Below, one piece after another: positions 1 through 64,000 of a stretch of 64,000 nt of DNA. Every line of letters starts with the position of its first letter. Within the stretch, counting starts at the first letter, position 1. Position numbers and translations under genes: made by a program. Below the pieces are notes generated by a model, which was given only the letters and a program-made list of their open reading frames with translations, was not told the origin of the DNA and searched no databases. This DNA comes from Bacilli bacterium (GTDB lineage Bacteria > Bacillota_I > Bacilli_A > RF39 > UBA660): assembly GCA_022791775.1 (NCBI GenBank), contig JAAVZT010000033.1:8356-72355 (forward strand). Reading direction: 5' to 3'.

Positions 1-310
1 CAAGCCCTAACGCATTTGCAGCAATATTAGAAGCAATATATTGTAAAGCTGGATCATGACGATCTAAACTTGGAAATAATTTATGTAAAATCGGACGCAC
101 TAAATGAGCAAATTTTTGTAAAATACCAGCATCTTCTGCTATTTTCATTACCCCAGTCCATAAAACTAAAATAGGTAACATTTCCATCAAAAGTCCAATA
201 CCATCACTGGCACCTTTTAAAATTTGATTATTAAGAGCTTCAACCGAACCCGTTGCAATAGAAAAAATTACTCCAATTAAAATAAAACAACCCCAAATAA
301 TACTTACCAT
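1..310 (-). CDS. spmA: spore maturation protein A (SpmA-like), N-terminal part; gene runs off the left edge
   Basis: Reverse-strand translation from the ATG at 310 gives MVSIIWGCFILIGVIFSIATGSVEALNNQILKGASDGIGLLMEMLPILVLWTGVMKIAEDAGILQKF... with no stop before the window edge. It sits immediately downstream of a dacB-like gene and overlaps it, as in the B. subtilis dacB-spmA-spmB operon. It is absent from the ORF track because it is truncated. Confidence 0.65.
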   Translation of the reverse strand, partial: MVSIIWGCFILIGVIFSIATGSVEALNNQILKGASDGIGLLMEMLPILVLWTGVMKIAEDAGILQKFAHLVRPILHKLFPSLDRHDPALQYIASNIAANALGL

Positions 311-1389
311 CCAAACAACCACCCAAAGAATTTTTGAAAAAAGCCTTCTTTTTTTTCTTCTGATTTTTTTTGTACATAAACCTTAACAGCCATTAATTCT
401 TTATTTTGTAATAAAATATGAGCACTCCCCACCATATCCCCACTTTTATAATTTTCTAATTGATCCATTTCATATGTAACATGAATATCAGAAATCTCCT
501 CTTTACTAGCTAGCAAAACAACATCTTTTTCTAAGTACAACCTATCATTATGATAAAAATCAAATTTTGGAATTTCTACTTGATCTTTTTTTAAAACAGA
601 TACAGCCTCATACTTTTGAAATAATACTTCATATAAATTTTGATGATCTTGAAAATCATTTCCATCGTTTAATGTCACAATGACAATATTTCTCCCTTCT
701 TTAGAAGCGGCAGTTACTAAAGTTCTTCTTGCTTTCTCTGTAAATCCCGTTTTTCCTCCAATCGTGTAGGGATACATCCGTAAAAGTTTATTTTTATTTG
801 TCCAATGATATGTTTTTTGATTACTTTTTGCTTCGTAATCTAATGTTTTTGTAATTTCTCGAAAATGTTCATTTTGCATCGCGTATCGCATTAATAATGC
901 CATATCATAAGCTGTTGAAGTATTTCCACTTCCATCCCCCTCTTCAAGACCATGTGCATTATAAAACGTAGTATGACTCATTCCAAGTTCATATGCCTTT
1001 TGATTCATAAGATACGCAAAACTTTCCATACTCCCTCCAACTGCATTTGCAATCACAATAGCAGCATCGTTCCCACTTCGTAACATCAAACCATATAATA
1101 AATCTTTTAAAGTTAACTCTTCTCCCACTTCAATATAAATTCCACTACCGTAAGATTTTAATACTCGTTCATCTACTTTAATTATAGTATTTAAATCCAA
1201 CTTTTCTATGGCAACAATCGTCGTCATAATTTTAGTAGTACTAGCAATTAACTTTTCCTTATAAGCATTTTGTTCATATAACACTCTTCCCGAATCCATA
1301 TCGATTGCAATCATACTTTCTGCACTATATGCATTTACCTCTAAAAAACCAAACAAAAAAAACACCAAAATTACTAGGATCTGCTTCAT
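304..1389 (-). CDS. dacB: D-alanyl-D-alanine carboxypeptidase (PBP5 family; sporulation-type DacB-like)
   Basis: Signal peptide, SxxK active site (ASTTKIMT), SGN motif (LRSGND) and KTG motif (GGKTGFT). A spmA-like gene lies immediately downstream. Confidence 0.85.
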   Translation of the reverse strand: MKQILVILVFFLFGFLEVNAYSAESMIAIDMDSGRVLYEQNAYKEKLIASTTKIMTTIVAIEKLDLNTIIKVDERVLKSYGSGIYIEVGEELTLKDLLYGLMLRSGNDAAIVIANAVGGSMESFAYLMNQKAYELGMSHTTFYNAHGLEEGDGSGNTSTAYDMALLMRYAMQNEHFREITKTLDYEAKSNQKTYHWTNKNKLLRMYPYTIGGKTGFTEKARRTLVTAASKEGRNIVIVTLNDGNDFQDHQNLYEVLFQKYEAVSVLKKDQVEIPKFDFYHNDRLYLEKDVVLLASKEEISDIHVTYEMDQLENYKSGDMVGSAHILLQNKELMAVKVYVQKKSEEKKEGFFQKFFGWLFGW

Positions 1390-1438
1390 AATCTCACCTA
1401 AAAAAGCATATGAAAAAAAGGACCAATTCAGTCCTAAT

Positions 1439-2077
1439 TTATACTTGATGATATGACAATCGAATCAAATAAACTAAATCTTGCAATTTTTGGGGATTAA
1501 TTTTCGATAAAGAATATTGCATTTGATGATACATATCTTCTAAATTAGTTTCTTCTAAAGAAAACCATTCATAATAAAGATATTGCAATTTCTGTTGATT
1601 TTTTGATTCATATAACGTATTTAACTCGATAATCAATAAATTTTTCATTTGCAAATACTGTCGCAAAGGTCTTTTTTGCATTCTTCTTTCTTGTTTTTCA
1701 TAAAGAATTTCTTCCTCTTTCAGAGTATAAATAAACTCATTGATATTATTTTCATCACGCACAAGCAATTTACTCAATGAAATCACTTTTCCCTGTTCAT
1801 TCAATAAAACTGCGATAGCATTTTTAGAATCACTTAAAATACAAGAAGCAAATAACTCTTCTTTTTCTTCATGAACAACCGTTTTATGAGCAATAGTATC
1901 TAAAATTTCTTCTTTTAAAGTAACATGATACAAAATAAAATCACATATTGTTTCAAAAGAAACTCGAAATAAAGGAATTTTTTTTGCAAGAGTCAAATAA
2001 TCTTCCTTTTCCCACTCATAAAAATTCCAAATATAATCCAAATCAAAATTTAGTAAAACATCGTAATAATAATTCAT
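1439..2077 (-). CDS. hypothetical cytoplasmic protein
   Basis: 212-aa ORF with no recognisable motifs. Divergent from uppP. Confidence 0.4.
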   Translation of the reverse strand: MNYYYDVLLNFDLDYIWNFYEWEKEDYLTLAKKIPLFRVSFETICDFILYHVTLKEEILDTIAHKTVVHEEKEELFASCILSDSKNAIAVLLNEQGKVISLSKLLVRDENNINEFIYTLKEEEILYEKQERRMQKRPLRQYLQMKNLLIIELNTLYESKNQQKLQYLYYEWFSLEETNLEDMYHQMQYSLSKINPQKLQDLVYLIRLSYHQV

Positions 2078-2343
2078 GTATTTTTTTCCCTTTCCATGCC
2101 AAAAACATCATGAGAATACCTAAAATAAATAAATTGCATTCCCCTCTTCTAATAATAAAATGAACGAGATCCAAAAAACTATACCCCATTGTTAACAAAT
2201 TCAAATACAAAATACAAAAAGACAAACCGATACTACAAAAAAGGATGCCAAGCAAAAAAATAAAACATCCAAACATAATACCACCATTAAATTCTATTTC
2301 TTAATTCCAAAATTTATTATATAATGTATTAAGGTGAAACATT

Positions 2344-3156
2344 ATGAATTTATTAGAATATATTATTTTTGGAATTATCCAAGGTTTAACTGAACCATTA
2401 CCTATTTCTTCCAGCGGGCATCTAGTATTATTAAAAAATATATTTAATACCAATTTGTTTAGTGATTTAAATTTTGAAATTGTTGTTAATTTTGGTTCGT
2501 TTTTAGCAATTTTAATCATTTTTTGGAAAGACATTTTAAATCTAATTCAGGCGTTTTTCCAATATGTATTCCAAAAAGAAAAACGAAAAAAATATACAGC
2601 TGATTTTAAATATTGTCTTTTAATTTTAATCGGATCCGTTCCTGTAGGAATCGCGGGAATTCTTTTGAAAGACCAAGTCGAATCTTTACTATCTGGCGTC
2701 AAAGTTTTAGGCATTGCCTTTTTAATTACAAGTATTGCTCTTTTTCTAGTTCGAAATGCCAAAGGAACCAAAAAAGATCATGATATTACATATAAAGATG
2801 CTATTATAATTGGATTACTTCAAATGGTTGCTTTATTTCCAGGAATTAGTCGTAGTGGAACAGTTTTAGTTGGTTGTTTACTTTGTGGCTTAGAAAGAGA
2901 AACTTCTTTAAAATACACTTTCATGCTATATTTTCCTGTATCAATTGCTTCAATGGGTCTAGGAGTATTAGATATCATGGAATCTGGAAACATAAGTCAT
3001 TTAATTCTTCCCTATACTTGTGGGCTTATCGCTTCTGGTGTCATTACCTACTTTTCTTATCAATGGCTTAGCAATTGGGTCAAAAAAGGAAAACTTTGGA
3101 AATTCTCCATTTATTGTTTTTTATTAAGTATATTTATTTTTATTTATTTTCGATAA
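2344..3156 (+). CDS. uppP: undecaprenyl-diphosphatase
   Basis: N-terminal GLTEPLPISSSGHLVLL motif typical of BacA/UppP, and about 8 TM helices. Confidence 0.9.
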   Translation: MNLLEYIIFGIIQGLTEPLPISSSGHLVLLKNIFNTNLFSDLNFEIVVNFGSFLAILIIFWKDILNLIQAFFQYVFQKEKRKKYTADFKYCLLILIGSVPVGIAGILLKDQVESLLSGVKVLGIAFLITSIALFLVRNAKGTKKDHDITYKDAIIIGLLQMVALFPGISRSGTVLVGCLLCGLERETSLKYTFMLYFPVSIASMGLGVLDIMESGNISHLILPYTCGLIASGVITYFSYQWLSNWVKKGKLWKFSIYCFLLSIFIFIYFR

Positions 3157-3164
3157 AAAAGAAT

Positions 3165-4253
3165 CTAATTTGTTATCTTAGATTCTTCTTTGTTTTCTAT
3201 AGTTCCAATTTCAGCATTATTTAGAGAATCAAAACGCTTTGAAATTTTATCGGTTGTAATCCCTAATTCTCTAACATCTTTATGAACCGTTTCAATATGA
3301 TTAGACAATGCACTCCATCTTATGCGATAACGTTCAAATTCCACTCCCAACTTATTTAATTCTTCATGAATCACTTTTGCATACTTATCACGTTCCATAT
3401 TTTTTATAATCATATGAATCGTGGTAAGAGTACTCATTAACGTGGTTGGAGAAGTAATCCATACTTTTTTTTGATAAGCATATCGAAGTAAATCGGAATG
3501 ATAAGCATTAATCTCTGCAAAAATAGCTTCTGCTGGTAAAAACAAAATAGCTTCTGGTGCCGTCTTACCAAGAATAATGTATTTTTCATGAATCGCATCA
3601 ACATGTTTTTTCACATCTATTTTAAATTGCTTAAAAGCAACTTCTCTAACTTCTTTACTAAGTTCGCGATTTGTCATGCGTTCATAATTTTCTAATGGAA
3701 ATTTAGAATCGATGCAAATCATCCCAAGAGGTAGAGGTGCAAACAAAACAGCATCTGCAATCGCCCCATTAGAAAGCTTATGTTGCACTTCATAAATACG
3801 AGTATTATTTTCTCCAAAAACACTACTCAAAATATAATTTAAATTCACTTCACCAAAAATACCTCGCGTTTTTTTGTCCGTTAAAACACTTTGCAAAGAG
3901 ACAATTTCACTGGATAATCCATCTATTTTCTTTTGCGCTTCATCAATTTTAGAAAGACGCTCTAACACATTTTGAAATGTCTTATTACTTTTTTCAAAGT
4001 TTTCATCCAATCTAGCATTTACACGGTCATTAATTTCTAACAATTTTCTTTCCACTTGAAGATTCAATTTTTCAAAATCATCTCGTAAATATTTTGAAAA
4101 GTCTAACTTAAAATCTCCTATTTCTTTCGTCAAATTTGTTTCAAACTTGCCCAAACGTTCTGTTACATCCACACTTTCATGATTATTTCGAAGCACAGAA
4201 ATCAGGAGTAAAACAATAACCACACCCAATAAGCCTACAATAACATATTCCAT
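3165..4253 (-). CDS. rmuC: DNA recombination protein RmuC
   Basis: N-terminal TM, long coiled coil and C-terminal RmuC-type domain. The start is more likely the internal Met (MEYVIVGLL...) preceded by an AGGAGGA RBS than the ORF-track start at 4331. Confidence 0.75.
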   Translation of the reverse strand: MEYVIVGLLGVVIVLLLISVLRNNHESVDVTERLGKFETNLTKEIGDFKLDFSKYLRDDFEKLNLQVERKLLEINDRVNARLDENFEKSNKTFQNVLERLSKIDEAQKKIDGLSSEIVSLQSVLTDKKTRGIFGEVNLNYILSSVFGENNTRIYEVQHKLSNGAIADAVLFAPLPLGMICIDSKFPLENYERMTNRELSKEVREVAFKQFKIDVKKHVDAIHEKYIILGKTAPEAILFLPAEAIFAEINAYHSDLLRYAYQKKVWITSPTTLMSTLTTIHMIIKNMERDKYAKVIHEELNKLGVEFERYRIRWSALSNHIETVHKDVRELGITTDKISKRFDSLNNAEIGTIENKEESKITN

Positions 4254-4314
4254 ATATCCTCCTATTTCAATCATTATACAATAATAAAAAGAAATAACAA
4301 GCGAACAAATCAAA

Positions 4315-4581
4315 TTAAAGAGAATCTTCAAAATAAACTTGAGTCACATTATAACCATAATATTCTAAAATTGCTACCGCACGTTTGCTATGAATTCCTT
4401 TCGTACATAAAATGTAATAAGGTTTCTTTTTGTCTAAATATTCTTGATAATGCAACATAAATTTTTCATAGGTAAAATTAAGACTTCCTTTTCTTTTTCT
4501 AGCTGCATAAGTTTTAGGATCGCTTAAATCAATTAAGGTCCCCATATTTTCATTGTATTCCTGAATAGAAATTCGTTTCAT
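4315..4581 (-). CDS. rhodanese-like domain protein
   Basis: 88 aa with a CTKGIHSKR active-site-like loop (Cx5R-type). Confidence 0.6.
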   Translation of the reverse strand: MKRISIQEYNENMGTLIDLSDPKTYAARKRKGSLNFTYEKFMLHYQEYLDKKKPYYILCTKGIHSKRAVAILEYYGYNVTQVYFEDSL

Positions 4582-4668
4582 AATATCACCAACATATTTT
4601 ATGTTACAAAGAAAAAATCAAAAAGGACAATCGTTGAGAAAGGTATTTCTGCAAAAAAAAAGGACTCA

Positions 4669-6630
4669 TTATGAAGTCACAACAAATGGATTGGAAACAG
4701 TTCCTGTTCCTCCTGTAATTATAGTATTTTGATTTAGGTTTATTACTGCACGCACACCAGCTGCCGTTAACACATTATCTGAATAATGAACATATCCCAA
4801 TCGAGACTCCTTCATCACTCGTGACGTTCCAGAAGTGGTAAGAAACCAACTTGGAGACATTGTCCAATACGTCAAACTAGAATGAGCATAGCTTAATTTG
4901 TTTAAATAACCTTCCGCCATTCCAGCATATTGAAGTTCATCAGACGTAATCAGTCCAATTGGATATGTTAAAGCTCCATTTCCTTTTTCTTCACTTACCG
5001 TAAATCGATCCCCCTCTTGATGACACATCAATGTCGGTTCTTGATCCACTCTCAGTCTTTGATGAGGCATATAATATGTATTTTGAGTTGTACTCATTCC
5101 ATCTCCACTTTGTAATCCTCGATCATTACAAAAAATACTATCCGCTACTTTATCATGATATCCTTTTTCTAAAATATTCTTTTGATACCAATTATCTAAT
5201 ACCGTTTTTATCGTACTATCTTTCTCATTCTTACTTGCATTCTCATATGTATCTAAATTATTTCCATACATATATCCTACATATCCTGGTAAATTACTTT
5301 GACTGTTATATACACTATTTTTCTTATCCAATGATAGTTCAATTCCATTAGCAGTCGGAGTGTTTCCCGCATATAAAAGCCTTACACTTCCATCTCCATT
5401 TAAACGAATAATTCGCCAGTAGAATCCTGCAAATTTCACATAATTATTATTCACACTTCCCCGATAATAATAACTCTCTCCATTATCATCTAAAGTCATA
5501 TATAACCCTTTATCTGATTTATCACTTTCTAATTCCTTTTGATTATATCGATTTCCACTTAGATTATATTGAATCATTTGAAATGTGTTTCCAGATGAAC
5601 CAGTTTGTATAGAATCTTCTTTCGTAGCACTTCCGATTTTATAAATTTCAGTACAATTTTCATAATTTCGATAGGGACTCATTACATCACTAGCACTAAT
5701 GTTAACACCCGCACCACAATAATAATAATCCTTAGTATCATAATCTGTAATCGTCGTAGGATCAATTAAAAATGAGTCCGTTAAAGTATATTTTCCTGTT
5801 TCAGAATCAAAAGTATAACCATTTGATAATCTCAAATAACTTTGTTCAATATTCGTAAATCCTTGATATTGTCCTACTTTATCTGGATGAGGTAAAACCG
5901 GTCTTGTAGTAAGTGTATTCATCTCATGATTCTCTTGCCAATCTATTAATGGGGCTGTTTTACTAAAATCAGGTACTTGTTTATTCTTGATTAGATTTTT
6001 AGCCTGTTCTACACTAGAAGACTGATATTCATTTACAAGCATTGCTTCTGCTAACGTTTGAAACCCTAGATCTACTGGACTATACGTACTTGGGACAACT
6101 GTCACAGATACTTTTGCTTGGAATAACTTGTTCATCGCTTCCATACTTTCTACACTTTCGTCCATCCATACTCTTAAATTAAAGATTTCACTATCTTCTG
6201 GAGATAAAGAGCCCCTTTGTAACACTCTACTTTCCTGAAATCCATTTAAAGGCTCTACTTCTTCATACTCATTTAACTTTTGGACTGGATTTCGATCTAA
6301 TACTGCTGCAATATATTGACTTTCTAATGTACTCGTCGATAACATACTTAAAGTAATATCATAACTAACAAATAAACTACAAGTATTAGTAATTGTAAAA
6401 GTATAAGGTGTCAGTTTTACTCCTTCACTATTTAATAAAGGGTATGCATTTTCTAATTTAATCTCCTTACTATTACTAATAATTTCGACATCAATACATC
6501 CACTCGTAACATTACTAAATCCACTTTGCTCTTTTGTAAAATACCAATAAGCATAACTCACTCCAATCACAAGAAAAAAAGTCAAAACAATTCCCAAAAT
6601 AATCCAACGTTTCTTTGTCATAATAACCAC
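4669..6630 (-). CDS. N-terminally membrane-anchored large surface protein (653 aa), own transcription unit downstream of the T4SS operon
   Basis: Single N-terminal TM (WIILGIVLTFFLVIGVSYAYWYF) and a large hydrophilic ectodomain. It is separated from virD4 by a terminator hairpin. Confidence 0.6.
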   Translation of the reverse strand: MVIMTKKRWIILGIVLTFFLVIGVSYAYWYFTKEQSGFSNVTSGCIDVEIISNSKEIKLENAYPLLNSEGVKLTPYTFTITNTCSLFVSYDITLSMLSTSTLESQYIAAVLDRNPVQKLNEYEEVEPLNGFQESRVLQRGSLSPEDSEIFNLRVWMDESVESMEAMNKLFQAKVSVTVVPSTYSPVDLGFQTLAEAMLVNEYQSSSVEQAKNLIKNKQVPDFSKTAPLIDWQENHEMNTLTTRPVLPHPDKVGQYQGFTNIEQSYLRLSNGYTFDSETGKYTLTDSFLIDPTTITDYDTKDYYYCGAGVNISASDVMSPYRNYENCTEIYKIGSATKEDSIQTGSSGNTFQMIQYNLSGNRYNQKELESDKSDKGLYMTLDDNGESYYYRGSVNNNYVKFAGFYWRIIRLNGDGSVRLLYAGNTPTANGIELSLDKKNSVYNSQSNLPGYVGYMYGNNLDTYENASKNEKDSTIKTVLDNWYQKNILEKGYHDKVADSIFCNDRGLQSGDGMSTTQNTYYMPHQRLRVDQEPTLMCHQEGDRFTVSEEKGNGALTYPIGLITSDELQYAGMAEGYLNKLSYAHSSLTYWTMSPSWFLTTSGTSRVMKESRLGYVHYSDNVLTAAGVRAVINLNQNTIITGGTGTVSNPFVVTS

Positions 6631-6712
6631 CTAACACTAGTATGAACAAATAAAGAGGAAAAATATACTCTCTACTTTACAACATCATATTATCATATTT
6701 TATAAAATTTGA

Positions 6713-6742
6713 CCACAAAAAATATACAACCAAGGTTGTATA
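6713..6742 (-). terminator. rho-independent terminator after the virD4-like gene
   Basis: Perfect 9-bp inverted repeat TATACAACC-AA-GGTTGTATA at 6723..6742, followed on the minus strand by TTTTTTGTGG. It starts 3 bp after the stop of the 6745..8967 gene. Confidence 0.7.
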
Positions 6743-6744
6743 AA

Positions 6745-8967
6745 TTATTCATCTCCAAAAAAATCATCAAAAAACTCATCATCTGTAATTAAATTATCAT
6801 TCATAATAATACTATCAGCATCCACATTTATTTTAGGCTTATCCTCTTGTTTTGGCTCCAATTTTGGTAAAACTGGTTCTTGAGGCTTTAAATGATTTTC
6901 ATCGATTGACACTGGATTCATAAATGCAAAACCATGTTTCTCCTGCATTTCATTAGAAGTTTCTAAAGGCTTCGGTAATTCAGCTAAAAACGGATTTTCT
7001 TGTTTCTTTTGTTTTTCTTTGGCTTCTTCTTCATCTAATTCTTTTAGTTTTTTATCAATATCAGCAATCATTCTATCAATATCAGAATCAGACAAATTAT
7101 TTGGCATAAACGGATTTGATTTTGGCATTTGATTCGGAAACATCGAAGAAGGACCAAAAGGATTTCCAAATAAATTTGGTTCTCCACCATTAGGTGGCAT
7201 AAACGGATTAAATGGACTTTGACTACCTTCTGGCTGATTTTCCATATCTTGCATCATCTTTTTTCGTTTTTCTTCTGAAACATATTTTTTTAAATCAAAT
7301 AAGGAAATTTCCCTCATTTCTCGAATAGGTAATTCAGCCATTTTTCGCTCAATTCCCCAATCCATTTTAAAATCAGGCTCTAATTTAGTCTTAAAAGGAT
7401 TCATTCGCAAACGGATCACAATGACTTCAAATAAACGCATTTTTTGCAAATCTGTAACTGTTACAAGCGGAGTACTTGCAGTTTTATCTTTTTCTCCACT
7501 TTTGACTTCTCCACACATTTTACTGATTTCTTCTAAAGCTGCCATTTCAGTACTAATCAAATAAATCCAGTTTCCACAGTTTCCCTTAATAACTTCAGCA
7601 ACTTCTTTACCATAAACATCATTAAGCTGAGAAAAGTTTTGAATAATAAAAGTAAATCGAATATCGCGACTTCGGGCAGCAGAAACCATCGAATCGACAT
7701 CTTTTAGTGGTGGCATATTAGCAAATTCATCTAAAATAAAATTAGTTCGATATGGAAGCTTTCCTCCATTTTCTTTTGCAACATCAATTAAAGTTTCATA
7801 ACATTGTTTAATAAAAATAGTGAGTAAACTATGATAAGTTGTCTTCTCATCATGAATAATCATAAAAACTGCCGTTTTTTGTTTTCCAATCGACCGCATA
7901 TCAAAATCACTATATGCTAACATTTCCGAAAGTTTTTCACGAGATGAAAACAAACGAATTTTCTGACGAAAAGTTGAAGTAATTCCTCCTTTGGTGTCAG
8001 TTGGAGCATTAATTGTATTAGAAGCAAAAATATAAGGACTAGAAGATTCTCCTTTTAAATTAAAATATTCTTTAATATAAGTACTTGTTGCAAATCGTTC
8101 TTCTCCTATTGTACTCATAAAATTGATCGAATTTAAATTTACTTCCTCTTCTTTTGCATCCAAAAATAACCCAAGCGCTAACCCAGAAAAATAATCGGCT
8201 GCACTTTTTTCCCAAAATGGATCTTTGCTATTTGGATCATTTAGAATATTTAAAGCCACGTCATCCAATAACTCGGTTGCCTTATCCGTATCGCCTGCTT
8301 GATAATAACGATATGGCAAAGATAGTGGATTCCAAGCATTTCCATTTTGAGGATCTCGGAAATTTAATACAATCACATTATAACCTTGCTCTTTTAAATA
8401 AGATGCACAATATTTATAAAGTTCTCCTTTTGGGTCAGTAATAATCATACTTTCCCCTTTTTTCGCCAATAAATTTACCATTGGTTTTACGACAGTTTCA
8501 GTTTTACCAGAACCAGTTGATCCAATAATCAAATTATGATATTCGCCGTTATCTACCCAAATATCTGTTCCATTATTAATAAGAGGAATTCCTGCCGCCA
8601 TTACATTAGAATCAGATGCTTTGACATGAGCAACGCCTTTATCTTCTTTAATTTCCTTTTCTTTCGCCCATCTAGAATAACCCTTTTCTTCTTTTTCTTT
8701 AAAGGTTAAAAAATGCTTACTACTTTTCGTTCGTTCAAAAATATAAGAAGAAACACTAGAAAAAATAATAATTAAAGCACATACAAACATCATCAAGGTC
8801 AAAATAATTTTATCTCCATAAAATGCTTCAATGGGATTTAAACCATAAAAAGAACCATCATTTGCAAAAGAGGAAAAATTGAGCACAGCAATTGCGCACA
8901 AATAAAGTAAAAATACACAAAATGCAATAAATATAGCAAAATCTTTCGGTGCAACTCGAAACTTCAT
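6745..8967 (-). CDS. virD4: type IV secretion coupling protein (VirD4/TraG/TraD family ATPase) with a long Pro/Phe/Asn-rich C-terminal tail
   Basis: Two N-terminal TM helices, Walker A LIIGSTGSGKTETVV, a Walker B-like FILDEFANM, and TraG/VirD4-like architecture. The last roughly 180 aa are low-complexity NPF/FxP repeats plus an acidic C-terminus. Confidence 0.85.
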   Translation of the reverse strand: MKFRVAPKDFAIFIAFCVFLLYLCAIAVLNFSSFANDGSFYGLNPIEAFYGDKIILTLMMFVCALIIIFSSVSSYIFERTKSSKHFLTFKEKEEKGYSRWAKEKEIKEDKGVAHVKASDSNVMAAGIPLINNGTDIWVDNGEYHNLIIGSTGSGKTETVVKPMVNLLAKKGESMIITDPKGELYKYCASYLKEQGYNVIVLNFRDPQNGNAWNPLSLPYRYYQAGDTDKATELLDDVALNILNDPNSKDPFWEKSAADYFSGLALGLFLDAKEEEVNLNSINFMSTIGEERFATSTYIKEYFNLKGESSSPYIFASNTINAPTDTKGGITSTFRQKIRLFSSREKLSEMLAYSDFDMRSIGKQKTAVFMIIHDEKTTYHSLLTIFIKQCYETLIDVAKENGGKLPYRTNFILDEFANMPPLKDVDSMVSAARSRDIRFTFIIQNFSQLNDVYGKEVAEVIKGNCGNWIYLISTEMAALEEISKMCGEVKSGEKDKTASTPLVTVTDLQKMRLFEVIVIRLRMNPFKTKLEPDFKMDWGIERKMAELPIREMREISLFDLKKYVSEEKRKKMMQDMENQPEGSQSPFNPFMPPNGGEPNLFGNPFGPSSMFPNQMPKSNPFMPNNLSDSDIDRMIADIDKKLKELDEEEAKEKQKKQENPFLAELPKPLETSNEMQEKHGFAFMNPVSIDENHLKPQEPVLPKLEPKQEDKPKINVDADSIIMNDNLITDDEFFDDFFGDE

Positions 8968-9070
8968 AAAAATTCCTCCATAATCTTGTTTTATTATACT
9001 ACATCATGTTAGAAAAAAGAATACCCAATTATTAGATATTCTTACTGAAATAGAAAAGAAGAAAAGGATA

Positions 9071-9778
9071 TTATACATCCATATGATTCTTACGTTGGTT
9101 ATAATTATAAACTAAAATTCCCACCACAAAGAAAAGAAATGCTCCTAATATGATAAGGGCGAATCCTGTATGATCTTGATTCACTTCTTTTTCCTCTTGT
9201 TTTGGACCATCAACTTCTCCTTTTAAAGCTAATTGAATAGAAGTAGACTTATAATTATCTCTTGTCACATTCCAAATAAGAATTTGCCCTAAAACTTGAT
9301 CTGCATTATGGTTTAAAATATCGTATTCCGTCAAAACTTGAATGGTAAGATTAGAAATATCGGGATAATCATCCATACAATAAGCTCCAACACTAGATTG
9401 AAAAACAGTAGTATTAGAAGACTCATCATAATCATAATAAATACTTTCAAAACAAGAATGAATTGCAGTCGATTTTCGATATTGACTACTTGGATAATTA
9501 TAAGAAAGAAGCCAACTTTGATAACCATTTTTTTCCAAAACATCTTTTTTCAAATAGGAAACCCCATCTAACATAACTGGCTCTTCACTCGTTACAGGAG
9601 CATCATAATAAGCTGGAATGGGCCACGGATCATCTTGTAACATATCACTTTCATGCTTTGTTTCTGCCTGAATAGAAACTTGCTCTCGATATTGATGGTC
9701 TGCTATAGTAACCGTATAATTTACACTGCAGCCACTCATTAAAAATATACCAAACAATAAAAGAATTATTTTTTTCAT
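9071..9778 (-). CDS. lipoprotein with C-terminal TM anchor (candidate VirB8/TcpC-like scaffold)
   Basis: Lipobox LMSGC after the signal peptide, C-terminal hydrophobic helix, and position between the coupling protein and the hydrolase as in Gram-positive T4SS loci. The VirB8-like assignment is positional only. Confidence 0.45.
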   Translation of the reverse strand: MKKIILLLFGIFLMSGCSVNYTVTIADHQYREQVSIQAETKHESDMLQDDPWPIPAYYDAPVTSEEPVMLDGVSYLKKDVLEKNGYQSWLLSYNYPSSQYRKSTAIHSCFESIYYDYDESSNTTVFQSSVGAYCMDDYPDISNLTIQVLTEYDILNHNADQVLGQILIWNVTRDNYKSTSIQLALKGEVDGPKQEEKEVNQDHTGFALIILGAFLFFVVGILVYNYNQRKNHMDV

Positions 9779-9790
9779 AAAAGTCCCTTT

Positions 9791-12244
9791 CTAATTTAAA
9801 AGACCACTTTGAAATTTAGAAACAAAGTCAGGAGTTTGATGTGTCTCATAATAACCATTCATTCGAATAATCGTATAATTGTAACTCGAAGAAGACACTT
9901 TTGAACGATTACTAATTCGTAAACCACCATTTTTTCCAGATGCTTCTGCTGTTTTTAACATATTAGAAGCTGGATCCACACTGATAATTAACTCGATATG
10001 ACCAGGATGATGTAATAAATCACCTGGTTTTATCTCTGCAAAATCAGCCTGTAACAAGGAAACATTTTGAACTCCAGCAAGATTTAAAAACGAAGAAGAA
10101 GTAGAAACAGAAGAAATCGATATTCCAGCATTTTTCATAGCCCATGCCACAAATGCAGAACAATCTGGACCATAAGCTGGATACATTCCGTATTTTGCAT
10201 AATAAAATGGTCCTTTGGTTCCCCAATCGGGATCTACGCCATAAAATGACCAAACAGAACGTCCAACACCATTTATTGCACTATGACCTCCACTATAATA
10301 ATAAGGCAAGCGAATTTGATATTGTGTCGCTAACGTATCCACAAGTCCAAGCGCCGCTCCTACAACTCCATTCGCCGTTCCCACACCAGATTGTAATACG
10401 CGATCCAAAATAATTTGATTTAAATCGGCGACACTAGAACCATGTGCTAATAAAAATTTCGATAACGGTTCATGAAGTTCTGTTGTACCTTGTGTAGAAG
10501 AAGTTGATCCATCCGTATTAGCAGAACTGTAATAAATAGATTTCAAAACAATATCATTGCCATAATAATAGTTTAATATGTTTTGATAAGAAAAACCTTC
10601 TACACTAGCCAAATATAACATTCCATATTGGCTCATTCCCCGACCATGACCCCCATCACGATACTTTCCATTCGCATAACAAGAACTAGGTGCACCAGCA
10701 GAGTTATTACAAGGACAATTTTTATAAGTTGAACTATGAATATTAGCTTCTACCCAAGAAGTAGGAATTTGCTGACCACCATTTCCATATTCTCCCTGTA
10801 ACATAGTATAATAATTACTGTCCTTACTGGCAAAACAAAATGCATCATATTCTGTTCGTTTTATCGTACTTCCATTCGTAACAACAATTCCTTTTGTTTG
10901 CATAACAGCATCCGCAATTAAGGCATCTGCATTTCGATCACTTCGATCTTCTTCAGCCGTAAAAGTTTGGGTTGCAGTACTATTATTAATAGTACAATTA
11001 TTTCCTATATTAGCCAATACATAACTACGCGCTGCGACCGCCATTGCTTTATATGCTTCTAAATTATTCGCTCCACGAAATTCATGATAGACAACTCCCT
11101 TAACATAATCTTCGATACTTAAAGTAACGGCACTTCCACTTCCCTGTCCGCCTGATTCACTTGTCTTTGTCGTAGTCGTAATTTCCGTACATTTGGGAGC
11201 AATATACCCATATCCCCCCAAGCCAACATAATCAGAATGATTCTTCCCTTTTAACGATTCATCGGTACTCATTAAAACCCAATCTTGATCAGGATAAAAT
11301 AAACGAAAAATGGCATCATAACTTCTATTTTCAACAGTAGTTAAATAATAAGCCCCATAAATACTGATTCCGGTTCCACTTCCGCCATCAACATAAATAA
11401 GCTCTGGATTTTCTGATTCCGAATAATGCCAAGATGATTCATAACAGACATTTTCCTTTTTCGGAATGCTAGGATCTGGATTATTACATGCACAATTAGT
11501 AAAATAAAAGGATTTTACATGCTCTTGAACCCAAGAAGTAGGAAAAGCATAATCTAATTGAGCTAATGTATAATAACTATCTAGTTCATTTTGCTCATCC
11601 TCCACAACCTGATTATAACAAAAGCCATCTAAAGAAGTTTGATAATATTGCTTCGTATTTTTATCTACCATCACCAAATCTTTTACATTTTGAATAGCTT
11701 GTTCTATTTCTAAATATTTTTCATGATCCATCGCCAAGATTTCAAACTCATAAATATCATCTACCTCAGGATCATATCGTTTACTACAAACACCAGTTAA
11801 TTGAACTTCTGTATTAACCACAATCGCTAAAGTCTGATATAATTTTGCATTAGCTTCTTCCATCTCTTTCGTAGCAGAATATATATGACTAATGATATAT
11901 TGTTCTAAACTAAGACTTTCTGGACCTTCTTCATCATCTAAAGTTACCATCATCGTTTTACATCTAGGAGCAATGTATTCAAATTGATTACTTACCCCAC
12001 CATAAAACAAAATCAAAACAATAATGAAAAAAAGAAAGAACCCAACAAGCATTAAAATAATAGGAAAAGCAACGGGATTTTTTACTATCACATTTGGGAG
12101 AAGTACCCATTTTCGAGAAGAGGAAACTTCATTAGAATGTGTTTCATGAGTAGAATCAAAATCATTTGTATCCGATTCATCTCTACTTTCTTGGGATTCT
12201 TTATCTAATTTAAAATCTTCTTCTTTTGTAGATTCATATTCCAT
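9791..12244 (-). CDS. bifunctional cell-wall hydrolase (SpoIID/LytB-like lytic domain plus C-terminal NlpC/P60 peptidase), VirB1/CwlT-like
   Basis: Acidic cytoplasmic N-terminus and one TM. SpoIID/LytB-like motifs (YHEFRGANNLEAYKAMAVAARSYVL; GGHGRGMSQYGMLYLA), with a partially duplicated upstream copy (NCACNN vs NCPCNN; DGGSGTG vs DGGHGRG). C-terminal NlpC/P60 Cys-His (DCSAFVAWAMKNAGI ... HHPGHIELII). Confidence 0.8.
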   Translation of the reverse strand: MEYESTKEEDFKLDKESQESRDESDTNDFDSTHETHSNEVSSSRKWVLLPNVIVKNPVAFPIILMLVGFFLFFIIVLILFYGGVSNQFEYIAPRCKTMMVTLDDEEGPESLSLEQYIISHIYSATKEMEEANAKLYQTLAIVVNTEVQLTGVCSKRYDPEVDDIYEFEILAMDHEKYLEIEQAIQNVKDLVMVDKNTKQYYQTSLDGFCYNQVVEDEQNELDSYYTLAQLDYAFPTSWVQEHVKSFYFTNCACNNPDPSIPKKENVCYESSWHYSESENPELIYVDGGSGTGISIYGAYYLTTVENRSYDAIFRLFYPDQDWVLMSTDESLKGKNHSDYVGLGGYGYIAPKCTEITTTTKTSESGGQGSGSAVTLSIEDYVKGVVYHEFRGANNLEAYKAMAVAARSYVLANIGNNCTINNSTATQTFTAEEDRSDRNADALIADAVMQTKGIVVTNGSTIKRTEYDAFCFASKDSNYYTMLQGEYGNGGQQIPTSWVEANIHSSTYKNCPCNNSAGAPSSCYANGKYRDGGHGRGMSQYGMLYLASVEGFSYQNILNYYYGNDIVLKSIYYSSANTDGSTSSTQGTTELHEPLSKFLLAHGSSVADLNQIILDRVLQSGVGTANGVVGAALGLVDTLATQYQIRLPYYYSGGHSAINGVGRSVWSFYGVDPDWGTKGPFYYAKYGMYPAYGPDCSAFVAWAMKNAGISISSVSTSSSFLNLAGVQNVSLLQADFAEIKPGDLLHHPGHIELIISVDPASNMLKTAEASGKNGGLRISNRSKVSSSSYNYTIIRMNGYYETHQTPDFVSKFQSGLLN

Positions 12245-12311
12245 CTTCTCACCACCTAGCTAACACTTCACTTTTATTATAACAAAAGAAAAAACTGTTT
12301 AAAAGCAGTTT

Positions 12312-14096
12312 TTATAAACCTCCTCCAGAACCGAAGGAATCTAATTCTTCTTGTGTAACAATAATACGAATTCGCATCCGTCGATTTCCACAAACAAATA
12401 AAGCATCTCCCTGATTGTAATATTTAATACTATCTTTCTCACTATCATTCAAATCTATTAAACGAGATAAATCTTCAATTGCTTGTTTCTTTAAATTCAT
12501 AATCAAATAATAAGCTGCATTATCAAAAATAGCCTTTCCATGCGTAATTACATTAGGTGCAGCAAAATCAGTAGGTTGCTGTGTAATAATAATTGTTCCC
12601 GTATTGTATTTTCGACTTCGTCTTTGAATATTTGCCAAAAACTCTGCTCCAAGTTCATTTCTAGTAGACAATAATACATGAGCTTCATCTACACATAACA
12701 CAGTATTAATACTCGGATCCAAACAGAGACCCCAAGCATATTTTAAAATATTGAAAAAGAGAGCATTTTTAATATTTTCATCCGAATTCATAAGTTCTCG
12801 AATATTAAAGACTATAAAATCACTATCAATCTGTAAAGTCGTATGTCCAGTAAAATAATACCGTAATTCTTTTACAAGTGGACGAATCTTTAGTTCCAAA
12901 CGTTCCATTACATCACGTTCATGAGTTTTTTCCGTCATCGAAAGAAGTCGTCCTTTAATCGTTGCATAAACATCATCAAAAGTCGGATAATCAGCAGATG
13001 TAAATTGTGTGTAATCTGTATCAAAATCAATGCGATAACGTTTGTAAGTATCTTGTACAACTTCTGTAAACATCGTCAAAACATCTTCATCTATACTTGG
13101 AGAATAATACTTCATGAAAGCTTTTAATTGCTGTAAAGTACGTGTTAATACGGTATAGCCAAGCCCCTGACTAATTTCACCTTCATCTGCGTCAATAATA
13201 ATTTCTAAAGGGTTGATCATTCCAAACTCTCCACCCTTACCAAGATCTAAGAAATCTCCACCCATCATTCGGGTCATATCTTCTAGTTCTCCCTCAGGAT
13301 CAATACAGACGATTTTATACTCATTTCGAATATGAGTTCGTAACAATAATTTAGCTGTTGTTGATTTTCCACTACCACTTGTTCCAAGTAAAATAATATT
13401 GGCATTATTTCGGTTGCTTTCTTTTTTTATTTGATATAAAAACTGATTAAATAAAATAACGCCTCCCGAAAAATCCACTCCAAACAAAGCACTATTTCCA
13501 GGATCCTTAATACTATCAAAAATAAAAGGATACATAGCCGAAATAGTCACGCTTGGAATTGGTGTTCCCACTCGTTCTTCAATATCTTGTTTCGGAAAAA
13601 TTGGAATCATAGATTTTAACACTTTTTCCTGTTCAAACATCAAAGATACTCCGCGCATTCCAAGCGCATCTAAATAATTTCGCACTTGCATTTTACGCAA
13701 TTCTAATTCATCTTTCGTATCTGCTGAAATCATAATATGCAATTGAAAGTCAAAGATCTTAGCTTGCGTTGCAACTAACATGGAAATAAATTGATCTAAA
13801 GATTCATAATCCTGCCGGATTCGTTCTTGAATTGTTTTATCATGTTCCGTTTGATATCGAGTTTTTAAATCAGCTATTTCTTTATTAATCATTCGTTGCA
13901 AAGTTGATAATTCAATCGGGATATGTTTTGCAACAACTTTAACCCCAGAAATATTAGTTAAATTAGCTAAATAACCTGGTTGAATAAATTTGGGATAACT
14001 AACTATTGAAAAAATGGTACAATATTTTCCACTAATCATAAAATCCATAGGTTTAAATTCGATTCCCTTTGGAGCTAATTGACTTTTAATATTCAT
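12312..14096 (-). CDS. virB4: VirB4-family type IV secretion ATPase, C-terminal ATPase part
   Basis: Walker A LGTSGSGKSTTAK, Walker B VLCVDEAHVLL, and a CagE/TrbE/VirB4-like arrangement. At 594 aa it is shorter than a full VirB4; the upstream ORF supplies the N-terminal domain. Confidence 0.85.
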   Translation of the reverse strand: MNIKSQLAPKGIEFKPMDFMISGKYCTIFSIVSYPKFIQPGYLANLTNISGVKVVAKHIPIELSTLQRMINKEIADLKTRYQTEHDKTIQERIRQDYESLDQFISMLVATQAKIFDFQLHIMISADTKDELELRKMQVRNYLDALGMRGVSLMFEQEKVLKSMIPIFPKQDIEERVGTPIPSVTISAMYPFIFDSIKDPGNSALFGVDFSGGVILFNQFLYQIKKESNRNNANIILLGTSGSGKSTTAKLLLRTHIRNEYKIVCIDPEGELEDMTRMMGGDFLDLGKGGEFGMINPLEIIIDADEGEISQGLGYTVLTRTLQQLKAFMKYYSPSIDEDVLTMFTEVVQDTYKRYRIDFDTDYTQFTSADYPTFDDVYATIKGRLLSMTEKTHERDVMERLELKIRPLVKELRYYFTGHTTLQIDSDFIVFNIRELMNSDENIKNALFFNILKYAWGLCLDPSINTVLCVDEAHVLLSTRNELGAEFLANIQRRSRKYNTGTIIITQQPTDFAAPNVITHGKAIFDNAAYYLIMNLKKQAIEDLSRLIDLNDSEKDSIKYYNQGDALFVCGNRRMRIRIIVTQEELDSFGSGGGL

Positions 14097-14662
14097 TCTG
14101 GACTCACCATCCCACTAAATGTTGTTGCAACTCCCCCATTAAAGAAATTATCAATAATAATTCGTAAATCACTATTTGAAGTTTGTGTTGAATTTAATCC
14201 ACAATTAGCTAAATTACTAATCAAACTGTGAATTCGCTTCTGAACCACTTCCATTTTCTTTTCTTTAAATAAAATATAGTATTCTGTATCTACTACATTA
14301 TATTGAGCACTCATAAACATATTGGCTTTATTAATATCTTCTTGAATTAATTTTCTAGAAACATTCGTCTGTGCATTATTATATAAAATTTGAAGCTGTG
14401 AAAGATATACATTAATATCAACTGGTCGATCTGCAACAACTAACCAAAATTCATAATCGATAGAATTATAAAAATTTCGCAAATTATAAATCACATTATC
14501 TCGTGAACCCTGATCCATAATAAATATATTGCGTGGTTGAATCTTAATTCCAGTTACATACTCTTTATTATCGAGCTCAATCATACCATTCATAATTTGT
14601 TTGATCGGAATCCAATCTTCTGTCCATTTTGAAGCAAGTTCTTCTTTTTTATTTTTCGCCAT
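14093..14662 (-). CDS. VirB4 N-terminal domain encoded as a separate ORF (split virB4)
   Basis: 189-aa ORF whose TGA stop overlaps the ATG of the ATPase ORF (ATGA overlap). Together with that ORF it totals about 783 aa, typical for Gram-positive VirB4 (ConE/Orf16/TcpF-like). Confidence 0.55.
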   Translation of the reverse strand: MAKNKKEELASKWTEDWIPIKQIMNGMIELDNKEYVTGIKIQPRNIFIMDQGSRDNVIYNLRNFYNSIDYEFWLVVADRPVDINVYLSQLQILYNNAQTNVSRKLIQEDINKANMFMSAQYNVVDTEYYILFKEKKMEVVQKRIHSLISNLANCGLNSTQTSNSDLRIIIDNFFNGGVATTFSGMVSPE

Positions 14663-14960
14663 CTTTCATACACCAGCCTTTCCAATAATACCGTTTCCGA
14701 TTCATATAAAAGAGAAATATATTAGTCAAGAGTTGCATTACATTATGATAATTCGGAACGGGAACAACCAAAAAACCTGAAATAATAGCTGGAAGTAATA
14801 CTAAAAGTGCTGTTTGAAAATTCATCGATTGAAATATAAAAAGCAATATTAGCGTAACACTACATCCTACTCCAAATATGATTAAATCCAAATAGGTAAA
14901 GAAACCAAAAATAAGCTTTGATTTCTTTGTATTTGCTGGTATTAAATAATTCGTATTCAT
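14649..14960 (-). CDS. small two-TM membrane protein, VirB3-like position
   Basis: 103 aa with two hydrophobic helices, immediately upstream of virB4 as for VirB3/ConD/Orf17-type proteins. Confidence 0.4.
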   Translation of the reverse strand: MNTNYLIPANTKKSKLIFGFFTYLDLIIFGVGCSVTLILLFIFQSMNFQTALLVLLPAIISGFLVVPVPNYHNVMQLLTNIFLFYMNRKRYYWKGWCMKDGEK

Positions 14961-14978
14961 CTTTCACCCTTCTTAATT

Positions 14979-17435
14979 CTATTTTTTTCCACTATTTCCT
15001 TGATTACTCTGTCGCGCAGCTCGCGCTTCTTTTTTCCGTTCTACATCAGCAGCCAAACGATCGCGACTGGCTTTTAAATCTTTCATCGTATCATCTAATT
15101 GTTTTCCCGCGTCAGAAGAAAAATTAATTTTATTTTCACCAAATGATTCCATTTTATTATTAATTTTATCCATATTCGAACGAATAGTTAATAATTTACT
15201 ATCATCCGCAACAACATTTCCATTCGCATCTTTTTTGGTAAATCCAAGTTGAATTTGTAAGTCAGAATCATAAGCAGCAGATTGTAATTGCATCCAAGAA
15301 CTTTTTTCTATTTGAGCAATTGCACTTTGTAAATCGGCTACATCTTGGCTTCGCTTTAATACTGCTTTATCATACGCTTCTTGATTAAAATTACCAGCTG
15401 TATCTTTATAATCGTCCCGATTTAATGGTTGCTTTTGCATGGTTTCCATATAATTTCGCATCGAAGCAATACTATGAACTCGTAAATTCCCTTGTTCGTC
15501 TCTATATTGAAATTTTTCTTCAAACAAACGCTGATAAGTATTTACTTGTTCCGCACTGCCCTTCCATAACGATTTCATTTTATCGGGGGTGATCACTACT
15601 TGATCGTTATTGACATTACGTTCCAACAACTTCTTTGCTTCTTCATCAGCTGTATTTTGTAAAGTCAAGGTATCATTATAGAATTTTAATTTATTTTCCT
15701 CAGCTTCAAAGCCACCGCCAGCCCATTCTTTAACATTATCAAACATATCAATAATTTGCTGTCGTCCAACATTTCCAGGATGAGCAACCCGATAAGCCTC
15801 TCTTCGAGCTCTCGCTGATACAGTATCACTTGCAGCAGTTCGAGCTGACGAACGAACATCTGCTATATTTTTCGCACCTCGAGCTCGATATCCTCCTCGT
15901 ACAGCTCCTGAAAGCCCTCCAGCTCCAGTAGAAAGAATTCCTCGCCCAGTCTCTCTAGCAGCAGAGAAAATTCGTGAAGTAACAGATTCATCTGGTCTAT
16001 TCCACGCTGCGGCCACATTTTGAAATGCATTTGTTCCATTTCGAACTGCAGCAGTAACGCCTCCACCTATTAAAGCGGCAGCAGATAAAGCTCCACCAGC
16101 TGCTAATTTTGGCATAATTCCTAATTTCATATTACCAGAATCAATTCCTGTAATATCTGCAATTAATTTTGGAGCTTCTTTCACAAAGGCAATAACTCCC
16201 ATAATTAACACAACATTAACCCATAAACCTTGCCAAGTATTTAAATTCACATGAATATTGCTTAAAAAATAAACAGCCATATACATCAAGAAAACACGAA
16301 TAAATACTTCCATATAAGTAGCCAAAGTTTTCTTAAGCCATTTATCAAATTGCGCCCCTTTTCCAGGCATCGCTCTCATGAATATTGGAACGGGAGCAAT
16401 TAATTGTAAAAAAGCTAAACGTACTGAACGGATTCCTAAATCAATACAAAAAGAAGTTAACAAATAAATCATAACTAGGGCACATAATGAAGAAATAAGT
16501 GGCGTATAGGAAATTTCCACTGTTCCAGATCCATCTACACTTTTAGCACCTTCTTGTAAAACCTTAGCAAGAGAAATAATTTGGGTAAAATCTCCCGTAT
16601 TCATAATCGAAAAGCGAATATCATTCCAGCTATAATGAGAATAATCCAAAGCATTCCCTAACGAGTTCACTGTCGCTCCAGATACTCCACAAGCTACTGC
16701 AGCAACACCAAGGCCAGCACCAACTCCTGCTCCAAAGGTAAAAATCGTAATCCCTGCTCCAGCAGCACCTCCAGCAATACATCCAATCACAGAACCTACA
16801 TTAACATATCCATTCTTTGTGGTAAACTCACCTGCATCATATTGAAAATCTTGATTTTCTGGATTTAAAAAAGCATTTAATGAAGTAAGTGCCATCACAC
16901 GACCATATGAATTTACTTTTGATTCTGCTACTTCACTCGCCGTTAAAGTTTTCGTCGTTTCAGTATAATCTTTGCCATCTTCTGTATATTCTCGAACTGT
17001 AACATCCATCTCCTGAACTCCAAATAATAATGTACCAATTACATTATTATTTAGAATAAAATTTTGAAGTTTGCGAGAATAATCAAAAGCGGTTGGTAAC
17101 AGACCAATAATGACTAAAGAAACAACTAATTTAGAAGCTACTTTAGAAAAACTTTTATCTCCCTTTGTTAAATTATCAGGATTAATAATCACCTGCAACA
17201 ATTCATAAGCAAGGACAAAAAGCATGACAACTCCTAACACAACATAAACACGTTGCGCAAAATTATCATAAATTTCATTCGAAAAAATTTCTGTTTTTGC
17301 AACTGCCAAAAAAATCTCATAAAGCCAAGCAACGGCAGAATATAATGCTGAGTCAATCATTAAAAATAATTGTGACAATTTTTCGTCTAACCATAACCAA
17401 GAAATTAACATGCAACCACCCCTAACGTATTCCAC
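14979..17435 (-). CDS. VirB6-like polytopic membrane protein with long C-terminal coiled-coil extension (ConG/TcpH/Orf15-like)
   Basis: About 480 aa with at least 6 TM helices, then about 340 hydrophilic, charged, coiled-coil residues. Size and location fit Gram-positive VirB6 analogues. The true start may be the internal Met (MLISWLWL) at 17411. Confidence 0.6.
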   Translation of the reverse strand: MEYVRGGCMLISWLWLDEKLSQLFLMIDSALYSAVAWLYEIFLAVAKTEIFSNEIYDNFAQRVYVVLGVVMLFVLAYELLQVIINPDNLTKGDKSFSKVASKLVVSLVIIGLLPTAFDYSRKLQNFILNNNVIGTLLFGVQEMDVTVREYTEDGKDYTETTKTLTASEVAESKVNSYGRVMALTSLNAFLNPENQDFQYDAGEFTTKNGYVNVGSVIGCIAGGAAGAGITIFTFGAGVGAGLGVAAVACGVSGATVNSLGNALDYSHYSWNDIRFSIMNTGDFTQIISLAKVLQEGAKSVDGSGTVEISYTPLISSLCALVMIYLLTSFCIDLGIRSVRLAFLQLIAPVPIFMRAMPGKGAQFDKWLKKTLATYMEVFIRVFLMYMAVYFLSNIHVNLNTWQGLWVNVVLIMGVIAFVKEAPKLIADITGIDSGNMKLGIMPKLAAGGALSAAALIGGGVTAAVRNGTNAFQNVAAAWNRPDESVTSRIFSAARETGRGILSTGAGGLSGAVRGGYRARGAKNIADVRSSARTAASDTVSARARREAYRVAHPGNVGRQQIIDMFDNVKEWAGGGFEAEENKLKFYNDTLTLQNTADEEAKKLLERNVNNDQVVITPDKMKSLWKGSAEQVNTYQRLFEEKFQYRDEQGNLRVHSIASMRNYMETMQKQPLNRDDYKDTAGNFNQEAYDKAVLKRSQDVADLQSAIAQIEKSSWMQLQSAAYDSDLQIQLGFTKKDANGNVVADDSKLLTIRSNMDKINNKMESFGENKINFSSDAGKQLDDTMKDLKASRDRLAADVERKKEARAARQSNQGNSGKK

Positions 17436-17880
17436 AGGTATCTAAACCATAAAGCCCAAAAATTTCAAACAATAAATCCAAAATAAATGGTAATAAAAAG
17501 ACAACTATACCTGCTACTAAGCGTTTTACAAACCTTCCATTCGCTTTTTTAATTTCATCTGCATTTTGCGCCGAAATTGCCTTTACATAATCTATCGTAG
17601 ATAAAGCAAGAACTAAAGTAGGAGCCAAAAACTTAATGAGCGTAAAAATATCCTGTAAAAATTCTTGCATTTGTGCATCAAAAAGCGCTTCACAGCCTTC
17701 TGTTGGACCAGCAGGTACAATCGGATCCATATTTCCATATTCCAAATCAGAAGAACCAGTTATAGTTTCTGGTTCAAAATATTTTATCTCAAACCCATAA
17801 GAAAAACGCTCTTTCGCTTCTACACTTTGAAACAAAACAAACACACACAAAAGAAAAAATAAAATTTTAGAGTATTTCAT
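17422..17880 (-). CDS. pilin-like hairpin protein E (signal peptide, about 70-aa ectodomain, VirB2/TrbC-topology two-helix module)
   Basis: C-terminal module LAPTLVLALSTIDYVKAISAQNADEIKKANGRFVKRLVAGIVVFLLPFILDLLFEIF aligns with the four downstream paralogs. The tail ends in a Cys. Confidence 0.55.
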   Translation of the reverse strand: MKYSKILFFLLCVFVLFQSVEAKERFSYGFEIKYFEPETITGSSDLEYGNMDPIVPAGPTEGCEALFDAQMQEFLQDIFTLIKFLAPTLVLALSTIDYVKAISAQNADEIKKANGRFVKRLVAGIVVFLLPFILDLLFEIFGLYGLDTCGIR

Positions 17881-17981
17881 ATTGAACTCCCCTCTACGAC
17901 TGATTCGTAAGACAATTTTTCACACAATCATTATATCAACTTTCCATAAAAAAAACTAGCATTATTTAAATTTGCTAGTTT

Positions 17982-18440
17982 TTAACACTTATTAGGAGAA
18001 GTAATACATAAACTACACTTTTGATAATCAGATTCATATGGATTAAATCCATCTACTAATTGAAAAACCAAATGAATCAAAGTCGGTAAAAAGAAAATTA
18101 CAACTCCTGATATTGCTCGAAACATTAAAGTACGAATAGCTTTTTTCATTTCATCATCTTTAGAACCAATCACCGCTTTTGAAAAATCCCATACGCCAAA
18201 AACAATTAATAAAATAGGAACGACAATCTTAATAACCATAAAAATTCTTCCCAAAAACCGAAATGGCTTTAGAAAATGAGGATTCGAACAAGGCGAAGAA
18301 TAAATAGTATTATTTGATTCATCTCCCATTTCATCACCAAGTGCAATCATTTCATCTAAAGAATTAGACGTAGCATACACAGGCATAACCTCAATTCCTA
18401 ACAACACTAGTAAAACTAATAAAAATCGTATTTTTTTCAT
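17982..18440 (-). CDS. pilin-like hairpin protein D (about 150 aa)
   Basis: Signal peptide (MKKIRFLLVLLVLLG), short ectodomain, then VPILLIVFGVWDFSKAVIGSKDDEMKKAIRTLMFRAISGVVIFFLPTLIHLVFQLVDG...CSLCITSPNKC. Start trimmed to the signal-peptide Met. Confidence 0.6.
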   Translation of the reverse strand: MKKIRFLLVLLVLLGIEVMPVYATSNSLDEMIALGDEMGDESNNTIYSSPCSNPHFLKPFRFLGRIFMVIKIVVPILLIVFGVWDFSKAVIGSKDDEMKKAIRTLMFRAISGVVIFFLPTLIHLVFQLVDGFNPYESDYQKCSLCITSPNKC

Positions 18441-18444
18441 ATTA

Positions 18445-19548
18445 TCACTCACTTTTAATCGTACATTCATCTGGATCTAAAATACAGACCCTACAATTAT
18501 GATAACGCGCCATGGTTTCAGAATAACCGTCTAATACTCCAAACAAAAATTCAATCAACGACGGCATCATAAAAATTACTACACCTATCAAAAAACGTTT
18601 TACTAAAACCGATACTTGTTTTGGAACATCATCGCTTTTTCCACTTAACATAGCTTTTCCAAAATCAATACTTCCTAGAACAATGATAATGAAAGGTACA
18701 AAAACTTTAACAATAAAAAGTAAAATTCCTAAAAATTTTAACGTTCTTGCCACTCGTGGCTCATAACATAAACCAGCTAAATTAATATCTTCATTTCCTT
18801 TTGATTCATCATGAAAAGAAGTATTATGATTCGAAGAATTCGCGCGTTCCATTGTAAAATATACATCATTACCTACTTCTTTTACAAAAAGACTACTTTG
18901 TTCACAACTTTTCGCATCTCGATAAAAATTATTTCCAATATCTTCACTAAAATAGAATGAGCGACCAGAAAGCTCTACCGAATCTTCTAAAAAGCCTTCG
19001 GTCCGTTGTTCATCATATGTTAATTCAAATTTCTTGGCTCCATCAGCATCTAAAAAGAAACGAATTCGCGCATTTTTACCATGAACCATAATAGATCGAT
19101 TACAAAAACTTTCCGATTGAGTTTCATTCCGAACTAATTGTACCATTGGAGTAATCAAAATAGCCTCTTCTTGAGTCACTTGACAAATTTGTGAAGAAGT
19201 ATAAATATGATAAAAACGGCTTTTTGTATCACGACAATAATACAAATCAGGAGCCTGATTTAAATAACTACCATCTTTAAAACTAAATGCTAATACATCT
19301 TGATCAAACTGATCCATAGAATTACCCTTTCCATAATAATCAATTCGATTTACTCCTTCAAAAAGAGCCCCAGACTTATATTCTTTCACAATTGTTCCGT
19401 CACTATATAAATCTAACATAAAACTAAGATCCATTCCTTCTTCTTGAAAAGAATACTCAAATGTTGCTAACAAATCACTAGCATTTACAAAAGTAGGAAT
19501 GAAAAGGAAAAAAATAGACACAATGATTTGTAAAATCTTTAATTTCAT
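18445..19548 (-). CDS. pilin-like hairpin protein C with about 300-aa N-terminal ectodomain
   Basis: Signal peptide MKLKILQIIVSIFFLFIPTFVNA. C-terminus VPFIIIVLGSIDFGKAMLSGKSDDVPKQVSVLVKRFLIGVVIFMMPSLIEFLFGVLDG...CRVCILDPDEC. Confidence 0.6.
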   Translation of the reverse strand: MKLKILQIIVSIFFLFIPTFVNASDLLATFEYSFQEEGMDLSFMLDLYSDGTIVKEYKSGALFEGVNRIDYYGKGNSMDQFDQDVLAFSFKDGSYLNQAPDLYYCRDTKSRFYHIYTSSQICQVTQEEAILITPMVQLVRNETQSESFCNRSIMVHGKNARIRFFLDADGAKKFELTYDEQRTEGFLEDSVELSGRSFYFSEDIGNNFYRDAKSCEQSSLFVKEVGNDVYFTMERANSSNHNTSFHDESKGNEDINLAGLCYEPRVARTLKFLGILLFIVKVFVPFIIIVLGSIDFGKAMLSGKSDDVPKQVSVLVKRFLIGVVIFMMPSLIEFLFGVLDGYSETMARYHNCRVCILDPDECTIKSE

Positions 19549-19558
19549 AAGAATCACC

Positions 19559-20821
19559 TTAACATTTCTTTGGACTTGTAATACATTTCGTACAATCTGA
19601 ATATGCCGTTTTATAATCGGTCCAGTCATCTACTAGAGAAAATAATACATGAATAACAGTTGGAATAAAGAAAATAACAACTCCTGCAATAGCTCGTATA
19701 GCAATTGTTTTAATCGATTTGGATAACTCTTCTGGATTTTGACTCACTACAGCTTTCATAAAATCAATTATTCCAAGAGTAATAATAATAATTGGAATCA
19801 AAAGACGAACGATCATTAAAATCCAACCAACGTATCGCATAGGAACTTTAAAATTTTGAGACTTACAAATTTGGCCTAATGTGATATCCGTCATAGTATA
19901 ACCCAAATCTTCTACTTGAGACCATTTATCATCTTCATTTTGCCCATCATTTCCATCCGTCTTGGCATTTGCTTTATAATGAACCAAATCATTCATAGCA
20001 CCAGTAAACAAATTTTTTTGTACAGCACATACAATCGAACCAGCAGCTACTTCTCCTCCAAACATTTCCTTAGCCTGATTTCGAATACTAAGACTAACAG
20101 ACAACTTACCACAATAAATATCTGTTGGCCATGTTTTTTTCTCAACCACTGGCTTAATAATTTCATTTGTATAATTCTCTATTCCAGAATGAACAAAAAT
20201 GACATTTTGCGTTTGATGAAATAAAATCATTTTTGATGATAAAGAATACTGATTTTGAAAATCATATTTAAAATAAAAAGTTAAATTTCCAAATTGATGA
20301 TCTGATCCTTCAGCATAATAAGTTTTTTTATATTCCTTAACAGATGAAGAAATTTCCATCTCGCCATCTTCCTTTTGAATCAAATCATCTTCTAATGAAG
20401 TTTTATCACTTAATGCAGCCCAAGTAACTGAAGTCAAAACACCTTGATATTTTAAATAATTATCCCGATCGGAATCCCCATAGATTAAATAGTAACCAGC
20501 TACATTTAATTGAGTTGGATTAACGGTCGTAATATTCATGATGTAATCTGGACACCGTTTTAAACTTTGATAATTTGTTTGAACACTATCATCATTTTTA
20601 AAAGAAGAAATAGAACGAGCAGGATTAATTTGATGGCCATCATAATATTGCAATCCAGAAAAAGTTCCATCTTGATAAAAGGTCACATCAACACCTAAAT
20701 ATCCGCCTTCTTTCCCACTATAATATTTACAAACACGATCTATTTCCTTAGCTTGTCCCACAAAAAGAAAACCAAAACATATAACACTCGCAAAAACGAC
20801 TCTTTGAATTATTTTTTTCAT
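19559..20821 (-). CDS. pilin-like hairpin protein B with about 350-aa N-terminal ectodomain
   Basis: Signal peptide MKKIIQRVVFASVICFGFLFVGQA. C-terminus IPIIIITLGIIDFMKAVVSQNPEELSKSIKTIAIRAIAGVVIFFIPTVIHVLFSLVDD...CTKCITSPKKC. Confidence 0.6.
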   Translation of the reverse strand: MKKIIQRVVFASVICFGFLFVGQAKEIDRVCKYYSGKEGGYLGVDVTFYQDGTFSGLQYYDGHQINPARSISSFKNDDSVQTNYQSLKRCPDYIMNITTVNPTQLNVAGYYLIYGDSDRDNYLKYQGVLTSVTWAALSDKTSLEDDLIQKEDGEMEISSSVKEYKKTYYAEGSDHQFGNLTFYFKYDFQNQYSLSSKMILFHQTQNVIFVHSGIENYTNEIIKPVVEKKTWPTDIYCGKLSVSLSIRNQAKEMFGGEVAAGSIVCAVQKNLFTGAMNDLVHYKANAKTDGNDGQNEDDKWSQVEDLGYTMTDITLGQICKSQNFKVPMRYVGWILMIVRLLIPIIIITLGIIDFMKAVVSQNPEELSKSIKTIAIRAIAGVVIFFIPTVIHVLFSLVDDWTDYKTAYSDCTKCITSPKKC

Positions 20822-20910
20822 AAGTATCTCCACTTCTTTTAAAGCTAAATTTATTATAACAAAAATACACACAAGAAACTAGAGAAAAAGAAAAAACAGT
20901 TTTCACTGTT

Positions 20911-21294
20911 TTATTCTCCATCTTCCTCTACGCTACAAAGAGAAGAATTCGGATTGGAAATACATGCCTTACATATATCAAAGTCATCTTTTACTTGTGC
21001 AAAGTTTCCAACAATTCCCATTAATACTCCAACAATAGTTGGAATAAAGAAAATGACAACGGCTGCAATCGCTCTTTTTAACAAAGCATTTGTTGCTTTT
21101 TTAATTTCATCATCTTTAGAAGCAATAACTGCTTTTCCCAAATCGATCATTCCAAAAACAATTAACAAAATAGGAATAACAATTTTAAATACCATTAAAA
21201 CATAACCTAATGTTTGCCAAATACTTGCAGAGGCAGAACAAAAACCTGCTTCAGTTCCTACATCATATCCCAAAAATATTAACTTACTTAACAT
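20911..21294 (-). CDS. minimal VirB2/TrbC-like pilin candidate A (127 aa)
   Basis: Long signal-like N-terminus, then a helix-charged loop-helix hairpin (VIPILLIVFGMIDLGKAVIASKDDEIKKATNALLKRAIAAVVIFFIPTIVGVLMGIV) and a CKACISNPNSSLC tail. Size and topology match VirB2/TrbC pilins. Confidence 0.55.
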   Translation of the reverse strand: MLSKLIFLGYDVGTEAGFCSASASIWQTLGYVLMVFKIVIPILLIVFGMIDLGKAVIASKDDEIKKATNALLKRAIAAVVIFFIPTIVGVLMGIVGNFAQVKDDFDICKACISNPNSSLCSVEEDGE

Positions 21295-21359
21295 ATAATA
21301 TCTCCTTTTTTCTACTTATATCCATATTGTAAAGTCTTGACGTCGTGAAGTCAAGTAAA

Positions 21360-22379
21360 TTATTTAAAAATGTTAAATAATTTACTACCTTTCTCCTGTT
21401 TTTCATCTTCAATTCGCATAAAACCCATTTTTATTAAAAATTCATCTAAAATTTTATGGTGATCCAACTTATCATCTAAATAAGGTAAATTAAAATAAAC
21501 TTTACTTTTCGATTCATATTCAAAATCCTTAATATCTGCTTCATTTAAAACACTACGATTTAAAACAATTTTTTTATCGCGCAATTTTTCAAAAGCACGT
21601 CTATCTTTTCGAATTAATTTATTTAACTTAATCAACCCAGGTTCAATTAAATAAATTACTTCATTACAATGACTAACTGGACCTTTATCATTTAAATCAA
21701 CTAAAATGACTTCATGATTTGCATGTTTAACAATAAATTGAGGTAAATCTGGAGTCGTTGTATGATATAAGGTTTTATCATTAAAATACATAAAATCATT
21801 CTGATCTACTTCCACTGCAATCACATCATACTTAGAAGATAATTGTTTCTTTAATAAATAAGTAAGTGTTGTACTGCCAGCATGATCTGTAATATTTTTA
21901 ATTCCAATTACACGCATAGGTACATTACTAGAAGTATGAGTACTATCTGTATTAGTGACAGGTGGTACCACAGAAACTGGTTCATAGTTACCAACATCAT
22001 TAAGTTGATGGTATTGTGCTACATCCTTATAAGTATTTGGATTATCGATCAAAAACCTTACTGCATCAATATTTCGTGTAAAATTATAAATCCCCATGGA
22101 AACCAATTGAGATAAATAACGCGGACTATTTACAACTTCCGAATCATCTAGTAACAAAATAACTTTACTCATATCCATATTCACAGATAATTCTTGTATC
22201 ATAGAAATATTTTGATAATCCTTAATTGCAGTAATATCTAAAATCATTTTATTAAAATAAAAATTACTAAATGTCGTCACTAGTTCATCCGCTGAAAATA
22301 CACCATTTAAACTTTTAATAATATCAATATCTAATGTAGAAATTAAAGATTGATATTTATTTGATACAATTACATTCAT
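21360..22379 (-). CDS. TadZ/CpaE-like pilus-assembly protein candidate (N-terminal receiver-like domain plus degenerate ParA/MinD fold)
   Basis: IGIKNITDHAGSTTLTYLL lies at the position of a deviant Walker A but lacks the lysines. HEVILVDLND is a Walker B-like hydrophobic strand. Location next to the pilin and platform genes also fits. Confidence 0.35.
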   Translation of the reverse strand: MNVIVSNKYQSLISTLDIDIIKSLNGVFSADELVTTFSNFYFNKMILDITAIKDYQNISMIQELSVNMDMSKVILLLDDSEVVNSPRYLSQLVSMGIYNFTRNIDAVRFLIDNPNTYKDVAQYHQLNDVGNYEPVSVVPPVTNTDSTHTSSNVPMRVIGIKNITDHAGSTTLTYLLKKQLSSKYDVIAVEVDQNDFMYFNDKTLYHTTTPDLPQFIVKHANHEVILVDLNDKGPVSHCNEVIYLIEPGLIKLNKLIRKDRRAFEKLRDKKIVLNRSVLNEADIKDFEYESKSKVYFNLPYLDDKLDHHKILDEFLIKMGFMRIEDEKQEKGSKLFNIFK

Positions 22380-22401
22380 AATACAACTCCCTTTCTAAAA
22401 A

Positions 22402-22887
22402 TTAATTTAAAATAACTGGTACATCATCTTTTGGAAAATTAATGTCAATAGTTGAGCCAGATACATGAAATGTAAATAAATCCCCAATAATTGGCAAATT
22501 AAATTGAAAAAATGTATCGATTTCATATCTTGCTCTATTTCGAAAAGAACTATCGCTTGTATTAATCTTTTTGACGCAATAATAATATTTTACTCCACTA
22601 CTTGCTCGCACCAAAGAAGCATCATCTAAAGATACAGCTCCATAAGTATCCGTCGGACAATTTCCTTTCGCTTGATAATGATAATACCGTAAATAGTTAT
22701 TAATAAGTGAAACGCTCTTATTTTCTCCTGACATAACTCCTTCGTACTTCTCAATAATAGAAAGCATCTCATTTTTAATTTTAAAAGCCTTGGTATAATT
22801 AATTGACAAAGCTAAAAAACCAACAAAAATCAACATAAATAGGATAACTAATTGCAAAATCCATGTAGAACCGATTGCTTGTCTCAT
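22402..22887 (-). CDS. TadE/pseudopilin-like protein 1
   Basis: N-terminus MRQAIGSTWILQLVILFMLIFVGFLALSIN (short polar leader, Gly, hydrophobic helix), then a roughly 120-aa globular domain. Paralog of the next gene. Confidence 0.4.
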   Translation of the reverse strand: MRQAIGSTWILQLVILFMLIFVGFLALSINYTKAFKIKNEMLSIIEKYEGVMSGENKSVSLINNYLRYYHYQAKGNCPTDTYGAVSLDDASLVRASSGVKYYYCVKKINTSDSSFRNRARYEIDTFFQFNLPIIGDLFTFHVSGSTIDINFPKDDVPVILN

Positions 22888-22891
22888 TTTC

Positions 22892-23410
22892 TCACCTACT
22901 TACACTCATAACTTTGGTATCACCTGTTAAAGAAAACATAAATAATTCATTAAAAACAGGTAAATCTAGCTGATAAAATACAACAACTCGATAATAACGC
23001 ATATTTGGTAATTCTTGAACCTGTTGCGGAATATCAGAACCATTTTTATCTCCCATTTTAACCTCTGCCAAACAAAAAGCTGGATTCGTCTTATCTTTCT
23101 TTCCTTCTCGATTATATCCTTGATAAACAATTTCTAATTTATTTTTAGAACTAGTTACATCTGCTGGACACTTACCCGTCGTTCGATAAGAAGAATGTTT
23201 TAAAATATTAGCAATTTCTTCTAATACAACACTTCCACTACTATCCGTACTAAGATCCACTCCATTATAACGTTCAATTACTTCTAGAATTTCACTTTTA
23301 ACACCATATGCTTTGGAATGGTTAATAGTTAAACACATAAATCCCGTAAAAAGCAAAATGAAAAAAATGACAATTTGAAATAACCAAGTTCCACCTATTG
23401 CTTCTCTCAA
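22892..23410 (-). CDS. TadE/pseudopilin-like protein 2
   Basis: N-terminus MREAIGGTWLFQIVIFFILLFTGFMCLTIN. Same architecture as the previous gene. Confidence 0.4.
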   Translation of the reverse strand: MREAIGGTWLFQIVIFFILLFTGFMCLTINHSKAYGVKSEILEVIERYNGVDLSTDSSGSVVLEEIANILKHSSYRTTGKCPADVTSSKNKLEIVYQGYNREGKKDKTNPAFCLAEVKMGDKNGSDIPQQVQELPNMRYYRVVVFYQLDLPVFNELFMFSLTGDTKVMSVSR

Positions 23411-23429
23411 AAATCATCACCCATTTCTA

Positions 23430-23660
23430 TTAACCTTTCCAAACGCATGTGAATTTCTCAGATCTTCGTCCTTTATAATAACAGTCCACAGTTCCATCTG
23501 CATTTGGTTTTTTTTCACATATAGCATCACTGCATTTGGTTGTTCTCGCCATATTATTCCGAATCATTGGCCAGATAATCGTAAAGAAAAAAGCTGCTAG
23601 AATAGCGACCACTATTATTACAAAAACAGTCATATTAAGTTCTCCAGTAGCTTCTTTCAT
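23430..23660 (-). CDS. Flp-size pilin-like protein 1 (76 aa) with Cys-rich C-terminus
   Basis: MKEATGELNMTV leader, then a hydrophobic helix (FVIIVVAILAAFFFTIIWPMI), then a tail with 5 Cys. Confidence 0.4.
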   Translation of the reverse strand: MKEATGELNMTVFVIIVVAILAAFFFTIIWPMIRNNMARTTKCSDAICEKKPNADGTVDCYYKGRRSEKFTCVWKG

Positions 23661-23688
23661 ATATTATCTTTCACCTACGATTTCCTTA

Positions 23689-23928
23689 TTATTTATTATT
23701 GTTATTTGGACAAGTAACTTTTTCACTTACACCTTTTTCATTCAAATATTGACAAGTACAAGTATTTCCTTTACTACAATCACAATTTGTAACATTTGCA
23801 CATTTAGTACTATTTAAAATATTAGTCTTAATACTTGGCCATATAAATGCATAAAAGAATGCGGCTACAGCAGCAATTGCCACAACAGTAACAACTGTCA
23901 TATTTAATTCTCCGGTTGCTTCTTTCAC
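23689..23928 (-). CDS. Flp-size pilin-like protein 2 (79 aa) with Cys-rich C-terminus
   Basis: GTG start. KEATGELNMTV is identical to its paralog although the DNA differs at synonymous sites. Hydrophobic helix, then a tail with 7 Cys. Confidence 0.4.
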   Translation of the reverse strand: MKEATGELNMTVVTVVAIAAVAAFFYAFIWPSIKTNILNSTKCANVTNCDCSKGNTCTCQYLNEKGVSEKVTCPNNNNK

Positions 23929-23989
23929 GAATAGACCCTCCTTTACTATATTTTTATTATAACTGGTTCTTCTAAAAATATCAATTCAT

Positions 23990-24778
23990 TTACATATTCA
24001 TTAACATAAGTACAGCTAAAATCAATAAAACCATTACACCCAAACCAGTCGCAATTAACATATGCATGGTTTTTCCTTCCATTTTCTCCAAACGTTCTTT
24101 ATATTTAATCTCTCTCGCCTTTTGTTGCAAATTAGAAATCGTCTTCGAAAATGCTAATAATTGTTCTTGTTTATGTTCTTGTCTTCCAAGACTCAAACGA
24201 TATAACAAACGCATCATTCGCATAGAATCACGCACAGGATACGTTTTAGCAAAATTCATGTATGGATCAATTCGGTCATTTCCCGCATTAATCTCATTAA
24301 TCATTTCCTGAAGTCCCTCTTTAAAAATAGATGGTGCATCTTCAATAGATTTACCAAGAGCCACAGGAACAGTATAATGTTGAATTAAAATTTCTAAACT
24401 TTTTAAATAATGCGGTAACATCGAATCAATTTCATGTAAATGAGCTTTATAATATTTCTTTAAATTGGAATAATCCATTTTAAAAACTAAATATCCTCCA
24501 ATTAAAGAAAAAATTATTGTAATATAACTAATTTTACTAAGAAAGAAAAATACTAAAACTAAAATTGTCAATAACCCATTTTGAATTCGTTTATTAAAAA
24601 GGAAATCAGGATTTACTCCATCGCCATATTTTGCTTTAACATAAAAGTCCCAATCTGACTCTTTTAATTTTCGAAAATAAACTTCATTATCCGCTACAAA
24701 ACGATTTGCACTAATTCGTCCTGTATAATTTAAAAGAAATAAAATAATCGCTCCCAAAATAAATATTTCAAAATACAT
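23990..24778 (-). CDS. TadC-like pilus platform membrane protein (single T2SS-F-type domain)
   Basis: N-terminal TM, a paired TM, a roughly 130-aa cytoplasmic domain and a C-terminal TM. Adjacent to a second similar protein and the secretion ATPase. Confidence 0.45.
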   Translation of the reverse strand: MYFEIFILGAIILFLLNYTGRISANRFVADNEVYFRKLKESDWDFYVKAKYGDGVNPDFLFNKRIQNGLLTILVLVFFFLSKISYITIIFSLIGGYLVFKMDYSNLKKYYKAHLHEIDSMLPHYLKSLEILIQHYTVPVALGKSIEDAPSIFKEGLQEMINEINAGNDRIDPYMNFAKTYPVRDSMRMMRLLYRLSLGRQEHKQEQLLAFSKTISNLQQKAREIKYKERLEKMEGKTMHMLIATGLGVMVLLILAVLMLMNM

Positions 24779-24780
24779 AA

Positions 24781-25674
24781 TTATTCAACCCCCACATCTT
24801 CATAATAGAATTTCTCTCCCGTTATCAAAAAATAACAATTCACTACAATAATAATGTGAAGAATTAATTGTACATACCACATATCAAGCATCTCAATATA
24901 ACTATCGGTCCCCAGTAAAAATTGCATTGCCATAACGAGTAAAAATAATGCCAAACCAAAAGTAACAAATCGCTTGTGAAAATCAGCACGATCAATTTGA
25001 TCTCGGTATACACCTTCAACCAAAGCATCGATATCCATCGACATATTTTCCAAAGCTTCTCCTGAATCCTTGGCCCCTTCTTTAGTAATTTGTAAAAATA
25101 ATTGATTCATATTCTTAACCATATAATACGGATATTTTTCATTAAAATAAACGACTGACTCATCTATCGTTCCGTTTTGATATGACATATCGATCATAGT
25201 TTTAACATCTGATAAAACGGGATCTTCTAAAATACCTGAATCCCGAACGCCTTCCAGCGATTTTACAAAACTTTGCGTTGTATTAAATTCCATAATTACA
25301 TTCGTTGTATAAATTTGAATCTGTTCAAAAATAAATTCACTGTATACTTTTTGACATCTTAAATAAGCCAAATAAGGAATAAATGCTACTGCAATTGCAC
25401 CATACATTATTGCAATTAAAATATTATAAAAATACAAATAAGAAATTCCTCCAGCTACTCCAGCAAAAATGATAACTTGCGTTGCATATTGCTTTGGTGT
25501 GTACTCCTGGCCTAATTCTTTTGTTTTTGCTCGTACTTCTTTAAAACTATAGGGCGCATATTTATTATAAGCATTAGAAACCTGGGTAATAAAGAAACGA
25601 TATACATTCTCCCCATTATTTCTTCGATAAGAAATAACAAAAATGGCTATAATAATCAGAATGATTAGTTCCAT
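24781..25674 (-). CDS. TadB-like pilus platform membrane protein (single T2SS-F-type domain)
   Basis: Same topology class as the previous gene. The pair of about 260- and 300-aa single-domain platform proteins matches the TadB/TadC pattern rather than ComGB/PilC. Confidence 0.45.
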   Translation of the reverse strand: MELIILIIIAIFVISYRRNNGENVYRFFITQVSNAYNKYAPYSFKEVRAKTKELGQEYTPKQYATQVIIFAGVAGGISYLYFYNILIAIMYGAIAVAFIPYLAYLRCQKVYSEFIFEQIQIYTTNVIMEFNTTQSFVKSLEGVRDSGILEDPVLSDVKTMIDMSYQNGTIDESVVYFNEKYPYYMVKNMNQLFLQITKEGAKDSGEALENMSMDIDALVEGVYRDQIDRADFHKRFVTFGLALFLLVMAMQFLLGTDSYIEMLDMWYVQLILHIIIVVNCYFLITGEKFYYEDVGVE

Positions 25675-25688
25675 AACTAAACCTCTTT

Positions 25689-26798
25689 CTACAATGTTTC
25701 CATTGCTGTATTTTGTTCCCCTGCTTCCATACTGGCTCTTTCATCTAAATGAAAGATATCTGAAGGTAATGTAACACCCTGAATACCCAAATAATCTCGC
25801 AAATATTTCGTCGGATTATTCATCACTAATTCTCCAGTTAAATTCTTTCGAAAAATCGTATTCACTTGGGGTCTATTATCTTCATCTACATAAAATTCAC
25901 AAACTTCCATAATTTCACGTTGAAATCTACCCAGTTCTTTACTTAAATAACCTTTTACATATATCCCAATTTGTACATAACGATGAATGGTAGTTAAAAA
26001 TTGATCTACATCCAAATTAGATTCCAACAAACTAAACATACGAAGTGGAATCAAACTTGCTTTATCAGAATGGATGGTTGATATAATATGATGCCCTGAA
26101 GAAATCGAATTTCGAACAGCTGTAACAGCTTCTGCACTACGTACCTCAGAAAGCAAAATCCAAATTGGATTCTGCCGCATACAGGTAACCAATACTTCTG
26201 AATAACTTGCAATATTATTTGTTTTCATTGCAACAATATCTCGGTGAGGAAAAATTTTATCTAAATGAAGTTCTAATGTATCTTCAATGGTAATAATCTT
26301 TTCATTTTCCTTCGTATGACTTGCCAAATATTTAACTAATTCAGTTTTACCAGAACCAGTTTCACCACTCACTATAATATTGGCATGTCCTTGAACACAA
26401 CTTAACAAAAAGTTTAGAATTTCTTCTGAAACATATTTTTCATCCAACAATTTTTCACGATTTAATCTTATCTTTGCTGGCGTTTTACGAATTACACAAG
26501 CAATTCCATTTGTAGCAATTGAATCATGCACAAAATTAAGACGCAACTCGGCACTTTCCGCATCAAGAAAAGGATGAGCCATATTGAAGGTCTTTCCCAT
26601 AACATTAGCACATTGAAATGCTAATTTCTCCATCAAGGGATCATTGATATCGGGCCTGTCAACTTGATAAACACCTTTATCCAAAGTTTTTAGCCAAACG
26701 CGACCATTATTACTATACGAAATATCAGTTATATTATCATCAACCAAAAAATCATTCAATGGTCCAAAATCAATTTGCGAAAAGACAGCTTCATGCAT
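25689..26798 (-). CDS. VirB11/TadA(CpaF)-family secretion ATPase
   Basis: Walker A IIVSGETGSGKTELV, Asp box ITIEDTLEL and His box RQNPIWILLSEVRSAEAVTAVRNSISSGHHIISTIHS. 369 aa. Confidence 0.85.
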   Translation of the reverse strand: MHEAVFSQIDFGPLNDFLVDDNITDISYSNNGRVWLKTLDKGVYQVDRPDINDPLMEKLAFQCANVMGKTFNMAHPFLDAESAELRLNFVHDSIATNGIACVIRKTPAKIRLNREKLLDEKYVSEEILNFLLSCVQGHANIIVSGETGSGKTELVKYLASHTKENEKIITIEDTLELHLDKIFPHRDIVAMKTNNIASYSEVLVTCMRQNPIWILLSEVRSAEAVTAVRNSISSGHHIISTIHSDKASLIPLRMFSLLESNLDVDQFLTTIHRYVQIGIYVKGYLSKELGRFQREIMEVCEFYVDEDNRPQVNTIFRKNLTGELVMNNPTKYLRDYLGIQGVTLPSDIFHLDERASMEAGEQNTAMETL

Positions 26799-26812
26799 AT
26801 GCTCATCCCCTT

Positions 26813-27667
26813 TTATTCATTTGTATTATTATTATTATTATTATCGTTATTTATATTTCCGGAATTTATTGTATTATTAGGTGCTCCCTCTGGAATAACG
26901 ACAGATTGTGACAAGATAAAATCTTGAATATAAGCACTTGACACTCTAGTTTCTCCAGGATTTGCTGAATAAGAAGCATTTCTTGGCACTGGAATTATTT
27001 CAACACTGTTTCCAGAAATGTAATTTGCTTTCTTTAATAAACTAAACATATCATCTGGAACTGCAAATACCAATACAGCAGGAATACGTGCCTCAACCGA
27101 AGTTTCAAATACATGTTGTCCTTCTGAATCACGTACATCTAATACTTCAATACTTTCAATTAATTTACCAAAAATAATCTTTCGATTTTCATCAAATCCT
27201 TTAAAATACAAATCAATGTAATTACCTGGATAAATAGAATTTCCATAAGTAGAATTAATATCCACATCTAAATAAATAATTGTATATCCATCCGGGATAT
27301 TACTAATCGCAAAATCAGGAGTGTTAGCTGCATCTGTAATTTGCTCTGTATAGAAAAAACCATTTTGCGGAATCATATTCCCATATTGAACTTGCTTTCC
27401 AACTAATTGACTAGCATTCTGAATTAAATTTTTACTTTTACTAACTACTTCTCTAGATACCTCCATATATCCAATATCTTCCAATGTTATTTCATGTCTT
27501 GAAATAAGTTGATTTTTAGCATAAGGAATTTGAACTGGATCGGTAGCTTGTTTTACTCTCCAAGTATATCCTATATAAAGTACTAAAATTCCCGCAATAA
27601 CTCCGATGATCGTTACTGTATTCTTATTTCCTAAAAATCGTTTAATTGATGTTAAAACATTTCCCAT
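26813..27667 (-). CDS. CpaB/RcpC-like (SAF-domain) pilus assembly protein candidate with poly-Asn C-terminal tail
   Basis: N-terminal TM then a SAF-like region (LISRHEITLEDIGYMEVSREVV). C-terminal NNDNNNNNNTNE is encoded by an (ATT)n run. Confidence 0.4.
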   Translation of the reverse strand: MGNVLTSIKRFLGNKNTVTIIGVIAGILVLYIGYTWRVKQATDPVQIPYAKNQLISRHEITLEDIGYMEVSREVVSKSKNLIQNASQLVGKQVQYGNMIPQNGFFYTEQITDAANTPDFAISNIPDGYTIIYLDVDINSTYGNSIYPGNYIDLYFKGFDENRKIIFGKLIESIEVLDVRDSEGQHVFETSVEARIPAVLVFAVPDDMFSLLKKANYISGNSVEIIPVPRNASYSANPGETRVSSAYIQDFILSQSVVIPEGAPNNTINSGNINNDNNNNNNTNE

Positions 27668-27724
27668 TTTTTATTCTTCCTTCCTATGCTCTATGTTTTT
27701 CATTTATTTTATCGATTACGAATT

Positions 27725-28612
27725 CTATCTATTATTAATAATATCACGTATATCTGGAATATTTCCCTTTAAATAAGGTCTAATTCTACTGATAATAACT
27801 AATTTTTCTCGCTCTGTAAATGTAATACCATAATCTTGTTCAAAATCTTCGATAAATTTACTTTCTTTATTTGGTCGATGAAGAGGAAAGCATCTGTTTA
27901 AAATAGAAACAGAATTACTATAATACAAATCTCCACTAATTGTTCCAGAATTAGATCCTGTAGTTGAATTATCTTCCCGATCTCCACTAGAATTATTTGA
28001 ACTAAGACCTGGACACCAAAAATAACGATTTAAATTTTCAGAAAGATAAGCCAAAAGTTGTCTTTCTGTTGGAATACGACTTATATTTGGATTATAAATA
28101 TAAGATAAGTTATCATCAGACCCCGAATTATCTAAACTTGGAGGTGTTCCAGTAGAAGGTGTCACATTATTCGGACGTGTAGCATTTTCCATAACACTAC
28201 TTCCATTTGATGCCCCATTTAATTCTAATACAGCATCAATTTTTTCTACAATATCAAAACTAGTTGAATCTCCCATTACACGATAAGTGCCACTTTTGGT
28301 TGTAACTTTCACGCTGGCTTTTGGAGGAGCTTCATAAATATCATAAAAATCTATTTGATAAGTATTAATTGAAGCATTCTCCGCAAATCTTCGCAAGAAA
28401 TTCTCTACAAATTTCTCGCGATTAATTCGAAGTTCTGAGAATTGACGATAATAACTATAATCAATAGCATCTACCATTGCGGCTTCCGTAACATCTTTGA
28501 TCATATAATAATCTTGTGTACTAGAAGAGGTAACATTAGAAACTAACATCATAATGACTACAACGAAAATTCCCAATAGGATAATCCAATATCCCCATAA
28601 AGATTCTTTCAT
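27725..28612 (-). CDS. pseudopilin-like membrane-anchored protein (295 aa)
   Basis: N-terminus MKESLWGYWIILLGIFVVVIMMLV shares the short polar leader, Gly-x-Trp and hydrophobic helix pattern of the TadE-like pair. Confidence 0.35.
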   Translation of the reverse strand: MKESLWGYWIILLGIFVVVIMMLVSNVTSSSTQDYYMIKDVTEAAMVDAIDYSYYRQFSELRINREKFVENFLRRFAENASINTYQIDFYDIYEAPPKASVKVTTKSGTYRVMGDSTSFDIVEKIDAVLELNGASNGSSVMENATRPNNVTPSTGTPPSLDNSGSDDNLSYIYNPNISRIPTERQLLAYLSENLNRYFWCPGLSSNNSSGDREDNSTTGSNSGTISGDLYYSNSVSILNRCFPLHRPNKESKFIEDFEQDYGITFTEREKLVIISRIRPYLKGNIPDIRDIINNR

Positions 28613-28624
28613 CTAACTCCCCTC

Positions 28625-31600
28625 CTACTTCCAAGCTGGTCCTAAACCATCAGATACCACATATTTTGTACCATTTGTGAAATATCCACTATTCGGCCAT
28701 AAAATCCATTCAGTATTTCGTGCTTTTTCTTCAAAATACTTTCCATTTCCTTCACTTAAGAAATTACTGCGACATACCAAATTCGCATAGGATTTATTTT
28801 CATATACACGAGACTCACAAACTAAAGCATCTGTATTATTATCATCCATTCTAACATTCAAATATCCACCAACGGCTTTATTGTATTCACGAATTCGCTT
28901 CATTTGAAGTGGATTAATCACATAAGAGTATTCTGGCGTTTCATAAATATTCTCTGCCGACTCCTCTATTTTCGTTTGTGTATACTTTCCTTTTACATTC
29001 TGCCAATTAAAACCATATTCTCGTTCATTTGGCATTAAATTATTGATAGAAACAGTTCGGTAAAAGAAATTGTTATTTTGTGTAAAAATACAATCTGGAC
29101 ATTCTGAAATACATTCAGGACAATCGTCATCTGGCACAATTTCACAAGGCCACGGATCACATTTCACATCGCAATTTGGACAATTATTTACATAAAAACA
29201 TACATAACCAGCTGTTACTGTGCTTTTAGAAGCATTAAATACACTATTGCTAGTTCCAATTAAACGACCTGGTGTATTCGAATCATTAAATTGCCCTACA
29301 TGTGAGATTGTAAAATCAAAATTAAACACTCCTGTTTTTTGATTTAGAGAAATCGGTAAACAAGCACCGCTTCCATCACACAAATTAGTATAAAGAACAT
29401 ATTTATCTTGACTCTTATCTAAAGCTATTGTTCCAGAAGGAACATAAATTGAAAACTTATTATTTGGACGATAAACTTGATTTTGAACAGTAGCTGTTTT
29501 ACTAACATATTTTGCATTACTTACATTACGAGTTTCAATATAACAACCATTTGCATTACAATTTATATATTGCTCAGCCTGTTCTCCTGCAACATCTGTT
29601 GTCGATTGCGCACAATTATATTGATTATCAACAGATCCTGCACAATAAGAAGCACTATTTTTAACATGAATTGTTCCAGTCTCAAATTTATTATTAAAAC
29701 CAGACATATTTTGATATGGTTCATCATATTTGAAAGTTATCGAAGGATCAAAAGCAAATTCATTTGACCAACCATTACTACAATCATTATATTGTTTAAA
29801 AATTTTATTAATATTAGCAAGATTAGCCTTATATGCTGTTTCATATTCAGAAATTTTTGCATTAACTCGACCTTCAACAGTTTCCTTAGAACCATCTGTA
29901 CAAGTAGGTGAAGCTCCACAACCACCATCACTAGCACTTCCATCAGAACTTACAATATCTGCTCCTTGATTTGAAATGCCAGATGAAATATGCATTTGAC
30001 CATTTCGATCATAAGAATAACTTAAACTAGTATAATTATAACTTTCAACATACCAAACAGTAGCTGAACATGAGCCAGAACTAGTACAACCACACTCAGA
30101 ATAACCATCAGCACAAGTTTTAGACTCTGTATGCCCAACAGCCGTTTTAGTTTCACTTTCAATATGACTCAAAGCAGTTTTATATCTTACATATTCATTA
30201 TAATTAGCAATTAATTTTTGGAATTCTTGATCTAAATCATAACGGAAACGAACGTGATCTATTCCATTAAATTGACTATCTTTTACGCCATTAAAATCTT
30301 CTCGACCATTTACATAACAAGTACGAGTTCCAGAAACTTTAGTTTCTAATTCAAAGTAACTTCCACTCATTGTATATTCTGAATTTGGTAATTTAAATTC
30401 ATAATTTTCCACACAACTTACTTTACAATAAGGATTATTAGATACTGTATCTTGATCAGTCATTTCAAAAGAATTTCCAGCTTTATCATGATTTTTAGCA
30501 TTAAATAAACAATATTTAATTTGTGCATCATCTTTTACATCTTTTACATGATTTACTAAGAAATCATTATTACTATTAAATTCGGTACATTTACCAATAA
30601 AATTAATATCTGGATCTTTTCCACAATCAATACTCTGTCCACCACAATACCGTTTATAATCTTCACTATTTTTATCTAATACTTGGCAACATCCCAATGC
30701 TGTTTCAGAATAATAATTATCTTTTGTCGTAATATTACCAGCAGCATCATAATAATTACCATTCTCATAACGACAATACTTTGGAGTACATTCTAATAAA
30801 TATTGTGTTTCATCGACTTCTGTTCCATCTTTGCCATAATGCACACCATTAATAATTTCACAAGTTCGTTTATTTCCTTCTCCACATTTTTGCTCAAATT
30901 CCATTTTAGAATAGAAATATTTTCCATTTTTATAATCATCTTGATTTGCCCAACCATATTTATCATTAGTTTGCTCTGCTTTTGGAACAAAAGAACAATA
31001 TAACGGACATTTATGGGCAACCATTTCATCAGTCGTAGTTAACTTCTGATCTCCATAGTAGACGTCCCCATTTTCTCGATAATAACATTCCAAACCAAAA
31101 TTATCACAATAAGTTTGAAAATCTGTCTTATTAAAATAATAACTATTTCCGTAGGTTACTTTACCCCACATATTTTCAGAAGCCCAACCGTAATGATTAT
31201 CATTTCTAGTACTATCTGGAAATAACTTACACATTAACGCACAACCATAATGAACCATATCCATTTCATTAGTTAATTCATATGGTGTACCAATTTGTGC
31301 GTTTGTTTCTATAGAATAAGTATATAGCATTGGCTTACCTGAAGATGTTACACATTTTGTATAGATTTTGTTTCCTGTATTTGGACAATTATATCGAATT
31401 TGTTCTTCAACAGTAAGTTCTTCCTTCCTAGAAGTTTCTTTTCCGTCTTTATAAGTAACATAATCAAATGTCCCATCCGGTTGCTCTTCACAACCATCAG
31501 CATATACGTGATGACGTTGACGAGAAGGTGGAGCAGATTGAATAGACATGTTTCCATCAGCTACAACCAACATTTTTTGCATAGAAGCATTTGTAGGCAC

Positions 31601-32641
31601 ATTAAGAAGCATTATATTAGAGCCGGAAGCTTTAACATCATAATAGCTAGAATCAAAATATAATTCATATGTTTTTCCATCATAATTATTCATTCGTTCT
31701 ACTGTAATAACTACTTTTCCTGTTTTGCCAGACCCTTCTGCTCTCGAAGTACATTTTACGGTACTATTTTTACAACCTCCCACAAATTTATTCCAAAAAA
31801 TATGAGAAGGTGCCTCCCCATGAGAAGCATCTAAATGAATCGTAAATTCTTCCATGTTATCGCCTTTCACAACTTTATCGATAACATATGTATAAGTATC
31901 TCCCCATAAAGTTGTATCTTGTCCTGGACCAGACGGAACTAAATCTTCATATTTTTTTCCTGCTAAAATTTCATTTCCAGCTTCCATTGCTTTTTTATAA
32001 ACTTCTTTTGCATAAGAAATATCTGCAGCATAAGAAATATTCTTACCGCTTTCATCTTGTAAAGGAACATCCCAATACTTTACAGTACCATCTTGATTAT
32101 GTTCAGAGAACAATTTTAAAACATCATCTGCTCCTCTTTCATAAGCTTTCCCTGTATCTCCTAAACCATAATTATAAGAAAGCCATCGAAAAACTAATTC
32201 ACCAACAATTCGATCTTCATTTGACATAGTAGCACGACCATCTGCTAATAATTTTTGATATGCTTTCGTAATCGCTACATCATATGCTTGTAAAGTAATA
32301 TTCCCATTCGAACTTAGACCTGAAGGATCGATAACTCGTTCACAAGAATAATTTGGTCTACGAGGAGAATTAACATCAAGATGTGCTCCCCCAAGTTTAG
32401 CTGGAGACATACAATAAGTTTTTAAGTTTACTCCTCCACTAGAAGTATTATAAAATCTAAGCTGATAATTATAATCTCTTTGACCTGAAATAGAATAACC
32501 TAATCCATGTGGAATATAAACTTCCCCTCCATAGGTAACTTGATAACTTCCACTCGGACAAAGTGATTCTGCAGATACCATACTAGGTATTAATATAAGC
32601 AATAAAAATCCATACAATATTTTGGAAACATATTTCATCAT
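28625..32641 (-). CDS. giant secreted cysteine-rich protein (1338 aa), candidate pilus-associated adhesin or surface component
   Basis: Sec signal peptide (LLLILIPSMVSA) and about fifty Cys by eye. Internal roughly 45-aa repeats (..NDxYGWA...YxFxKxxFxxxC). Dense C-terminal CPxC cluster (NNCPNCDVKCDPWPCEIVPDDDCPECISECPDC). Confidence 0.7.
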   Translation of the reverse strand: MMKYVSKILYGFLLLILIPSMVSAESLCPSGSYQVTYGGEVYIPHGLGYSISGQRDYNYQLRFYNTSSGGVNLKTYCMSPAKLGGAHLDVNSPRRPNYSCERVIDPSGLSSNGNITLQAYDVAITKAYQKLLADGRATMSNEDRIVGELVFRWLSYNYGLGDTGKAYERGADDVLKLFSEHNQDGTVKYWDVPLQDESGKNISYAADISYAKEVYKKAMEAGNEILAGKKYEDLVPSGPGQDTTLWGDTYTYVIDKVVKGDNMEEFTIHLDASHGEAPSHIFWNKFVGGCKNSTVKCTSRAEGSGKTGKVVITVERMNNYDGKTYELYFDSSYYDVKASGSNIMLLNVPTNASMQKMLVVADGNMSIQSAPPSRQRHHVYADGCEEQPDGTFDYVTYKDGKETSRKEELTVEEQIRYNCPNTGNKIYTKCVTSSGKPMLYTYSIETNAQIGTPYELTNEMDMVHYGCALMCKLFPDSTRNDNHYGWASENMWGKVTYGNSYYFNKTDFQTYCDNFGLECYYRENGDVYYGDQKLTTTDEMVAHKCPLYCSFVPKAEQTNDKYGWANQDDYKNGKYFYSKMEFEQKCGEGNKRTCEIINGVHYGKDGTEVDETQYLLECTPKYCRYENGNYYDAAGNITTKDNYYSETALGCCQVLDKNSEDYKRYCGGQSIDCGKDPDINFIGKCTEFNSNNDFLVNHVKDVKDDAQIKYCLFNAKNHDKAGNSFEMTDQDTVSNNPYCKVSCVENYEFKLPNSEYTMSGSYFELETKVSGTRTCYVNGREDFNGVKDSQFNGIDHVRFRYDLDQEFQKLIANYNEYVRYKTALSHIESETKTAVGHTESKTCADGYSECGCTSSGSCSATVWYVESYNYTSLSYSYDRNGQMHISSGISNQGADIVSSDGSASDGGCGASPTCTDGSKETVEGRVNAKISEYETAYKANLANINKIFKQYNDCSNGWSNEFAFDPSITFKYDEPYQNMSGFNNKFETGTIHVKNSASYCAGSVDNQYNCAQSTTDVAGEQAEQYINCNANGCYIETRNVSNAKYVSKTATVQNQVYRPNNKFSIYVPSGTIALDKSQDKYVLYTNLCDGSGACLPISLNQKTGVFNFDFTISHVGQFNDSNTPGRLIGTSNSVFNASKSTVTAGYVCFYVNNCPNCDVKCDPWPCEIVPDDDCPECISECPDCIFTQNNNFFYRTVSINNLMPNEREYGFNWQNVKGKYTQTKIEESAENIYETPEYSYVINPLQMKRIREYNKAVGGYLNVRMDDNNTDALVCESRVYENKSYANLVCRSNFLSEGNGKYFEEKARNTEWILWPNSGYFTNGTKYVVSDGLGPAWK

Positions 32642-33408
32642 AATATTCTACTCCTCCGCTTTTTCAAAATCACAATAGCCGATAGAGCCCCTCCGATAAT
32701 TATTACAACAACGACGCTAATAATTATCGTTCGATGTTCGGAAATAAAATCACTTAGATTATCCCAAAAACTTTTATTCTTTTCTTCTTCTTTCTTTTGT
32801 TGTAACTTAGAATATTCTTCTCCAATTCGTTTTGTTATCTCAGACTCTGATGCATAAAACGGAGTCGTAATAAATTCCTGACAAAACTCATAATTTGGTA
32901 AATCAGCACAGGCACTGATATCAGAATAATGATTCCGCATTGGTGTGCTATAATCGATGGTTCTTAAATTATCTCCCTTACATCTCGGGGAATTAGAATA
33001 AATGGTAATTTTATAATTAACAATTTCACTAAAATCTCCTCCATCAAATTCTAACACTCCATCTTTCATATCCTTATAATAAAAAGTTTGTTCAAAATTA
33101 TTGCTTCCTTTAACATGAATATAAATATCATCAGTCATATTTAAGATATTTACTAAAGCTTTATCCATAAAGCCATAGTCATCATAACCTGCATTTTCAG
33201 AATACGCTTCTTCTGGAAGAGTATCATAATAATTTCCATTCACATCAAAATAAACTCGCTTTTTTTCATAATTCATTTTAATTGCTGCTGCATAGTTACT
33301 TAATTGGACCTGTTCCGAATAATCACACGTCGATGCTGCATTCACATCTACCCCCACCAAAAGTACCCACAACAAACATCCTAAAAACACTTTTTTAAAA
33401 TATTTCAT
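32638..33408 (-). CDS. secreted protein with C-terminal TM anchor and basic tail; first gene of the cluster
   Basis: Signal peptide, about 200-aa ectodomain with 5 Cys, C-terminal TM plus KKRRSRIL. ATGA overlap with the giant gene. Confidence 0.55.
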   Translation of the reverse strand: MKYFKKVFLGCLLWVLLVGVDVNAASTCDYSEQVQLSNYAAAIKMNYEKKRVYFDVNGNYYDTLPEEAYSENAGYDDYGFMDKALVNILNMTDDIYIHVKGSNNFEQTFYYKDMKDGVLEFDGGDFSEIVNYKITIYSNSPRCKGDNLRTIDYSTPMRNHYSDISACADLPNYEFCQEFITTPFYASESEITKRIGEEYSKLQQKKEEEKNKSFWDNLSDFISEHRTIIISVVVVIIIGGALSAIVILKKRRSRIL

Positions 33409-33437
33409 AAGTCACCAACCTAAAAATTCACATTGTT

Positions 33438-33466
33438 ATTGTAGCACAGCCCAATTGCAATTTCAA
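33438..33466 (-). promoter_or_regulatory. sigma-A-type promoter for the T4SS/Tad cluster (-35 TTGAAA, 17-bp spacer, -10 TACAAT on minus strand)
   Basis: On the minus strand, TTGAAA (complement of 33461..33466) and TACAAT (complement of 33438..33443) are spaced 17 bp apart, about 30 bp upstream of the ATG at 33408. Two CAATTGC motifs at 33452..33458 and 33474..33480 overlap and flank it. Confidence 0.55.
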
Positions 33467-33523
33467 GCTAGAACAATTGCGAAGCAAAAAAAAGTATGAT
33501 ATATTTTTAAAAGGTGATTAAAA

Positions 33524-33964
33524 ATGAAAAAAAATTTAATTTTAGGAAGTATAATTTTAAGCATTATAGCAATCTCAGTTGTCCTGATTTTCATTCCCAA
33601 AAATTCAAAAGAAAATCTAATAAATATTAATGGAAAAGAATTACTAGCAAAATTAGAACAAAAAGAAAATTTTATCTTAGTAATCTCTCAAGAAGGATGT
33701 CATTTTTGTGAAGAATACAAACCAATATTAAATCGAATTTTAAAAGAAGAAAATTTAGAAGCTTATGAATTAAACTTAACAGAACTTCGAAAAGAAGAAG
33801 AAAATATTCAAAATGAAGTAAAAAAATTATTTAATGTAGATGGAACTCCTGTTACGATTTTTATACAAAATGGAGAAGAACAAACCACCATTAATCGTAT
33901 TATTGGAACCACTACTTATTCTAATTTAAAAAATAAATTAAAAGATCGTGGTTTTATAAACTAG
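33524..33964 (+). CDS. membrane-anchored thioredoxin-like protein (CxxC)
   Basis: N-terminal TM and a thioredoxin-fold-like region with a CHFC motif. Confidence 0.65.
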   Translation: MKKNLILGSIILSIIAISVVLIFIPKNSKENLININGKELLAKLEQKENFILVISQEGCHFCEEYKPILNRILKEENLEAYELNLTELRKEEENIQNEVKKLFNVDGTPVTIFIQNGEEQTTINRIIGTTTYSNLKNKLKDRGFIN

Positions 33965-33976
33965 AAAGAGGAAAGC

Positions 33977-34690
33977 ATGAAAGAAACAAAAAAACAGCCC
34001 ATATATTACATTTTAATTGGAATATTATTAATTTTATCCTATCAATTAATTTTTCCAGCAATCATTTATATGATATTTCCAGACCTTGCCAAAACAGACA
34101 ACCCTATCCTGATTAATTTATTTAATATTGGATATACTTTATTTACAGTTTTATTCTTTTGCATTCTTTATCGTAAATCATTAAAAGAAGAAGGAAAAGA
34201 ATTTCTTAAAAATAAAAAAGCATTTGCCAAAAAAGGAATTCAAGCTTGGCTAAAAGGTCTTGGAACAATGATACTTTCCAATCTAATCGTAATATCTATT
34301 GCAGGATCAATGGCTGGAAATGAAATACAAAACCGAGATATATTAGCACAATATCCCTACTTTGCAGTAATCAGCATGTGTCTATTTGGTCCATTTATTG
34401 AAGAAATTGTTTTTCGAAAATCTTTTCGCAAAGCTTTTCAAAATAAATACGTATTTGCAATTGTAACTTCATTTATCTTTGCCAGCCTCCATGTTCTAAA
34501 CGGATTCGAAGAACTTACACTAACTTGTATTCTAAACAACTGGACTCAACTACTCTTCTTATTCCCATATGGAAGTCTAGCTTTCTTCTTCGCTCTTGCA
34601 TATTATGATACAGATAATATTTTTACTTCCACATTAGCCCATTGTCTTCATAATACCTTTACCATTCTGTTGGTATTTCTAACGAGGTAA
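33977..34690 (+). CDS. CPBP-family intramembrane metalloprotease (CAAX protease-like)
   Basis: EExxxR motif (FIEEIVFRKS) and conserved His motifs (FASLHV, HCLHN) in a polytopic protein. Confidence 0.75.
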   Translation: MKETKKQPIYYILIGILLILSYQLIFPAIIYMIFPDLAKTDNPILINLFNIGYTLFTVLFFCILYRKSLKEEGKEFLKNKKAFAKKGIQAWLKGLGTMILSNLIVISIAGSMAGNEIQNRDILAQYPYFAVISMCLFGPFIEEIVFRKSFRKAFQNKYVFAIVTSFIFASLHVLNGFEELTLTCILNNWTQLLFLFPYGSLAFFFALAYYDTDNIFTSTLAHCLHNTFTILLVFLTR

Positions 34691-34692
34691 TA

Positions 34693-35580
34693 ATGGAAAA
34701 AGAAGAAAAAAAGGTGGAAATAACAGATAAAGAGCCGATTAAAAAAAAACAGCCCATCAAATTAATTTTAATATTCATACTTTTTATTATAGTTTTATTC
34801 TGTGATATTCGTTTTTGGAGTCATAATATCATCACAATCAAAGAATATCCTATCATATTAGAAAAACTTCCTTCCAACTTCAACGGCTTAAAAATAGTCC
34901 AATTTTCAGACATTCATTATGGAGTTACTACAAAAGAAAAACAACTCGAAAAAGTAATCCAAGAAATCAACCGTACTAACCCTGATATTGTAGTCTTTAC
35001 AGGGGATCTTTTGGATAATGCAATCCATTTATCAGACAAAGATATAGATTTTTTAAAAAACAACCTTGTAAAAATAGATTCAAAATTCAAAAAATATGCC
35101 ATTATGGGAGATCATGATTATTCCAACGAAGAACTATTCCAAAATATTATGCAAAATGCCGGATTTCAAATTCTAAACAACCAAAACGAACTTGTTTTTT
35201 ATGAAGGGAATACCCCAATTCAAATCATTGGAATTTCCTCTATTCAAAAAGAAGATATTAATTTAGAAACTATTTTTCAAAATAAAGAAACTAATATTGC
35301 CTCCACAATACTCATAGCTCATGAACCAGCAACGATCGATCTATTAAAAAATAATCAAGTAGATCTTATGTTATGTGGGCATTCGTTTGGAGGATTCATT
35401 AAACTTCCTTTCCTAGGAGGAATTCTTCAAAAAAATAATATTAATGGGTATATAGATGGATTCTATGAAATAAATCAAACGAAACTTTATGTTTCATCTG
35501 GAATTGGAACAGAAACTTATCCTTTCCGCTTTTTAAATCCCCCATCTATCAATTTATACCGAATCTATAATTACAATTAA
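34693..35580 (+). CDS. metallophosphoesterase (calcineurin-like, YkuE-type)
   Basis: Motifs FSDIHYG, FTGDLLD, GDHDY and GHSFGG. Confidence 0.75.
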   Translation: MEKEEKKVEITDKEPIKKKQPIKLILIFILFIIVLFCDIRFWSHNIITIKEYPIILEKLPSNFNGLKIVQFSDIHYGVTTKEKQLEKVIQEINRTNPDIVVFTGDLLDNAIHLSDKDIDFLKNNLVKIDSKFKKYAIMGDHDYSNEELFQNIMQNAGFQILNNQNELVFYEGNTPIQIIGISSIQKEDINLETIFQNKETNIASTILIAHEPATIDLLKNNQVDLMLCGHSFGGFIKLPFLGGILQKNNINGYIDGFYEINQTKLYVSSGIGTETYPFRFLNPPSINLYRIYNYN

Positions 35581-35637
35581 AATTCACTCAATAGTGAATT
35601 TTTTTTATTAAAAAAAGGAAATCAATTGATCTCCTTT

Positions 35638-36078
35638 TTAAACACATTCTACGTATGTATCTGACAAACAACGAATAGCACATACACATGATAGATCCAT
35701 TGTAAAGAAAGAATTCGTAGCTACATATGGATTTAAACTTGTCGTATCAGGATTATCCTGTAATACGCGACATGTACAACAATTTCCATCGACTTTCTCT
35801 ACGCGAAATACATTTGAACATGTTCCAACTGGATTATTTGATTCATCACAATTTGCATTAGAATCTTTACTTACTGGCATTCTCCATGGTGTTCCACAAC
35901 AACCACAAGTATATAGCATTATTGGTCTAGTATTACAAATTAAACAATTAGGACCTCCACCCAAAACTGGTCGATCGCAAGAATCCAAACAATTTTCTGG
36001 ACAAGCATTTTGTTGTAAAACTAAAATTACATTTAAAATTTCAGCAATACAATTTGATCCATTATTGTTATTATTACT
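35638..36078 (-). CDS. cotZ: CotY/CotZ-family cysteine-rich spore coat protein
   Basis: GTCSNVFRVEKVDGNCCTCRVL and DLSCVCAIRCLSD match the CotZ/CotY signature (FFRVERVHGSC...DCFCAINCLNP). Start reassigned to MSNNNNNG, which has an AAAGGGTGA RBS. A candidate sigma-K-type -10 (CATAAATTA) lies upstream. Confidence 0.65.
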   Translation of the reverse strand, partial: SNNNNNGSNCIAEILNVILVLQQNACPENCLDSCDRPVLGGGPNCLICNTRPIMLYTCGCCGTPWRMPVSKDSNANCDESNNPVGTCSNVFRVEKVDGNCCTCRVLQDNPDTTSLNPYVATNSFFTMDLSCVCAIRCLSDTYVECV

Positions 36079-36211
36079 CATATCATTCACCCTTTCATGT
36101 ATTCTCATTAATAATTTATGATACATTTTTAAATTCGTGCGCAATTTAGAAAAAAGAAATAATTGTTTTAAATCCCATTCATTTGTTGTATAATTTTATT
36201 AGGTGATTTAA

Positions 36212-36529
36212 ATGAATACATGGTTACAATATATATTAATTATCATCGCATTAATTTTAATATCTTTAGTTATTGTAAAATTAATGCGAAAAGATTTCCA
36301 TATTGAAGCCAATAAACTAATTGGCTATTTAGGAGGAAAAGATAATATTATTAATGCCGAATGCAACATGTCACGATTTAAAGTGATTTTAAAAGACATC
36401 ACACTAGTAGATAAAGAGGCAATTGAAAAACTTGGTGCCAAAGGAATTGTAGAAATTGATAATCAATTAAAAATCATTTTTGGAAAAGATGCAAAACAAT
36501 TAAAAAGATATATTGATGATTTATTATAA
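36212..36529 (+). CDS. membrane-anchored PTS EIIB-like (glucose-family) domain protein
   Basis: N-terminal TM, then GGKDNIINAECNMSRFKV, which resembles the EIIB Cys phosphorylation loop. Confidence 0.5.
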   Translation: MNTWLQYILIIIALILISLVIVKLMRKDFHIEANKLIGYLGGKDNIINAECNMSRFKVILKDITLVDKEAIEKLGAKGIVEIDNQLKIIFGKDAKQLKRYIDDLL

Positions 36530-36544
36530 AAGAGGAAAACTCTT

Positions 36545-36844
36545 TTATTTTTTTTGAATATCTATAATAGAAGAAATAGGAATAACATCCCCTTCCATCG
36601 TCAAAAGAGAATTCTGATTTTTTCCAACTAAAACTCGTTCCATAGATCCAACCGAAGTAATAATTGAAACTTGGCTTTTATATACGAAACTTCTAGAACG
36701 AAATATTTCATCAATCTTTTGTCGGACATCTTTCTCATCTACAGAAGTTGATCTAATATCACTCGGTCCATAATAATACTCCTGAACATTACATACCTTC
36801 TTTGGAATTGGATTTGCATAAATATTTGGTAATTTCTTATCCAT
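36545..36844 (-). CDS. hypothetical protein (99 aa)
   Basis: ORF with no recognisable motif. Confidence 0.35.
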   Translation of the reverse strand: MDKKLPNIYANPIPKKVCNVQEYYYGPSDIRSTSVDEKDVRQKIDEIFRSRSFVYKSQVSIITSVGSMERVLVGKNQNSLLTMEGDVIPISSIIDIQKK

Positions 36845-36885
36845 AAAACGCCCACCTCATTATATTTTATGTTTAAAACTTAAAA

Positions 36886-38016
36886 TTGAGACATACTAAA
36901 AATATGAAACAAACATGGAAACATTTTTTTGGCTTTTACCTTCCATTACTTATTATAATGACAATAAGTCTTTTTGTAATGTATCACGCCCGAATTATAA
37001 GCCCATTATATTCCAAAAATTTTTTTAAACAAAGCATCTTCTTTGCGTTCGGAATTCTTTTATTATGTTTTAAAAATAAAATAAAAATTTCCTTATTATT
37101 TGACTATAGTATTATATGGTATTTTCTAAACTGCCTATTATTAATTGCTGTACTATTTATAGGAGACTCTACCAATGGAGCAAAAGCCTGGTTTAAACTA
37201 GGATTCTTTAGCTTTCAACCAAGTGAACTAATGAAACTTTCTCTCTGTCTTTACTTATCTAAAATAAGTGAAAATATTCATTTTAAAAATAAGAAACAAG
37301 AATTAATATATTTAATGAAAATATTAATTATTACCTTAATTCCTTCGATCCTAGTTTTCTTAGAACCTGACACTGGAGCAATTATTTTTTACTTTCTAAT
37401 TGCAATTGTCATCACTTTTCAAACTACTATTTCGAAATGGTGGATCGGTATTTTGTTATTAATACTAACTTTTTTCGGACTTTCTTTTTTCATTTTTTAT
37501 ACTTATTATCAAGACATTTTAATTAAAATAATTGGAACTTCATTTTTTTATCGAGTCGAGCGTCTTTTAAACTTTCAACAAGGATTACAAATAGAGAATG
37601 CCCTCACCGCAATTGGAAGTGCACCATTTTACCGCTTTAATTTAAATCATATAAATATCTATATTCCAGAAGCTCCTACTGATTTTGCTTTTTCACTTAC
37701 AACAAATGTTTTTGGAATCATAGGAATTATAATTCTTTTAATTTCTTACTTCACAATTGATATTTTTTTACTTCTAAAGTGGAAACAAAAAAAGAAACAT
37801 CAAGATCAATTGTTCTTTTCAGCATTCCTTTTTATTTTCTTTTTCAATCAATTTTATAATATTTTTATGAATATAGGTCTTGTTCCAATTATGGGAATTC
37901 CTTTACCATTTTTAAGTTATGGAGGTTCTAGTATTATTGTTTCCTTTTTATTTCTGACAATTATCCTCCAAACAAAAAACAAAAAAAAGCATAAAAAAAG
38001 AAACAAACTTTTTTAA
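36886..38016 (+). CDS. SEDS-family peptidoglycan glycosyltransferase (FtsW/RodA/SpoVE)
   Basis: Polytopic protein with C-terminal GLVPIMGIPLPFLSYGGSSI. Confidence 0.85.
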   Translation: MRHTKNMKQTWKHFFGFYLPLLIIMTISLFVMYHARIISPLYSKNFFKQSIFFAFGILLLCFKNKIKISLLFDYSIIWYFLNCLLLIAVLFIGDSTNGAKAWFKLGFFSFQPSELMKLSLCLYLSKISENIHFKNKKQELIYLMKILIITLIPSILVFLEPDTGAIIFYFLIAIVITFQTTISKWWIGILLLILTFFGLSFFIFYTYYQDILIKIIGTSFFYRVERLLNFQQGLQIENALTAIGSAPFYRFNLNHINIYIPEAPTDFAFSLTTNVFGIIGIIILLISYFTIDIFLLLKWKQKKKHQDQLFFSAFLFIFFFNQFYNIFMNIGLVPIMGIPLPFLSYGGSSIIVSFLFLTIILQTKNKKKHKKRNKLF

Positions 38017-39002
38017 AGAGTCCGTTTCTTTTTCAATGAATTCATTGCAATCTCTTCATAATAAACCTCGTATGGTTCTTCCATAGGCACTAATTGAATT
38101 TCTTCTTCTAAACTATATCTATGATTTCTTTCTTCCAAGCTTAATTCGTTAAAAAAGCGATTACCTGATACAATATAATTAACTCGATTAGACTGAGGAG
38201 AAGAATAAGAACGGAAAGAAGTATAACCATGCATTGGCAACTGACCTCCAATATACAAACAATCAATCACCGCTTGATATCCTAATAAATCTTTACGTCC
38301 ATAGAAACGATTTGCTCGTCCATTCGTACAAACAACAAACTGTCCTTTTGCATATGCTTGCGTATAAACCGTATTTCCAAGTTGACGCCAAGAAGAATCT
38401 GCAAGACGATTTAATAAAACACTTGCCACAGCATATGTTTCAATATAACGTGTCGCATCACAACCAGATTCTGCTAAACAAACTGAGGCTACTCTCTCAA
38501 ATTCTTCCGAAGTTATATTTAGATTTTGAAGAATCGCAGCAATCTTCTCTTCATTTGAAATACGAGACAATTGAAGCAATTTAGCACAAATATCAATTTC
38601 ATTATATTCCAAACCTGATTTTTGGGCTTCACTTATTAATGCTGTCATAAATGTTTGATAATCACCTTCAGACAAATGATAATATGCTCTCACCTGTGTC
38701 ATAAGAATAGCTTCATTTAAAATAGTTTTATAAATTCGGTAATTGTCATCATTATCTGCTACTACTTGATGCGGATTTTTCATATATTCATAATAACGAA
38801 CCAAATCTAAAACATAATTATCCTCCCATTTCTCATTATCACATACTAATTTATTTTCAGCTCTTGCACAATTAACGGACTGAGAATGATTAGCACAAGC
38901 AAGAAAGGATAATCCAAACAAAATACTTTTCGCATTCTTTTTTAATCTTTTGGAAAGAATCATTAATTTTTCTTTATAATTTTTTAATTCTTGTTGATTC
39001 AT
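38013..39002 (-). CDS. cell-wall hydrolase, SleB/CwlJ-like C-terminal domain
   Basis: C-terminal VASVLLNRLADSSWRQ...YAKGQFVVCTNGR resembles the SleB hydrolase domain. The N-terminal region is unassigned. Confidence 0.6.
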   Translation of the reverse strand: MNQQELKNYKEKLMILSKRLKKNAKSILFGLSFLACANHSQSVNCARAENKLVCDNEKWEDNYVLDLVRYYEYMKNPHQVVADNDDNYRIYKTILNEAILMTQVRAYYHLSEGDYQTFMTALISEAQKSGLEYNEIDICAKLLQLSRISNEEKIAAILQNLNITSEEFERVASVCLAESGCDATRYIETYAVASVLLNRLADSSWRQLGNTVYTQAYAKGQFVVCTNGRANRFYGRKDLLGYQAVIDCLYIGGQLPMHGYTSFRSYSSPQSNRVNYIVSGNRFFNELSLEERNHRYSLEEEIQLVPMEEPYEVYYEEIAMNSLKKKRTL

Positions 39003-39243
39003 ATAAAAACACCCCAAGAAAACAATCTACCGAAAAAAAGCAATTTTGTCAACACTAAAATTTTAGAAAATTATAGTTTTTTAATACTTTTTCGGATCCT
39101 AATCTTCCCTACCAAAATATAAATACTATTTTTTATTCAATCCTCAAAAAACAAAACATCTTCAAATGTTTTTTAATAAAAAAACTTAAATTATTGATTA
39201 AGGATTTTTATTTTAAAGGACATATGTAAAACTTTAGTGCAGC

Positions 39244-39266
39244 TTTACTACTAATTTACTACTTTT
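39244..39266 (+). repeat. 23-bp direct repeat copy 1 (TTTACTACTAATTTACTACTTTT)
   Basis: An exact second copy lies at 39886..39908. The pair brackets the 39322..39702 gene and a structured intergenic region. Confidence 0.8.
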
Positions 39267-39300
39267 AAATACAAGACAAAATAAAAAAAATGGTATAATT
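39265..39300 (+). promoter_or_regulatory. extended -10 promoter (TGGTATAAT) upstream of the 39322 gene
   Basis: TGnTATAAT at 39291..39299, about 22 bp upstream of the ATG. RBS AAGGAG at 39308..39313. Confidence 0.5.
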
Positions 39301-39321
39301 CTTTTATAAGGAGCGATTTTG

Positions 39322-39702
39322 ATGAAAATATATTTTGGACATTCCAAATCATTTGATTATGAAAATGAATACTATAAACCCATTGAACAAAATAAAAGAT
39401 TGCAAATTGAAACATTAATTTTTCCACATAAAAATGGTGAAAATAAAAAACATACAAGAGACTTTTATACTAATCTAGACTTATTTATTGCTGAAGTTTC
39501 TTACCGTGCTACAGGTCTAGGAATTGAACTAGGTTGGGCAAGTGATGACAATATTCCTATTTATTGTTTTTATAAAAAAGGTACTATACCAAACTCGTCT
39601 TTAAAATGTGTCTCAAATCATATTATAGAATACGATTCTTTAGAGCAATTATCTAATAATATAGAAAAAATTGTAATTGAATTAAGTAAAATGCAAAATT
39701 GA
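39322..39702 (+). CDS. nucleoside 2-deoxyribosyltransferase-like protein
   Basis: Weak similarity to the deoxyribosyltransferase-like fold (FIAEVSYRATGLGIELGWAS). Start moved to the ATG 3 nt after the TTG given in the ORF track. Confidence 0.45.
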   Translation: MKIYFGHSKSFDYENEYYKPIEQNKRLQIETLIFPHKNGENKKHTRDFYTNLDLFIAEVSYRATGLGIELGWASDDNIPIYCFYKKGTIPNSSLKCVSNHIIEYDSLEQLSNNIEKIVIELSKMQN

Positions 39703-39824
39703 CATATTATTTAAACAATATTGCTACATGCTTCATGCTACATAATAAGGGTAATACTATACCTTATTATGGCGAGCTCTTTAGTGGCTACGCCACTAGT
39801 CTCGCTCATTAAATATATTTAGAT

Positions 39825-39850
39825 ACTATGGCATTCCGTAGTATTTTTTA
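39825..39850 (+). terminator. rho-independent terminator (ACTATGG-CATT-CCGTAGT followed by a T run)
   Basis: 7-bp stem with one G.U pair, 4-nt loop, then ATTTTTTATTATTTT on the plus strand. Confidence 0.5.
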
Positions 39851-39885
39851 TTATTTTCAAATAATAATTTAAAGATTTTTAAATT

Positions 39886-39908
39886 TTTACTACTAATTTA
39901 CTACTTTT
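39886..39908 (+). repeat. 23-bp direct repeat copy 2
   Basis: Exact match to 39244..39266. Confidence 0.8.
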
Positions 39909-40073
39909 GAAAGCAAAAATATAAGAAATTATAAAAAATATATGTGAATATCTTTCAAACATAAAAATGTCGTAAACTCTTATAAATACTGGTTATAACG
40001 CTATTTAAGTACTTATAAAAGAACAATCAAAAATTACTATATTTTCAAAATAAAAAAAGAAGATTATTCTTCT

Positions 40074-40334
40074 TTATTGAAATGAATTATAACTATAAGA
40101 CATATTCGTATATGGTCTTGGATAACCATAAGGTGGATATGGTGGCATTGGCGGATATGGGTATGGATAAGGCTGTGGCGCTACATTATAAATAGGACGT
40201 GGTCTTGTAAGACCTACCGCTGCTCCACCAATCAATGCCCCTCCAAGAAACGGAAATAAAAATTGACGATCCCCACTGGCTTGATTATTTAAGAACATGG
40301 GATTATTTGGTACTCTACCGGGGTAATTAACCAT
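40074..40334 (-). CDS. small Pro/Tyr-rich protein with glycine-zipper helix (possible spore coat-type protein)
   Basis: GGALIGGAAVGL segment followed by a PYPYPYPPMPPYPPYGYPRPY low-complexity tail. Confidence 0.45.
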   Translation of the reverse strand: MVNYPGRVPNNPMFLNNQASGDRQFLFPFLGGALIGGAAVGLTRPRPIYNVAPQPYPYPYPPMPPYPPYGYPRPYTNMSYSYNSFQ

Positions 40335-40408
40335 AAAAATAACTCCTTTCTCTATAACCTATGTTAAAAATCTAAAAGGGACCTAGACGAAAGTCCTAAA
40401 TTGCCAAA

Positions 40409-41638
40409 TTAATTCCAAACTCCTAAATATATATTTTTCTTCCCCTTCTTAATTACAATTAATTTTCCATCAATCGCTTCTTCTTTTGAAACAACATGTT
40501 CGCAATCTTTCATCTTAACATTATTAAAAGAAATCGCTCCAGCTAATACCATTTCTCTTGCTTCGCGTTTACTACTACAAATTTCAGTATGAACCAAAAA
40601 ATCTATGATATTTTCTTCAAATAGTGAAACATGTGGAAGCTCTTTTAAATGAGCTAAAATATCAGCACTATCCAAATTTTTAATTTCTTCGCTAAATAAC
40701 GCTTCGCTAATTTGTTTTGCTTTTTCAAAACTTTCTCTTCCATGCAAAAATGTTATTATTTCTTCGGCTAAACGTTTCTGAGCAATTCTCATTTCTAATT
40801 TTTCTTCATGACGGGCAAGAATTTCTGTAATTTCTTCTTTTGATAAAAAAGTAAACTTCTTTAAATATTCTTCCATCATAACATCTTCAAAATTTAAAAT
40901 GTATTGATATAATTCATAACTTGAAGTTTTATTTTCATCTAACCATAAAGCATTTCCATATGATTTTCCAAGTTTTTTTCCAGTCGAATCTGTAATCAAT
41001 GGCATCGAAAAAGCATAAACTTCTTCCCCATTTAATTTTCGAATTAATTCAATTCCCGTAGTTAAATTTCCCCATTGATCAGATCCACCAAATTGCAAAT
41101 TTACACCATATTTATCATGTAAGACTTTAAAATCATAACCTTGGATTAACATATAAGAAAATTCAGCATAACTGATACCAACTTCCATCTGTCTTTTTAC
41201 TAAATCTTTATTAATCATATAATTTACATTAATATATTTACCCACATCGCGCAAAAAATCAATATAATTTATATTTTGAAACCAATCAAAATTATTAACA
41301 ATTTGAACAGAATCACCAAATAATTTATTCATTTGAGCACGAATTTTACCAAAATTATGTTCAATTACAGAAATATCAGCCTTTTCTCGTTCACCAGTTC
41401 CGCGTGGATCTCCAACTCGACCCGTTGCTCCACCTACTAACACCATAGGATGATGTCCGTTTCTTCTTAATCGTTCAACCATTAAAAACGTTGGATATTG
41501 CCCAATATGTAAACTTTCAGCTGTTGGATCTGCTCCTATATAAAATCTCATTCCTCCCGCATTCAACTTTTCTTTTAAATCGGGACTAGAACAATCCTTA
41601 ATTAACCCCCGCCATTCTAACTCTTCATAAAAACTCAT
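40409..41638 (-). CDS. tyrS: tyrosine--tRNA ligase
   Basis: HIGH-type motif (LHIGQ), KMSKS-type motif (KLGKS) and a C-terminal S4-like domain. Confidence 0.95.
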   Translation of the reverse strand: MSFYEELEWRGLIKDCSSPDLKEKLNAGGMRFYIGADPTAESLHIGQYPTFLMVERLRRNGHHPMVLVGGATGRVGDPRGTGEREKADISVIEHNFGKIRAQMNKLFGDSVQIVNNFDWFQNINYIDFLRDVGKYINVNYMINKDLVKRQMEVGISYAEFSYMLIQGYDFKVLHDKYGVNLQFGGSDQWGNLTTGIELIRKLNGEEVYAFSMPLITDSTGKKLGKSYGNALWLDENKTSSYELYQYILNFEDVMMEEYLKKFTFLSKEEITEILARHEEKLEMRIAQKRLAEEIITFLHGRESFEKAKQISEALFSEEIKNLDSADILAHLKELPHVSLFEENIIDFLVHTEICSSKREAREMVLAGAISFNNVKMKDCEHVVSKEEAIDGKLIVIKKGKKNIYLGVWN

Positions 41639-41647
41639 ATAATCCTC

Positions 41648-42850
41648 CTAAAATACTAATTTTCCATTTTCCATTACAACCATTTCAGTTCCATCTTGTA
41701 AAGTTGCTACAATCTTCAAATCACGTGTTCCAACCATAAAATCTATATGAATACTAGAATCATTCATACCTAACGCTTTTAATTCTTCTTTCGTTTTCGT
41801 TAACCCATTCCAAAAGCACTCTGAAAAACCACGTCCTAAAGCTAAATGACAGCAAGCATTCTCATCATATAATGTTGTTTCAAATAGAATTCCACTTTGA
41901 TTAATTTTAGAGTCAAAATCAACAAGTGCTACTTCCCCCAAATAATGAGCTCCTTCATCACGTTCAAAAACTTGAGTTAACATTTCTTTATTCTGAGAAG
42001 CACCATAATCTATTACCTTTCCATTTAGAAAGCGAAACCAAAAATCGGTAATTTCTACCCCGCTATAAAATAACGGCTTAGAACTATAAACAATTCCATT
42101 TACACCATATTTACTAGGAGTAGTAAACACTTCTAAAGAAGGCATATTTACGATAATATCAGAATCCTTCGCACTACAAAATAAATAAGAATCAGGTAAT
42201 TCCACAACTAAATCGGTCCCATTCATAGAAGTATAATGTAAAGTTTTAATTTTCATCTGATTAAGAATTGTACAACTTTTGTCAATCTTTGTAAAATATT
42301 GATTCCATAACAAACTAGGATTATCTGCATTCATTTCACAAATATTAAAAATAATATTCCATAAATCATCTGCATTTTTCGATTCACCTAAAATCTTTTT
42401 AGCCCAAACTTCATTCGCTGCAGCAGCGATACACCAAGCGATTTCTCCTTTCTCTTGTTTATCACGAAAATAAGCCGTTTGAGCGTCTGTAAAAGCATTT
42501 ACCCTAGAAAGAATTTCAGAAGAAATTCCATCAAAAATATGAGGTATAGGGGAAGCAAGGGAGAGAAAAGCCCCACCTTTTTGAGCTATTTCATTATATA
42601 GATGACGATCAAATTCAGGATGTTTCAAACATTCTTCCAATGAAGAATGAAGCAATAACTCTCGTTTTAAATAAGAATCTGATAATTGAAAAACAACTTC
42701 GGAAGCTCCTAATAAAAGAGCCTCTTTTTTTAAAATTTCCATAAAATCCTGAACTAAAATATTTCCAGAAATCAATAAAGGCTGCTTTCTTTTTAATTTT
42801 AAACAATCTTGAACTAAAAATTTTGCATATTTTTGTAACATTTCTTCCAT
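41648..42850 (-). CDS. aminopeptidase, M29 family (AmpS/PepS-like)
   Basis: Conserved C-terminal block EVALVDFDSKINQSGILFETTLYDENACCHLALGRGF. Confidence 0.8.
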   Translation of the reverse strand: MEEMLQKYAKFLVQDCLKLKRKQPLLISGNILVQDFMEILKKEALLLGASEVVFQLSDSYLKRELLLHSSLEECLKHPEFDRHLYNEIAQKGGAFLSLASPIPHIFDGISSEILSRVNAFTDAQTAYFRDKQEKGEIAWCIAAAANEVWAKKILGESKNADDLWNIIFNICEMNADNPSLLWNQYFTKIDKSCTILNQMKIKTLHYTSMNGTDLVVELPDSYLFCSAKDSDIIVNMPSLEVFTTPSKYGVNGIVYSSKPLFYSGVEITDFWFRFLNGKVIDYGASQNKEMLTQVFERDEGAHYLGEVALVDFDSKINQSGILFETTLYDENACCHLALGRGFSECFWNGLTKTKEELKALGMNDSSIHIDFMVGTRDLKIVATLQDGTEMVVMENGKLVF

Positions 42851-43050
42851 ACTATTTCCTTTCTAAAAAAAAGACACCTATAATGAAAGGACGAATAAAA
42901 TCCGTGGTACCACCTTACTTATAAGTATCTACTTATCACTTTAAATTGATAACGGAATTCTCCGATTTAACTCCCAAATTGTAACTTCCTATGTTTCTAG
43001 TCTTACTTTCATCAACCGTAAGATTTCTAATTGCCAAAACATATTATTCT
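42851..43050 (-). promoter_or_regulatory. T-box riboswitch leader (tyrosine specifier likely) upstream of aminopeptidase-tyrS operon
   Basis: The minus strand carries AAGGTGGTACCACGG (complement of 42901..42914), which matches the T-box consensus AGGGUGGUACCGCGG, followed by a U run. The upstream stem-I region contains GUUACAA, which could present UAC plus a purine. Confidence 0.7.
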
Positions 43051-43518
43051 TTATTTGTTCTTCGCTAAATTTTGATTTTTTAACCCAACTTTTTTTGGAG
43101 CTGGAGTCGTTTCTTCTTCTTTTTCTAAACGTTTCAAAATTTCTTTTAATACAAGAACTGTTTTTTCTTTTACTTCTTCTGCAGCTTTAGAAACAATTGG
43201 TGTTCCCTTTTCTTTCGCTAATTCCATTAATTCTTCTGCTTTTTTCTTAATTTGTTCTGCTTTTTCTTTCGCAATTTCTAAAGCCTTTTCCTTATCTAAA
43301 TCTTTTAATTCAGCTTTTAAGTCTTCTACTTTTTGCAACAAATTATCTTTAACTTCACTATAATCAATTTCTTTTAACTGATGAATCAATTCATCTATTT
43401 TTTTCTTAAGTTCCTCTCTAGTTTCAGAGCCCTTTTTCGGAGCAAATAATACACCTAAACCTGCACCTATTAACACTCCTGTTAATAAACGTCCAAAGCC
43501 ACCATTTTGTTTACTCAT
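43051..43518 (-). CDS. YtxH-like (DUF948) membrane-associated stress protein
   Basis: N-terminal GVLIGAGLGVLFAPKKG glycine-zipper then a long K/E-rich helix. Confidence 0.6.
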   Translation of the reverse strand: MSKQNGGFGRLLTGVLIGAGLGVLFAPKKGSETREELKKKIDELIHQLKEIDYSEVKDNLLQKVEDLKAELKDLDKEKALEIAKEKAEQIKKKAEELMELAKEKGTPIVSKAAEEVKEKTVLVLKEILKRLEKEEETTPAPKKVGLKNQNLAKNK

Positions 43519-43823
43519 TTTCTCTTCCCTTCTTTCTGAATAATAATTGCTTCTTCTTCATCTGATTTCATAAAAATTTTTGAAATAAACGACACAACAC
43601 CTTCTACAACTTTATCTGTTACTAATACAATTTTATCTGTAGTTGTATCAATAATATGAAATAACCCATCCAACGATCTTACTTTTCGATTCAAATCATC
43701 TACAACTCTTTGCGCCTTTCCTAACAAAACAATAAAACGAATTCCTAAAATAATTCCAACTATTAAAATAATAATTAATAAGATATAAATGACAATTGGT
43801 AAAAATTCTAACCAAAAACTCAT
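43515..43823 (-). CDS. DUF948-like membrane protein
   Basis: N-terminal TM then a helical domain. ATGA overlaps with its neighbours. Confidence 0.5.
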   Translation of the reverse strand: MSFWLEFLPIVIYILLIIILIVGIILGIRFIVLLGKAQRVVDDLNRKVRSLDGLFHIIDTTTDKIVLVTDKVVEGVVSFISKIFMKSDEEEAIIIQKEGKRK

Positions 43824-44725
43824 TTTATTTCACCATCCTCTCTTGTTTCATACATCGAATCAATCAAATCAAACAAATCATTCTCAAGCGTTTCATCAGC
43901 TAATTGCTCTTCCAAATTTTTCACCTTTGGTCGATCTAATACTTCTAACTCTTGTGACATGACCTCTTCCTCAATTGGTTCGTCTTCTATATTAAATGAT
44001 GAATAGGTATCAATTGGTTCTTCATTTGCTACGGAAATAATTTCATCGGAAACATCTTTTAACAATTCATCTAAATCTTTTTCTTCACGTTTAGGCACTT
44101 CATGATAGAATTCTCTTCTTGGCGTAGTTAATGTCTTTTCAATATCCTCTTCTAACGTTCCAAATGCTTTTTTCCGAACACTATCAACATCAATCACTTT
44201 TTTATCTTCTACTTTGACAACAATATCTTCCTTTTTATAGTTTTTATCAAGAACCCCATAAACAGGTGATATAACTGGTGATGGTGTAAACTTTCTTTTT
44301 TCTACTGGAGTAACTTCTCGTGGTTTACGAGTTGGCTTTTCATATCTCGTTTCAACCTCTCTCACTCTAGAACTACGACCAGCCTCTACATCCATTACTG
44401 AAACTGGAGAAGTTTTAGGTCTTGCTTTAACTTCCTTTTGCTTTTCATAAACTTTTGGATTAGAAACAACTGGCTCTTCTTTCTTAATACTTTCAAATTC
44501 TTGTTCATCAAATAAAGGAAAATTAAACGTTGGCTCAGCCTTAAATAACTCACGATCACTTAAAATATCTTCTTCTTCACCATCAAAAGTCATTTTAACA
44601 GCATCTCTTTTTTTTATTTCCCTATCTGGTTTATGAACTACTTTTTCTTCTTTCATTTCTGCTTCAGGAATTTCAATTTCTTCTTCTTCAAATAAAACAT
44701 TCTTTAATTTGTTTAGTATGCCCAT
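43820..44725 (-). CDS. highly charged K/E-rich protein
   Basis: Start set to MGILNKLKN, preceded by an AGGAAGGTG RBS. Charged and largely low-complexity. Confidence 0.5.
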   Translation of the reverse strand: MGILNKLKNVLFEEEEIEIPEAEMKEEKVVHKPDREIKKRDAVKMTFDGEEEDILSDRELFKAEPTFNFPLFDEQEFESIKKEEPVVSNPKVYEKQKEVKARPKTSPVSVMDVEAGRSSRVREVETRYEKPTRKPREVTPVEKRKFTPSPVISPVYGVLDKNYKKEDIVVKVEDKKVIDVDSVRKKAFGTLEEDIEKTLTTPRREFYHEVPKREEKDLDELLKDVSDEIISVANEEPIDTYSSFNIEDEPIEEEVMSQELEVLDRPKVKNLEEQLADETLENDLFDLIDSMYETREDGEIK

Positions 44726-44738
44726 GTCTGCACCTTCC

Positions 44739-45383
44739 TCATTTGATAAAATCCATATCCGGTACTTCATCGTTGTTTTTATACTGATCATATTGTTCGA
44801 CAAATTCCAAATAATTACTTTCTGATTTTGCAGTTTCAAAAATATTAAACTCTAATTCATTGGAATTTAAAACATTTTCGCCCATCAAACTCCCCAAAAC
44901 AGTATCATTATAAGTTATCGATTCCAAAATTGCAATGGCATAAGCAACGGTTTCTCGAATATCCTTTTCTGTTACTATTACTTCTATTTTAGCATAATTA
45001 TACATGATTTCAACAAAATATTTATCTTCTAAAATATTATGTATTTGTAAATAACCATACTTATCTTGATAATAGATAGCTTTTGAATAAAAAAAATCAT
45101 TTTTTTCCACATATTTTTCTTGTACCTTATTAAAGTAACTCACTACATCAACATATAAATAAAAAGGATATTTATCACTATAAATAATTTCATTATAATC
45201 TTTACTATCAATATTTTTAATACCTTTTGGCAAATAATACTTATATCCAGTTCGATTCACATTAGAAATGGCTACATTACTAGTTACCCCAAGATTTAAG
45301 ATAGAATCTAAAGATTCTTCTTTCAGATTAGAACATCCCGAAAAAAAGAACAGAAACATCAATAATAAAATGATTTTTTTCAT
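44739..45383 (-). CDS. lipoprotein
   Basis: Signal peptide with lipobox FFSGC. Start trimmed to MKKIILLL. Confidence 0.6.
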   Translation of the reverse strand: MKKIILLLMFLFFFSGCSNLKEESLDSILNLGVTSNVAISNVNRTGYKYYLPKGIKNIDSKDYNEIIYSDKYPFYLYVDVVSYFNKVQEKYVEKNDFFYSKAIYYQDKYGYLQIHNILEDKYFVEIMYNYAKIEVIVTEKDIRETVAYAIAILESITYNDTVLGSLMGENVLNSNELEFNIFETAKSESNYLEFVEQYDQYKNNDEVPDMDFIK

Positions 45384-45458
45384 GGAGTCCCTCCAAATCA
45401 CTGTAATATATTATATCAAATTTTTTAATTCTGAGCAACTATCCAAACATACCAATAT

Positions 45459-46094
45459 TTACTTATTTTTTAATTTAATTGCTTCTACATAATTTATCTT
45501 TACGCCCATATTCGCAAATTTTTGCTCATATTCAGTTCGAATATTAGGTAAGTCCGTTTGATGTAAATCTAGACTAATTTGCAAAAATTTATAACCAAAC
45601 TGACTTAAATCCTCTAAACTACTAGCAAATAATATAATATTATCTGTTTTTTGAATAATATGCGAATCAGATTGAAAAACAGATTCATAAATTGATAAAA
45701 AATCAAAGCTCGTTAATCTTCTTTTATGATGTCTTTTTTTGGGCCATGGATCAGAAAAGTTTAAATACAACAGTTCAATTTCATGATCAAATATCTGTAC
45801 CAATTCTTTCGCATCAACACAAATAAACTTTAAATTCGGTAATGAGGTTAACTCCGCATTTTGAATCGCCCTCACCAAAACGCTCTCATACTTTTCCACC
45901 CCGACAAAATTAATCTCAGGATTTTGTTGAGCCATTTGAATTAAAAATTGCCCTTTTCCACATCCTACTTCTAAACGAATTGGGTTATCACATGCAAACA
46001 TTTCTCTCCAATGCTGACGATACATCTTAGGATCGGAAATAAAATAAGAACTATCTTGTAAAATTATATTTGCATTTTTTACATTTCTTAAACG
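45459..46094 (-). CDS. trmB: tRNA (guanine46-N7)-methyltransferase
   Basis: EVGCGKGQF SAM-binding motif and LNFSDPWPKKRHHKRRL motif. Start set to MRLRN by analogy with the TrmB N-terminus. Confidence 0.85.
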   Translation of the reverse strand, partial: RLRNVKNANIILQDSSYFISDPKMYRQHWREMFACDNPIRLEVGCGKGQFLIQMAQQNPEINFVGVEKYESVLVRAIQNAELTSLPNLKFICVDAKELVQIFDHEIELLYLNFSDPWPKKRHHKRRLTSFDFLSIYESVFQSDSHIIQKTDNIILFASSLEDLSQFGYKFLQISLDLHQTDLPNIRTEYEQKFANMGVKINYVEAIKLKNK

Positions 46095-46149
46095 CATCTT
46101 ATCACTACTTTCTAATATTGACATATAATATCTATGAGGAGGGCTCTTG

Positions 46150-46497
46150 ATGAAAAAAGACCGTAATACATTCTTTGAAGGATCTAGTATGAACATGTCT
46201 GCTTTTAATACTCAAATGCCACAACCAATGATGCAACCTATGCCTGGAATGATGCCAATGAATGCAAGCGCTAGTGCTTCTCAAAGTTTTTACGCGAATA
46301 CTGGTGCTCCTATGATGATGCCAATGGCACAAGCACCAATTACCAATGATTCTACCATAAATGAATTAGAAAGTCGAATGGCAAAATTAGAACGAAATTT
46401 AAATCGGTTAGAAAATCGCGTAGCAAAATTAGAAGGAAGCACATACTATACTACCGATTCCTATGAAAGTTCTTCTAGTGGAATGTACATGGTATAA
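46150..46497 (+). CDS. Met/Pro/Gln-rich protein with C-terminal coiled coil
   Basis: Strong RBS GAGGAGGG 7 nt upstream. MPQPMMQPMPGMMPMN low-complexity region followed by heptad repeats (LESRMAKLERNLNRLENRVAKLEG). Confidence 0.55.
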   Translation: MKKDRNTFFEGSSMNMSAFNTQMPQPMMQPMPGMMPMNASASASQSFYANTGAPMMMPMAQAPITNDSTINELESRMAKLERNLNRLENRVAKLEGSTYYTTDSYESSSSGMYMV

Positions 46498-46509
46498 CAA
46501 AAAGATTGA

Positions 46510-48168
46510 TTAAACAGTCTTTTTTGTTTTTTTAAATGATATTTTTGATATAAACTTTTGAATATATTCTTTTCCAAAAACATGTTCTATAATGCCTGTT
46601 TTATAGGAAAGGAAAAAATAAACAAACGCCCCAAAAATTGAAATAACCAATACCTCAAGCACACATGAAAATTTACTAGTATAAGAAATCGGCCAAAGAA
46701 AGCGGAGGAAAAGAACGGTTCCCACCATGCTAACAGTAGGAAAAATCATACGCAATAATAGATTACGAACTTTTTGATAAGATAAATGATGCTCTTTATA
46801 AAGAAAATATAAAGCTAGGAAAATACTAGTAGCATATCCAATAATTGTAGCTACAATTGCTCCATAATAAGCGGGAATTTGAAATTTATGAAAAAGAAGC
46901 ATCAAAGGAACATCTAAAACCGCATTTAAGAAAAAACCAAACAAAGAAGTAAAATATACCGTTTTAAATTTATTTAAACTTTGCAAAGTAGAACTGGTAA
47001 CGGTATACAAATTGAAAAATAATGAAGTAAATACTAAAACGGCAAAAATATTGGGTCCTAATTCATGAGCTCCATAAAAAATACCCCATACAGGTTTTGC
47101 CAATAAAGATAAACCTATGACCATAGGAATACATAAAAACAAAATAATTTCTAATGCTTTATTTAATTTATCATTTACCAAACCCCACTTTTTTAATGTA
47201 AATGATTCCACTATAGCAGGAATTAAACTGACACTCATTCCCATTGCAACCGAATTTACAATCATAGTAATTTTGCTTCCCCAAGTGGTTATCGAAGTGG
47301 TAATATACTCCACTTGCAAAGCATCATATCCTAAATAATCTAAAGTTCGTAAAAGAAATAACATATCGACAAAATTATAAATAGATACCGCAATATCAAT
47401 AATAATAAACGGAACCGCATAAGAAATAATTTTCTTCAAAATAACGCGGTTTGCAATATCATCCTTTGGCATATCTTTGACAAAATGCAATTCTTTTTTA
47501 TGATGAGACATACGGGAAAGTAAATAAATTACAGCTGAGATTCCACCCGCAAAAGCACCAAAAACAGCAACTCCAACAGCAGTCGTTAAAGAAAGATGAA
47601 ATACATGAAGAGCCAAATAACTGCCACCTAACACAAACAAAATACGGACAATTTGTTCAATCAATTGACTAAAGCTAGAAACCGAAACAATATTATGACC
47701 TTGCAAATAACCTTTTGTCACACTCAAATAAGGAATCACTAAAAGCGCAAATGAAACAGATCGAATGACAAAAGCAATATCAGAAATACTGCTCCCCCCT
47801 TGTAAATCACCCAATATCAATTTAGCAATTTGAGGAGCAAATAAAAACAATAATACAAAAACAAGAACTGAAATAAAAGTAATTAAATTTTTACCTATAT
47901 GGTACGCTCGTACTTTTGCATCATAATATTTTAATGTATTAAATTCATTAATCACTTTACTAATAGCAATAGGAAGACCAGCAGAAGAAATATCTAAAAA
48001 AATAACATAAATATTATAAGCATAAGCATACAAAGCAGCGCCTTCGACTCCTATTAAAGCATAAAAAGGAATTACATAAAACATTCCTAAAATTTTTACG
48101 ATCACAATTGATAATGTAGCTATAATCGTTCCTTCTACAAAAGAACTTTTTTTCATAACATCACTCAT
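46510..48168 (-). CDS. MOP-superfamily flippase (SpoVB/MurJ/Wzx-like polysaccharide or lipid II transporter)
   Basis: 552 aa with about 14 TM helices, typical of SpoVB/MurJ-family proteins. Confidence 0.7.
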   Translation of the reverse strand: MSDVMKKSSFVEGTIIATLSIVIVKILGMFYVIPFYALIGVEGAALYAYAYNIYVIFLDISSAGLPIAISKVINEFNTLKYYDAKVRAYHIGKNLITFISVLVFVLLFLFAPQIAKLILGDLQGGSSISDIAFVIRSVSFALLVIPYLSVTKGYLQGHNIVSVSSFSQLIEQIVRILFVLGGSYLALHVFHLSLTTAVGVAVFGAFAGGISAVIYLLSRMSHHKKELHFVKDMPKDDIANRVILKKIISYAVPFIIIDIAVSIYNFVDMLFLLRTLDYLGYDALQVEYITTSITTWGSKITMIVNSVAMGMSVSLIPAIVESFTLKKWGLVNDKLNKALEIILFLCIPMVIGLSLLAKPVWGIFYGAHELGPNIFAVLVFTSLFFNLYTVTSSTLQSLNKFKTVYFTSLFGFFLNAVLDVPLMLLFHKFQIPAYYGAIVATIIGYATSIFLALYFLYKEHHLSYQKVRNLLLRMIFPTVSMVGTVLFLRFLWPISYTSKFSCVLEVLVISIFGAFVYFFLSYKTGIIEHVFGKEYIQKFISKISFKKTKKTV

Positions 48169-48343
48169 TCTTCATACTATAAACGATCATTGCAGAAAAA
48201 CAATAAATTTGTTCCTCTCCAAAAACACTCGCCGATACAGCATATTTAATATCAATTATATCAGCATTTATAGAAGAAAGAAAGCTATTAATCTTCTCCT
48301 CTAAATCACGCTCATGAGATTCATCAAAACACTTTACTTTCAT
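48161..48343 (-). CDS. Cse60-like small sporulation protein (60 aa)
   Basis: MKVKCFDESHERDLEEKINSFLSS...IDIKYAVSASVFGEEQIYCFSAMIVY resembles the Cse60 family. An internal start with an AGGTGA RBS is preferred over the 109-aa ORF-track call. Confidence 0.45.
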   Translation of the reverse strand: MKVKCFDESHERDLEEKINSFLSSINADIIDIKYAVSASVFGEEQIYCFSAMIVYSMKNE

Positions 48344-48422
48344 AATATCACCTAAAAATAATATAACAAACAAACTTGTCGAAAAAAGAAGCTTCATGGT
48401 ATAATAACAAAGAGGTAAAATT

Positions 48423-48722
48423 ATGAAAATGAAAACTAAAGGATGTCTATTATTTGGATTAATTATAATATTAATATTAAGTATTGTCATTTATTTTAAA
48501 ACAAATGTATATTACGTTCTTTTATATAATGATGGTAATTTAATAAAAACGATAGAAACGCGTAAAAATAGACCTATGAAAGGACCTGAACCACTCGAAA
48601 AAGAAGGATATCTATTTCTAGGATGGTATGATGAAAATGGTGAAATATTTGATTTTGAGCAAAATATAAAAGGTAATTTAAAATTAACTGCTGGATGGGC
48701 CAAAATATCACCTCAAGAATAA
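48423..48722 (+). CDS. small membrane-anchored protein with one Listeria-Bacteroides-type repeat
   Basis: N-terminal TM and a GYLFLGWYDENGEIFDFEQNIKGNLKLTAGW repeat signature. Confidence 0.5.
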   Translation: MKMKTKGCLLFGLIIILILSIVIYFKTNVYYVLLYNDGNLIKTIETRKNRPMKGPEPLEKEGYLFLGWYDENGEIFDFEQNIKGNLKLTAGWAKISPQE

Positions 48723-48879
48723 GTCAGAGTATTAAACTCTGATTTTTATATTTCTATAAATGAATAATTAGTTCTACTATTTCCACTTAGATCCGTATCC
48801 CCCCAACATAAATACACTTCTACTTTTTACCCACATTATCTCATATTTTAAAATTAATTAAAAAAAAGACAATTCAAAA

Positions 48880-51285
48880 TCATCTTTCTTTCACAATTAG
48901 ATTAACTATTTTATTTGGTATCACAATCGTTTTTACAAGTTCACCTTGATCTAAATACTTCTGAATTTTTTCATCTTTTTTAACCAAATTTAAAATTTGT
49001 TCTTCTACTTCATTTTTCATAATCGTTACTTCTGAGCGTAGCTTTCCATTGACTTGAACCCCGATCGTAATCGTACTTTCTTGAATCATATTTTCATCAA
49101 ACTGTGGATATTCTTTTTCATGAATACTATATTTATTTCCGATCAATTCCCATAATTCTTCCGTAATATGTGGTGCAAATGGAGCTAATAAAAGAAGCAA
49201 TTGTTCAATATAATAACGAGGAATTCCCTCTTTTTCAAATTTAACTAAAGCATTTGTAAATTCCATAATTCGAGCAATACAAGTATTAAATTGAAATTTT
49301 TCAATATCAGTACGGATAGAACGAATTGTCATATGTAATATTTTTTCTAATTCATTTATTTGATAAACTTGCTCACTAATTGCTCCCACTAAACGTTCTA
49401 CTTTTTGATAAAAACGATACATGGAGCGAATTCCATCATCAGTCCAAGGTCCTCCCTCAACATAATTAAATCCAAACATCAAATAACCGCGTAAAACATC
49501 TGCTCCATACTCTAAAACATATTCATCTGGAGAAACCGTATTTCCTTTACTTTTACTCATTTTTTCTCCATCAGGGCCTAAAATTAATCCCTGATGAACT
49601 AAAGAATGAAAAGGCTCATCAAAATTTAAATATCCCATATCTCTTAATGCTTTAGTAAAGAAACGAGCATATAACAAATGCATACACGCATGCTCAATTC
49701 CCCCCACATACATATCAACAGGTAACATGGAATTGATTAATTCTGAATCAAAAGGCTTTTCTGTATTCTTAGCATCCGCATATCTTAAATAATACCAGCT
49801 AGAACACACAAACGTATCTAAAGTATCCACTTCTCTTTTAGCAGGTCCATGACAGTGCGGACAAGTAGTATTAACAAAGGATTCACAACGTTTTAATGGA
49901 CTTTCTCCATCTGGCTTAAATTCTACATCCATCGGTAAAATAACAGGCAAATCACTTTCTTTTACAGGAACAATTCCACAATGATCACAATAAACAATAG
50001 GAATAGGAGCTCCCCAATAGCGTTGCCTCGATACTAACCAATCACGCAATTTATATGTAACCGTTTTCCGACCTACTTTTTCTTCTTCTAACCAAGCATA
50101 CATTTTAGCTAAGGCATCTTCTTTATTAAGGCCATCCAAGAATCCGGAATGAATATGTACTCCATCTTCCGTGAAAGCTTGCAATAACTCATTTTGATTT
50201 GTTTCAGAATCAAGAACCGGAATAATAGGCAAAGAAAATTGTTTTGCAAAAGCAAAATCTCGTTCATCATGAGCCGGAACAGCCATGATAGCCCCTGTTC
50301 CATAGGAAAGAAGAACATAATCACTAATCCAAATGGGAACTTCTTTTTTAGTAACTGGATTAATCGCATAAGCTCCCGTAAATACACCTGTTTTTTCTCT
50401 TACTGTATTCGTTCGCTCTATTTCACTTTGTTTTAAAGTAGCTTCTCGATAAGAAAGAACTTCTTCTTTCTGCATTTGTGCTGTAATTTTTTCAACTAAA
50501 GGATGTTCAGGAGCTAAAACACAATATGTACATCCAAACAAAGTATCAGCTCGAGTTGTAAATACATCAAATTGCAAATCAGAATTCGCTATTTTAAATG
50601 TAATATAAGCTCCATTACTTTTTCCGATCCAATTTTTTTGTAATAATTTAGTACGCTCTGGCCAATTTAAATGCTCCAAATCTTGTAACAATTCTTCTGC
50701 ATAATCTGTAATCTTAAAAAACCATTGACTCATATTTTTATGAACAACAGGAGTCTTACACCGTTCGCATTCCCCTTGAATAACTTGTTCGTTTGCTAAA
50801 ACAGTATTACAAGAAGGACAAAAATTAACCGGTGCTTCTTTTTTATAAGCAAGTCCATGTTCATACAGTTTTAGAAACATCCACTGCGTCCACTTATAAT
50901 AATCAGGACGACAAGTAACCACTTCATGATCCCAATTCCAAGACCCTCCAATTTTTCGCAATTGATGTTCCATGGTTTCAATATTCTTTTCAGTAGAAAT
51001 AGAGGGGTGAATTCCTGTTTTAATCGCGTAATTTTCAGCAGGTAATCCAAAGGCATCGAATCCCATAGGATGAAAAACTTGATACCCTGTCATTCTTTTA
51101 AATCGTGCCCAAGTATCCGCAACCCCAAAATTGTACCAATGCCCCAAATGCAATTTCGCCCCACTTGGATAACTAAACATTTCTAACATATATAACTTGT
51201 TCTTAGATGAATCGTTAGAAAACCGATAAAGCCCACTTTCCTCCCATTTTTTTTGCCATTTTTCTTCTATTTTTTGATAATTCAT
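48880..51285 (-). CDS. leuS: leucine--tRNA ligase
   Basis: 801 aa with HIGH-type HLGHWYN, KMSKS and typical class I LeuRS blocks. Confidence 0.95.
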
Positions 51286-51650
51286 TTTATATCATCCTTT
51301 CCATATTTTTTTTGTAAATGCCTTCCATAAATTTCATAAATAGAATAAATTAATGCCATTAACAAGACAAATCCACATAATAGTTGCCATATCATAGACA
51401 TTGAAATCATCATTACAAAAGTTGCCACAAATGAAATAATAAACGCATTAATAAAACTAATTGGGATAATGACTTTCCAATAAGACATTTTCGTAACATC
51501 TAAATGAAATTTACGAATTAAATAATTCATTTCTCCAAAACTTTGATAATTTTTTTGCTTGACCTTGAACCGTAACAAAAAGAAATAAACGATGAAAATA
51601 ATAACAAAAAAAACACCAAACCATATGAAATGATATAACAGTTCTTTCAT
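51282..51650 (-). CDS. small membrane protein between T-box leader and leuS
   Basis: 122 aa with 3 predicted TM helices. ATGA overlap with leuS. Confidence 0.5.
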
Positions 51651-51903
51651 AATTTTCCTCCTAAAAAAAGCAACCCATCCAATAAGGACGAATTGCTCGT
51701 GGTACCACCTTAATTCCTAGTAAAACTAGCTTATTCATTCGATAAGGGAAATAAACCCAATACATCCAAAAGCAAGTTCATATTTTTTCTTTGTTTACTT
51801 CCACCAACCATAAACTCTCTTAAAAAGAAAACAATATTACTACTCTTTTTTCATCGCTTACAATAAGTATACGCAAATCAAGGAAAAAGTTCAAGTAAAA
51901 AAA
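51651..51903 (-). promoter_or_regulatory. T-box riboswitch leader upstream of the membrane protein-leuS operon
   Basis: The minus strand carries AATTAAGGTGGTACCACGAG (complement of 51696..51709 region), followed by GGATGGGTTGCTTTTTTT. An AGAGAG element lies in the stem-I region. Confidence 0.7.
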
Positions 51904-53322
51904 TTACTTTTGTTTGATTCGTTGATATGCTTCTTCTGGATAGTCCAAATAATTTATAAAAGATTGCATTTTAGAACTATCCCGAAGCTTTTGAAGAGCT
52001 TTTTTTTCTATCTGAGCAATTCGTTGATGAGTTAGATTAAAAATTTCAGCAATTTCCTCCTGCGTTTTTAAATTCTCACCACAAAGGCCAAAACGGTATT
52101 TTAACACTTCAAACTCTCTTTCTTTGAGACATTCTTTCGTTTGCATCAAAAATTTTATTTGAAAATCATTTTGAACCATTTGATTTTCCATCGAAAAGGA
52201 ATCAATTTCATAAAGCTCTAATTTTTCCTTTTTTTCACTTAAATCCACATTCTGATTAAGTCGCTCCATCGGCAGAACAATCTGTAAAAATCTCTGCAAT
52301 TTATTTTCGGACATTTTCATTTGTTCTGCTATTTCAGACAAGGTAGGTCGCCGATTTAACTGAGCGGATAATTCCGCAATTTTTTTTCTATATTTCTGTA
52401 GTTTTTCTCCAGCATATGACGATAATTCAATATCACTTGTTTGCTTTGCAATAGCTCTTAACATGGCCCGACGAATACCCCAAACAGCATAAGTCGATAA
52501 ACGATTTCCTTTTCTTACATCAAATTCTTCAATCGCTTTCATAAGTGCTAAATTTCCTTCTTGAATTAAATCATCAAATGATATACCTCGTCCTTTAAAA
52601 CGATTAGCTACGGAAAGCACTAAAAATAAATTTCGTTCCCATAAAATCATTTTAGCTTCTTTATCGCCTTCTAAAACCCGTAAAGCATATTTTTTTTCTT
52701 CTTCAAACGATAAAAGATCTTGTTTCGCATTTTCTAAATATATCTGTGTTCCATCCATTCCCATATACCGTTTTTCAAAACACTCAATATGATTTAAATC
52801 ACAATACGCTTTTAATAAAGAAAGAATATGTTCTTGTCTAGTAATTTGAAGCAAATCTAGTTTATCTCGATTTTCCTGTGATTCCACTAACACTTGCAAG
52901 AGCTTTTCCAAATTAGAATTATCACAAATTAATTCTTTTAAATTTTTTTGTTCCGGAAAAAGAGAAAAGAAATCCCAAATATCAACTAATTTTCGCAGTT
53001 GAACTAATGCTTCCTCTTTTGAAAATTTCACTTCTAAATATTGCGAACAAACTCGAGAAAAAAATTCTAAAAATTTACTATAAGATCTAAGCTTTTCACG
53101 AATAATACGCTTAAATTGAACATGCAGTTGTTCCTCTAGTAATTCCGCACCCATCTGTTTATCTTTCCTTGCAAATAGAAGTGCCTCATGAAAACAACTA
53201 GTAATTTCCAGTGTGGAAAACGGAAAAAATTCATATTGTTTTACTACTCTTTTTAAAATCACATCAAGCTTTTCACGAACTTCTTGGTCCATATCCATAT
53301 GAAATAAATTTAAATAAGTCAT
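51904..53322 (-). CDS. sigma-70 family RNA polymerase sigma factor (long form, 472 aa), paralog 1
   Basis: Region 2 DLIQEGNLALMKAIEEFDVRKGNRLSTYAVWGIRRAM and a region 4 HTH (EEIAEIFNLTHQRIAQIEKKALQKLR). The N-terminal 230 aa is paralogous to the neighbouring gene. Confidence 0.85.
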   Translation of the reverse strand: MTYLNLFHMDMDQEVREKLDVILKRVVKQYEFFPFSTLEITSCFHEALLFARKDKQMGAELLEEQLHVQFKRIIREKLRSYSKFLEFFSRVCSQYLEVKFSKEEALVQLRKLVDIWDFFSLFPEQKNLKELICDNSNLEKLLQVLVESQENRDKLDLLQITRQEHILSLLKAYCDLNHIECFEKRYMGMDGTQIYLENAKQDLLSFEEEKKYALRVLEGDKEAKMILWERNLFLVLSVANRFKGRGISFDDLIQEGNLALMKAIEEFDVRKGNRLSTYAVWGIRRAMLRAIAKQTSDIELSSYAGEKLQKYRKKIAELSAQLNRRPTLSEIAEQMKMSENKLQRFLQIVLPMERLNQNVDLSEKKEKLELYEIDSFSMENQMVQNDFQIKFLMQTKECLKEREFEVLKYRFGLCGENLKTQEEIAEIFNLTHQRIAQIEKKALQKLRDSSKMQSFINYLDYPEEAYQRIKQK

Positions 53323-53375
53323 ATTTTTTACCTCCCCTTACAGTAACAATAATAACTCTATTATTTTAAAATACT

Positions 53376-54812
53376 TTACCAAATATCTTTTTTTCTTTCT
53401 TTTCTATAAGCTCCATTTGGATTATCTAAATAATCAATAAAGGATTTCATTTTATAACTATTTCGAAGTTTTTGAAGAGCTTTTTTTTCTATCTGTCGAA
53501 TGCGCTCTCTTGTAACGTGATACATTTTGCCAATTTCATCCAACGTTTTGTTATTTTCTCCATAAAGACCAAAACGATACTTTAATACTTCAAATTCTCT
53601 TTCATTGATGCATTCTTTCATTTGTTCTATAAATTTCACTTGAAAATCAGAAAGGATAACTTGATTTTCTAAAGATGGAGAATCATCTACAAAAAGATCT
53701 TGTTTTTCTTGTTCTTGATCGGCAATTTTTTGATTTAAACTTTCAATAGTTTGTCCATTCTGCAATAATTTGTTTAATTGTTCCACCGAAATATTCATTT
53801 GAGAAGCAATTTCTTCTACAGTAGGAACACGATTTAAAGTTATCGTTAATGCATTTTTAATTTTCGTATATTGGGATAATTTCTCCTCAATATGAACAGG
53901 CAAACGAATATCACGAACTTTATCGTAAATAGCTCTCTTAATAGCTTGACGAATCCAATAAGTAGCATAAGTCGACAAACGATTTCCTTTTCTTACATCA
54001 AATTTTTCTATAGCTCGTATAAGTCCTAAATTGCCTTCTTGAATTAAGTCATCCAAAGGAAGTCCTCGCCCCAAATATTGGTAGGCAACTTTAGCCACTA
54101 ACAGTAAATTACGTTCACATAATATTTTTTTAGCTTCAAGATCTCCTTGCATTGCTAACAAACCATATTTTTTTTCTTCTTCTTGAGTTAAAAGCGGTTG
54201 TTTTGCTAAATCTAAATAAATTTGGATTCCTTCATTTCCTGAATATCTCTCTTCAGTATAATTTAATTGATTTAAAGTACAATATATTTTCAACAACATC
54301 AATAAAGAAAAATCTTTTGTACTTTTTAATAAATTGATTTCTTTTTGACCAATTTGAGGTTTTAAAACAACCTGACATAATTGACTTAAAATAGAATTAT
54401 CTTTTACTAAAAGTGTCAATAACTCTGAATCCGGTATAAAAGAAATCGAATCCCAAATATGAGTCAATTTATATAATTCGTTTTTAGCTTCTATAGGAGT
54501 ATTTTTTACTTCTAATTCTTGCGTACAAAAATTTGAGCAAAAAGTTAAAAATTGAGAAGAAGATAAATAATCTTTTTCTACATGAAGAAATAATTGAAAA
54601 TTAAAATTCTCTTCTAAGCGTCCCTTAAAAGTTTCAGATGTAACATTACCCTTTTTGGCTTCCGTAACAGCTATTTTAAAACATTCAGCAACCACATCAG
54701 AAGAAAGTGCAAATATCTTATATTGCTCTAATTCACGTTTTACCATGGAAGCAAACATCTCACGAAATTGCTCATATGTATATGTATTTACTAGTTTTAC
54801 ATCAAACGTCAT
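53376..54812 (-). CDS. sigma-70 family RNA polymerase sigma factor (long form, 478 aa), paralog 2
   Basis: Region 2 DLIQEGNLGLIRAIEKFDVRKGNRLSTYATYWIRQAI, region 3 (DIRLPVHIEEKL) and region 4 (DEIGKMYHVTRERIRQIEKKALQKLR). Confidence 0.85.
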   Translation of the reverse strand: MTFDVKLVNTYTYEQFREMFASMVKRELEQYKIFALSSDVVAECFKIAVTEAKKGNVTSETFKGRLEENFNFQLFLHVEKDYLSSSQFLTFCSNFCTQELEVKNTPIEAKNELYKLTHIWDSISFIPDSELLTLLVKDNSILSQLCQVVLKPQIGQKEINLLKSTKDFSLLMLLKIYCTLNQLNYTEERYSGNEGIQIYLDLAKQPLLTQEEEKKYGLLAMQGDLEAKKILCERNLLLVAKVAYQYLGRGLPLDDLIQEGNLGLIRAIEKFDVRKGNRLSTYATYWIRQAIKRAIYDKVRDIRLPVHIEEKLSQYTKIKNALTITLNRVPTVEEIASQMNISVEQLNKLLQNGQTIESLNQKIADQEQEKQDLFVDDSPSLENQVILSDFQVKFIEQMKECINEREFEVLKYRFGLYGENNKTLDEIGKMYHVTRERIRQIEKKALQKLRNSYKMKSFIDYLDNPNGAYRKERKKDIW

Positions 54813-54906
54813 ATTTTCCCTCCTTTAAATTTCTACGGCAATATATAATACTATTTTTTTTTCGTTTTGACAAGTCTAAAAAAAAACTGCCTAGGCAGTT
54901 TTTAAA

Positions 54907-56217
<1,311 letters not shown>

Positions 56218-56284
56218 TTATAATATTATTATAACACTATTTTGAACGAAGAAAACTTTTTTCAAAAAAAAGAAGACAAAGCTT

Positions 56285-58702
56285 CTATAATTCTGACATA
56301 TACTCTAATAATTTCATAAACATACGGATAAAGATAGATTGAAGTCCTTTTCCACGCAATTTTTTTATTTGAATTCTTTTTTGTTTAATATCGAAATCAT
56401 TATGATATATAATCGCCGCAATTTCTTCTTTTAAGCGTGTTTCTATTTGTAAATCACTAATAATCGAATCAATATCTTCATTAATAATTCGTACTGCATC
56501 AATTTCAATATCTTTTCCTTTACAATTAATCGTTAATTGAGAAGTCGTTCGAACATTTTTAACCGATACAATAAAATCAGCATCTTCTACATACTTTTCA
56601 AATGGAATTAAATCTTTATCTAAATAGACCTTAACATCATCCGCTTCTCGCGTATTTCGAAAGCGAATTCGATAATCGCGACTGGCTGGAATGATCCCAC
56701 TTTTTCCTTCTACAGGTCGAATAATTAAAGTATAGTTATTTTGTAAATAATTATAATCAATCGTAGTCATAATATAATACCCTTGTTCATATAAAGAACT
56801 GACTCCATCATCTTCATACAAATAATATGTATTACTTTGTCCTGGAAAAACGTGAATTTCCATCGATTCGGGCGGATTTGTAACATTAATGTTTTCTTCT
56901 AAATCAGCAAGTGGAATAATGCTCCCTTTTTTCGCAAACACAGGATAATCTTCATCTTTATAAAAAACCACATATCGTTTATCCCCAGGAAATTTTTTTC
57001 CAGTTTTAAAATCATACCACATACCTTCTGGTAAATACACACGTAAAATGGCCCGATTCATTACTTCATCCTTTTTCGTTGTAATCGGTGAAACAAATAA
57101 TTCTGTTCCAAAATAATACTCATTGCGATAATTTGGTTCATCATATATAAGCGGGTTTAAATAATAGAGCGGTTGGATAAGAGGCATTCCTGTTTTATGA
57201 TATTTATATGCTTCTGCATATAAATATGGCAGAAAACGATGACGCAAAATACAATAGTCTCTAACAATATTTAAGGTTTTTACATCCCAACGCCAAGGTT
57301 CCCGTTTATAATAATGTCCTTCTTTAGCAGCAAATCGGAAAATAGGACTAAAGCAAGCAAGTTGAACATACCTTGCATACAATTCTCGATCTTCCACTCC
57401 ATCTTTATATCCTCCAACATCATGACTCCACCAACTAATTCCTTTATTACTCGCCAACGAATTATAATAAGGTAATAGTTTAAGCGTATCCCAAGATACA
57501 GTAGTTTCTCCAGAATATAAAACTGGATAACGATGCGAAGCTACTCCACCGTTTCGACCAAGTACAAGTCCCCGACGATCCCGATATTGTTGATAATTTT
57601 TAAAATGATAATAACTTAATGCCCGCAAAGTATAAGGATCGTTTGGTTCGTAATAATCCACCCAAAAAAAATCAATTCCCTTTTTCATTAACGGTTCCAT
57701 TAATTTATTAAAATAAGAAGTTAACACAAACTTATCAAAGACATTAAATGGTATTACATGACGTGAACCTAACCCTAAATCTCGCGCTATATCATCATAA
57801 GCATCCTCATGAGGCATAATCCCCTCTTTGGGATCAATATTTAACCCAACATGAATTCCTCTTTCATGCATATAATTGGTAAAAAAAGCTGGATCAGGAA
57901 ATAAATTGCGATTAAAAGTAAAACCAGTTTTATATAATGCTAAATTGTTTTTATCTTTTAAATGCCAAAATTCACCCAATAATAAAATAGACAATGGAAT
58001 TCGGTTTCGATTAAAATGTCCAATTAAATCTTTTGTATCTTGAAAATTATAAATTTCATTTCGATTCCACCAAATGCCCAATGCATATCTAGGAATCAAA
58101 GCAGGATATCCTGTCAAAGTAAAATAATCTTTTAAACACAACCCAAAATCACGACGATAAACAAACAAATAAGTATCAATCCTTGGAACATTTGAAGTCA
58201 TTAAATAACCATCAGGCATCATAATCATCGATTTAGAATCATCTAAAGAAGCAAAGCCATCAACACTATAAAGTCCTTTGGCATAAGCCATCTTTTTACT
58301 GTTTCCATCTAAACTCATGGGTGTAGTTCCGAAATTACGAGCTTCAGGATGATTAAAATACCAAATTTTATCTGTATTTAGCAAAGTTACTTTTAAATTA
58401 GAATCTGGAGCCAATTTAGATCCTACAAAAGGACTTTCTTTTAAATATTGCAAACGAAAATACTTAGTTGTAATTTCTAAAAACTTTTCATCCTGCTGCA
58501 CTTGAAATGCAGGCACAGGAAAATTACGATAGATGACTTGTTCCGTCAAATCATCAAAAAAAATACCATCTTTACTATATTCAAGTCGTAATAATCGTTC
58601 ACTAAGTATTGTAATTCGATAAGTTTGACCTTGAAAAATAGCTTCGGGTTTACTACGATTATTTGAATAATCAACCGCAAAATGTGGTAATAGATCAGCC
58701 AT
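56285..58702 (-). CDS. glycoside hydrolase family 31 (alpha-glucosidase/alpha-xylosidase-like)
   Basis: 805 aa with a KGIDFFWVDYYEPND nucleophile-region-like block and a GGYKDG...ELYARYVQLACFSPIFR block typical of GH31. Confidence 0.7.
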   Translation of the reverse strand: MADLLPHFAVDYSNNRSKPEAIFQGQTYRITILSERLLRLEYSKDGIFFDDLTEQVIYRNFPVPAFQVQQDEKFLEITTKYFRLQYLKESPFVGSKLAPDSNLKVTLLNTDKIWYFNHPEARNFGTTPMSLDGNSKKMAYAKGLYSVDGFASLDDSKSMIMMPDGYLMTSNVPRIDTYLFVYRRDFGLCLKDYFTLTGYPALIPRYALGIWWNRNEIYNFQDTKDLIGHFNRNRIPLSILLLGEFWHLKDKNNLALYKTGFTFNRNLFPDPAFFTNYMHERGIHVGLNIDPKEGIMPHEDAYDDIARDLGLGSRHVIPFNVFDKFVLTSYFNKLMEPLMKKGIDFFWVDYYEPNDPYTLRALSYYHFKNYQQYRDRRGLVLGRNGGVASHRYPVLYSGETTVSWDTLKLLPYYNSLASNKGISWWSHDVGGYKDGVEDRELYARYVQLACFSPIFRFAAKEGHYYKREPWRWDVKTLNIVRDYCILRHRFLPYLYAEAYKYHKTGMPLIQPLYYLNPLIYDEPNYRNEYYFGTELFVSPITTKKDEVMNRAILRVYLPEGMWYDFKTGKKFPGDKRYVVFYKDEDYPVFAKKGSIIPLADLEENINVTNPPESMEIHVFPGQSNTYYLYEDDGVSSLYEQGYYIMTTIDYNYLQNNYTLIIRPVEGKSGIIPASRDYRIRFRNTREADDVKVYLDKDLIPFEKYVEDADFIVSVKNVRTTSQLTINCKGKDIEIDAVRIINEDIDSIISDLQIETRLKEEIAAIIYHNDFDIKQKRIQIKKLRGKGLQSIFIRMFMKLLEYMSEL

Positions 58703-58805
58703 GAACTCACCCTCTTATTCTAAATTCATTTTATCATAAAAAAAAAAGACATACAATGGACTAGTCATAAAAAATACGTTAAGATAAAGACACAGGAGGA
58801 AAAAT

Positions 58806-60320
58806 ATGATTCAAAAAGAATTAAAAAATTACGTAGAAGACAAAATAATTCCCCTTTATCAAAAAAAAGATTGGGCTCATCAAAGCTGGCATTTATTTAA
58901 AGTAATTCAAAAAAGTTTAGAACAAGGAAAAGCACAAGAAATTAACCCCAATGTAATTTACCTAATTAGTGCATTTCATGATATTTATAATACGAAAGAA
59001 CAAGTCGATAAGGAAATCAATCAAAATACATTTCTTAAAAATTATTTTACCAAAGAAGAACAACAAATTATTGCTACCACCATTCAAAATCAGAAAAAAG
59101 AACCTAAAACCATTTATGAAAAAATATTAAAAAATGCTCATATTCCTTCTAATTTTAAAGAATTTTTTCGCTCTTTTTTAAATACAACATTAGAAGAAAA
59201 ACCTGATATATCAGAAAAAGAATTACTTTTAAAGTGTTTAGAAAAATTCGAAAAATGGACCCCATCTAGTCTAATACTTCAAGAAGAAAAAGAATATTAT
59301 GCAACAAATAGTGAACAATTCATAAAAATGATACGCAAAATTACTCGTCAAATAAAAAAAGAACAAAACTTATCTCAAGAAAAATATCCAATTCAAAAAT
59401 CCTATTATTCCTATGATGAATACTTAAAAAAGAAATATCATGAAAAAGTATTTAAAGTAAGTTTAAATGCTAATTTATCTTGCCCCAATTATGAACATGG
59501 ACATGGGTGCATCTTTTGTAGTCATAAAAAAAGCGGAGACTTTGCAGGAAATCCAAAAGAAGATTTAATGACACAATTTAACACCATAAAACAAAAATTA
59601 GAAAAAAAATGGCCAACAGGAAAATACATCGCTTATTTTCAAGCTGGCACAAATACCTATGCCCCATTAAGCGTTTTAAAAGAAAAATACGAAACCGTCT
59701 TAAATATCCCAAATGTCGTCGGACTTGCCATCGCCACACGAAGTGATGCTATAAATGAAGATGTTTTAACTTATTTAGAAGAATTAAATCAAAAAACAGA
59801 CCTAACAATCGAATTAGGTCTACAATCCATTCATTCAAAAACGCTAACTTGGATTCACCGAGGACACACCTTAGAAAACTTTGATCAAATGGTTCAAGAA
59901 TTAAAAAAAAGAAACATTAAAGTTGTAGTACATATTATAAATGGCCTTCCTACAGAAACAAAAGAAGATATGTTAAAAACAGTAAAACACCTCAATCAGT
60001 TACAAATTGATGGCATCAAAATACATATGCTTCATGTCCTAAAAAACTCACCTTTAGGTAGCATTTATGAAAAACAGCCGTTTCATCTTTTAACAAAAGA
60101 AGAATATATTGATATTGTTTGTGATCAATTAGAACTTTTAAATTCTAATATAGTAATTCATCGAATTACAGGTGATCCTGATCCCAAAGAATTAATAGCA
60201 CCATCCTGGCTTTTAAAAAAATTCGTTGTTCTTAACGATTTAGAAAAAGAATTACAGAAAAGAAATTCATATCAAGGAAAATTAACGAGTAATAATACGC
60301 GTAATAGAAAATCCTTTTAA
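58806..60320 (+). CDS. radical SAM protein of the TIGR01212 (YtqA-like) type with about 200-aa N-terminal extension
   Basis: CPNYEHGHGCIFC cluster and a following TIM-barrel-like region. The N-terminal K/E-rich extension is unassigned. Confidence 0.7.
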   Translation: MIQKELKNYVEDKIIPLYQKKDWAHQSWHLFKVIQKSLEQGKAQEINPNVIYLISAFHDIYNTKEQVDKEINQNTFLKNYFTKEEQQIIATTIQNQKKEPKTIYEKILKNAHIPSNFKEFFRSFLNTTLEEKPDISEKELLLKCLEKFEKWTPSSLILQEEKEYYATNSEQFIKMIRKITRQIKKEQNLSQEKYPIQKSYYSYDEYLKKKYHEKVFKVSLNANLSCPNYEHGHGCIFCSHKKSGDFAGNPKEDLMTQFNTIKQKLEKKWPTGKYIAYFQAGTNTYAPLSVLKEKYETVLNIPNVVGLAIATRSDAINEDVLTYLEELNQKTDLTIELGLQSIHSKTLTWIHRGHTLENFDQMVQELKKRNIKVVVHIINGLPTETKEDMLKTVKHLNQLQIDGIKIHMLHVLKNSPLGSIYEKQPFHLLTKEEYIDIVCDQLELLNSNIVIHRITGDPDPKELIAPSWLLKKFVVLNDLEKELQKRNSYQGKLTSNNTRNRKSF

Positions 60321-60629
60321 CTGACTTGCAATTGCTTCTTCTTCGCCTTTTTCCATTCTAATTTTTTGAAACATCTTTTCTTCAATCCCGTTTAAAGAAC
60401 GTTCTAAATCATAAACATCAACCCGAAAACAGCTCTCTTCATGACAAAGCTTTACCACATCTAAAAAATATTCCTGTTTTTTTAAATACTCACCAATTTG
60501 TTTAATATTAAAAGAACCATTATATGTCTTATCTACTTCATCACTTACCACAAATTGGGGATTTATTATCATAAAGCCCAAAAGAAAGATAAGAAAAAAG
60601 TTACGCATTTTATTCATACCTATCACCAT
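60282..60629 (-). CDS. small secreted protein
   Basis: Signal peptide MRNFFLIFLLGFMIINPQF. Convergent 39-nt overlap with the preceding gene. Confidence 0.4.
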   Translation of the reverse strand: MVIGMNKMRNFFLIFLLGFMIINPQFVVSDEVDKTYNGSFNIKQIGEYLKKQEYFLDVVKLCHEESCFRVDVYDLERSLNGIEEKMFQKIRMEKGEEEAIASQLKGFSITRIITR

Positions 60630-60677
60630 TGATAGTATTTCCTAAAACGTAACTCATAAAACGGTAAGTATTACCAA

Positions 60678-60923
60678 TTATTCTCGAAAATTTTCTTGAA
60701 AAATTGGCATTAATGTATCATGCAAAGCTTCATCAATTTCTTCTAATTCATATTCCGAATCGGAAATCACAACTTTTTTTAAAATCGTATATTCTTCCGT
60801 TGGATTCTCTTCTTCATCTAACAAGACCAATAACATATATACTTCATCCTGATACGTAATTTCTTCTAAATTGACATAAGACATATTATCATCTAACGTT
60901 AAAATTTCATAATTCTTTTCCAT
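60678..60923 (-). CDS. small acidic DUF1292-like protein
   Basis: 81 aa, acidic, with the alternating hydrophobic and acidic pattern typical of this Firmicute family. Confidence 0.45.
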   Translation of the reverse strand: MEKNYEILTLDDNMSYVNLEEITYQDEVYMLLVLLDEEENPTEEYTILKKVVISDSEYELEEIDEALHDTLMPIFQENFRE

Positions 60924-60967
60924 TCTATCACCTTTTTATTTATAACATGAATTAAAAAAAAACGCAA

Positions 60968-61858
60968 TCACGCTTTCCTTCTACGGATGATATCATCAGG
61001 TTTTAAATTTCCAATTAATAAAGAAGACATTGAATCATGTTGTTTATGGAATGCTTCAATCTTCCGTTCTTCAAAATTAGCATAACAATATTTACATAAA
61101 TGTTTACAAGTATTATACACACCAATATCAACCATTTCTACACATTGACAATTTTCTCGCCCTCGTGCTTTCCATCTTCGAAATTTTGTTTTCCCTGTCA
61201 ATCGTTGAGCCAATTCTTGATCTACACAATCTTTTATTAAAAATCCATATTTTCCAAAACGTTCTTCCTCAGCACAAGTTTGAATTGTCATATTATATTT
61301 TTTAGCTATTGCGATAAAACGTACAGCAAATTCTTGAAGTTCTTCTTTACTTGGTTCGTGAAACTGAAGCTCTGCTGCATGAATTTGAACATTCCGATAA
61401 AGATCTAAAAAAGAAACAATAAAATGCTTGACAGAGCCACTCAAAAGTCGACACATTTTTTCAAATGCTTTACAGTGATAATCCAAATCATATTTGACAC
61501 TAAAAAAAATGGGATCATAGCGAATATAAATATTTTCTACTCCAATATGATAACTTATCTCTTTAATTGCTTCGATAATTTTGTCTTTATGATATACATG
61601 AACTTCTATATCATTTTGATAGGGTGTTAGTGTGACCTGTAATACAAAAGGGTGTGTAATTTTGGAATACATAGATAAAAAAGGAAGGGGATTTTTGATA
61701 CAAAAAAGAATTGCATCTACATCTTGAAAGAAAATACGACTAATCATTTTCGGATAAAATGGATTTCGAACGTCGACATAACCTTCCTGATATCGATTCA
61801 TAAACCATTGACTGTAAAAAGCTATAATATCAGTTCGCCCACTAACATTTAAAATCAT
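60968..61858 (-). CDS. DUF1848-like protein with C-terminal Cys cluster
   Basis: N-terminal GRTDIIAFYSQWFMNRYQEGYV resembles the DUF1848 signature. C-terminal CQCVEMVDIGVYNTCKHLCKYC. Confidence 0.5.
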   Translation of the reverse strand: MILNVSGRTDIIAFYSQWFMNRYQEGYVDVRNPFYPKMISRIFFQDVDAILFCIKNPLPFLSMYSKITHPFVLQVTLTPYQNDIEVHVYHKDKIIEAIKEISYHIGVENIYIRYDPIFFSVKYDLDYHCKAFEKMCRLLSGSVKHFIVSFLDLYRNVQIHAAELQFHEPSKEELQEFAVRFIAIAKKYNMTIQTCAEEERFGKYGFLIKDCVDQELAQRLTGKTKFRRWKARGRENCQCVEMVDIGVYNTCKHLCKYCYANFEERKIEAFHKQHDSMSSLLIGNLKPDDIIRRRKA

Positions 61859-61901
61859 AAAAACCTCACCAACTTATTATTCATAACTTCAAATAAAAAA
61901 G

Positions 61902-62639
61902 CTAACTGCGTGCTGCTCCATCTACCGATAAAATCTCACCCGTAACATAACTTGCTAAATCGCTTGCTAAAAACAAAAAAGCATTTGCAATATCTTGCGT
62001 TTCTCCAATTCTTCCTAAAGGAATAGTTTGAATGAGTGGTTCTATCATTTCTTTTGGCAAAGCCTGAACCATATCCGTATTCGTTATTCCAGGTGCAACC
62101 GCATTTACACGTATCTGAAAAGGAGCCAATTCTCTAGCCAAAGATTTTGTAAGTCCATTCACAGCAAACTTACTCGTTGGATAGCCAGCACCAGAGGGCT
62201 GACCATAAATACTTACCATCGAGCTAGTATTTAATATAACACCGCTATGCTGTTCTTTCATAAAAGGTACAACAGCTTTAATCATGTAAAATATAGCATT
62301 AACATTTAAATCCATAATTCGGTCAAAATCTTCACTACTCGTTTCTTCTATTTTTTGATTAGCAGACATTCCTGCATTATTCACTAAAATATCAATCCGC
62401 CCATATTTCTCCTTTATCTTAGAAATCGTTTCAGAAATCTCTTTATAATCTTTCAAATTAGGCCAATATCCATCCACTTGCATACCCTCTGTTTGTAAAA
62501 GTTGGATAGCCTTTTTTACACTTTCCTCACTAGCTCCAAATAAAACAACCTTTGCATGATTTTGATAAAAAGTTCTTACGATTTGCAAGCCGATTCCTCT
62601 AGTCCCACCAGTCACAATAGCTATCTTATTTTTTAACAT
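61902..62639 (-). CDS. SDR-family oxidoreductase (3-oxoacyl-ACP reductase-like)
   Basis: TGGTRGIG glycine motif, NNAG motif and YPTSK (YxxxK) catalytic motif. Confidence 0.8.
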   Translation of the reverse strand: MLKNKIAIVTGGTRGIGLQIVRTFYQNHAKVVLFGASEESVKKAIQLLQTEGMQVDGYWPNLKDYKEISETISKIKEKYGRIDILVNNAGMSANQKIEETSSEDFDRIMDLNVNAIFYMIKAVVPFMKEQHSGVILNTSSMVSIYGQPSGAGYPTSKFAVNGLTKSLARELAPFQIRVNAVAPGITNTDMVQALPKEMIEPLIQTIPLGRIGETQDIANAFLFLASDLASYVTGEILSVDGAARS

Positions 62640-63270
62640 TTTTACGGCTTCCCTTCTTTTTAAAATATTTTTTTCCTACTCCACATGCGGGACATTGAAA
62701 ATCATCAGGCAATTTCTCTCCATAATAAACATACCCGCAAACAGTACATACCCAAGCCGTCTTTCCTAGACTTGTCTTTATGGGAATCAATTCACTCTTA
62801 TGTGCCTGATAATATTGATAACTCATGGCTTCCTCTTCTTTCAATATATCAGCTTCCATCACTCTTCCTAAAAACAAAGTATGAGTTTCATTTTCTAAGG
62901 AATCTACAAATTCACAAATAATATATCCAAGAGAATTTGTTATGATAGGCACATCCCCCATAAGTTCAATAGAAACTTCATCAAATTTATTTATGTCTCG
63001 CATAGAATGGAATCCAAATACTTCAATCACTTTAGGATCTACATTTTTCCCTAATATAGAAAGAGCAAACTTTCCTTCTTTTTGCATGAGATGATTCGTA
63101 TTATTTTCTTTCATTACTGCAATAGAAATTAAAGGAAATTCAGACGAACTAACTTGAGAGACAGCATCTACAATACATCCACCCTCACTCGTTGTGAGCA
63201 CATACATTCCTTGTGTAATATTATGTAATATTTTTCTATTTTTCATCTTATCGCCTCTTTTAATTTTCAT
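62626..63270 (-). CDS. flavin reductase-like domain fused to C-terminal rubredoxin
   Basis: Flavin-reductase-like N-terminal domain. C-terminal CTVCGYVY...CPACG rubredoxin-type double CxxC. Confidence 0.7.
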   Translation of the reverse strand: MKIKRGDKMKNRKILHNITQGMYVLTTSEGGCIVDAVSQVSSSEFPLISIAVMKENNTNHLMQKEGKFALSILGKNVDPKVIEVFGFHSMRDINKFDEVSIELMGDVPIITNSLGYIICEFVDSLENETHTLFLGRVMEADILKEEEAMSYQYYQAHKSELIPIKTSLGKTAWVCTVCGYVYYGEKLPDDFQCPACGVGKKYFKKKGSRKNVKK

Positions 63271-63332
63271 TATATCATTTTTTTAAAACAGACTCCAAAT
63301 AAAAAAACTATCTTTTAAAGTACCTTTTCTTT

Positions 63333-63776
63333 TTAAAAAATAGTTCTATTTCGTTTATTTCCAAAAGATTCTAAAGCCTCCCAAAGCATAATTCTAGATG
63401 TTTCATTTTTTTCTAAAAAAGAGTCATTTAATTTTAATTGACCAGCATTTAAAACTAAGCCAAGGACACCTAAAGCATTTGGCAATTCAGAAGCTAACAC
63501 AATTTCTAATGGTAAAGAACCGATACACATTTGTTGCACCGCCTCAAACTCAATATCTGAACGAAAAGTAAAATAAGTTTTTCCAGCTTCATCTTTTAAA
63601 ACACTATAAAATGGTTCTTCAAATATTTCGAAAGTACTTGACATATTACAACCAGCTATTTTCAAATTATATTGAATCACATTAAAAAAAGACTGTACTT
63701 GTTCTGAACTAATAAAATTCACTCCAACGCGCTTTAAATAATACAAAGACAAATAAATTGCATCATCAAAATTCAT
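63333..63776 (-). CDS. hypothetical protein (147 aa)
   Basis: ORF with no recognisable motif. Confidence 0.4.
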   Translation of the reverse strand: MNFDDAIYLSLYYLKRVGVNFISSEQVQSFFNVIQYNLKIAGCNMSSTFEIFEEPFYSVLKDEAGKTYFTFRSDIEFEAVQQMCIGSLPLEIVLASELPNALGVLGLVLNAGQLKLNDSFLEKNETSRIMLWEALESFGNKRNRTIF

Positions 63777-63860
63777 AATAAAACCTCCTAAAAATAGTTT
63801 AACATACGAAATCGACTTATTCTATACTTTTTAAAGAACCATTCATATCAATATGTCTAA

Positions 63861-64000
63861 TTTTATGAATTAAAAGTAATAGTGCCAAAAAGACAAAAAA
63901 ACATACAACAAAGATTGTCAATAAATAATAATACCAATTTACATCTTGAATCGTTCCAAATTCTAAAAAGTGAAAAATAAAGTTTAAGAAATAATAGCCA
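63861..64000 (-). CDS. C-terminal end of a membrane protein whose gene continues beyond the right edge
   Basis: The minus-strand frame from the window edge reads ...WLLFLKLYFSLFRIWNDSRCKLVLLFIDNLCCMFFCLFGTITFNS, then a stop at 63861. Confidence 0.3.

Follow-up and report, generated by a model that had tools for sequence, protein, structure and literature searches.

Judged from its gene content, the conjugation apparatus of Bacillota mobile elements already combines a T4SS of Gram-positive type with a Tad-like pilus module. Homologues of VirB11, VirB4 and VirD4 were reported in 2005 for pAW63/pXO2/pBT9727 (PMC1196294), and T4SS together with cpa/tad genes in 2010 for Listeria LGI1, pXO1 and clostridial islands (PMC2834635). 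The Bacillus thuringiensis plasmid pBMB67 has genes for a MobP3 relaxase, a CD1115-type VirD4, TrbL, PrgI and a split VirB4, and further ones for a SAF/CpaB protein, two ATPases (one ParA-like, one of the T2SS/T4P/T4SS kind), two membrane proteins of ~250-300 aa and small pilin-size proteins. Among the annotated genes of pXO1 are cpaB, an AAA ATPase gene, a CpaF/VirB11 gene and PrgI. A like layout is present on the Mycoplasmatota plasmid zrk4, there with a canonical Flp (G/xxxxEY) and a Pfam-positive T2SSF protein, and NCBIfam already holds a model for a "pilin-like conjugal transfer protein" of Mycoplasma ICEs (NF045849). The initial annotation of the DNA studied here had stated that VirB2 pilins, VirB11 and Tad machinery are all missing from known monoderm T4SSs, which is contradicted by pBMB67, pXO1, zrk4, LGI1 and NF045849. 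Its suggestion of an undescribed system class is likewise unsupported, as the gene combination has precedents on mobile elements of Bacillus and Listeria.

The locus lies within a stretch of 64 kb from an uncultured gut bacterium that forms spores; the stretch was analysed as a whole and is called the window below. According to the ORF list of the window, 25 co-directional minus-strand ORFs, each 50 aa or longer, follow each other in an unbroken run from 33408 to 4669; about 27 genes had been proposed, and the common direction was confirmed with the count corrected to about 25. The run contains two linked gene sets. The T4SS set codes for VirD4, VirB3, a two-ORF VirB4, a protein resembling VirB6, a SpoIID/NlpC-P60 hydrolase and five hairpin pilins of VirB2 type. 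In the Tad-like set are the genes for an ATPase of CpaF/VirB11 type, for two platform-like proteins that are paralogues, for two Cys-rich pilin-like and three DUF5411 pseudopilin-like proteins, and for one CpaB-like and one TadZ-fold protein. In order of the run the features are:

32638..33408, minus strand: p256, opening the run; signal peptide and 5 Cys, with KKRRSRIL behind the C-terminal membrane anchor
28625..32641, minus strand: p1338, secreted Cys-rich protein, candidate tip or adhesin; 1338 aa, 51 Cys, signal-peptide-like N-terminus
27725..28612, minus strand: DUF5411 protein, 295 aa; pseudopilin-like N-terminal membrane helix and low-complexity tail (PF17424, 1e-53)
26813..27667, minus strand: CpaB/RcpC-like SAF protein (RcpC 5.5e-4, TIGR03177 3e-5)
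25689..26798, minus strand: secretion ATPase of the CpaF/TadA-VirB11-FlaI group, 369 aa (T2SSE 5e-25)
24781..25674, minus strand: plat1, polytopic membrane protein, probable TadB-like platform subunit
23990..24778, minus strand: plat2, distant plat1 paralogue, probable TadC-like platform subunit
23689..23928, minus strand: flp1, pilin-like, 79 aa; MKEATGELNMTV, hydrophobic helix, 6-Cys C-terminal domain
23430..23660, minus strand: flp2, flp1 paralogue, 76 aa; 4 Cys, ends CVWKG
22892..23410, minus strand: pp1, DUF5411 pseudopilin-like; N-terminus MREAIGGTWL and membrane helix
22402..22887, minus strand: pp2, second DUF5411 pseudopilin-like protein, by family clustering
21360..22379, minus strand: TadZ/CpaE-like; receiver-like N-domain and ParA/MinD-fold domain with degenerate P-loop HAGSTT lacking Lys
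17422..21294, minus strand: five VirB2-type hairpin pilin genes (20911-21294, 19559-20872, 18445-19629, 17982-18470, 17422-17880)
14979..17435, minus strand: VirB6/TrbL-like polytopic protein with ~350-aa hydrophilic C-terminal extension
14649..14960, minus strand: VirB3/PrgI-like protein (PF12666, PrgI, 4e-5; positions 2-96 of NF045975)
12312..14662, minus strand: split VirB4 ATPase (N part 14093-14662, C part 12312-14096, ATGA overlap)
9791..12244, minus strand: membrane-anchored cell-wall hydrolase, SpoIID-like and NlpC/P60-like
9071..9778, minus strand: lipoprotein with C-terminal membrane helix; lipobox read from the sequence
6745..8967, minus strand: VirD4 coupling protein, CD1115 family, with ~240-aa low-complexity acidic tail
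4669..6630, minus strand: p653, closing the run; a large extracellular domain preceded by an N-terminal membrane helix or signal

The strong sigma-A-type promoter proposed at 33438..33466 does correspond to a promoter-like site (33466-33438; TTGAAA, 17 nt, TG-TACAAT; 10/12 matches), but such sites are no commoner in the window than in shuffled sequence (73 found, 64.8 expected). A second one with 11/12 matches precedes flp1 at 23984-23956. At the two ends of the run p256, with zero matches in Pfam, has relatives at ~33% identity in 21/80 related loci, and p653, for which searches of Pfam, NCBIfam and PDB gave nothing, is the final minus-strand ORF ahead of the rhodanese gene; its family occurs in 26/80 related loci and varies in length and position.

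Profile matches in Pfam and NCBIfam largely bear out the T4SS core and the Tad-like module of the initial annotation, and on this evidence its VirB2-type pilin array and missing DNA-processing genes hold up as well, with small corrections. VirD4 is matched by PF02534 (1e-55) and, above the model's cut-off, by NF045973 of the CD1115 family (1.6e-88). The two VirB4 pieces, described before as translationally coupled, align with successive parts of the Mycoplasma ICE VirB4 model NF045975, the N part with positions 93-276 (3e-16; also covered by a precomputed PF26593 TraC-like match) and the C part with positions 294-891 (5e-103). Both pieces are found in ~20 related species loci. A frameshift as origin of the split was rejected, since pBMB67 has the same split, which is therefore ancestral. 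The VirB3 assignment was confirmed by the PrgI and NF045975 matches, and the VirB6 assignment finds support in weak matches to TrbL_4 (1e-3) and to pLS20_p028, MMCAP2_0566 and Mbov_0396 (~1e-6). The hydrolase matches SpoIID with 1e-13 and NlpC/P60 with 5e-4, the latter under the gathering score, and the lipoprotein, which gave only generic weak lipoprotein matches, has the lipobox expected from the earlier reading.

Nine protein families of the window match pBMB67 counterparts in similar order when profile HMMs are compared. For the T4SS genes the values are 4e-87 (VirB4 C part), 1.4e-23 (VirB4 N part), 1.1e-76 (VirD4) and 4.5e-5 (VirB3), and for the Tad-like genes 2.6e-53 (ATPase), 1e-39 (CpaB), 6e-12 (plat1), 3.4e-9 (plat2, to hyp244) and 1e-3 (TadZ). 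By these comparisons the ATPases, the split VirB4, VirB3, VirD4, CpaB and both platform proteins are homologous to the plasmid sets. Whereas pBMB67 has a MobP3 relaxase, the window locus has none in cis, and one may lie at another place in the genome.

The predicted VirB11/TadA-family ATPase is confirmed by its T2SSE match. A PDB sequence search left CpaF (4.8e-17) and VirB11 HP0525 (9.5e-17) virtually tied, every NCBIfam match was under the cut-off, and the family HMM found the CpaF of zrk4 with 3e-49. The CpaB assignment is likewise sustained by the RcpC and TIGR03177 matches, and tblastn with this protein matched 359 plasmids, among them pXO1 with its "cpaB". The TadB/TadC-like proteins are a more indirect case: T2SSF models do not match plat1 or plat2 directly, but both are linked to T2SSF through plasmid homologues. 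For plat1, which has no match in Pfam and NCBIfam and a poor AF2 model (pLDDT 51), at least 7999 homologues were found, with 79-100% identity among the best-scoring 120. Its broad profile matches pBMB67 hyp305 (3.6e-20) and zrk4 hyp295b (3.6e-4), which themselves show weak T2SSF matches (0.14 and 0.064), and it also matches plat2 in register (2.2e-5). The zrk4 gene positioned like plat2 passes Pfam T2SSF with 4.9e-8. We therefore regard plat1 and plat2 as probable TadB-like and TadC-like platform subunits.

In 125/129 members of the flp family a common N-terminal motif is followed by the hydrophobic helix, and every member has an even Cys count. Unlike canonical Flp, flp1 and flp2 have no G/xxxxEY but MKEATG and then ELNMTV. 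The first 28 residues of pp1 can be aligned to the N-terminus of the flp proteins (hhalign E 1e-3), and pp1, pp2 and the 295-aa DUF5411 protein form one BLAST family; the three candidates had been called TadE-like, a model they do not match, while their pseudopilin-like character stands. No prepilin peptidase was found by Pfam among all sizeable ORFs of the window, nor in the 8.5 kb to its left. The large secreted protein p1338 is as Cys-rich as claimed, and Pfam and PDB searches with it matched nothing. Giant proteins also sit beside the Tad-like gene sets of pAW63 (1416 aa, annotated as cell-surface protein) and of the zrk4 plasmid (hypothetical, 1650 aa).

The array of VirB2/TrbC-topology hairpins was retained as a pilin-type array, with five members, all of one BLAST family, in place of six. 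PF18895 (T4SS_pilin) matches with 1.6e-7, 1.4e-5 and 3.3e-4, of which only 1.6e-7 is above the gathering score. Two of the five have ~300-aa N-terminal extracellular domains, and a C-terminal CxxC...P..C motif is present in 72/106 family members. The DNA repeats D1 and D2 reflect the paralogy of these genes.

Where relatives of the T4SS genes have been characterised, the closest ones are all on conjugative plasmids or ICEs, and VirD4 belongs to a conjugative family. The locus could thus be an ordinary integrated conjugative element or plasmid with relaxase, integrase and att sites beyond the region examined. We consider this highly improbable. As the initial annotation had it, Pfam found no relaxase, integrase or replication protein on any sizeable ORF of the window, no direct repeat brackets the locus and the base composition is that of the flanks (0.29-0.36 GC throughout). 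Neither tRNA genes nor att-like repeats were found in the window, and the next 8.5 kb past its left edge, checked for a relaxase or integrase with att sites, again lacks these and any replication gene. The flanking genes are those for tRNA synthetases and enolase, sporulation genes, rmuC, bacA and dacB, and the CAAX/metallophosphoesterase and rhodanese/RmuC anchors reappear around the locus in other species. A single marker gene has relatives in at least 577 species-level genomes from uncultured gut Bacilli, and the locus architectures track the TadZ tree clade by clade. Between species-level genomes the motor proteins share 80-84% identity, which also speaks against an integrated element. Because of the shared flanks, the missing tRNA and att repeats, the uniform composition, the wide occurrence and the clade-following architecture, the locus is read as chromosomal, situated between housekeeping and sporulation genes, and vertically inherited. 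Many of the related MAGs were deposited as "Tenericutes" or "Mycoplasma sp."

The motor proteins are under strong purifying selection and the surface parts evolve rapidly. dN/dS is 0.02-0.2 for ATPase (0.03-0.13), platform proteins, VirB4 and VirD4, and 0.3-0.8 for VirB6 (0.3-0.6), hydrolase and p1338 (0.6-0.7 at ~30% identity). The mini-module flp-flp-pp-pp-TadZ is present in 80/80 related loci, compared with ~48/80 for ATPase and platform genes and ~21/80 for VirB3/VirB4, many of the fetched loci ending at contig ends or at the 10-kb flank limit. These counts, the absence of the pilin, VirB6 and VirB4 block in some clades and the large, Cys-rich, fast-evolving surface proteins, as often seen in adhesins, would suit a mainly Tad-like pilus for adhesion to or colonisation of mucus, host cells or bacteria, with the T4SS genes dispensable or a decaying remnant of a conjugation module. 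We hold this to be unlikely, as both VirB4 pieces, VirB3 and VirD4 are intact where present (dN/dS ~0.1) and the VirB4 split is ancestral. Moreover, at least seven species have the order TadZ, hydrolase, lipoprotein, VirD4 with VirB4, VirB6, VirB3 and pilin genes missing, and a pure adhesion pilus leaves unexplained why hydrolase, lipoprotein and VirD4 outlast VirB4. The two halves of the locus are therefore separable, and VirD4, which is under purifying selection also in loci without VirB4, may serve something besides a canonical T4SS.

The T4SS of Xanthomonas kills bacteria, and contact-dependent delivery of proteins to neighbouring bacteria or host cells could be considered here too. The C-terminal half of the hydrolase differs among otherwise near-identical genomes, a domain swap expected for target-specific wall attack. 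The MAG labels suggest Mycoplasmatales-related Bacilli, and reduced genomes and partner dependence are described in the literature on Mycoplasmatales-related lineages, that is, for other genomes than these MAGs. The chromosomal, relaxase-less setting and the diversified VirB2-type array have been reported for Patescibacteria (CPR bacteria), too, and phylogeny relates the T4SS of that group to the MPF_FATA class (bioRxiv 10.1101/2025.01.22.634366). Nevertheless we hold protein delivery to be unlikely, as the locus has no candidate effector-immunity pairs or VirD4-recognition domains, every other unassigned protein has a Sec-type signal or a membrane anchor and the nearest relatives of VirB4 and VirD4, by sequence comparison, are DNA-transfer systems.

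A relaxase-less locus conserved in the chromosome, with pilus and membrane channel together, might also be a competence machine, in which the Tad-like pilus captures DNA and the T4SS parts import it. Parallels are H. pylori ComB, the archaeal Ced system and the Flp-dependent transformation of Micrococcus, and VirB4 and VirD4 have weak NCBIfam matches to CedD and CedB (2e-10 and 1.8e-4), which are, however, far under the cut-off. To our knowledge ComB works without VirD4, whereas VirD4 is the best-conserved T4SS part here, and Pfam found no ComEA-like DNA receptor, ComEC-like or DprA-like gene at the locus. DNA uptake is thus very unlikely.

On balance we favour derivation from the Bacillota conjugation apparatus of the kind found in pXO1, pXO2/pAW63/pBMB67 and Listeria LGI1: the locus would be a form of it without relaxase, fixed in the chromosome and inherited vertically, and thus a domesticated contact-and-transfer machine, whose function we infer from these relatives. 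The CpaF/VirB11-type ATPase, the TadB/TadC-like pair, the TadZ-like and the CpaB-like protein would build a surface filament by polymerising the two small pilin-like proteins with their disulfide bonds, primed by the DUF5411 pseudopilins and probably tipped by the Cys-rich p1338. The filament would touch another cell or a surface, the hydrolase would open the cell wall, and VirD4 would feed a macromolecular substrate to a translocation channel of VirB4, VirB3, VirB6 and the VirB2-type hairpins. We take DNA to be the most probable substrate, via export or a relaxase-independent exchange as in Mycoplasma chromosomal transfer, with proteins as a second possibility.

As far as the compared genomes indicate, what is unusual here is the chromosomal, relaxase-less and lineage-wide setting: a known gene combination would have been domesticated and conserved across hundreds of species of uncultured gut Bacilli.

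The locus consists of 25 open reading frames of at least 50 aa, which lie head to tail on the minus strand from 33408 to 4669, separated by short gaps or overlapping. Profile searches confirmed most of the gene calls of the initial annotation. For the T4SS part and its neighbours they gave the following picture:

6745-8967, minus strand: VirD4-type coupling protein, matching PF02534 at 1e-55 and the CD1115 family model NF045973 with 297 bits (cut-off 250)
9071-9778, minus strand: lipoprotein
Minus strand: VirB4 in two ORFs overlapping in ATGA, a 189-aa N-terminal piece (VirB4-N) and a 594-aa C-terminal piece (VirB4-C), matching the Mycoplasma ICE VirB4 model NF045975 at 3e-16 and 5e-103
Minus strand, preceding VirB4: VirB3/PrgI-like protein of 103 aa, PrgI at 4e-5
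Minus strand: polytopic VirB6-like protein of 818 aa, TrbL_4 at 1e-3 and Mbov_0396, MMCAP2_0566 and pLS20_p028 at about 1e-6
Minus strand: hydrolase of 817 aa with a SpoIID/LytB domain (SpoIID 1e-13, TIGR02669 2.6e-22) and an NlpC/P60 match of 5e-4, which is below the gathering score
17422-21294, minus strand: array of VirB2-type hairpin pilins
4669-6630, minus strand: p653, the product of the last gene

These products include the VirD4-type coupling protein, the VirB4-family ATPase (also matched by PF19044 and PF12846), the VirB3/PrgI-like and VirB6/PrgH/TrbL-like proteins and the cell-wall hydrolase of a Gram-positive (MPF_FATA-type) T4SS. The VirB3-like and VirB6-like matches are all weak, yet they are mutually consistent and the gene order agrees with them. 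On the 894 positions of NF045975 the VirB3-like protein covers positions 2-96, the N piece of VirB4 93-276 and the C piece 294-891, so that three consecutive ORFs tile one Mycoplasma-type VirB3-VirB4 protein. A VirB8-like scaffold (PrgL/TcpC, NTF2-fold) gave no Pfam match among any of the products; the lipoprotein is a candidate for this role. The C-terminal part of VirD4, about 240 residues (6745-7470, minus strand), is a low-complexity tail with much Pro, Asn, Glu and Asp. Its identity is 34-69% per 50-residue window as compared with 62-92% for the ATPase core, and it may be a substrate- or partner-docking region. The protein p653 begins with a membrane helix followed by SYAYWYFTKE, a stretch which resembles SipW-type (TasA/camelysin-class) signal peptides, with no family match in support; p653 matched nothing in Pfam, NCBIfam or the PDB sequences.

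The hairpin pilin array had been described as a group of six. The array is indeed present, with five paralogous genes, which lie upstream of the other T4SS genes. In each product the C-terminal part of about 70 residues forms a two-helix hairpin, and two of the five carry in addition N-terminal extracellular domains of about 300 aa. One of the five passes the Pfam model T4SS_pilin (PF18895), two are just below the threshold, and all five belong to a single BLAST family, in which 72 of 106 members end with a CxxC...P..C motif. With this array the locus provides a monoderm example of diversified VirB2-type pilins, to which attention had lately been drawn in Patescibacteria only.

Most of the remaining genes of the cluster form the module which was initially compared to Tad/Flp pili:

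28625-32641, minus strand: p1338, a Cys-rich secreted protein, 1338 aa
26813-27667, minus strand: CpaB-like protein, 284 aa
25689-26798, minus strand: ATPase, 369 aa
24781-25674, minus strand: plat1, platform-like membrane protein, 297 aa
23990-24778, minus strand: plat2, platform-like membrane protein, 262 aa
Minus strand: flp1 and flp2, small pilin-like proteins, 76-79 aa
Minus strand: three pseudopilin-like proteins, 161, 172 and 295 aa
21360-22379, minus strand: TadZ-like protein

The ATPase belongs to the T2SSE superfamily (5e-25). Among PDB sequences it is equidistant from CpaF (4.8e-17) and VirB11 (9.5e-17), and all its NCBIfam subfamily scores are far below the cut-offs. The CpaB-like protein, encoded upstream of the ATPase, shows weak but consistent RcpC/CpaB matches (5.5e-4 and 3e-5). 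The TadZ-like protein has the domains of TadZ/CpaE, namely a receiver-like domain and an atypical ParA/MinD ATPase domain. It was recognized by fold comparison alone, as its profile matched nothing among the PDB sequences. p1338 had no match in Pfam or among PDB sequences.

The two membrane proteins encoded downstream of the ATPase gene required a more indirect identification. Neither plat1 nor plat2 matched any Pfam or NCBIfam model, T2SSF included, and ten distant relatives of plat1 from a 50% representative library also gave no T2SSF match in Pfam. An AlphaFold2 model of plat1 computed from a 26-sequence alignment reached a pLDDT of 51, and its Foldseek matches to the PDB (E of at least 0.95) are noise and uninformative on the fold. 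However, plat1 and plat2 are distant paralogues which align in register with 2.2e-5 when a broadened profile is used, as TadB and TadC are. They are also homologous to the pairs of proteins which follow CpaF in the plasmids, one member of which passes T2SSF at 4.9e-8. A direct hhalign comparison of plat1 or plat2 with this T2SSF-positive protein, which is encoded by the Mycoplasmatota plasmid zrk4, was not significant, and a tblastn search of plasmids with plat1 returned nothing, the plasmid homologues being detected by profile HMMs only. On the best available evidence, that is gene position, paralogy and a chain of profile matches via the plasmids, plat1 and plat2 appear to be diverged TadB/TadC-type platform proteins.

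The small pilin-like proteins start with the near-invariant N-terminus MKEATGELNMTV, found in 125 of 129 family members. This is followed by a hydrophobic helix and a variable C-terminal part containing four, six or eight cysteines. The number of cysteines is never odd, which indicates that the C-terminal part is an extracellular, disulfide-bonded knob. The Flp processing motif G/xxxxEY is absent from this N-terminus, the pilin leader being MKEATG/ELN, and the Pfam Flp model gave no match. The three pseudopilin-like proteins form one family whose leader, MREAIGGTW..., aligns with the N-terminus of the small pilin-like proteins. They had been called TadE-like, but the TadE model is unmatched and the family is Pfam DUF5411. 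No prepilin peptidase (TadV/CpaA, peptidase A24) was found within the window. Of the proposed Tad part, the TadZ-like protein stands, the CpaB-like assignment is a weak one, and there are no Flp, TadE or direct T2SSF matches; we use "Tad-like" here as a description of the architecture, short of proven membership in the Tad family. A thioredoxin-like gene (33524-33964, plus strand) is divergent from the cluster and matches Thioredoxin_2 (1.5e-5) as well as the TraF family of the F plasmid (5.8e-5). Its product could serve disulfide formation in the Cys-rich secreted products; the 80 related loci (the best TadZ-like relatives, one genome per species) showed no homologue within the flanks available.

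According to the initial annotation, a T4SS core, VirB2-like pilins and a Tad-like module without DNA-processing genes make up an undescribed class of system. The plasmid comparisons do not support this. A tblastn search of plasmids with VirB4-C gave full-length matches of about 29% identity, the best being Bacillus thuringiensis conjugative plasmids and the Mycoplasmatota plasmid. In pBMB67 the genes follow in the order MobP3 relaxase, CD1115-type VirD4, a 126-aa hairpin protein, TrbL, PrgI, a 227-aa protein and a 630-aa DUF87 protein, the last two together representing the same split of VirB4 as in the window. Further on pBMB67 encodes an 851-aa protein, a SAF-domain protein, an AAA (ParA-like) ATPase and a T2SS/T4P/T4SS ATPase, followed by proteins of 305, 244 and 89 aa and a DUF4320 protein. 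We built profile HMMs of the window families from the 80 related loci and ran them against pBMB67.

Matches of the family profile HMMs to their counterparts in pBMB67 (E-value)
VirB4-C: 4e-87
VirD4: 1.1e-76
ATPase: 2.6e-53
CpaB-like (counterpart: the SAF protein): 1e-39
VirB4-N: 1.4e-23
plat1 (broad profile): 3.6e-20
plat2: 3.4e-9
VirB3: 4.5e-5
TadZ-like: 1e-3

Nine families are thus linked by profile HMMs, in a similar order, to the tra apparatus of the pXO1/pXO2/pAW63/pBMB67 type. Like the locus, the tra regions of pXO2, pAW63, pBT9727, pBMB67 and pXO1 combine a CD1115-type VirD4, a PrgI/VirB3 protein, a TrbL/VirB6-like protein and a VirB4 in the same two ORFs with a SAF/CpaB protein and a ParA-like ATPase. 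They also have in common with it a CpaF/VirB11-type ATPase, whose gene is immediately followed by those of two membrane proteins of about 250-300 aa, as well as small proteins of pilin size and a giant protein of the cell surface. In pXO1 we find cpaB, an AAA ATPase, a gene of the "CpaF/VirB11 family", a 310-aa protein and PrgI. The plasmid zrk4 has the same layout; its second membrane protein is the one which passes T2SSF, and canonical Flp motifs (G/SPSLEY) are present in its small proteins. The two proteins after these show weak, sub-threshold TadE and Tad (PF13400) matches (E 0.16 and 0.027), and a 1650-aa protein follows.

There are also clear differences. The plasmids carry a MobP3/MOBP relaxase and replication and partition genes, whereas the locus is chromosomal, lacks these and is not carried on a self-transmissible replicon with a MOBP-type relaxase. 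Identity to the tra proteins of the B. cereus-group plasmids is only about 25-30%. The locus has the five-gene VirB2-type array, DUF5411 instead of DUF4320 and Cys-rich pilin-like proteins, and its TadZ-like gene is situated at the opposite end of the module from the ParA-like gene of the plasmids. The plasmid genes are Tad-like by annotation, and a functional test of them is absent from the cited papers.

The combination of components has been in the literature since 2005-2010. Homologues of VirB11, VirB4 and VirD4 were described in pAW63, pXO2 and pBT9727 in 2005, the flanking genes being left hypothetical, and a 1416-aa surface protein is encoded close by (PMC1196294; reviewed in PMC9673590). 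In 2010 virB4, virD4, virB11 and virB5/6 were reported together with cpa/tad genes in the Listeria island LGI1, pXO1 and clostridial islands (PMC2834635). By description, LGI1 of Listeria monocytogenes and the clostridial islands resemble the locus in joining T4SS and cpa/tad pilus genes in a Firmicute, but LGI1 was acquired horizontally, is putatively mobilisable, carries a primase and has a skewed composition. A pilus-like system has moreover been predicted in gut Clostridia: in Roseburia, Ruminococcus and Eubacterium, DUF5411 occurs in association with CpaF and PilC (PMC9523054). In view of the gene sets of pBMB67, pXO1 and zrk4, these reports (PMC1196294, PMC2834635), the Mycoplasma ICE pilin-like model NF045849 and the DUF5411 system, it was too strong to say that VirB2-type pilins, VirB11 and Tad parts are missing from monoderm T4SSs. 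The locus, in turn, puts a focus on Tad-like genes which are still uncharacterised and lie in the tra regions of Bacillus plasmids of the pXO1 and pXO2 types.

Three further systems are comparable in part. The best NCBIfam match of VirB4 (5e-103) is to the core of the Mycoplasma ICEs (pilin-like Mbov_0395, membrane protein Mbov_0396, VirB3-VirB4 fusion Mbov_0397), which shares with the locus the order pilin-like, VirB6-like, VirB3/VirB4; NCBIfam also holds for these ICEs a model named "pilin-like conjugal transfer protein", whose gene lies beside the VirB6-like and VirB4 genes. The VirB4 score of 345 bits is, however, below the equivalog cut-off of 590 bits, and VirB3 and VirB4 are fused in the ICEs and occupy three ORFs in the locus. 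Mycoplasma ICEs are mobile, and to our knowledge they have no Tad-like module. According to a preprint, the T4SSs of Patescibacteria (CPR) are MPF_FATA-related, chromosomal and mostly without a relaxase, and contain arrays of 2-11 divergent VirB2-like genes detected with PF18895 (bioRxiv 10.1101/2025.01.22.634366). The likeness to our locus, drawn from this description, comprises the chromosomal position, the missing relaxase and the VirB2-like array found with the same Pfam model; the phylum is a different one, and the word "tad" is absent from the preprint, with no linked Tad-like module reported in the passages on these systems. Tad/Flp (type IVc) pili and the locus have in common the superfamily of the ATPase, the pairing of platform-like proteins, a CpaB-like and a TadZ-fold protein, and small pilins with several minor pilin-like proteins. 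It differs in the leader (not G/xxxxEY), in the absence of a TadV peptidase from the locus, in the missing Pfam T2SSF, Flp and TadE matches and in the shorter ATPase.

The G+C content is about 30% across the window with no compositional break at the locus. The initial annotation was right that DNA-processing genes are absent: a Pfam scan of every sizeable ORF of the 64-kb window and of the next 8.5 kb beyond its left edge revealed no relaxase, integrase, transposase or replication gene. This includes the region just outside the window on the left, where a relaxase or integrase would have marked an ordinary integrated element. There is likewise no tRNA gene, no DDE recombinase and no pair of direct repeats bracketing the locus. 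The right flank contains genes for a thioredoxin-like protein, a CAAX protease and a metallophosphoesterase, cotZ, spoVE/ftsW, tyrS, an M29 peptidase gene, trmB, cse60, leuS, two sigma-70-type factors, enolase and others; the left flank contains rhodanese, rmuC, bacA, DUF3603 and dacB. A longer contig from this organism extends beyond the left edge and encodes there a glucosaminidase, a glycosyltransferase and two proteins with Gate (nucleoside-recognition) domains, which may be spmA/spmB. The flanking genes are conserved housekeeping genes. From the SpoIID domain and the sporulation neighbours a SpoIIIA-like sporulation channel was considered and rejected: the conserved parts all have homologues in plasmid conjugation, and the spore_III_AA match (7e-3) is negligible.

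Several other features of the window were recorded:

51681-51863, minus strand: T-box leader, above the Rfam gathering score
42884-43071, minus strand: T-box leader, above the Rfam gathering score
39722-39771, minus strand: intergenic Rfam "ssNA-helicase RNA" motif RF03070, 44.9 bits (gathering score 41.5)
51904-53322 and 53376-54812, minus strand: tandem paralogous sigma-70-type factors, 472 and 478 aa
2043-2993, minus strand: four ORFs of 57-77 aa overlapping the plus-strand bacA (2344-3156, PF02673 at 8.6e-72)

One T-box leader precedes an operon of a small ORF and leuS, the other the M29 peptidase gene and tyrS. In both sigma factors regions 2, 3 and 4 occupy the C-terminal half, and about 220 aa at the N-terminus form an unassigned extension. 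The four short ORFs over bacA are most likely spurious. Promoter-like sites are located upstream of the first gene of the cluster (33466-33438), the first small pilin gene (23984-23956, 11/12) and the first hairpin pilin gene (21354-21326). Since consensus promoter-like matches are no commoner than in shuffled sequence, the transcription units are putative. No riboswitch, for example for c-di-GMP, was found upstream of the operon or the pilin genes.

The module is widespread. In a metagenomic protein collection the TadZ-like protein has at least 6977 homologues, the best 120 of which are 66-100% identical and unnamed or called "hypothetical protein", and plat1 has at least 7999 (best 120: 79-100% identical). 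Relatives of the TadZ-like marker occur in at least 577 species-level genomes, counting one genome per species. The best 80 without exception are MAGs from the gut of mouse, rabbit, chicken, ruminants or humans, and they bear the labels Bacilli, Tenericutes, Erysipelotrichaceae, "Mycoplasma sp.", Ca. Ventrenecus or Ca. Caccenecus. A literature search for T4SSs or pili in RFN20/RF39 found nothing relevant.

All 80 loci contain a mini-module of two flp genes, two pseudopilin genes and the TadZ-like gene, and the full layout is that of the window's clade. Another clade has the order TadZ-like, hydrolase, lipoprotein, VirD4, rhodanese and RmuC with gaps of just 60-180 bp, and in at least seven species of it no pilin, VirB6, VirB3 or VirB4 gene lies between the TadZ-like and VirD4 genes. 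In these VirB4-less loci (L028, L046, L047, L048, L050, L055 and L077) the genes for hydrolase, lipoprotein-like protein and VirD4 are directly downstream of the TadZ-like gene, flanked by rhodanese in six of seven and RmuC in five of seven; L046 ends before both. VirD4 is under purifying selection in the VirB4-less loci. In other clades the mini-module alone is found between the CAAX/metallophosphoesterase genes and spoVE. Two such loci, L072 and L075, possess a second cluster about 6-9 kb downstream of the TadZ-like gene with four small ORFs, an ATPase of 480-485 aa from the same BLAST family and a 331-aa protein; this cluster could supply another motor or platform for a pilus. The architectures follow the clades of the TadZ tree and the flanking genes recur, a pattern which fits vertical inheritance with clade-specific loss or rearrangement and does not fit a mobile island.

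Pairwise Nei-Gojobori dN/dS values, which are rough because synonymous sites are near saturation, are 0.02-0.2 for the ATPase, both platform proteins, the TadZ-like protein, VirB4 and VirD4 (including VirD4 of the VirB4-less clade) and 0.3-0.8 for VirB6, the hydrolase and p1338. Median identity across the related loci is 84% for VirB4-C and plat1, 82% for the ATPase, 35-47% for the pilins, 30% for p1338 and 26% for the hydrolase. Between L047 (hydrolase gene 11144-13285) and L050 (11208-13181) the dN of VirD4, the ATPase and plat2 is 0.01-0.03. Despite these near-identical motor genes the C-terminal halves of the hydrolases are only 16-34% identical, which suggests that the catalytic or targeting domain is swapped between genomes.

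As judged from these comparisons, the locus is a Bacillota T4SS with an attached Tad-like module, a known and poorly studied kind. What distinguishes it is chromosomal fixation, loss of the relaxase, the diversified VirB2-type array, the non-canonical Cys-rich pilin-like subunits and the wide conservation in uncultured gut Bacilli. Going beyond what was observed, namely the parts list, the homology to conjugation regions, the absence of DNA-processing genes and the selection pattern, we propose that the Tad-like module would assemble a filament from small disulfide-bonded subunits, with the DUF5411 proteins as minor or priming pilins and p1338 as an adhesin at its distal end. This filament could establish or stabilise cell contact, in analogy to the type IV thin pilus of the IncI plasmid R64. 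The membrane-anchored hydrolase would then open the wall, and a substrate recruited by VirD4 would pass a channel of VirB4, VirB3, VirB6 and the VirB2-type hairpins.

DNA, in export or relaxase-independent exchange, would be our first choice for the substrate, since the family of VirD4 is a conjugative one and DNA is what all relatives move; relaxase-independent exchange has been described for Mycoplasma chromosomal transfer. The main alternative is that proteins would be delivered to neighbouring cells, as has been proposed for the relaxase-less T4SS of Patescibacteria. In one clade VirD4, the hydrolase and the lipoprotein are retained although VirB4 is missing from the locus. No canonical model accounts for this, and it suggests that VirD4 is functionally connected with the Tad-like module.

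It is conceivable, though in our judgement improbable, that a plasmid conjugation apparatus was domesticated as a core organelle by a whole clade of gut Bacilli which are uncultured and related to Mycoplasmatales. In it the disulfide-rich Tad-like filament, VirD4 and a swappable hydrolase would form a unit working even without VirB4, by which chromosomal DNA would be exchanged independently of a relaxase or partner cells engaged on contact, as a Firmicute counterpart of the essential T4SS of Patescibacteria. The clades represent a natural "deletion series" with the full system, the form without VirB4, VirB6 and pilins, and the mini-module alone, and this series allows the joint role of VirD4 and a Tad-like pilus to be tested in a walled monoderm. 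If our main reading of the locus is right, conjugation machinery would have been exapted on a large scale: in uncultured gut bacteria of a large and abundant group it would now be a stable organelle encoded in the chromosome.

Follow-up and report, generated by a model that had tools for sequence, protein, structure and literature searches.

The 64,000 nucleotides of Bacilli DNA analysed here (the window) contain a row of genes between a T4SS gene cluster and a Tad-like operon, the products of which all end in the same two-helix hairpin. This raised the question whether these proteins are pilins, several of which would display additional domains, or whether the hairpin has another role in the membrane. 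In the reading preferred here, to which a probability of about 0.5 is given, the array encodes the pilin-like two-helix hairpin family of a chromosomal, Mycoplasma-ICE-type Gram-positive T4SS of uncultured gut Bacilli. That the hairpin family belongs to the T4SS apparatus is probable; the formation of a real extracellular filament is a tentative proposal and rather doubtful.

The Genes of the Array

A preliminary description of the locus reported an array of six paralogues with a common C-terminal module. The module was found at positions 17422-21294 on the minus strand, but in five paralogues instead of six. A search of the six reading frames of the 64-kb window with an HMM of the five modules gave no further copy, the next match having an E value of 0.12. 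Six-gene arrays exist in close relatives, for example at locus L001. The placement of the array between the T4SS core and a Tad-like module was confirmed from the annotation of the neighbouring genes: it is located within the chromosome, downstream of the Tad-like pilus operon and directly upstream of VirB6-, VirB3-, and VirB4-like genes.

Type A (20911-21294) codes for a short pilin-like hairpin protein of 127 aa without a signal peptide, containing Cys19 and C108/C111/C120. Type B (19559-20821) codes for 420 aa, consisting of a signal peptide, an ectodomain of about 295 aa with four cysteines and the hairpin module with C319/C410/C413/C420. In type C (18445-19548; 367 aa), the signal peptide is followed by a beta-rich ectodomain of about 237 aa with four cysteines, a disordered linker and the module with C261/C352/C355/C362. 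Types D (17982-18440) and E (17422-17880) are both 152 aa long, with about 26 aa and about 40 aa, respectively, between the predicted signal peptide and the hairpin module, which ends with CSLCITSPNKC in type D and with DTCGIR, containing a single tail Cys, in type E. All five genes are on the minus strand. Gene starts were corrected from the database proteins P0121 (420 aa, 99% identical), which set the start of type B, and P0155, which is 100% identical to type C; a protein identical to type C originates from a MAG named 'Bacilli bacterium'. The open reading frame of type D is readable from position 18470. Four ectodomain fusions of about 70 to 350 aa had been reported before; the sizes were set too high for two of them, and only the ectodomains of B and C are large.

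Upstream of type A, a putative sigma-70-like promoter, TTGACT-17-TACAAT (21326-21354, minus strand), was predicted from its match to the consensus at 10 of 12 positions, and is followed by the ribosome-binding site AAAGGAGA. The stop codon of type A is closely followed by a hairpin and T-run (20884-20912, minus strand; RNA fold of -11.9 kcal/mol, z = -2.0 versus shuffles), the stem of which is weak and AT-rich. It is possible that this hairpin acts as a partial terminator, and type A would then form its own transcription unit. The promoter-like site upstream and the hairpin with T-run downstream were noted as core-subunit signals for type A.

The Hairpin Module

In all five proteins, the module comprises about 100 C-terminal residues and consists of a Cys, TM1, a K/R-rich loop, TM2, and a tail. 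The CxxC..P..C tail motif was confirmed in types A-D, as was the single tail Cys in type E. The residues that do not vary among the five modules are a Cys ahead of TM1, not mentioned in the preliminary description, two Pro, D, K, and R in the loop, and one Cys of the tail. Identity of the paralogues to type A is 30-48%. Pairwise BLASTP gave 6e-14 for A and E, the most divergent pair, and 1e-21 for A and C, while the module HMM gave 1e-46 for type B and 1e-49 for type D. Judged by these sequence matches, the presence of a common module in the five paralogues is not due to chance.

Type A passes the Pfam family PF18895 (T4SS_pilin; gathering threshold of 26.6 bits) with 31.8 bits, the match covering positions 2-71 of the 71-position profile. 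Types D (25.5 bits, E = 1.4e-5) and E (21.1 bits) score just under the threshold, and no direct match to PF18895 was obtained for B and C, though both are homologous to A by the module HMM and BLASTP. A precomputed PF18895 match is present on many type A orthologues, and 16 of 85 long representatives match this family. To our knowledge, no member of PF18895 has been demonstrated to polymerise, the pilin label being the name of the Pfam family.

The AF2 model of type A (pLDDT 77.7) contains two 36-residue helices (23-58 and 61-96) and a short helix (102-113), and that of type C (pLDDT 71.8) contains strands in 26-232, a region of low confidence in 238-257 and helices in 264-301 and 308-339. Types B-E have signal peptides, the module loops contain 4-6 K/R, and the tails are acidic or neutral according to hydropathy analysis. 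Judged by the AF2 model and hydropathy, the 127-aa type A has the size of VirB2, and an N-out/C-out topology like that of VirB2 is predicted. About 18 residues precede the conserved Cys of type A and include no signal-peptide-like segment, and a long cleaved leader is absent. In relatives, enzyme domains are fused at the N- or C-terminal end, which is compatible with a location of both module ends outside. Fold searches with the hairpin returned generic helical hairpins only, which was counted against the preferred reading.

Homology to VirB2/TrbC/TraA-type pilins was not detectable by profile-profile comparison or PDB sequence search. Comparison of family profiles (17 and 58 sequences) with five annotated VirB2/TrbC proteins by hhalign gave a probability of 0.2%, no array protein matched PF04956, and no conjugative pilin was found in profile searches of all PDB sequences with E values up to 10. 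The array proteins resemble canonical VirB2/TrbC (PF04956), F TraA, and the archaeal CedA1/Ted pilins in small size, a predicted two-helix hairpin with N-out/C-out topology and basic loop, and a gene adjoining virB3/virB4. They differ from these pilins by the lack of detectable sequence or profile similarity, the lack of a long cleavable leader in type A, helices of about 36 residues, a cysteine-rich tail, and the ectodomain fusions. Whereas the ends of VirB2/TrbC are joined by cyclisation, those of the array hairpins would be joined by a putative disulfide staple. An identity as Flp/Tad or type IV prepilins was rejected, since the N-terminal class III signal (Gly cleavage site and, after it, a single hydrophobic helix) is missing and a C-terminal two-helix hairpin is present instead.

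Cysteines and Ectodomains

The mature proteins A-E contain 4, 8, 8, 4, and 2 cysteines, respectively, and an even number was also found in 133 of 175 signal-peptide-bearing relatives (p = 3e-12). For type E, with its single tail Cys, the Cys count of the ectodomain is mostly odd. Of the inter-subunit, lipid or cofactor linkages proposed before, disulfides are likelier than lipid or cofactor links, because the mature proteins hold even Cys numbers. A membrane-anchored thioredoxin-fold protein with a CHFC site (33524-33964, plus strand; Thioredoxin_2 and TraF matches) could serve the Cys-rich exported subunits as an extracytoplasmic disulfide oxidoreductase. At locus L078, a thioredoxin homologue is encoded directly after the type A gene, inside the array. 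Disulfides would have to be formed in a strict gut anaerobe, which was counted against the preferred reading.

While the hairpins are conserved, the ectodomains are hypervariable. Among 5.8 billion proteins, the sole match covering the type B ectodomain was P0121, its 99%-identical copy, and six other matches cover the hairpin only. For the type C ectodomain, three relatives were identified, and no fold match was obtained in the PDB. N-terminal fusion proved to be the norm of the family, with at least 30 aa before the module in 106 of the 150 best representatives, and signal-peptide-led ectodomains reach about 500 aa. About one fifth of the long relatives (n = 120) contain peptidoglycan or lipid hydrolase domains, namely Amidase_3 (10), Peptidase_C39_2 (6), NlpC/P60 (3), M15_4 (2), VgrG3-like (2), and a GDSL lipase. 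Type E orthologues with Amidase_3 ectodomains are present in relatives, and all eight Amidase_3 fusions obtained in an additional jackhmmer search are attached to hairpins of type E.

The Neighbouring T4SS and Tad-Like Genes

The array is followed by the gene for an extended VirB6/TrbL-like polytopic membrane protein of 818 aa (14979-17435, minus strand), which was identified by TrbL_4 and by the NCBIfam families pLS20_p028, MMCAP2_0566, and Mbov_0396 (about 1e-6; NF045889/NF045848 about 2e-6). VirB4, of the Mycoplasma-ICE type (NF045975), is split into three genes (12312-14960, minus strand), coding for a VirB3/PrgI-like protein of 103 aa with a PrgI domain (14649-14960; NF045975 positions 2-96, E = 9.5e-4), the VirB4 N-domain of 189 aa (14093-14662; positions 93-276, E = 3e-16), and the VirB4 ATPase of 594 aa with a TraG P-loop domain (12312-14096; positions 294-891, E = 5e-103). 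The median identity of VirB4 across species is 85%. The rest of the T4SS block (4669-12244, minus strand), assigned by Pfam and NCBIfam, comprises a SpoIID+NlpC/P60 wall hydrolase (9791-12244; Pfam), a lipoprotein-like protein of 235 aa (9071-9778), a VirD4-type coupling protein (6745-8967; NCBIfam CD1115-family VirD4, 1.6e-88), and a secreted protein of 653 aa, recognised from its translation (4669-6630). No relaxase was seen near the array.

Upstream of the array, the Tad-like (type IV filament) operon (21360-33408, minus strand; T2SSE 5e-25, RcpC, DUF5411) codes for a secretion ATPase (25689-26798), the best NCBIfam matches of which are VirB11 and then TadA, a CpaB-like protein, a DUF5411 protein, two polytopic proteins, four small, Cys-rich proteins with prepilin-like N-termini (22402-23928) and one protein of 1338 aa, all on the minus strand. 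A CAAX/CPBP protease gene is located nearby. The window also carries Firmicutes-type housekeeping and spore-related genes.

Distribution and Synteny of Relatives

Uncultured gut Bacilli of at least 345 species were found to contain relatives, in arrays of 1-8 genes with a fixed order. Type A has more than 1400 homologues with 55-99% identity, and hairpin identity is 55-75% across hundreds of species. Except for five labelled Muribaculaceae, the 80 related loci are all from gut MAGs labelled as uncultured Bacilli, Tenericutes or Erysipelotrichaceae. Type A is the first gene of the array in all 80, and type E is usually the last, adjoining VirB6. The order array, VirB6, VirB3, VirB4-N, VirB4 is kept in related loci of dozens of species, with a VirB6-like gene after the array in 52 loci and T4SS genes in 47 (36 of the 46 informative loci).

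Homologues without any T4SS genes had been named in the preliminary description as evidence against a pilin. For type A, this applies in part, in 10 of the 46 informative loci: in nine, type A closes a Tad-like operon and T4SS genes are missing for about 10 kb around it, and in one, neither Tad-like nor T4SS genes are nearby. Of the fused types B-E, none was found without T4SS genes downstream on contigs long enough for this check. In 13 loci, for example in Ca. Ventrenecus, type A heads an array beside VirB6/VirB4 with no Tad genes nearby, and at L078 type A is found with the Tad block, about 5 kb from the other paralogues, which are located with VirB6.

Comparison with Known Systems

In Patescibacteria, tandem arrays of 2-11 divergent VirB2-like (PF18895) genes are located near virB4, and in Southlakia epibionticum a six-gene array of this kind is essential (PMC12102498, PMC12857230). 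According to a 2025 review, the pilin-like part of such cell-to-cell transfer machines is absent from Gram-positive bacteria, Patescibacteria excepted. With five genes of 30-48% identity, the array described here agrees with the definition of a CPR-type array (2-11 divergent paralogues near virB4; PMC12102498). It also shares with the CPR arrays the Pfam family (for type A), the adjoining virB4, virB3, and virB6 of a monoderm (MPF_FATA-related) T4SS, the chromosomal site with no relaxase seen nearby and a co-occurring type IV pilus system. However, the host is of a Bacillota lineage and not a patescibacterium, and the paralogues are conserved ortholog types in fixed order. Most of them carry signal-peptide-led ectodomains, some of which are enzymes, and all contain the putative Cys staple and, outside the Pfam domain, the CxxC..P..C tail (with one Cys in type E); neither ectodomain fusions nor a Cys staple or tail are mentioned for CPR pilins in PMC12102498 and PMC12857230. 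The array is most likely a variant of the CPR-type VirB2-like arrays.

A second parallel is provided by the Mycoplasma ICE genes CDS15 (small membrane protein), CDS16 (VirB6-like), and CDS17 (VirB4), which share the Mbov_0397-type VirB4 (5e-103) and a hairpin gene directly upstream of the VirB6-like gene. NF045849, the family of the 'pilin-like conjugal transfer protein' CDS15/Mbov_0395, is weakly matched by 8 of 17 members (best E = 6.3e-5), and no score reaches its cut-off of 40 bits. In contrast to the array, the Mycoplasma gene is single, codes for about 80 aa and has no ectodomain fusion, while here three genes make up VirB4 and the host is wall-bearing. In a review, Mycoplasma CDS13/CDS15 are called VirB3-like. 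Minor pilins of type IV pili and type II secretion (GspK, PilY1-associated) also combine a filament-insertion module conserved with the major subunit and bulky variable domains at the tip or base, acting as adhesins or initiators. Since their fold and machinery are unrelated (single N-terminal helix, prepilin peptidase, PilB-type ATPase), this is an analogy only. We know of no T4SS of the Bacillota on which a pilus has ever been seen.

Proposed Assembly and Alternative Explanations

In the preferred reading, the hairpins would insert like VirB2, so that the two ends are extracellular and the K/R-rich loop is cytoplasmic. The extracellular Cys before TM1 and the tail cysteines may form disulfides which staple both ends and would thereby replace, in function, the head-to-tail cyclisation known from VirB2/TrbC. 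As the candidate core (major) subunit, type A would line or extend the channel on the platform of VirB6, VirB3, and VirB4, in the form of a short stalk or of a true pilus. Types B-E would be accessory subunits, which join the same assembly by the common hairpin and present wall-cutting domains or domains like adhesins on the cell surface or at the tip, and would take the roles that VirB5, VirB1, and surface adhesins have elsewhere. A VirB2-type helical filament would hardly accommodate ectodomains of 240-300 aa on every subunit, and B-E would therefore be minor or terminal subunits at most.

The peptidoglycan hydrolase fusions on type E, which adjoins VirB6, also agree with a possible, though somewhat unlikely, explanation in which the two-TM hairpin is a docking anchor that recruits wall hydrolases or adhesins to the T4SS membrane channel, with type A as a small channel or assembly subunit and nothing polymerising beyond the membrane complex. 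In Gram-positive bacteria, VirB1-like hydrolases are as a rule T4SS subunits anchored in the membrane (PMC12857230), and the generic hairpins in fold searches, the missing homology to polymerising pilins and the bulk of the ectodomains, hard to accommodate in a filament, point in the same direction. However, one TM helix would be enough for a plain anchor, whereas here a 100-aa hairpin with the invariant cysteines of the putative staple is conserved, and hundreds of species share it with 55-75% identity. Type A would have nothing to anchor, as it lacks an ectodomain, but is better conserved than any other member and seemingly transcribed separately; the PF18895 match and the precedent of the CPR pilin arrays likewise argue for more than an anchor.

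A different assignment of type A, as a part of the Tad-like machine (for example, a membrane platform or coupling subunit) with only B-E recruited to the T4SS, was judged quite improbable. It would account for the position of type A, which is last after the Tad-like operon wherever this is present, for the nine loci without a nearby T4SS in which housekeeping genes (AddAB, UvrA, NifS-like) come after type A, and for the split arrangement at L078, and the secretion ATPase of the Tad-like operon indeed matches VirB11 best. However, the 13 loci with type A next to VirB6/VirB4 and no Tad genes nearby do not agree with it, the Tad-like operon already has four prepilin-like genes, and type A is the member passing PF18895. 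No Tad component with the architecture of type A is known to us. As two-TM hairpins with charged loops are frequent in holins and immunity proteins, spurious GPCR TM5-TM6 matches reflect a generic pattern and a CAAX/CPBP protease gene is in the vicinity, an unrelated small membrane family (holin, bacteriocin-immunity or toxin-export hairpin) present by accident was also considered. It is highly unlikely in view of the VirB6/VirB3/VirB4 gene order kept across dozens of species, the absence of endolysin, bacteriocin, and ABC-exporter genes from the array, ectodomains that follow a signal peptide and reach about 500 aa, unlike holins, and the matches to PF18895 and to Mycoplasma-ICE families, which indicate conjugation.

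A more far-reaching form of the preferred reading, which is unlikely as it stands, is a genuine VirB2-type T4SS filament in a wall-bearing Gram-positive lineage, with a core subunit whose two ends are joined by disulfides and not by cyclisation, and with minor subunits that fuse the same pilin to hypervariable adhesins and to peptidoglycan- or lipid-cutting enzymes. Such a filament would be a self-drilling, target-recognising pilus. Together with the adjacent type IV pilus, it would form a vertically inherited chromosomal apparatus for cell-to-cell contact. This apparatus would correspond in function to the T4SS and T4P that are essential in epibiotic Patescibacteria, and its presence would suggest that these uncultured gut Bacilli attack neighbouring bacteria or obtain DNA or nutrients from them. 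Cited with the vertically inherited contact apparatus were the lack of a visible relaxase and the 85% identity of VirB4 across species.

Organization of the hairpin array

The array consists of five consecutive genes on the minus strand (positions 17422-21294 of the window), designated types A to E, with type E beside the gene for VirB6. Type A (20911-21294) codes for a protein of 127 aa, type B (19559-20821) for one of 420 aa and type C (18445-19548) for one of 367 aa, and type D (17982-18440) and type E (17422-17880) code for proteins of 152 aa each. The start codons of two of these genes were set from database proteins with 99% or 100% identity. The preliminary description had counted six paralogs; a search of the six-frame translation of the 64-kb window with an HMM of the shared module identified these five and none further, and six-gene arrays are present in close relatives. 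Of the four ectodomains of about 70 to 350 aa described there, only two were confirmed as large, those of type B (about 295 aa) and type C (about 237 aa); those of types D and E are short, with about 26 and 40 aa, respectively.

The five proteins have a common C-terminal module of about 100 aa, in which an invariant Cys is followed by a hydrophobic helix (TM1), a loop with four to six Lys or Arg residues, a second helix (TM2) with an invariant Pro and a Cys-bearing tail. The tail has the form CxxC..P..C in types A to D and contains a single Cys in type E. The paralogs are 30-48% identical, the most distant pair being detected by BLASTP at 6e-14. Signal-peptide-like N-terminal segments were identified in types B to E and not in type A. 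Upstream of type A, the sequence TTGACT-17-TACAAT and a strong ribosome-binding site are present, and a hairpin with a T-run lies downstream. These promoter- and terminator-like sites would suit a core subunit that is separately and highly expressed.

Relationship to known pilins

Type A matched the Pfam family PF18895 (T4SS_pilin) with 31.8 bits at a cut-off of 26.6, and types D and E scored slightly under this cut-off. Of 17 family members, 8 gave matches, all below threshold, to the NCBIfam model of the 'pilin-like conjugal transfer protein' of Mycoplasma ICEs. Profile-profile comparison by hhalign with five annotated VirB2/TrbC proteins was clearly negative, and searching the PDB sequences with two family profiles revealed no conjugative pilin, only spurious matches to TM5-TM6 of GPCRs. 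In its size, inferred topology and genomic position, and by its Pfam label, the module resembles VirB2; homology to canonical pilins is not demonstrable. Since true conjugative pilin families are themselves highly divergent from one another, the negative comparison with VirB2/TrbC is weak evidence. The idea that VirB6 begins with the same hairpin, which came from matches to Mbov_0396, was rejected, hhalign against the N-terminal 150 aa of VirB6 giving a probability of 0.8%.

Ectodomains

For the type B ectodomain, no relative was identified among 5.8 billion proteins except its own 99% copy, and for type C three relatives were found in addition to its own copy; in both proteins, the hairpin is 50-70% identical to many other proteins. 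Outside the signal peptides, no similarity was found between the ectodomains of types B and C (E = 0.16). In the AF2 model of type C, a disordered linker lies between a beta-rich ectodomain and the hairpin, and Foldseek identified no matching fold for this model in the PDB (best E = 0.18).

On 120 long family members from related loci, the Pfam domains Amidase_3 (10 proteins), Peptidase_C39_2 (6), NlpC/P60 (3), Peptidase_M15_4 (2), a VgrG3-like lysozyme domain (2) and a GDSL lipase (1) were identified, the remaining members being without Pfam domain. All eight amidase-type ectodomains obtained in a separate jackhmmer search were carried by type E hairpins. A few representatives have the enzyme C-terminal to the hairpin rather than before it, which fits a location of both termini outside the cell. 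In the database proteins P0178 and P0182, the hairpin comes first and is followed by an esterase-like domain and a C39-like peptidase domain, respectively; P0157 is a tandem double-hairpin protein.

Role of the cysteines

The mature proteins A to E of the window contain 4, 8, 8, 4 and 2 Cys residues. An even number was found in 133 of 175 relatives with a signal peptide (p = 3e-12), and in type E, with its one tail Cys, the ectodomain Cys count is mostly odd. Because of these counts, disulfides are favoured over the lipid or cofactor linkage that had been considered for the conserved cysteines; the pattern points to pairing that would include a bond between the region preceding TM1 and the tail that follows TM2. 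A function of the conserved G-F-C as a lipobox was ruled out, since the Phe at position -1 is unsuitable.

The T4SS genes and the Tad-like operon

Immediately downstream of the array, genes code for a VirB6/TrbL-like protein of 818 aa, a PrgI/VirB3-like protein of 103 aa, a protein of 189 aa and a VirB4 of 594 aa. The latter three cover the successive parts 2-96, 93-276 and 294-891 of the NCBIfam model for Mycoplasma ICE VirB4, to which the 594-aa ATPase matches at 5e-103. By this comparison, the T4SS of the window is of the Mycoplasma ICE type with a split VirB4. The three pieces (12312-14960, minus strand) correspond to the 894-position model NF045975, and the division into three genes is kept in all related loci. 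Farther downstream, a SpoIID and NlpC/P60 hydrolase, a lipoprotein-like protein, a VirD4-type coupling protein and a secreted protein of 653 aa are encoded. The latter was ruled out as a relaxase, being secreted, with an N-terminal anchor and no family matches.

The upstream Tad-like operon codes for a secretion ATPase, a CpaB-like protein, a DUF5411 protein, two polytopic proteins and four prepilin-like proteins. The best match of the ATPase (25689-26798, minus strand) is VirB11 (TIGR02788, 112 bits, under the cut-off), TadA-family and TrbB models ranking after it; possibly, this protein is not a pure Tad ATPase but works with the T4SS as a VirB11-type partner. A common N-terminus, M-[KR]-[EQ]-A-[TI]-G and then a hydrophobic helix, is encoded by all four prepilin-like genes (22402-23928, minus strand). 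Two of the products are small (76 and 79 aa), with five to six Cys residues in the C-terminal part, and the other two have 161 and 172 aa. A prepilin peptidase was not identified.

The block of T4SS and Tad-like genes comprises about 29 kb and is flanked by housekeeping genes, with RmuC, BacA and a D-Ala-D-Ala carboxypeptidase on one side and TyrRS, LeuRS, enolase and sigma factors on the other. A known plasmid was ruled out on account of these flanks and of megablast of 12 kb against PLSDB, which was negative. Neither a relaxase nor an integrase was seen within the window. Median interspecies identity is 85% for VirB4 (range 66-94%), 81% for the Tad ATPase and 38% for VirB6. Given the unusually high conservation of VirB4, the housekeeping setting and the lack of a relaxase or integrase in the window, the island looks vertically inherited and chromosomal, as in Patescibacteria, rather than mobile or an ICE.

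Distribution and interpretation

An exhaustive HMM search identified 10,139 cluster representatives (clusters at 50% identity), 5,421 of them at E <= 1e-10. Among the best 150 representatives, 106 have at least 30 aa ahead of the module, which is almost always C-terminal. Relatives of type A were found in at least 345 species by a scan of species-representative genomes. Nearly all of the 80 loci retained come under the labels uncultured gut Bacilli, 'Tenericutes' or Erysipelotrichaceae; five carry the label Muribaculaceae. Their arrays contain one to eight genes, type A being the first in all; in full arrays type E is the last and adjoins VirB6, frequent patterns being ACE, ABCDDE, ADE and ACDDDE. 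In Ca. Ventrenecus, the array is accompanied by a minimal T4SS, and the two are bordered by pyruvate kinase on one side and DnaB/DnaI-like genes on the other. In the related locus L078 (9983-20355) the array is divided: type A is located with the Tad-like operon, followed by a thioredoxin gene, a polytopic membrane protein and TyrRS, and the remaining three hairpin genes lie about 5 kb on, adjoining VirB6.

It is proposed, with a probability of about 0.5, that the hairpin proteins form a family of pilin-like subunits in a Gram-positive T4SS. Type A would be the core subunit, and types B to E would be accessory subunits, which enter the VirB6/VirB3/VirB4 assembly via the common hairpin and expose adhesin-like or wall-cutting domains. 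Disulfides would staple the ends, replacing the cyclisation of VirB2. That a filament emerges from the cell is somewhat less likely than not. A hairpin serving as a docking anchor without polymerising is a less likely alternative to the proposal.

In the 46 loci with enough flanking sequence, both the Tad and the T4SS genes were present in 23, only the T4SS in 13, only the Tad genes in 9 and neither in 1. The Tad-only loci contain type A alone, followed by AddAB, UvrA or NifS-like genes, as would be expected for a component of the Tad machine; such a role of type A is considered improbable, 13 loci having the T4SS only. Fused types without T4SS genes were not seen where the contig was long enough to check. 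A third alternative, an unrelated hairpin family, is very improbable.

Comparison to described pilin arrays

VirB2 and VirB5 are described as absent from Gram-positive T4SSs, with Patescibacteria as the single exception (December 2025 review, PMC12857230). There, PF18895 pilins occur in tandem arrays beside virB4, and the six-gene pilin array of Southlakia is essential (PMC12102498, PMC12857230). For Mycoplasma ICEs, the small proteins listed are VirB3-like only (PMC12857230). Full-text searches of the literature revealed no report of arrays of this kind for Bacillota or for gut lineages of the RF39 type. The family of the window shares with the Patescibacteria arrays the tandem PF18895-type genes next to virB4, but differs in the host phylum, the conserved ortholog types, the fusions to ectodomains and enzymes, and the putative cysteine staple; these features are therefore new relative to the arrays described.

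With about 10,000 clusters and at least 345 species, the family puts pilin-like subunits into the T4SSs of Bacillota, where they would act as a chassis that carries variable surface domains and wall hydrolases. This bears on how Gram-positive T4SSs that lack a pilus make contact with a target cell and breach it. If the proteins assemble, they would be the first route towards a conjugative-type pilus in Gram-positive bacteria and a natural case of pilin display. They also make it possible to examine, on concrete proteins, whether disulfide stapling can take the place of pilin cyclisation. In addition, the family ties a widespread uncultured gut lineage to the combination of T4SS and T4P on which CPR bacteria depend for their epibiotic life.

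Neighbouring genes and host

Beside the island, a divergent gene (33524-33964, plus strand) codes for a thioredoxin-fold protein that is anchored in the membrane and has a CHFC active site. Its homologue in L078 (10425-10853, 36% identity, CSHC) lies directly 3' of the type A gene. This protein is possibly a dedicated disulfide oxidoreductase for the Cys-rich exported subunits. The thioredoxin gene is adjoined by a gene for a CAAX/Rce1-like (CPBP) intramembrane protease (33977-34690, plus strand). The C-termini of type E, C-G-I-R/S, loosely resemble a CAAX box; the tail is, however, predicted to be extracellular. Near the start of the Tad-like operon, a protein of 1338 aa (28625-32641, minus strand) without Pfam or NCBIfam match is encoded, with an interspecies identity of just 23-44%; it is a candidate for a second hypervariable surface protein.

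The source of an identical database protein is labelled as a 'Bacilli bacterium' MAG. Matches to a CotZ-like spore coat protein, SpoVE/FtsW and a SleB-type cell-wall hydrolase were identified at 35638-36144 and 36886-39017. These matches suggest a wall-bearing, possibly spore-forming Firmicute as the host, though many relatives carry the label 'Tenericutes'.

What the first reader, a model, noticed from the sequence alone, without database searches (positions are those of the whole stretch)
22402..23928. Five pilin or pseudopilin candidates share an M[KR][EQ]A.G leader lacking the canonical +5 Glu, and no prepilin peptidase gene is in the window
The two Flp-size proteins begin MKEATGELNMTV (and VKEATGELNMTV with a GTG start). 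They are identical in protein over 11 residues despite several synonymous DNA differences, which points to purifying selection on the leader. The TadE-like pair begin MRQAIGSTW and MREAIGGTW, and the 295-aa protein at 27725..28612 begins MKESLWGYW. Each has a short polar leader ending in Gly, followed by a hydrophobic helix. This is the class III signal peptide pattern, but without the G-XXXX-EY Flp motif or a Glu at +5. The Flp-like proteins also carry Cys-rich C-terminal tails with 5 and 7 Cys. No TadV/PilD/FlaK-like aspartyl peptidase is present in the 64 kb. Processing would therefore depend on a peptidase encoded elsewhere, or these proteins are unprocessed membrane anchors.
Basis: seen in the sequence. 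Interest (0 to 1): 0.7.

Follow-up and report, generated by a model that had tools for sequence, protein, structure and literature searches.

The report
Tad-like pilins with noncanonical conserved leaders
Four small genes (plus a fifth nearby) encode pilin-shaped membrane proteins with a very short, almost invariant N-terminal tag; they belong to a Tad-pilus-like motor built into a Gram-positive DNA-transfer (type IV secretion) locus that hundreds of uncultured gut Bacilli keep in their chromosome, and whose plasmid counterparts (pLS20, pAW63, pXO1) are still listed as 'unknown function'.

Summary
The ORFs and leaders are real. Four proteins start with M[KR][EQ]A.G (0.05 expected by chance). 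The fifth, MKESLWG, fits only a looser pattern. The Cys counts are 6 and 4, not 5 and 7.

The leader is not a recent duplication. Across 38 related loci MKEATGELN is nearly invariant, and all four Ala and Gly codons are used. In all three families it is the most conserved block of the protein.

The genes lie between TadB/TadC-like platform proteins, a CpaF/VirB11-type ATPase and a CpaB-like protein on one side, and a Gram-positive T4SS on the other. The whole arrangement matches the 'unknown' genes 34-41 of pLS20, and also pAW63, pZB18 and pXO1.

No A24 peptidase turned up in the window, in 10 kb beyond each end, in 80 related loci, or in five plasmid relatives.

Cleavage after Gly is plausible for the Flp-size and 160-aa proteins, where Gly is 99-100% conserved. 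It is doubtful for DUF5411, where Gly is 79% conserved and is replaced by I, T or L in some members. Processing remains untested.

The parts
23956..23984 (-). Promoter-like site TTGATA-17-TATAAT, 27 nt upstream of the F79 start codon
   Evidence: This is the best match in the region, at 11 of 12 positions. The same hexamers and spacing end 25-35 nt before the first Flp-size gene in 33 of 38 related loci. That holds even where 3-4 kb of extra genes separate it from TadC.
23689..23928 (-). F79: 79-aa Flp-size pilin candidate. Leader MKEATG, then ELN, a hydrophobic stretch of about 22 aa, and a variable 6-Cys tail
   Evidence: A Shine-Dalgarno sequence AAGGAGGG precedes the GTG start. The first 10 residues have an entropy of 0.3 bit, against 2-2.5 bit in the tail.
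23430..23660 (-). F76: 76-aa paralogue with the same leader, a 4-Cys tail, and a C-terminus ...CVWKG
22892..23410 (-). E172: 172-aa minor-pilin-like protein starting MREAIGGTW..Q12
22402..22887 (-). E161: 161-aa paralogue of E172 starting MRQAIGSTW..Q12
21360..22379 (-). 339-aa soluble protein in the position of TadZ, identity unverified. It always co-occurs with the F and E genes
   Evidence: It co-occurs in 31 of 31 loci. There is no Pfam, NCBIfam or PDB sequence match.
23990..24778 (-). TadC-like polytopic membrane protein (262 aa)
   Evidence: An HMM built from its orthologues hits the Priestia plasmid neighbour of a T2SSF protein (1.4e-15), pLS20 p39 (5e-5) and the pZB18 235-aa protein (2e-4). 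There is no direct Pfam hit.
24781..25674 (-). TadB-like platform protein (297 aa)
   Evidence: An HMM built from its orthologues hits the Priestia 'type II secretion system F family protein' at 1.1e-13. That protein matches Pfam T2SSF at 3.4e-5, 24.2 bits against a cut-off of 25.2. There is no direct Pfam or PDB hit.
25689..26798 (-). CpaF/VirB11-type secretion ATPase (369 aa)
   Evidence: It matches Pfam T2SSE at 5e-25. The nearest NCBIfam models are VirB11, TadA and TrbB. The closest solved chains are CpaF 8rkd and VirB11 1g6o. It is 76-92% identical in the 80 best related loci, and 577 stretches in GTDB species genomes were confirmed as relatives.
26813..27667 (-). CpaB/RcpC-like protein (284 aa)
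   Evidence: RcpC scores 5.5e-4 and TIGR03177 CpaB scores 3.3e-5, both below their cut-offs. An HMM hits the Priestia SAF-domain protein at 1.4e-33.
27725..28612 (-). DUF5411 protein (295 aa), starting MKESLWGYW: a pilin-shaped N-domain of about 135 aa carrying a variable C-terminal part
28625..33408 (-). 1338-aa secreted protein with 51 Cys, and a 256-aa secreted protein anchored at its C-terminus. These are the first genes of the operon, in the position of the adhesin
   Evidence: They are syntenic in 67-68 of 80 loci. pLS20 Tie, the pAW63 CDS26 surface protein and the pZB18 SpaA-like protein occupy the same position.
17422..21294 (-). Five proteins with a C-terminal two-TM domain of the PF18895 T4SS_pilin type. 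Four end in C-x2-C-x5-7-C
   Evidence: Pfam matches three of them (162, 127 and 152 aa) at 1.6e-7 to 3e-4, and only the 127-aa protein clears the 26.6-bit cut-off. The 394- and 437-aa proteins have no hit and are assigned by the shared C-terminal sequence.
6745..17435 (-). T4SS core: VirB6/TrbL-like protein (14979-17435), VirB4 as two ORFs (14093-14662 and 12312-14096), SpoIID/NlpC-P60 wall hydrolase (9791-12244), a lipoprotein (9071-9778), and VirD4 of the CD1115 family (6745-8967)
33524..34690 (+). Divergently transcribed membrane-anchored thioredoxin-like protein (CxxC) and a CPBP/Rce1-like intramembrane protease
   Evidence: A thioredoxin/PedC-like gene recurs next to the system in a different lineage. 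The CPBP gene is adjacent in 17 of 45 loci, in L081/L093/L094, and in the pZB18 tra region.

Best explanation
F79, F76, E172, E161 and the DUF5411 protein are pilin-type subunits of a Tad-like (type IV filament) module. Each has a long N-terminal hydrophobic helix and a small extracellular head. The module consists of a CpaF/VirB11-type ATPase, two TadB/TadC-like platform proteins and a CpaB-like protein.

The module is an integral part of a pLS20/pAW63-type Gram-positive T4SS locus. In this lineage of uncultured low-GC gut Bacilli the locus sits at a fixed chromosomal site.

Inferred mechanism:
1. The proteins insert into the membrane N-in, C-out.
2. Their 6-7-residue leader is recognised at the cytoplasmic face and probably removed after the Gly by an A24 prepilin peptidase encoded elsewhere.
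3. The ATPase and platform then lift them out of the membrane into a short fibre or pseudopilus through the thick wall.
4. The strongly promoted Flp-size proteins form the bulk of the fibre. E-type and DUF5411 proteins act as minor or tip subunits that display variable heads (wall hydrolases, adhesin repeats), the Cys-rich adhesins, and the T4SS channel.

What is shown:
- The gene set and its homologies.
- Conservation of the leader and of the promoter.
- The predicted lollipop shape.

What is inferred:
- Membrane topology.
- Polymerisation into a fibre.
- Cleavage of the leader.

My probability that these are subunits of a Tad-like machine is about 0.75. My probability that the leader is cleaved after Gly by an A24 peptidase is about 0.45.
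For: Gene set:
- The ATPase is T2SSE, and its closest solved chains are CpaF and VirB11.
- TadB links to T2SSF through the Priestia plasmid protein.
- TadC links to pLS20 p39.
- CpaB/RcpC matches are weak, but the link to a SAF-domain protein is strong.
- Gene order matches pLS20 genes 34-41, pAW63 CDS 26-19, pZB18, and the Bacillus thuringiensis plasmid pSY27.1_8 (L095). pXO1 holds the same genes in another order.

Shape:
- The DUF5411 N-domain is similar, at lower confidence.

Orientation:
- DUF5411 homologues carry extracellular-type C-terminal domains such as M23, M15, Big_2 and SH3.
- The Flp-size tails have 4 or 6 Cys.
- A membrane thioredoxin gene is adjacent in two different lineages.

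Leader:
- Among 79 Flp-size ORFs from 38 loci, A4, G6 and N9 are 100% conserved, with all four Ala and Gly codons used.
- Met10 is kept in only 52 of 79, so it is not an alternative start. A Shine-Dalgarno sequence precedes M1 in 77 of 79.
- In E-type proteins G6 is conserved in 184 of 186 and Q12 in 181 of 186.
- MKEATGE and MRDA.GG recur in a divergent lineage whose tails are unrelated. There position 12 is Lys, so it remains polar as E5 does in classical pilins.
- The first 10 residues are the most conserved block in all three families.

Expression:
- A TTGATA-17-TATAAT promoter is conserved just upstream of the first Flp-size gene in 33 of 38 loci.

Precedent:
- From memory, tadV is unlinked from the tad locus in Bifidobacterium breve.
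Against: - There is no Pfam or NCBIfam match to Flp, TadE or pilin families.
- No A24 peptidase was found in the window, in 10 kb beyond each end, in 80 related loci, in L081 or L091-L094, or in five plasmid relatives.
- There is no D/E at +5 and no basic residue at -2.
- The Flp-size N-tail has net charge -1 and the C-side flank +2, which runs against the positive-inside rule.
- In DUF5411, Gly7 is only 79% conserved (A 11, S 4, I 4, T 1, L 1 of 100). It is less conserved than W6 (92%) and Y8 (91%).
- Plasmid counterparts have conserved leaders without a Gly at the junction. Examples are pLS20/pZB18 MLDQN.DR, pZB18 MPKIILL and the Bacillus thuringiensis plasmid's ..NKVSWTY.
- 22 of 53 loci lack the F, E and 339-aa genes altogether, so they are not needed by the core motor.
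- The 339-aa 'TadZ' and the TadB/TadC paralogy could not be verified.
Confidence: 0.5

Rival explanations
1. The machine and the structural role are the same, but the leaders are not cleaved. The invariant 6-9-residue N-tail would be a cytoplasmic recognition tag for the platform or ATPase, or an interfacial anchor such as W-G-Y in DUF5411. The proteins would act as membrane-anchored stalk or pseudopilus or channel accessory subunits of the T4SS.
For: - No A24 peptidase gene is present in any of about 95 loci examined.
- DUF5411 Gly7 can be replaced by I, T or L, and the flanking aromatic residues are more conserved than the Gly.
- Plasmid analogues have conserved Gly-less leaders.
- The leader is the most conserved block of each protein, which fits a part that is retained and functional.
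- There is no +5 acidic residue.
Against: - Gly6 is 99-100% conserved in the F and E families, with all four codons in use. It lies exactly at the polar/hydrophobic junction, as in class III signal peptides.
- A charged, uncleaved tail (K, E, E) would be hard to bury in a filament core or to pull out of the membrane.
- pXO1's small proteins have a classical long basic leader ending in Gly.
Confidence: 0.28
2. The leaders are removed, but by a protease other than A24. One candidate is the CPBP/Rce1-like intramembrane protease encoded divergently next to the operon.
For: - A CPBP gene lies directly upstream in the window, in 17 of 45 related loci, and in L081, L093 and L094.
- A CPBP gene also sits in the tra region of pZB18, upstream of the adhesin.
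- From memory, the staphylococcal CPBP enzyme MroQ is needed for N-terminal processing of AgrD.
Against: - The CPBP gene travels with its housekeeping neighbours (metallophosphoesterase, FtsW), so conserved synteny alone explains its adjacency.
- It is absent next to the system in L091/L092, in L010/L017, and in the pLS20, pXO1 and Priestia plasmid loci.
- It is present beside loci that lack the F and E genes.
Confidence: 0.07
3. F79 and F76 are not pilins. They would be small secreted or membrane-bound Cys-rich peptides of the bacteriocin, pheromone or exclusion-factor type, with the N-terminus serving as a Sec or YidC targeting sequence.
For: - They are small, with Cys-rich, hypervariable C-termini.
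- There are weak Pfam hits to FeoB-associated Cys-rich membrane protein, E 0.013-0.2.
- The net-negative N-tail with a positive C-flank resembles YidC-inserted N-out proteins.
- PedC-like thioredoxins, as found here, are otherwise bacteriocin-associated.
Against: - Signal peptides are normally poorly conserved, whereas here the first 30 residues are the invariant part.
- The hydrophobic stretch is about 22 residues long and has no AxA site.
- One lineage has a Cys-free tail but the same leader.
- The genes always sit between the platform genes and the E-type genes, and co-occur with them in 31 of 31 loci.
Confidence: 0.05
4. The conserved 'leader' is not translated. It would be a 5' UTR carrying a ribosome-binding site (GGAGAA) for a start at the internal ATG at codon 10.
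For: GGAG lies 8 nt before the internal ATG in both window genes.
Against: - Codon 10 is Met in only 52 of 79 homologues, and is otherwise A, T, I, S or V.
- Codons 4, 5, 6, 8 and 11 vary synonymously while the amino acid is fixed.
- A strong Shine-Dalgarno sequence precedes codon 1 in 77 of 79.
Confidence: 0.01

Closest known systems
Tad/Flp pilus (Aggregatibacter tad, Caulobacter cpa, Bifidobacterium tad)
   Same: - A CpaF-type ATPase.
- Two separate platform proteins (TadB, TadC).
- A CpaB/RcpC-like protein.
- Tandem Flp-size genes followed by two pseudopilin-size genes.
- A short polar leader ending in Gly before a hydrophobic helix of about 20 residues.
- The peptidase can be unlinked from the locus (B. 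breve, from memory).
   Different: - There is no G/XXXXEY Flp motif and no +5 Glu.
- There are no Flp or TadE Pfam hits.
- The leader is only 6 residues long and is net neutral or negative.
- The heads are Cys-rich.
- There is no TadV in the locus and no verifiable TadZ.
- The module is embedded in a T4SS operon and carries a DUF5411 protein.
Conjugation operons of the pLS20 / pAW63-pXO2 / pZB18 (pHT-beta-like) plasmid families. pLS20 genes 34-41 are Tie adhesin, p36, VirB11 p37, p38, p39, p40 and p41
   Same: - The order is the same: large surface adhesin, DUF5411-type protein, CpaF/VirB11 ATPase, two polytopic membrane proteins, a DUF4320-type protein of about 120 aa, tandem single-TM proteins of about 50 aa, a VirB2-like protein, then VirD4 (CD1115 family), VirB6 (p028-like), VirB4 and a wall hydrolase.
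- None of these plasmids encodes a prepilin peptidase in the region.
   Different: - Here the locus is chromosomal and sits at a conserved site. No relaxase or integrase was identified and there are no tRNA genes.
- It has an extra CpaB-like protein, a 339-aa protein, and five PF18895 paralogues.
- The leaders differ: MKEATG and MREAIG here, against MLDQN.DR and MLDGAV/MQEQSI on the plasmids.
- Homology of the F-type to p41 was not detected, and homology of the E-type to p40 is only moderate, at 73% by hhalign.
- The literature calls p36 and p38-p41 'unknown' and states that the pLS20 family encodes no pilus components (PMC8557374).
Predicted 'secretion-related operon' of gut Clostridia containing CpaF, PilC/GspF and DUF5411 (Miller et al. 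2022, PMC9523054)
   Same: It has the same core triad plus a surface adhesin-like protein, is found in gut Firmicutes, and is uncharacterised.
   Different: That paper reports no pilin candidates, leaders or T4SS linkage. I could not fetch those loci to compare them.
Archaeal class III signal peptides (FlaK/PibD/EppA substrates)
   Same: The leader is short, cleavage comes before the hydrophobic helix, and no +5 Glu is required.
   Different: From knowledge, archaeal sites need K/R at -2. Here -2 is T, I or W. No archaeal-type peptidase was found.
Modular minor type IV pilins (for example Streptococcus sanguinis PilB/PilC)
   Different: There is no sequence relationship, no canonical leader, and only weak fold support.

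Membership tests
Type IV pilin / class III signal peptide (PilFind-type rule, PMC3244431) | A short N-terminal leader with Gly or Ala at -1, directly before a hydrophobic stretch of about 20 residues | tested here: met
   In the F-type, G6 is conserved in 79 of 79. In the E-type, G6 is conserved in 184 of 186. For DUF5411 it holds only partly, with G 79% and G/A/S 94%.
Type IV pilin / class III signal peptide (PilFind-type rule, PMC3244431) | Asp or Glu at +5 of the mature protein | tested here: not met
   Position +5 is T in the F-type, F in the E-type (or Q/K if cleavage follows residue 7), and L in DUF5411.
Type IV pilin / class III signal peptide (PilFind-type rule, PMC3244431) | A positively charged leader | tested here: inconclusive
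   K or R at position 2 is conserved, but E/Q at position 3 (and E7 in the F-type) make the tail net 0 to -1.
Type IV pilin / class III signal peptide (PilFind-type rule, PMC3244431) | Cleavage by an A24 aspartyl prepilin peptidase | not testable with these tools
   No A24 gene was found in any sequence available. The rest of the genome (GCA_965115265.1) could not be read.
Type IV pilin / class III signal peptide (PilFind-type rule, PMC3244431) | The pilin fold: a long N-terminal alpha-1 helix packed on an antiparallel sheet | tested here: inconclusive
Flp pilin (PF04964) | The Flp motif G/XXXXEY, and a match to the family model | tested here: not met
   There is no Pfam or NCBIfam hit at E<=1. 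The sequence after Gly is ELNMTV.
TadE/TadF pseudopilin (PF07811) | A match to the TadE N-terminal model | tested here: not met
   E172 and E161 match no family at E<=1. None of the 120 listed homologues has a Pfam domain.
DUF4320 (PF14208; pLS20 p40 type) | Profile similarity to DUF4320 proteins | tested here: inconclusive
   hhalign of A1 against three p40-type proteins gives 73% probability over 58 columns. hmmsearch gives E=0.6. The Priestia member itself scores 24.3 bits against a cut-off of 25.
DUF5411 (PF17424) | A match above the Pfam gathering score | tested here: met
   181 bits against a cut-off of 30, covering residues 1-131.
Tad secretion/assembly system | A TadA/CpaF-type ATPase | tested here: met
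   T2SSE scores 88 bits. The best solved chain is CpaF, tied with VirB11. The protein is below the NCBIfam equivalog cut-offs.
Tad secretion/assembly system | Two T2SSF-type platform proteins (TadB, TadC) | tested here: inconclusive
   The link is only transitive, through the Priestia T2SSF protein at 1e-13. There is no direct Pfam hit. hhalign of TadB against TadC is not significant.
Tad secretion/assembly system | A TadV prepilin peptidase and a TadZ ParA-like protein in the locus | tested here: not met
   No A24 gene was found. The 339-aa protein has no ParA/MinD match. The Priestia, Bacillus thuringiensis and pXO1 plasmid relatives do have a ParA-like gene.
pLS20/pAW63-type Gram-positive T4SS | VirD4 of the CD1115 family, VirB4, a p028-type VirB6 and a wall hydrolase next to a VirB11-type ATPase | tested here: met
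   conju_CD1115 scores 297 bits, above its cut-off of 250. VirB4 matches Mbov_0397 and CD1110. The p028 match is weak at 27 bits. SpoIID and NlpC/P60 domains are present. Synteny with the plasmids is shown.
pLS20/pAW63-type Gram-positive T4SS | A relaxase and oriT, meaning a mobile conjugative element | tested here: not met
   No relaxase, integrase or tRNA gene was found in the window. The locus sits at the same chromosomal site in many species.

The most novel reading that the evidence does not exclude
pLS20/pAW63-type Gram-positive T4SSs, and their domesticated chromosomal descendants in gut Bacilli, may contain a previously unrecognised branch of the type IV filament superfamily. Its pilins would use a new kind of leader (MKEATG/E, MREAIG/G..Q) that does not depend on an A24 prepilin peptidase. 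The leader would be either retained or cut by a different enzyme. This branch would build the long-missing 'pilus' of Gram-positive conjugation-type machines.
Probability: 0.2. Interest if true: 0.85.

Novelty: new variant of a known kind. Interest (0 to 1): 0.6.

Why it matters
Reviews of Gram-positive conjugation state that these T4SSs make no pili, and that pLS20 genes 36 and 38-41 are of unknown function (PMC8092201, PMC8557374). This locus shows those genes as a coherent Tad-like set: an ATPase, a platform, a CpaB-like protein, and three classes of pilin-shaped proteins, one of which has its own strong conserved promoter.

The set is kept at 76-92% ATPase identity in the 80 closest species genomes of uncultured gut Bacilli, with 577 relatives confirmed in all, apparently without a relaxase. 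If the proteins polymerise, this would be the contact, wall-crossing or adhesin-display device of a large class of Gram-positive DNA or protein transfer systems. It could also be a core cell-cell interaction organelle of an abundant, uncultured gut lineage.

The leader gives a concrete sequence rule that current pilin finders would miss, because they require E/D at +5. pLS20 in Bacillus subtilis is a tractable model in which to test all of this.

Tried and rejected
- Internal ATG at codon 10 as the true start: rejected.
- Direct family assignment of the F and E proteins with Pfam and NCBIfam: nothing found.
- Sequence search of the 339-aa and TadB-like proteins against the PDB: nothing found.
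- Foldseek of the E172 model against the PDB: no significant hit. The afdb50 library was not available.
- hhalign of TadB against TadC, E against DUF5411, F against E, and F against PF18895: not significant.
- HMMs of the F and E families against pLS20, pZB18 and Priestia plasmid ORFs: no significant hits.
- Search for multi-TM A24-like ORFs in 80 loci: only BacA, permeases and spurious ORFs.
- tblastn of the window's DUF5411 against plasmids: no match. The Priestia homologue was needed as a bridge.
- Literature searches for DUF4320, and for RF39 pili or competence: nothing useful.
- NCBI taxonomy for the related MAG names: uninformative. The assignment to the RF39 lineage is therefore my inference from record names only.
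- CPBP protease as the leader peptidase: kept only as a low-probability rival, because its adjacency follows chromosomal synteny.
Full report
THE OBSERVATION

The minus strand between 22402 and 23928 carries four tightly packed ORFs:
- F79 (23689-23928) has a GTG start preceded by AAGGAGGG.
- F76 (23430-23660) follows it.
- E172 (22892-23410) has a TTG start.
- E161 (22402-22887) is the last.

F79 and F76 share the first 12 residues, MKEATGELNMTV, despite four synonymous codon differences. E172 and E161 begin MREAIGG and MRQAIGS.

The pattern M[KR][EQ]A.G occurs at the start of exactly these four of 1304 possible start-to-stop ORFs in the window. About 0.05 are expected by chance.

The fifth protein, at 27725-28612, begins MKESLWG and fits only a looser pattern. 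The Cys counts are 6 and 4, not 5 and 7. None of the five has an acidic residue five positions after the Gly.

No Peptidase_A24 match appeared in any Pfam or NCBIfam scan of the window's ORFs.

THE LEADER IS ANCIENT AND CONSTRAINED

The neighbouring ATPase has relatives in at least 577 GTDB species-representative genomes. The 80 best are 76-92% identical. All are MAGs titled uncultured Bacilli, Tenericutes, 'Mycoplasma sp. CAG:776' or Erysipelotrichaceae. The window itself matches NCBI MAG GCA_965115265.1.

In 38 of these loci I found 79 Flp-size genes:
- A4, G6 and N9 are invariant, and every Ala and Gly codon is used.
- The internal Met10 is present in only 52 of 79, which rules it out as the real start.
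- A Shine-Dalgarno sequence precedes codon 1 in 77 of 79.

In 186 distinct E-type proteins, G6 is 99% conserved, W9 95% and Q12 97%.

In all three families the first ten residues are the least variable block of the protein. Entropy there is 0.3-0.75 bit, against 2-3 bit in the heads.

A second, divergent lineage (L091/L092) has a DUF5411 that starts MKWSFASVG. Its Flp-size proteins still start MKEATGEVSMTV, with unrelated tails, one of them free of Cys. Its E-type proteins start MRDA.GGTFMIK. Position 12 is now Lys, so it is still a polar residue inside the hydrophobic helix.

WHAT THE GENES BELONG TO

Upstream in the same operon are:
- a secreted 256-aa protein
- a secreted 1338-aa protein with 51 Cys
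- the DUF5411 protein (PF17424, 1e-53)
- a CpaB/RcpC-like protein
- a T2SSE ATPase whose closest solved relatives are CpaF and VirB11
- two polytopic membrane proteins

Downstream are:
- a 339-aa protein
- five proteins with a PF18895 T4SS_pilin-type C-terminal domain, three of them matched by Pfam
- a VirB6/TrbL-like protein
- VirB4
- a SpoIID/NlpC-P60 hydrolase
- a CD1115-family VirD4

The ATPase's closest plasmid relatives lie in the transfer regions of pLS20-family Bacillus plasmids, Enterococcus pZB18, and Lactococcus, Brochothrix and Priestia plasmids. The gene order there is the same:
- big adhesin, small N-anchored protein, ATPase, two membrane proteins
- then a protein of about 120 aa and tandem proteins of about 50 aa
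- then a VirB2-like protein, VirD4 and VirB6

pAW63/pXO2 show the same string (PMC1196294). pXO1 and a Bacillus thuringiensis plasmid carry DUF5411, DUF4320, CpaB, a ParA-like ATPase, CpaF/VirB11 and small TM proteins.

Profile HMMs built from the window's orthologues tie these together:
- TadB-like to a Priestia protein that PGAP names T2SSF (1e-13). That protein matches Pfam T2SSF at 3.4e-5.
- TadC-like to pLS20 p39 (5e-5).
- DUF5411 to pLS20 p36 (2e-4).
- CpaB-like to a SAF-domain protein (1e-33).

The E-type family matches DUF4320/p40-type proteins only moderately, at 73% by hhalign.

The published pLS20-family analysis lists p36 and p38-p41 as unknown and says the family has no pilus components (PMC8557374). 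The adhesin paper notes that Gram-positive T4SSs seem not to develop pili (PMC8092201). A language-model study flagged CpaF + PilC + DUF5411 operons in gut Clostridia as an uncharacterised secretion-related system (PMC9523054).

ARE THEY PILINS?

AlphaFold2 with a 49-sequence alignment folds E172 (pLDDT 76) into a 45-residue N-terminal helix, a short second helix and a four-stranded sheet.

The DUF5411 N-domain folds similarly at lower confidence (pLDDT 63). Its matches to pilins sit among generic alpha/beta hits.

Other observations point the same way:
- DUF5411 homologues carry swapped extracellular C-terminal domains, as modular minor pilins do: M23, M15 and C39-like peptidases, Big_2, Flg_new and SH3. 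This fixes the topology as N-in, C-out.
- The Flp-size tails carry an even number of Cys, and a membrane thioredoxin gene lies next to the system in two lineages. Both argue that these tails are extracellular too.
- A TTGATA-17-TATAAT promoter ends 25-35 nt before the first Flp-size gene in 33 of 38 loci. It stays there even when kilobases of other genes are inserted after TadC. This is what one expects of an abundant structural subunit.

IS THE LEADER A CLEAVED CLASS III SIGNAL PEPTIDE?

In favour:
- The leader has the right length.
- K or R is conserved at position 2.
- A near-invariant Gly sits exactly at the polar/hydrophobic junction in the F and E families.
- A conserved polar residue lies 5-6 positions later in the E-type.
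- pXO1's small proteins have a classical long basic leader ending in Gly.

Against:
- There is no +5 acidic residue and no basic residue at -2.
- The F-type N-tail is net negative and its C-flank positive.
- In DUF5411 the Gly is only 79% conserved and can be I, T or L, while the flanking Trp and Tyr are over 90% conserved.
- The plasmid counterparts have equally conserved leaders without a junction Gly.
- No A24 peptidase gene was found anywhere I could look. That covers the window, 10 kb beyond each end, 80 related loci, five further contigs, and five plasmid loci.

Unlinked peptidases have precedent: tadV in B. breve (from memory) and host ComC for Bacillus plasmids. Absence from the locus is therefore not decisive. 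I could not read the rest of the genome.

I put cleavage after Gly at about 0.45 for the F and E families, and lower for DUF5411.

ARCHITECTURE ACROSS SPECIES

The core is the 256-aa protein, the big adhesin, DUF5411, CpaB, the ATPase, TadB and TadC. It is present in essentially all loci.

The F, E and 339-aa genes occur together in 31 of 53 loci that have enough downstream sequence, and are jointly absent in the other 22. Of those 22, 13 have a single PF18895 protein right after TadC, followed by housekeeping genes.

Arrays of several PF18895 paralogues occur only where the F/E module is present, in 14 of 27 loci against 0 of 20.

The four genes of the finding are thus an accessory pilin set that travels with the expanded T4SS part. 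DUF5411 is the universal pilin-shaped component.

The locus sits at the same chromosomal site in several sublineages, beside a metallophosphoesterase, a CPBP protease and FtsW. I found no relaxase, integrase or tRNA gene. This suggests a domesticated system rather than an active mobile element.

VERDICT

What is there is a Tad-like type IV filament module with non-canonical, strongly conserved pilin leaders. It is built into a pLS20/pAW63-type Gram-positive T4SS locus.

It is a new variant of a known kind. The components exist in databases as DUFs and 'hypothetical' proteins. Their reading as a pilus or pseudopilus set, and the leader rule, are not in the literature I could search.

Processing, topology and polymerisation are inferred, not shown.

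Noticed in passing
window 12312-14662 (- strand): VirB4 is encoded as two ORFs that overlap by 4 nt. The 189-aa ORF matches model positions 93-276 and the 594-aa ORF matches positions 294-891 of the Mbov_0397-family VirB4. This is either a natural split or a frameshift.
   Followed up: no
window 23956-23984 (- strand); loci L001-L079: A TTGATA-17-TATAAT promoter is conserved 25-35 nt upstream of the first Flp-size gene in 33 of 38 loci. It stays with the gene even when 3-4 kb of other genes separate it from TadC, as in L012, L027 and L075.
   Followed up: yes
window 27725-28612; proteins P0136-P0225: The DUF5411 N-domain of about 135 aa is fused in different species to Peptidase_M23, Peptidase_M15, Peptidase_C39_2, Big_2, Flg_new, SH3_3 or DUF402. 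In L093 the C39_2 part is a separate downstream gene.
   Followed up: partly
loci L031, L036, L052, L059, L061 and others: 22 of 53 loci lack the Flp-size, E-type and 339-aa genes altogether. In 13 of them TadC is followed by a single PF18895 T4SS_pilin-type protein and then by housekeeping genes that look like an AddAB helicase-nuclease pair by size and N-terminal sequence. There is no T4SS nearby.
   Followed up: partly
window 17422-21294 (- strand): There are five paralogues with a PF18895-type C-terminal two-TM domain (three matched by Pfam, two assigned by sequence similarity) and very different N-terminal parts, from 127 to 437 aa. Four end in a conserved C-x2-C-x5-7-C tail.
   Followed up: no
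window 33524-34690 (+ strand); L091 2259-3700; L085 5650-6096: A membrane thioredoxin (CxxC) and a CPBP/Rce1-like protease are transcribed divergently from the operon. Thioredoxin/PedC-like genes flank the system in an unrelated neighbourhood (L091/L092). A CPBP protease also sits in the tra region of Enterococcus plasmid pZB18.
   Followed up: partly
window 28625-32641 (- strand): The 1338-aa secreted protein has 51 Cys and no Pfam match. It is only about 28% identical among related loci, while the motor genes are about 80% identical.
   Followed up: no
L086 11574-11887; L085 11020-11172; L096 24818-25300: The plasmid counterparts also have tandem small single-TM proteins with their own conserved leaders. 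pLS20-like has two identical 47-aa copies starting MLDQNADR, and pZB18 has MLDQNTDR. pXO1 has two 67/68-aa copies with a long basic leader ending ...SSENG before the hydrophobic stretch.
   Followed up: partly
L091 11643-12086; L092 15099-15554: In a divergent lineage the conserved Gln12 of E-type proteins is replaced by Lys (MRDAFGGTFMIKL). A polar or charged residue is therefore kept at this depth of the helix.
   Followed up: no
window 35638-36144, 38013-39017, 48161-48490: Spore-related genes (CotZ-like, SleB-type cell-wall hydrolase, Cse60) are present, so this reduced-genome gut Bacillus may be a spore former.
   Followed up: no
window 51904-54812 (- strand): Two tandem sigma-70-family paralogues of 472 and 478 aa have long, similar N-terminal extensions.
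   Followed up: no
window 23990-24778: The TadC-like protein gives a weak NCBIfam hit to the Mycoplasma MG_279/MG_280 two-TM family (E 0.007). The Priestia T2SSF protein gives a weak Pfam hit to MG280. This may be a distant link to Mollicutes proteins of unknown function.
   Followed up: no
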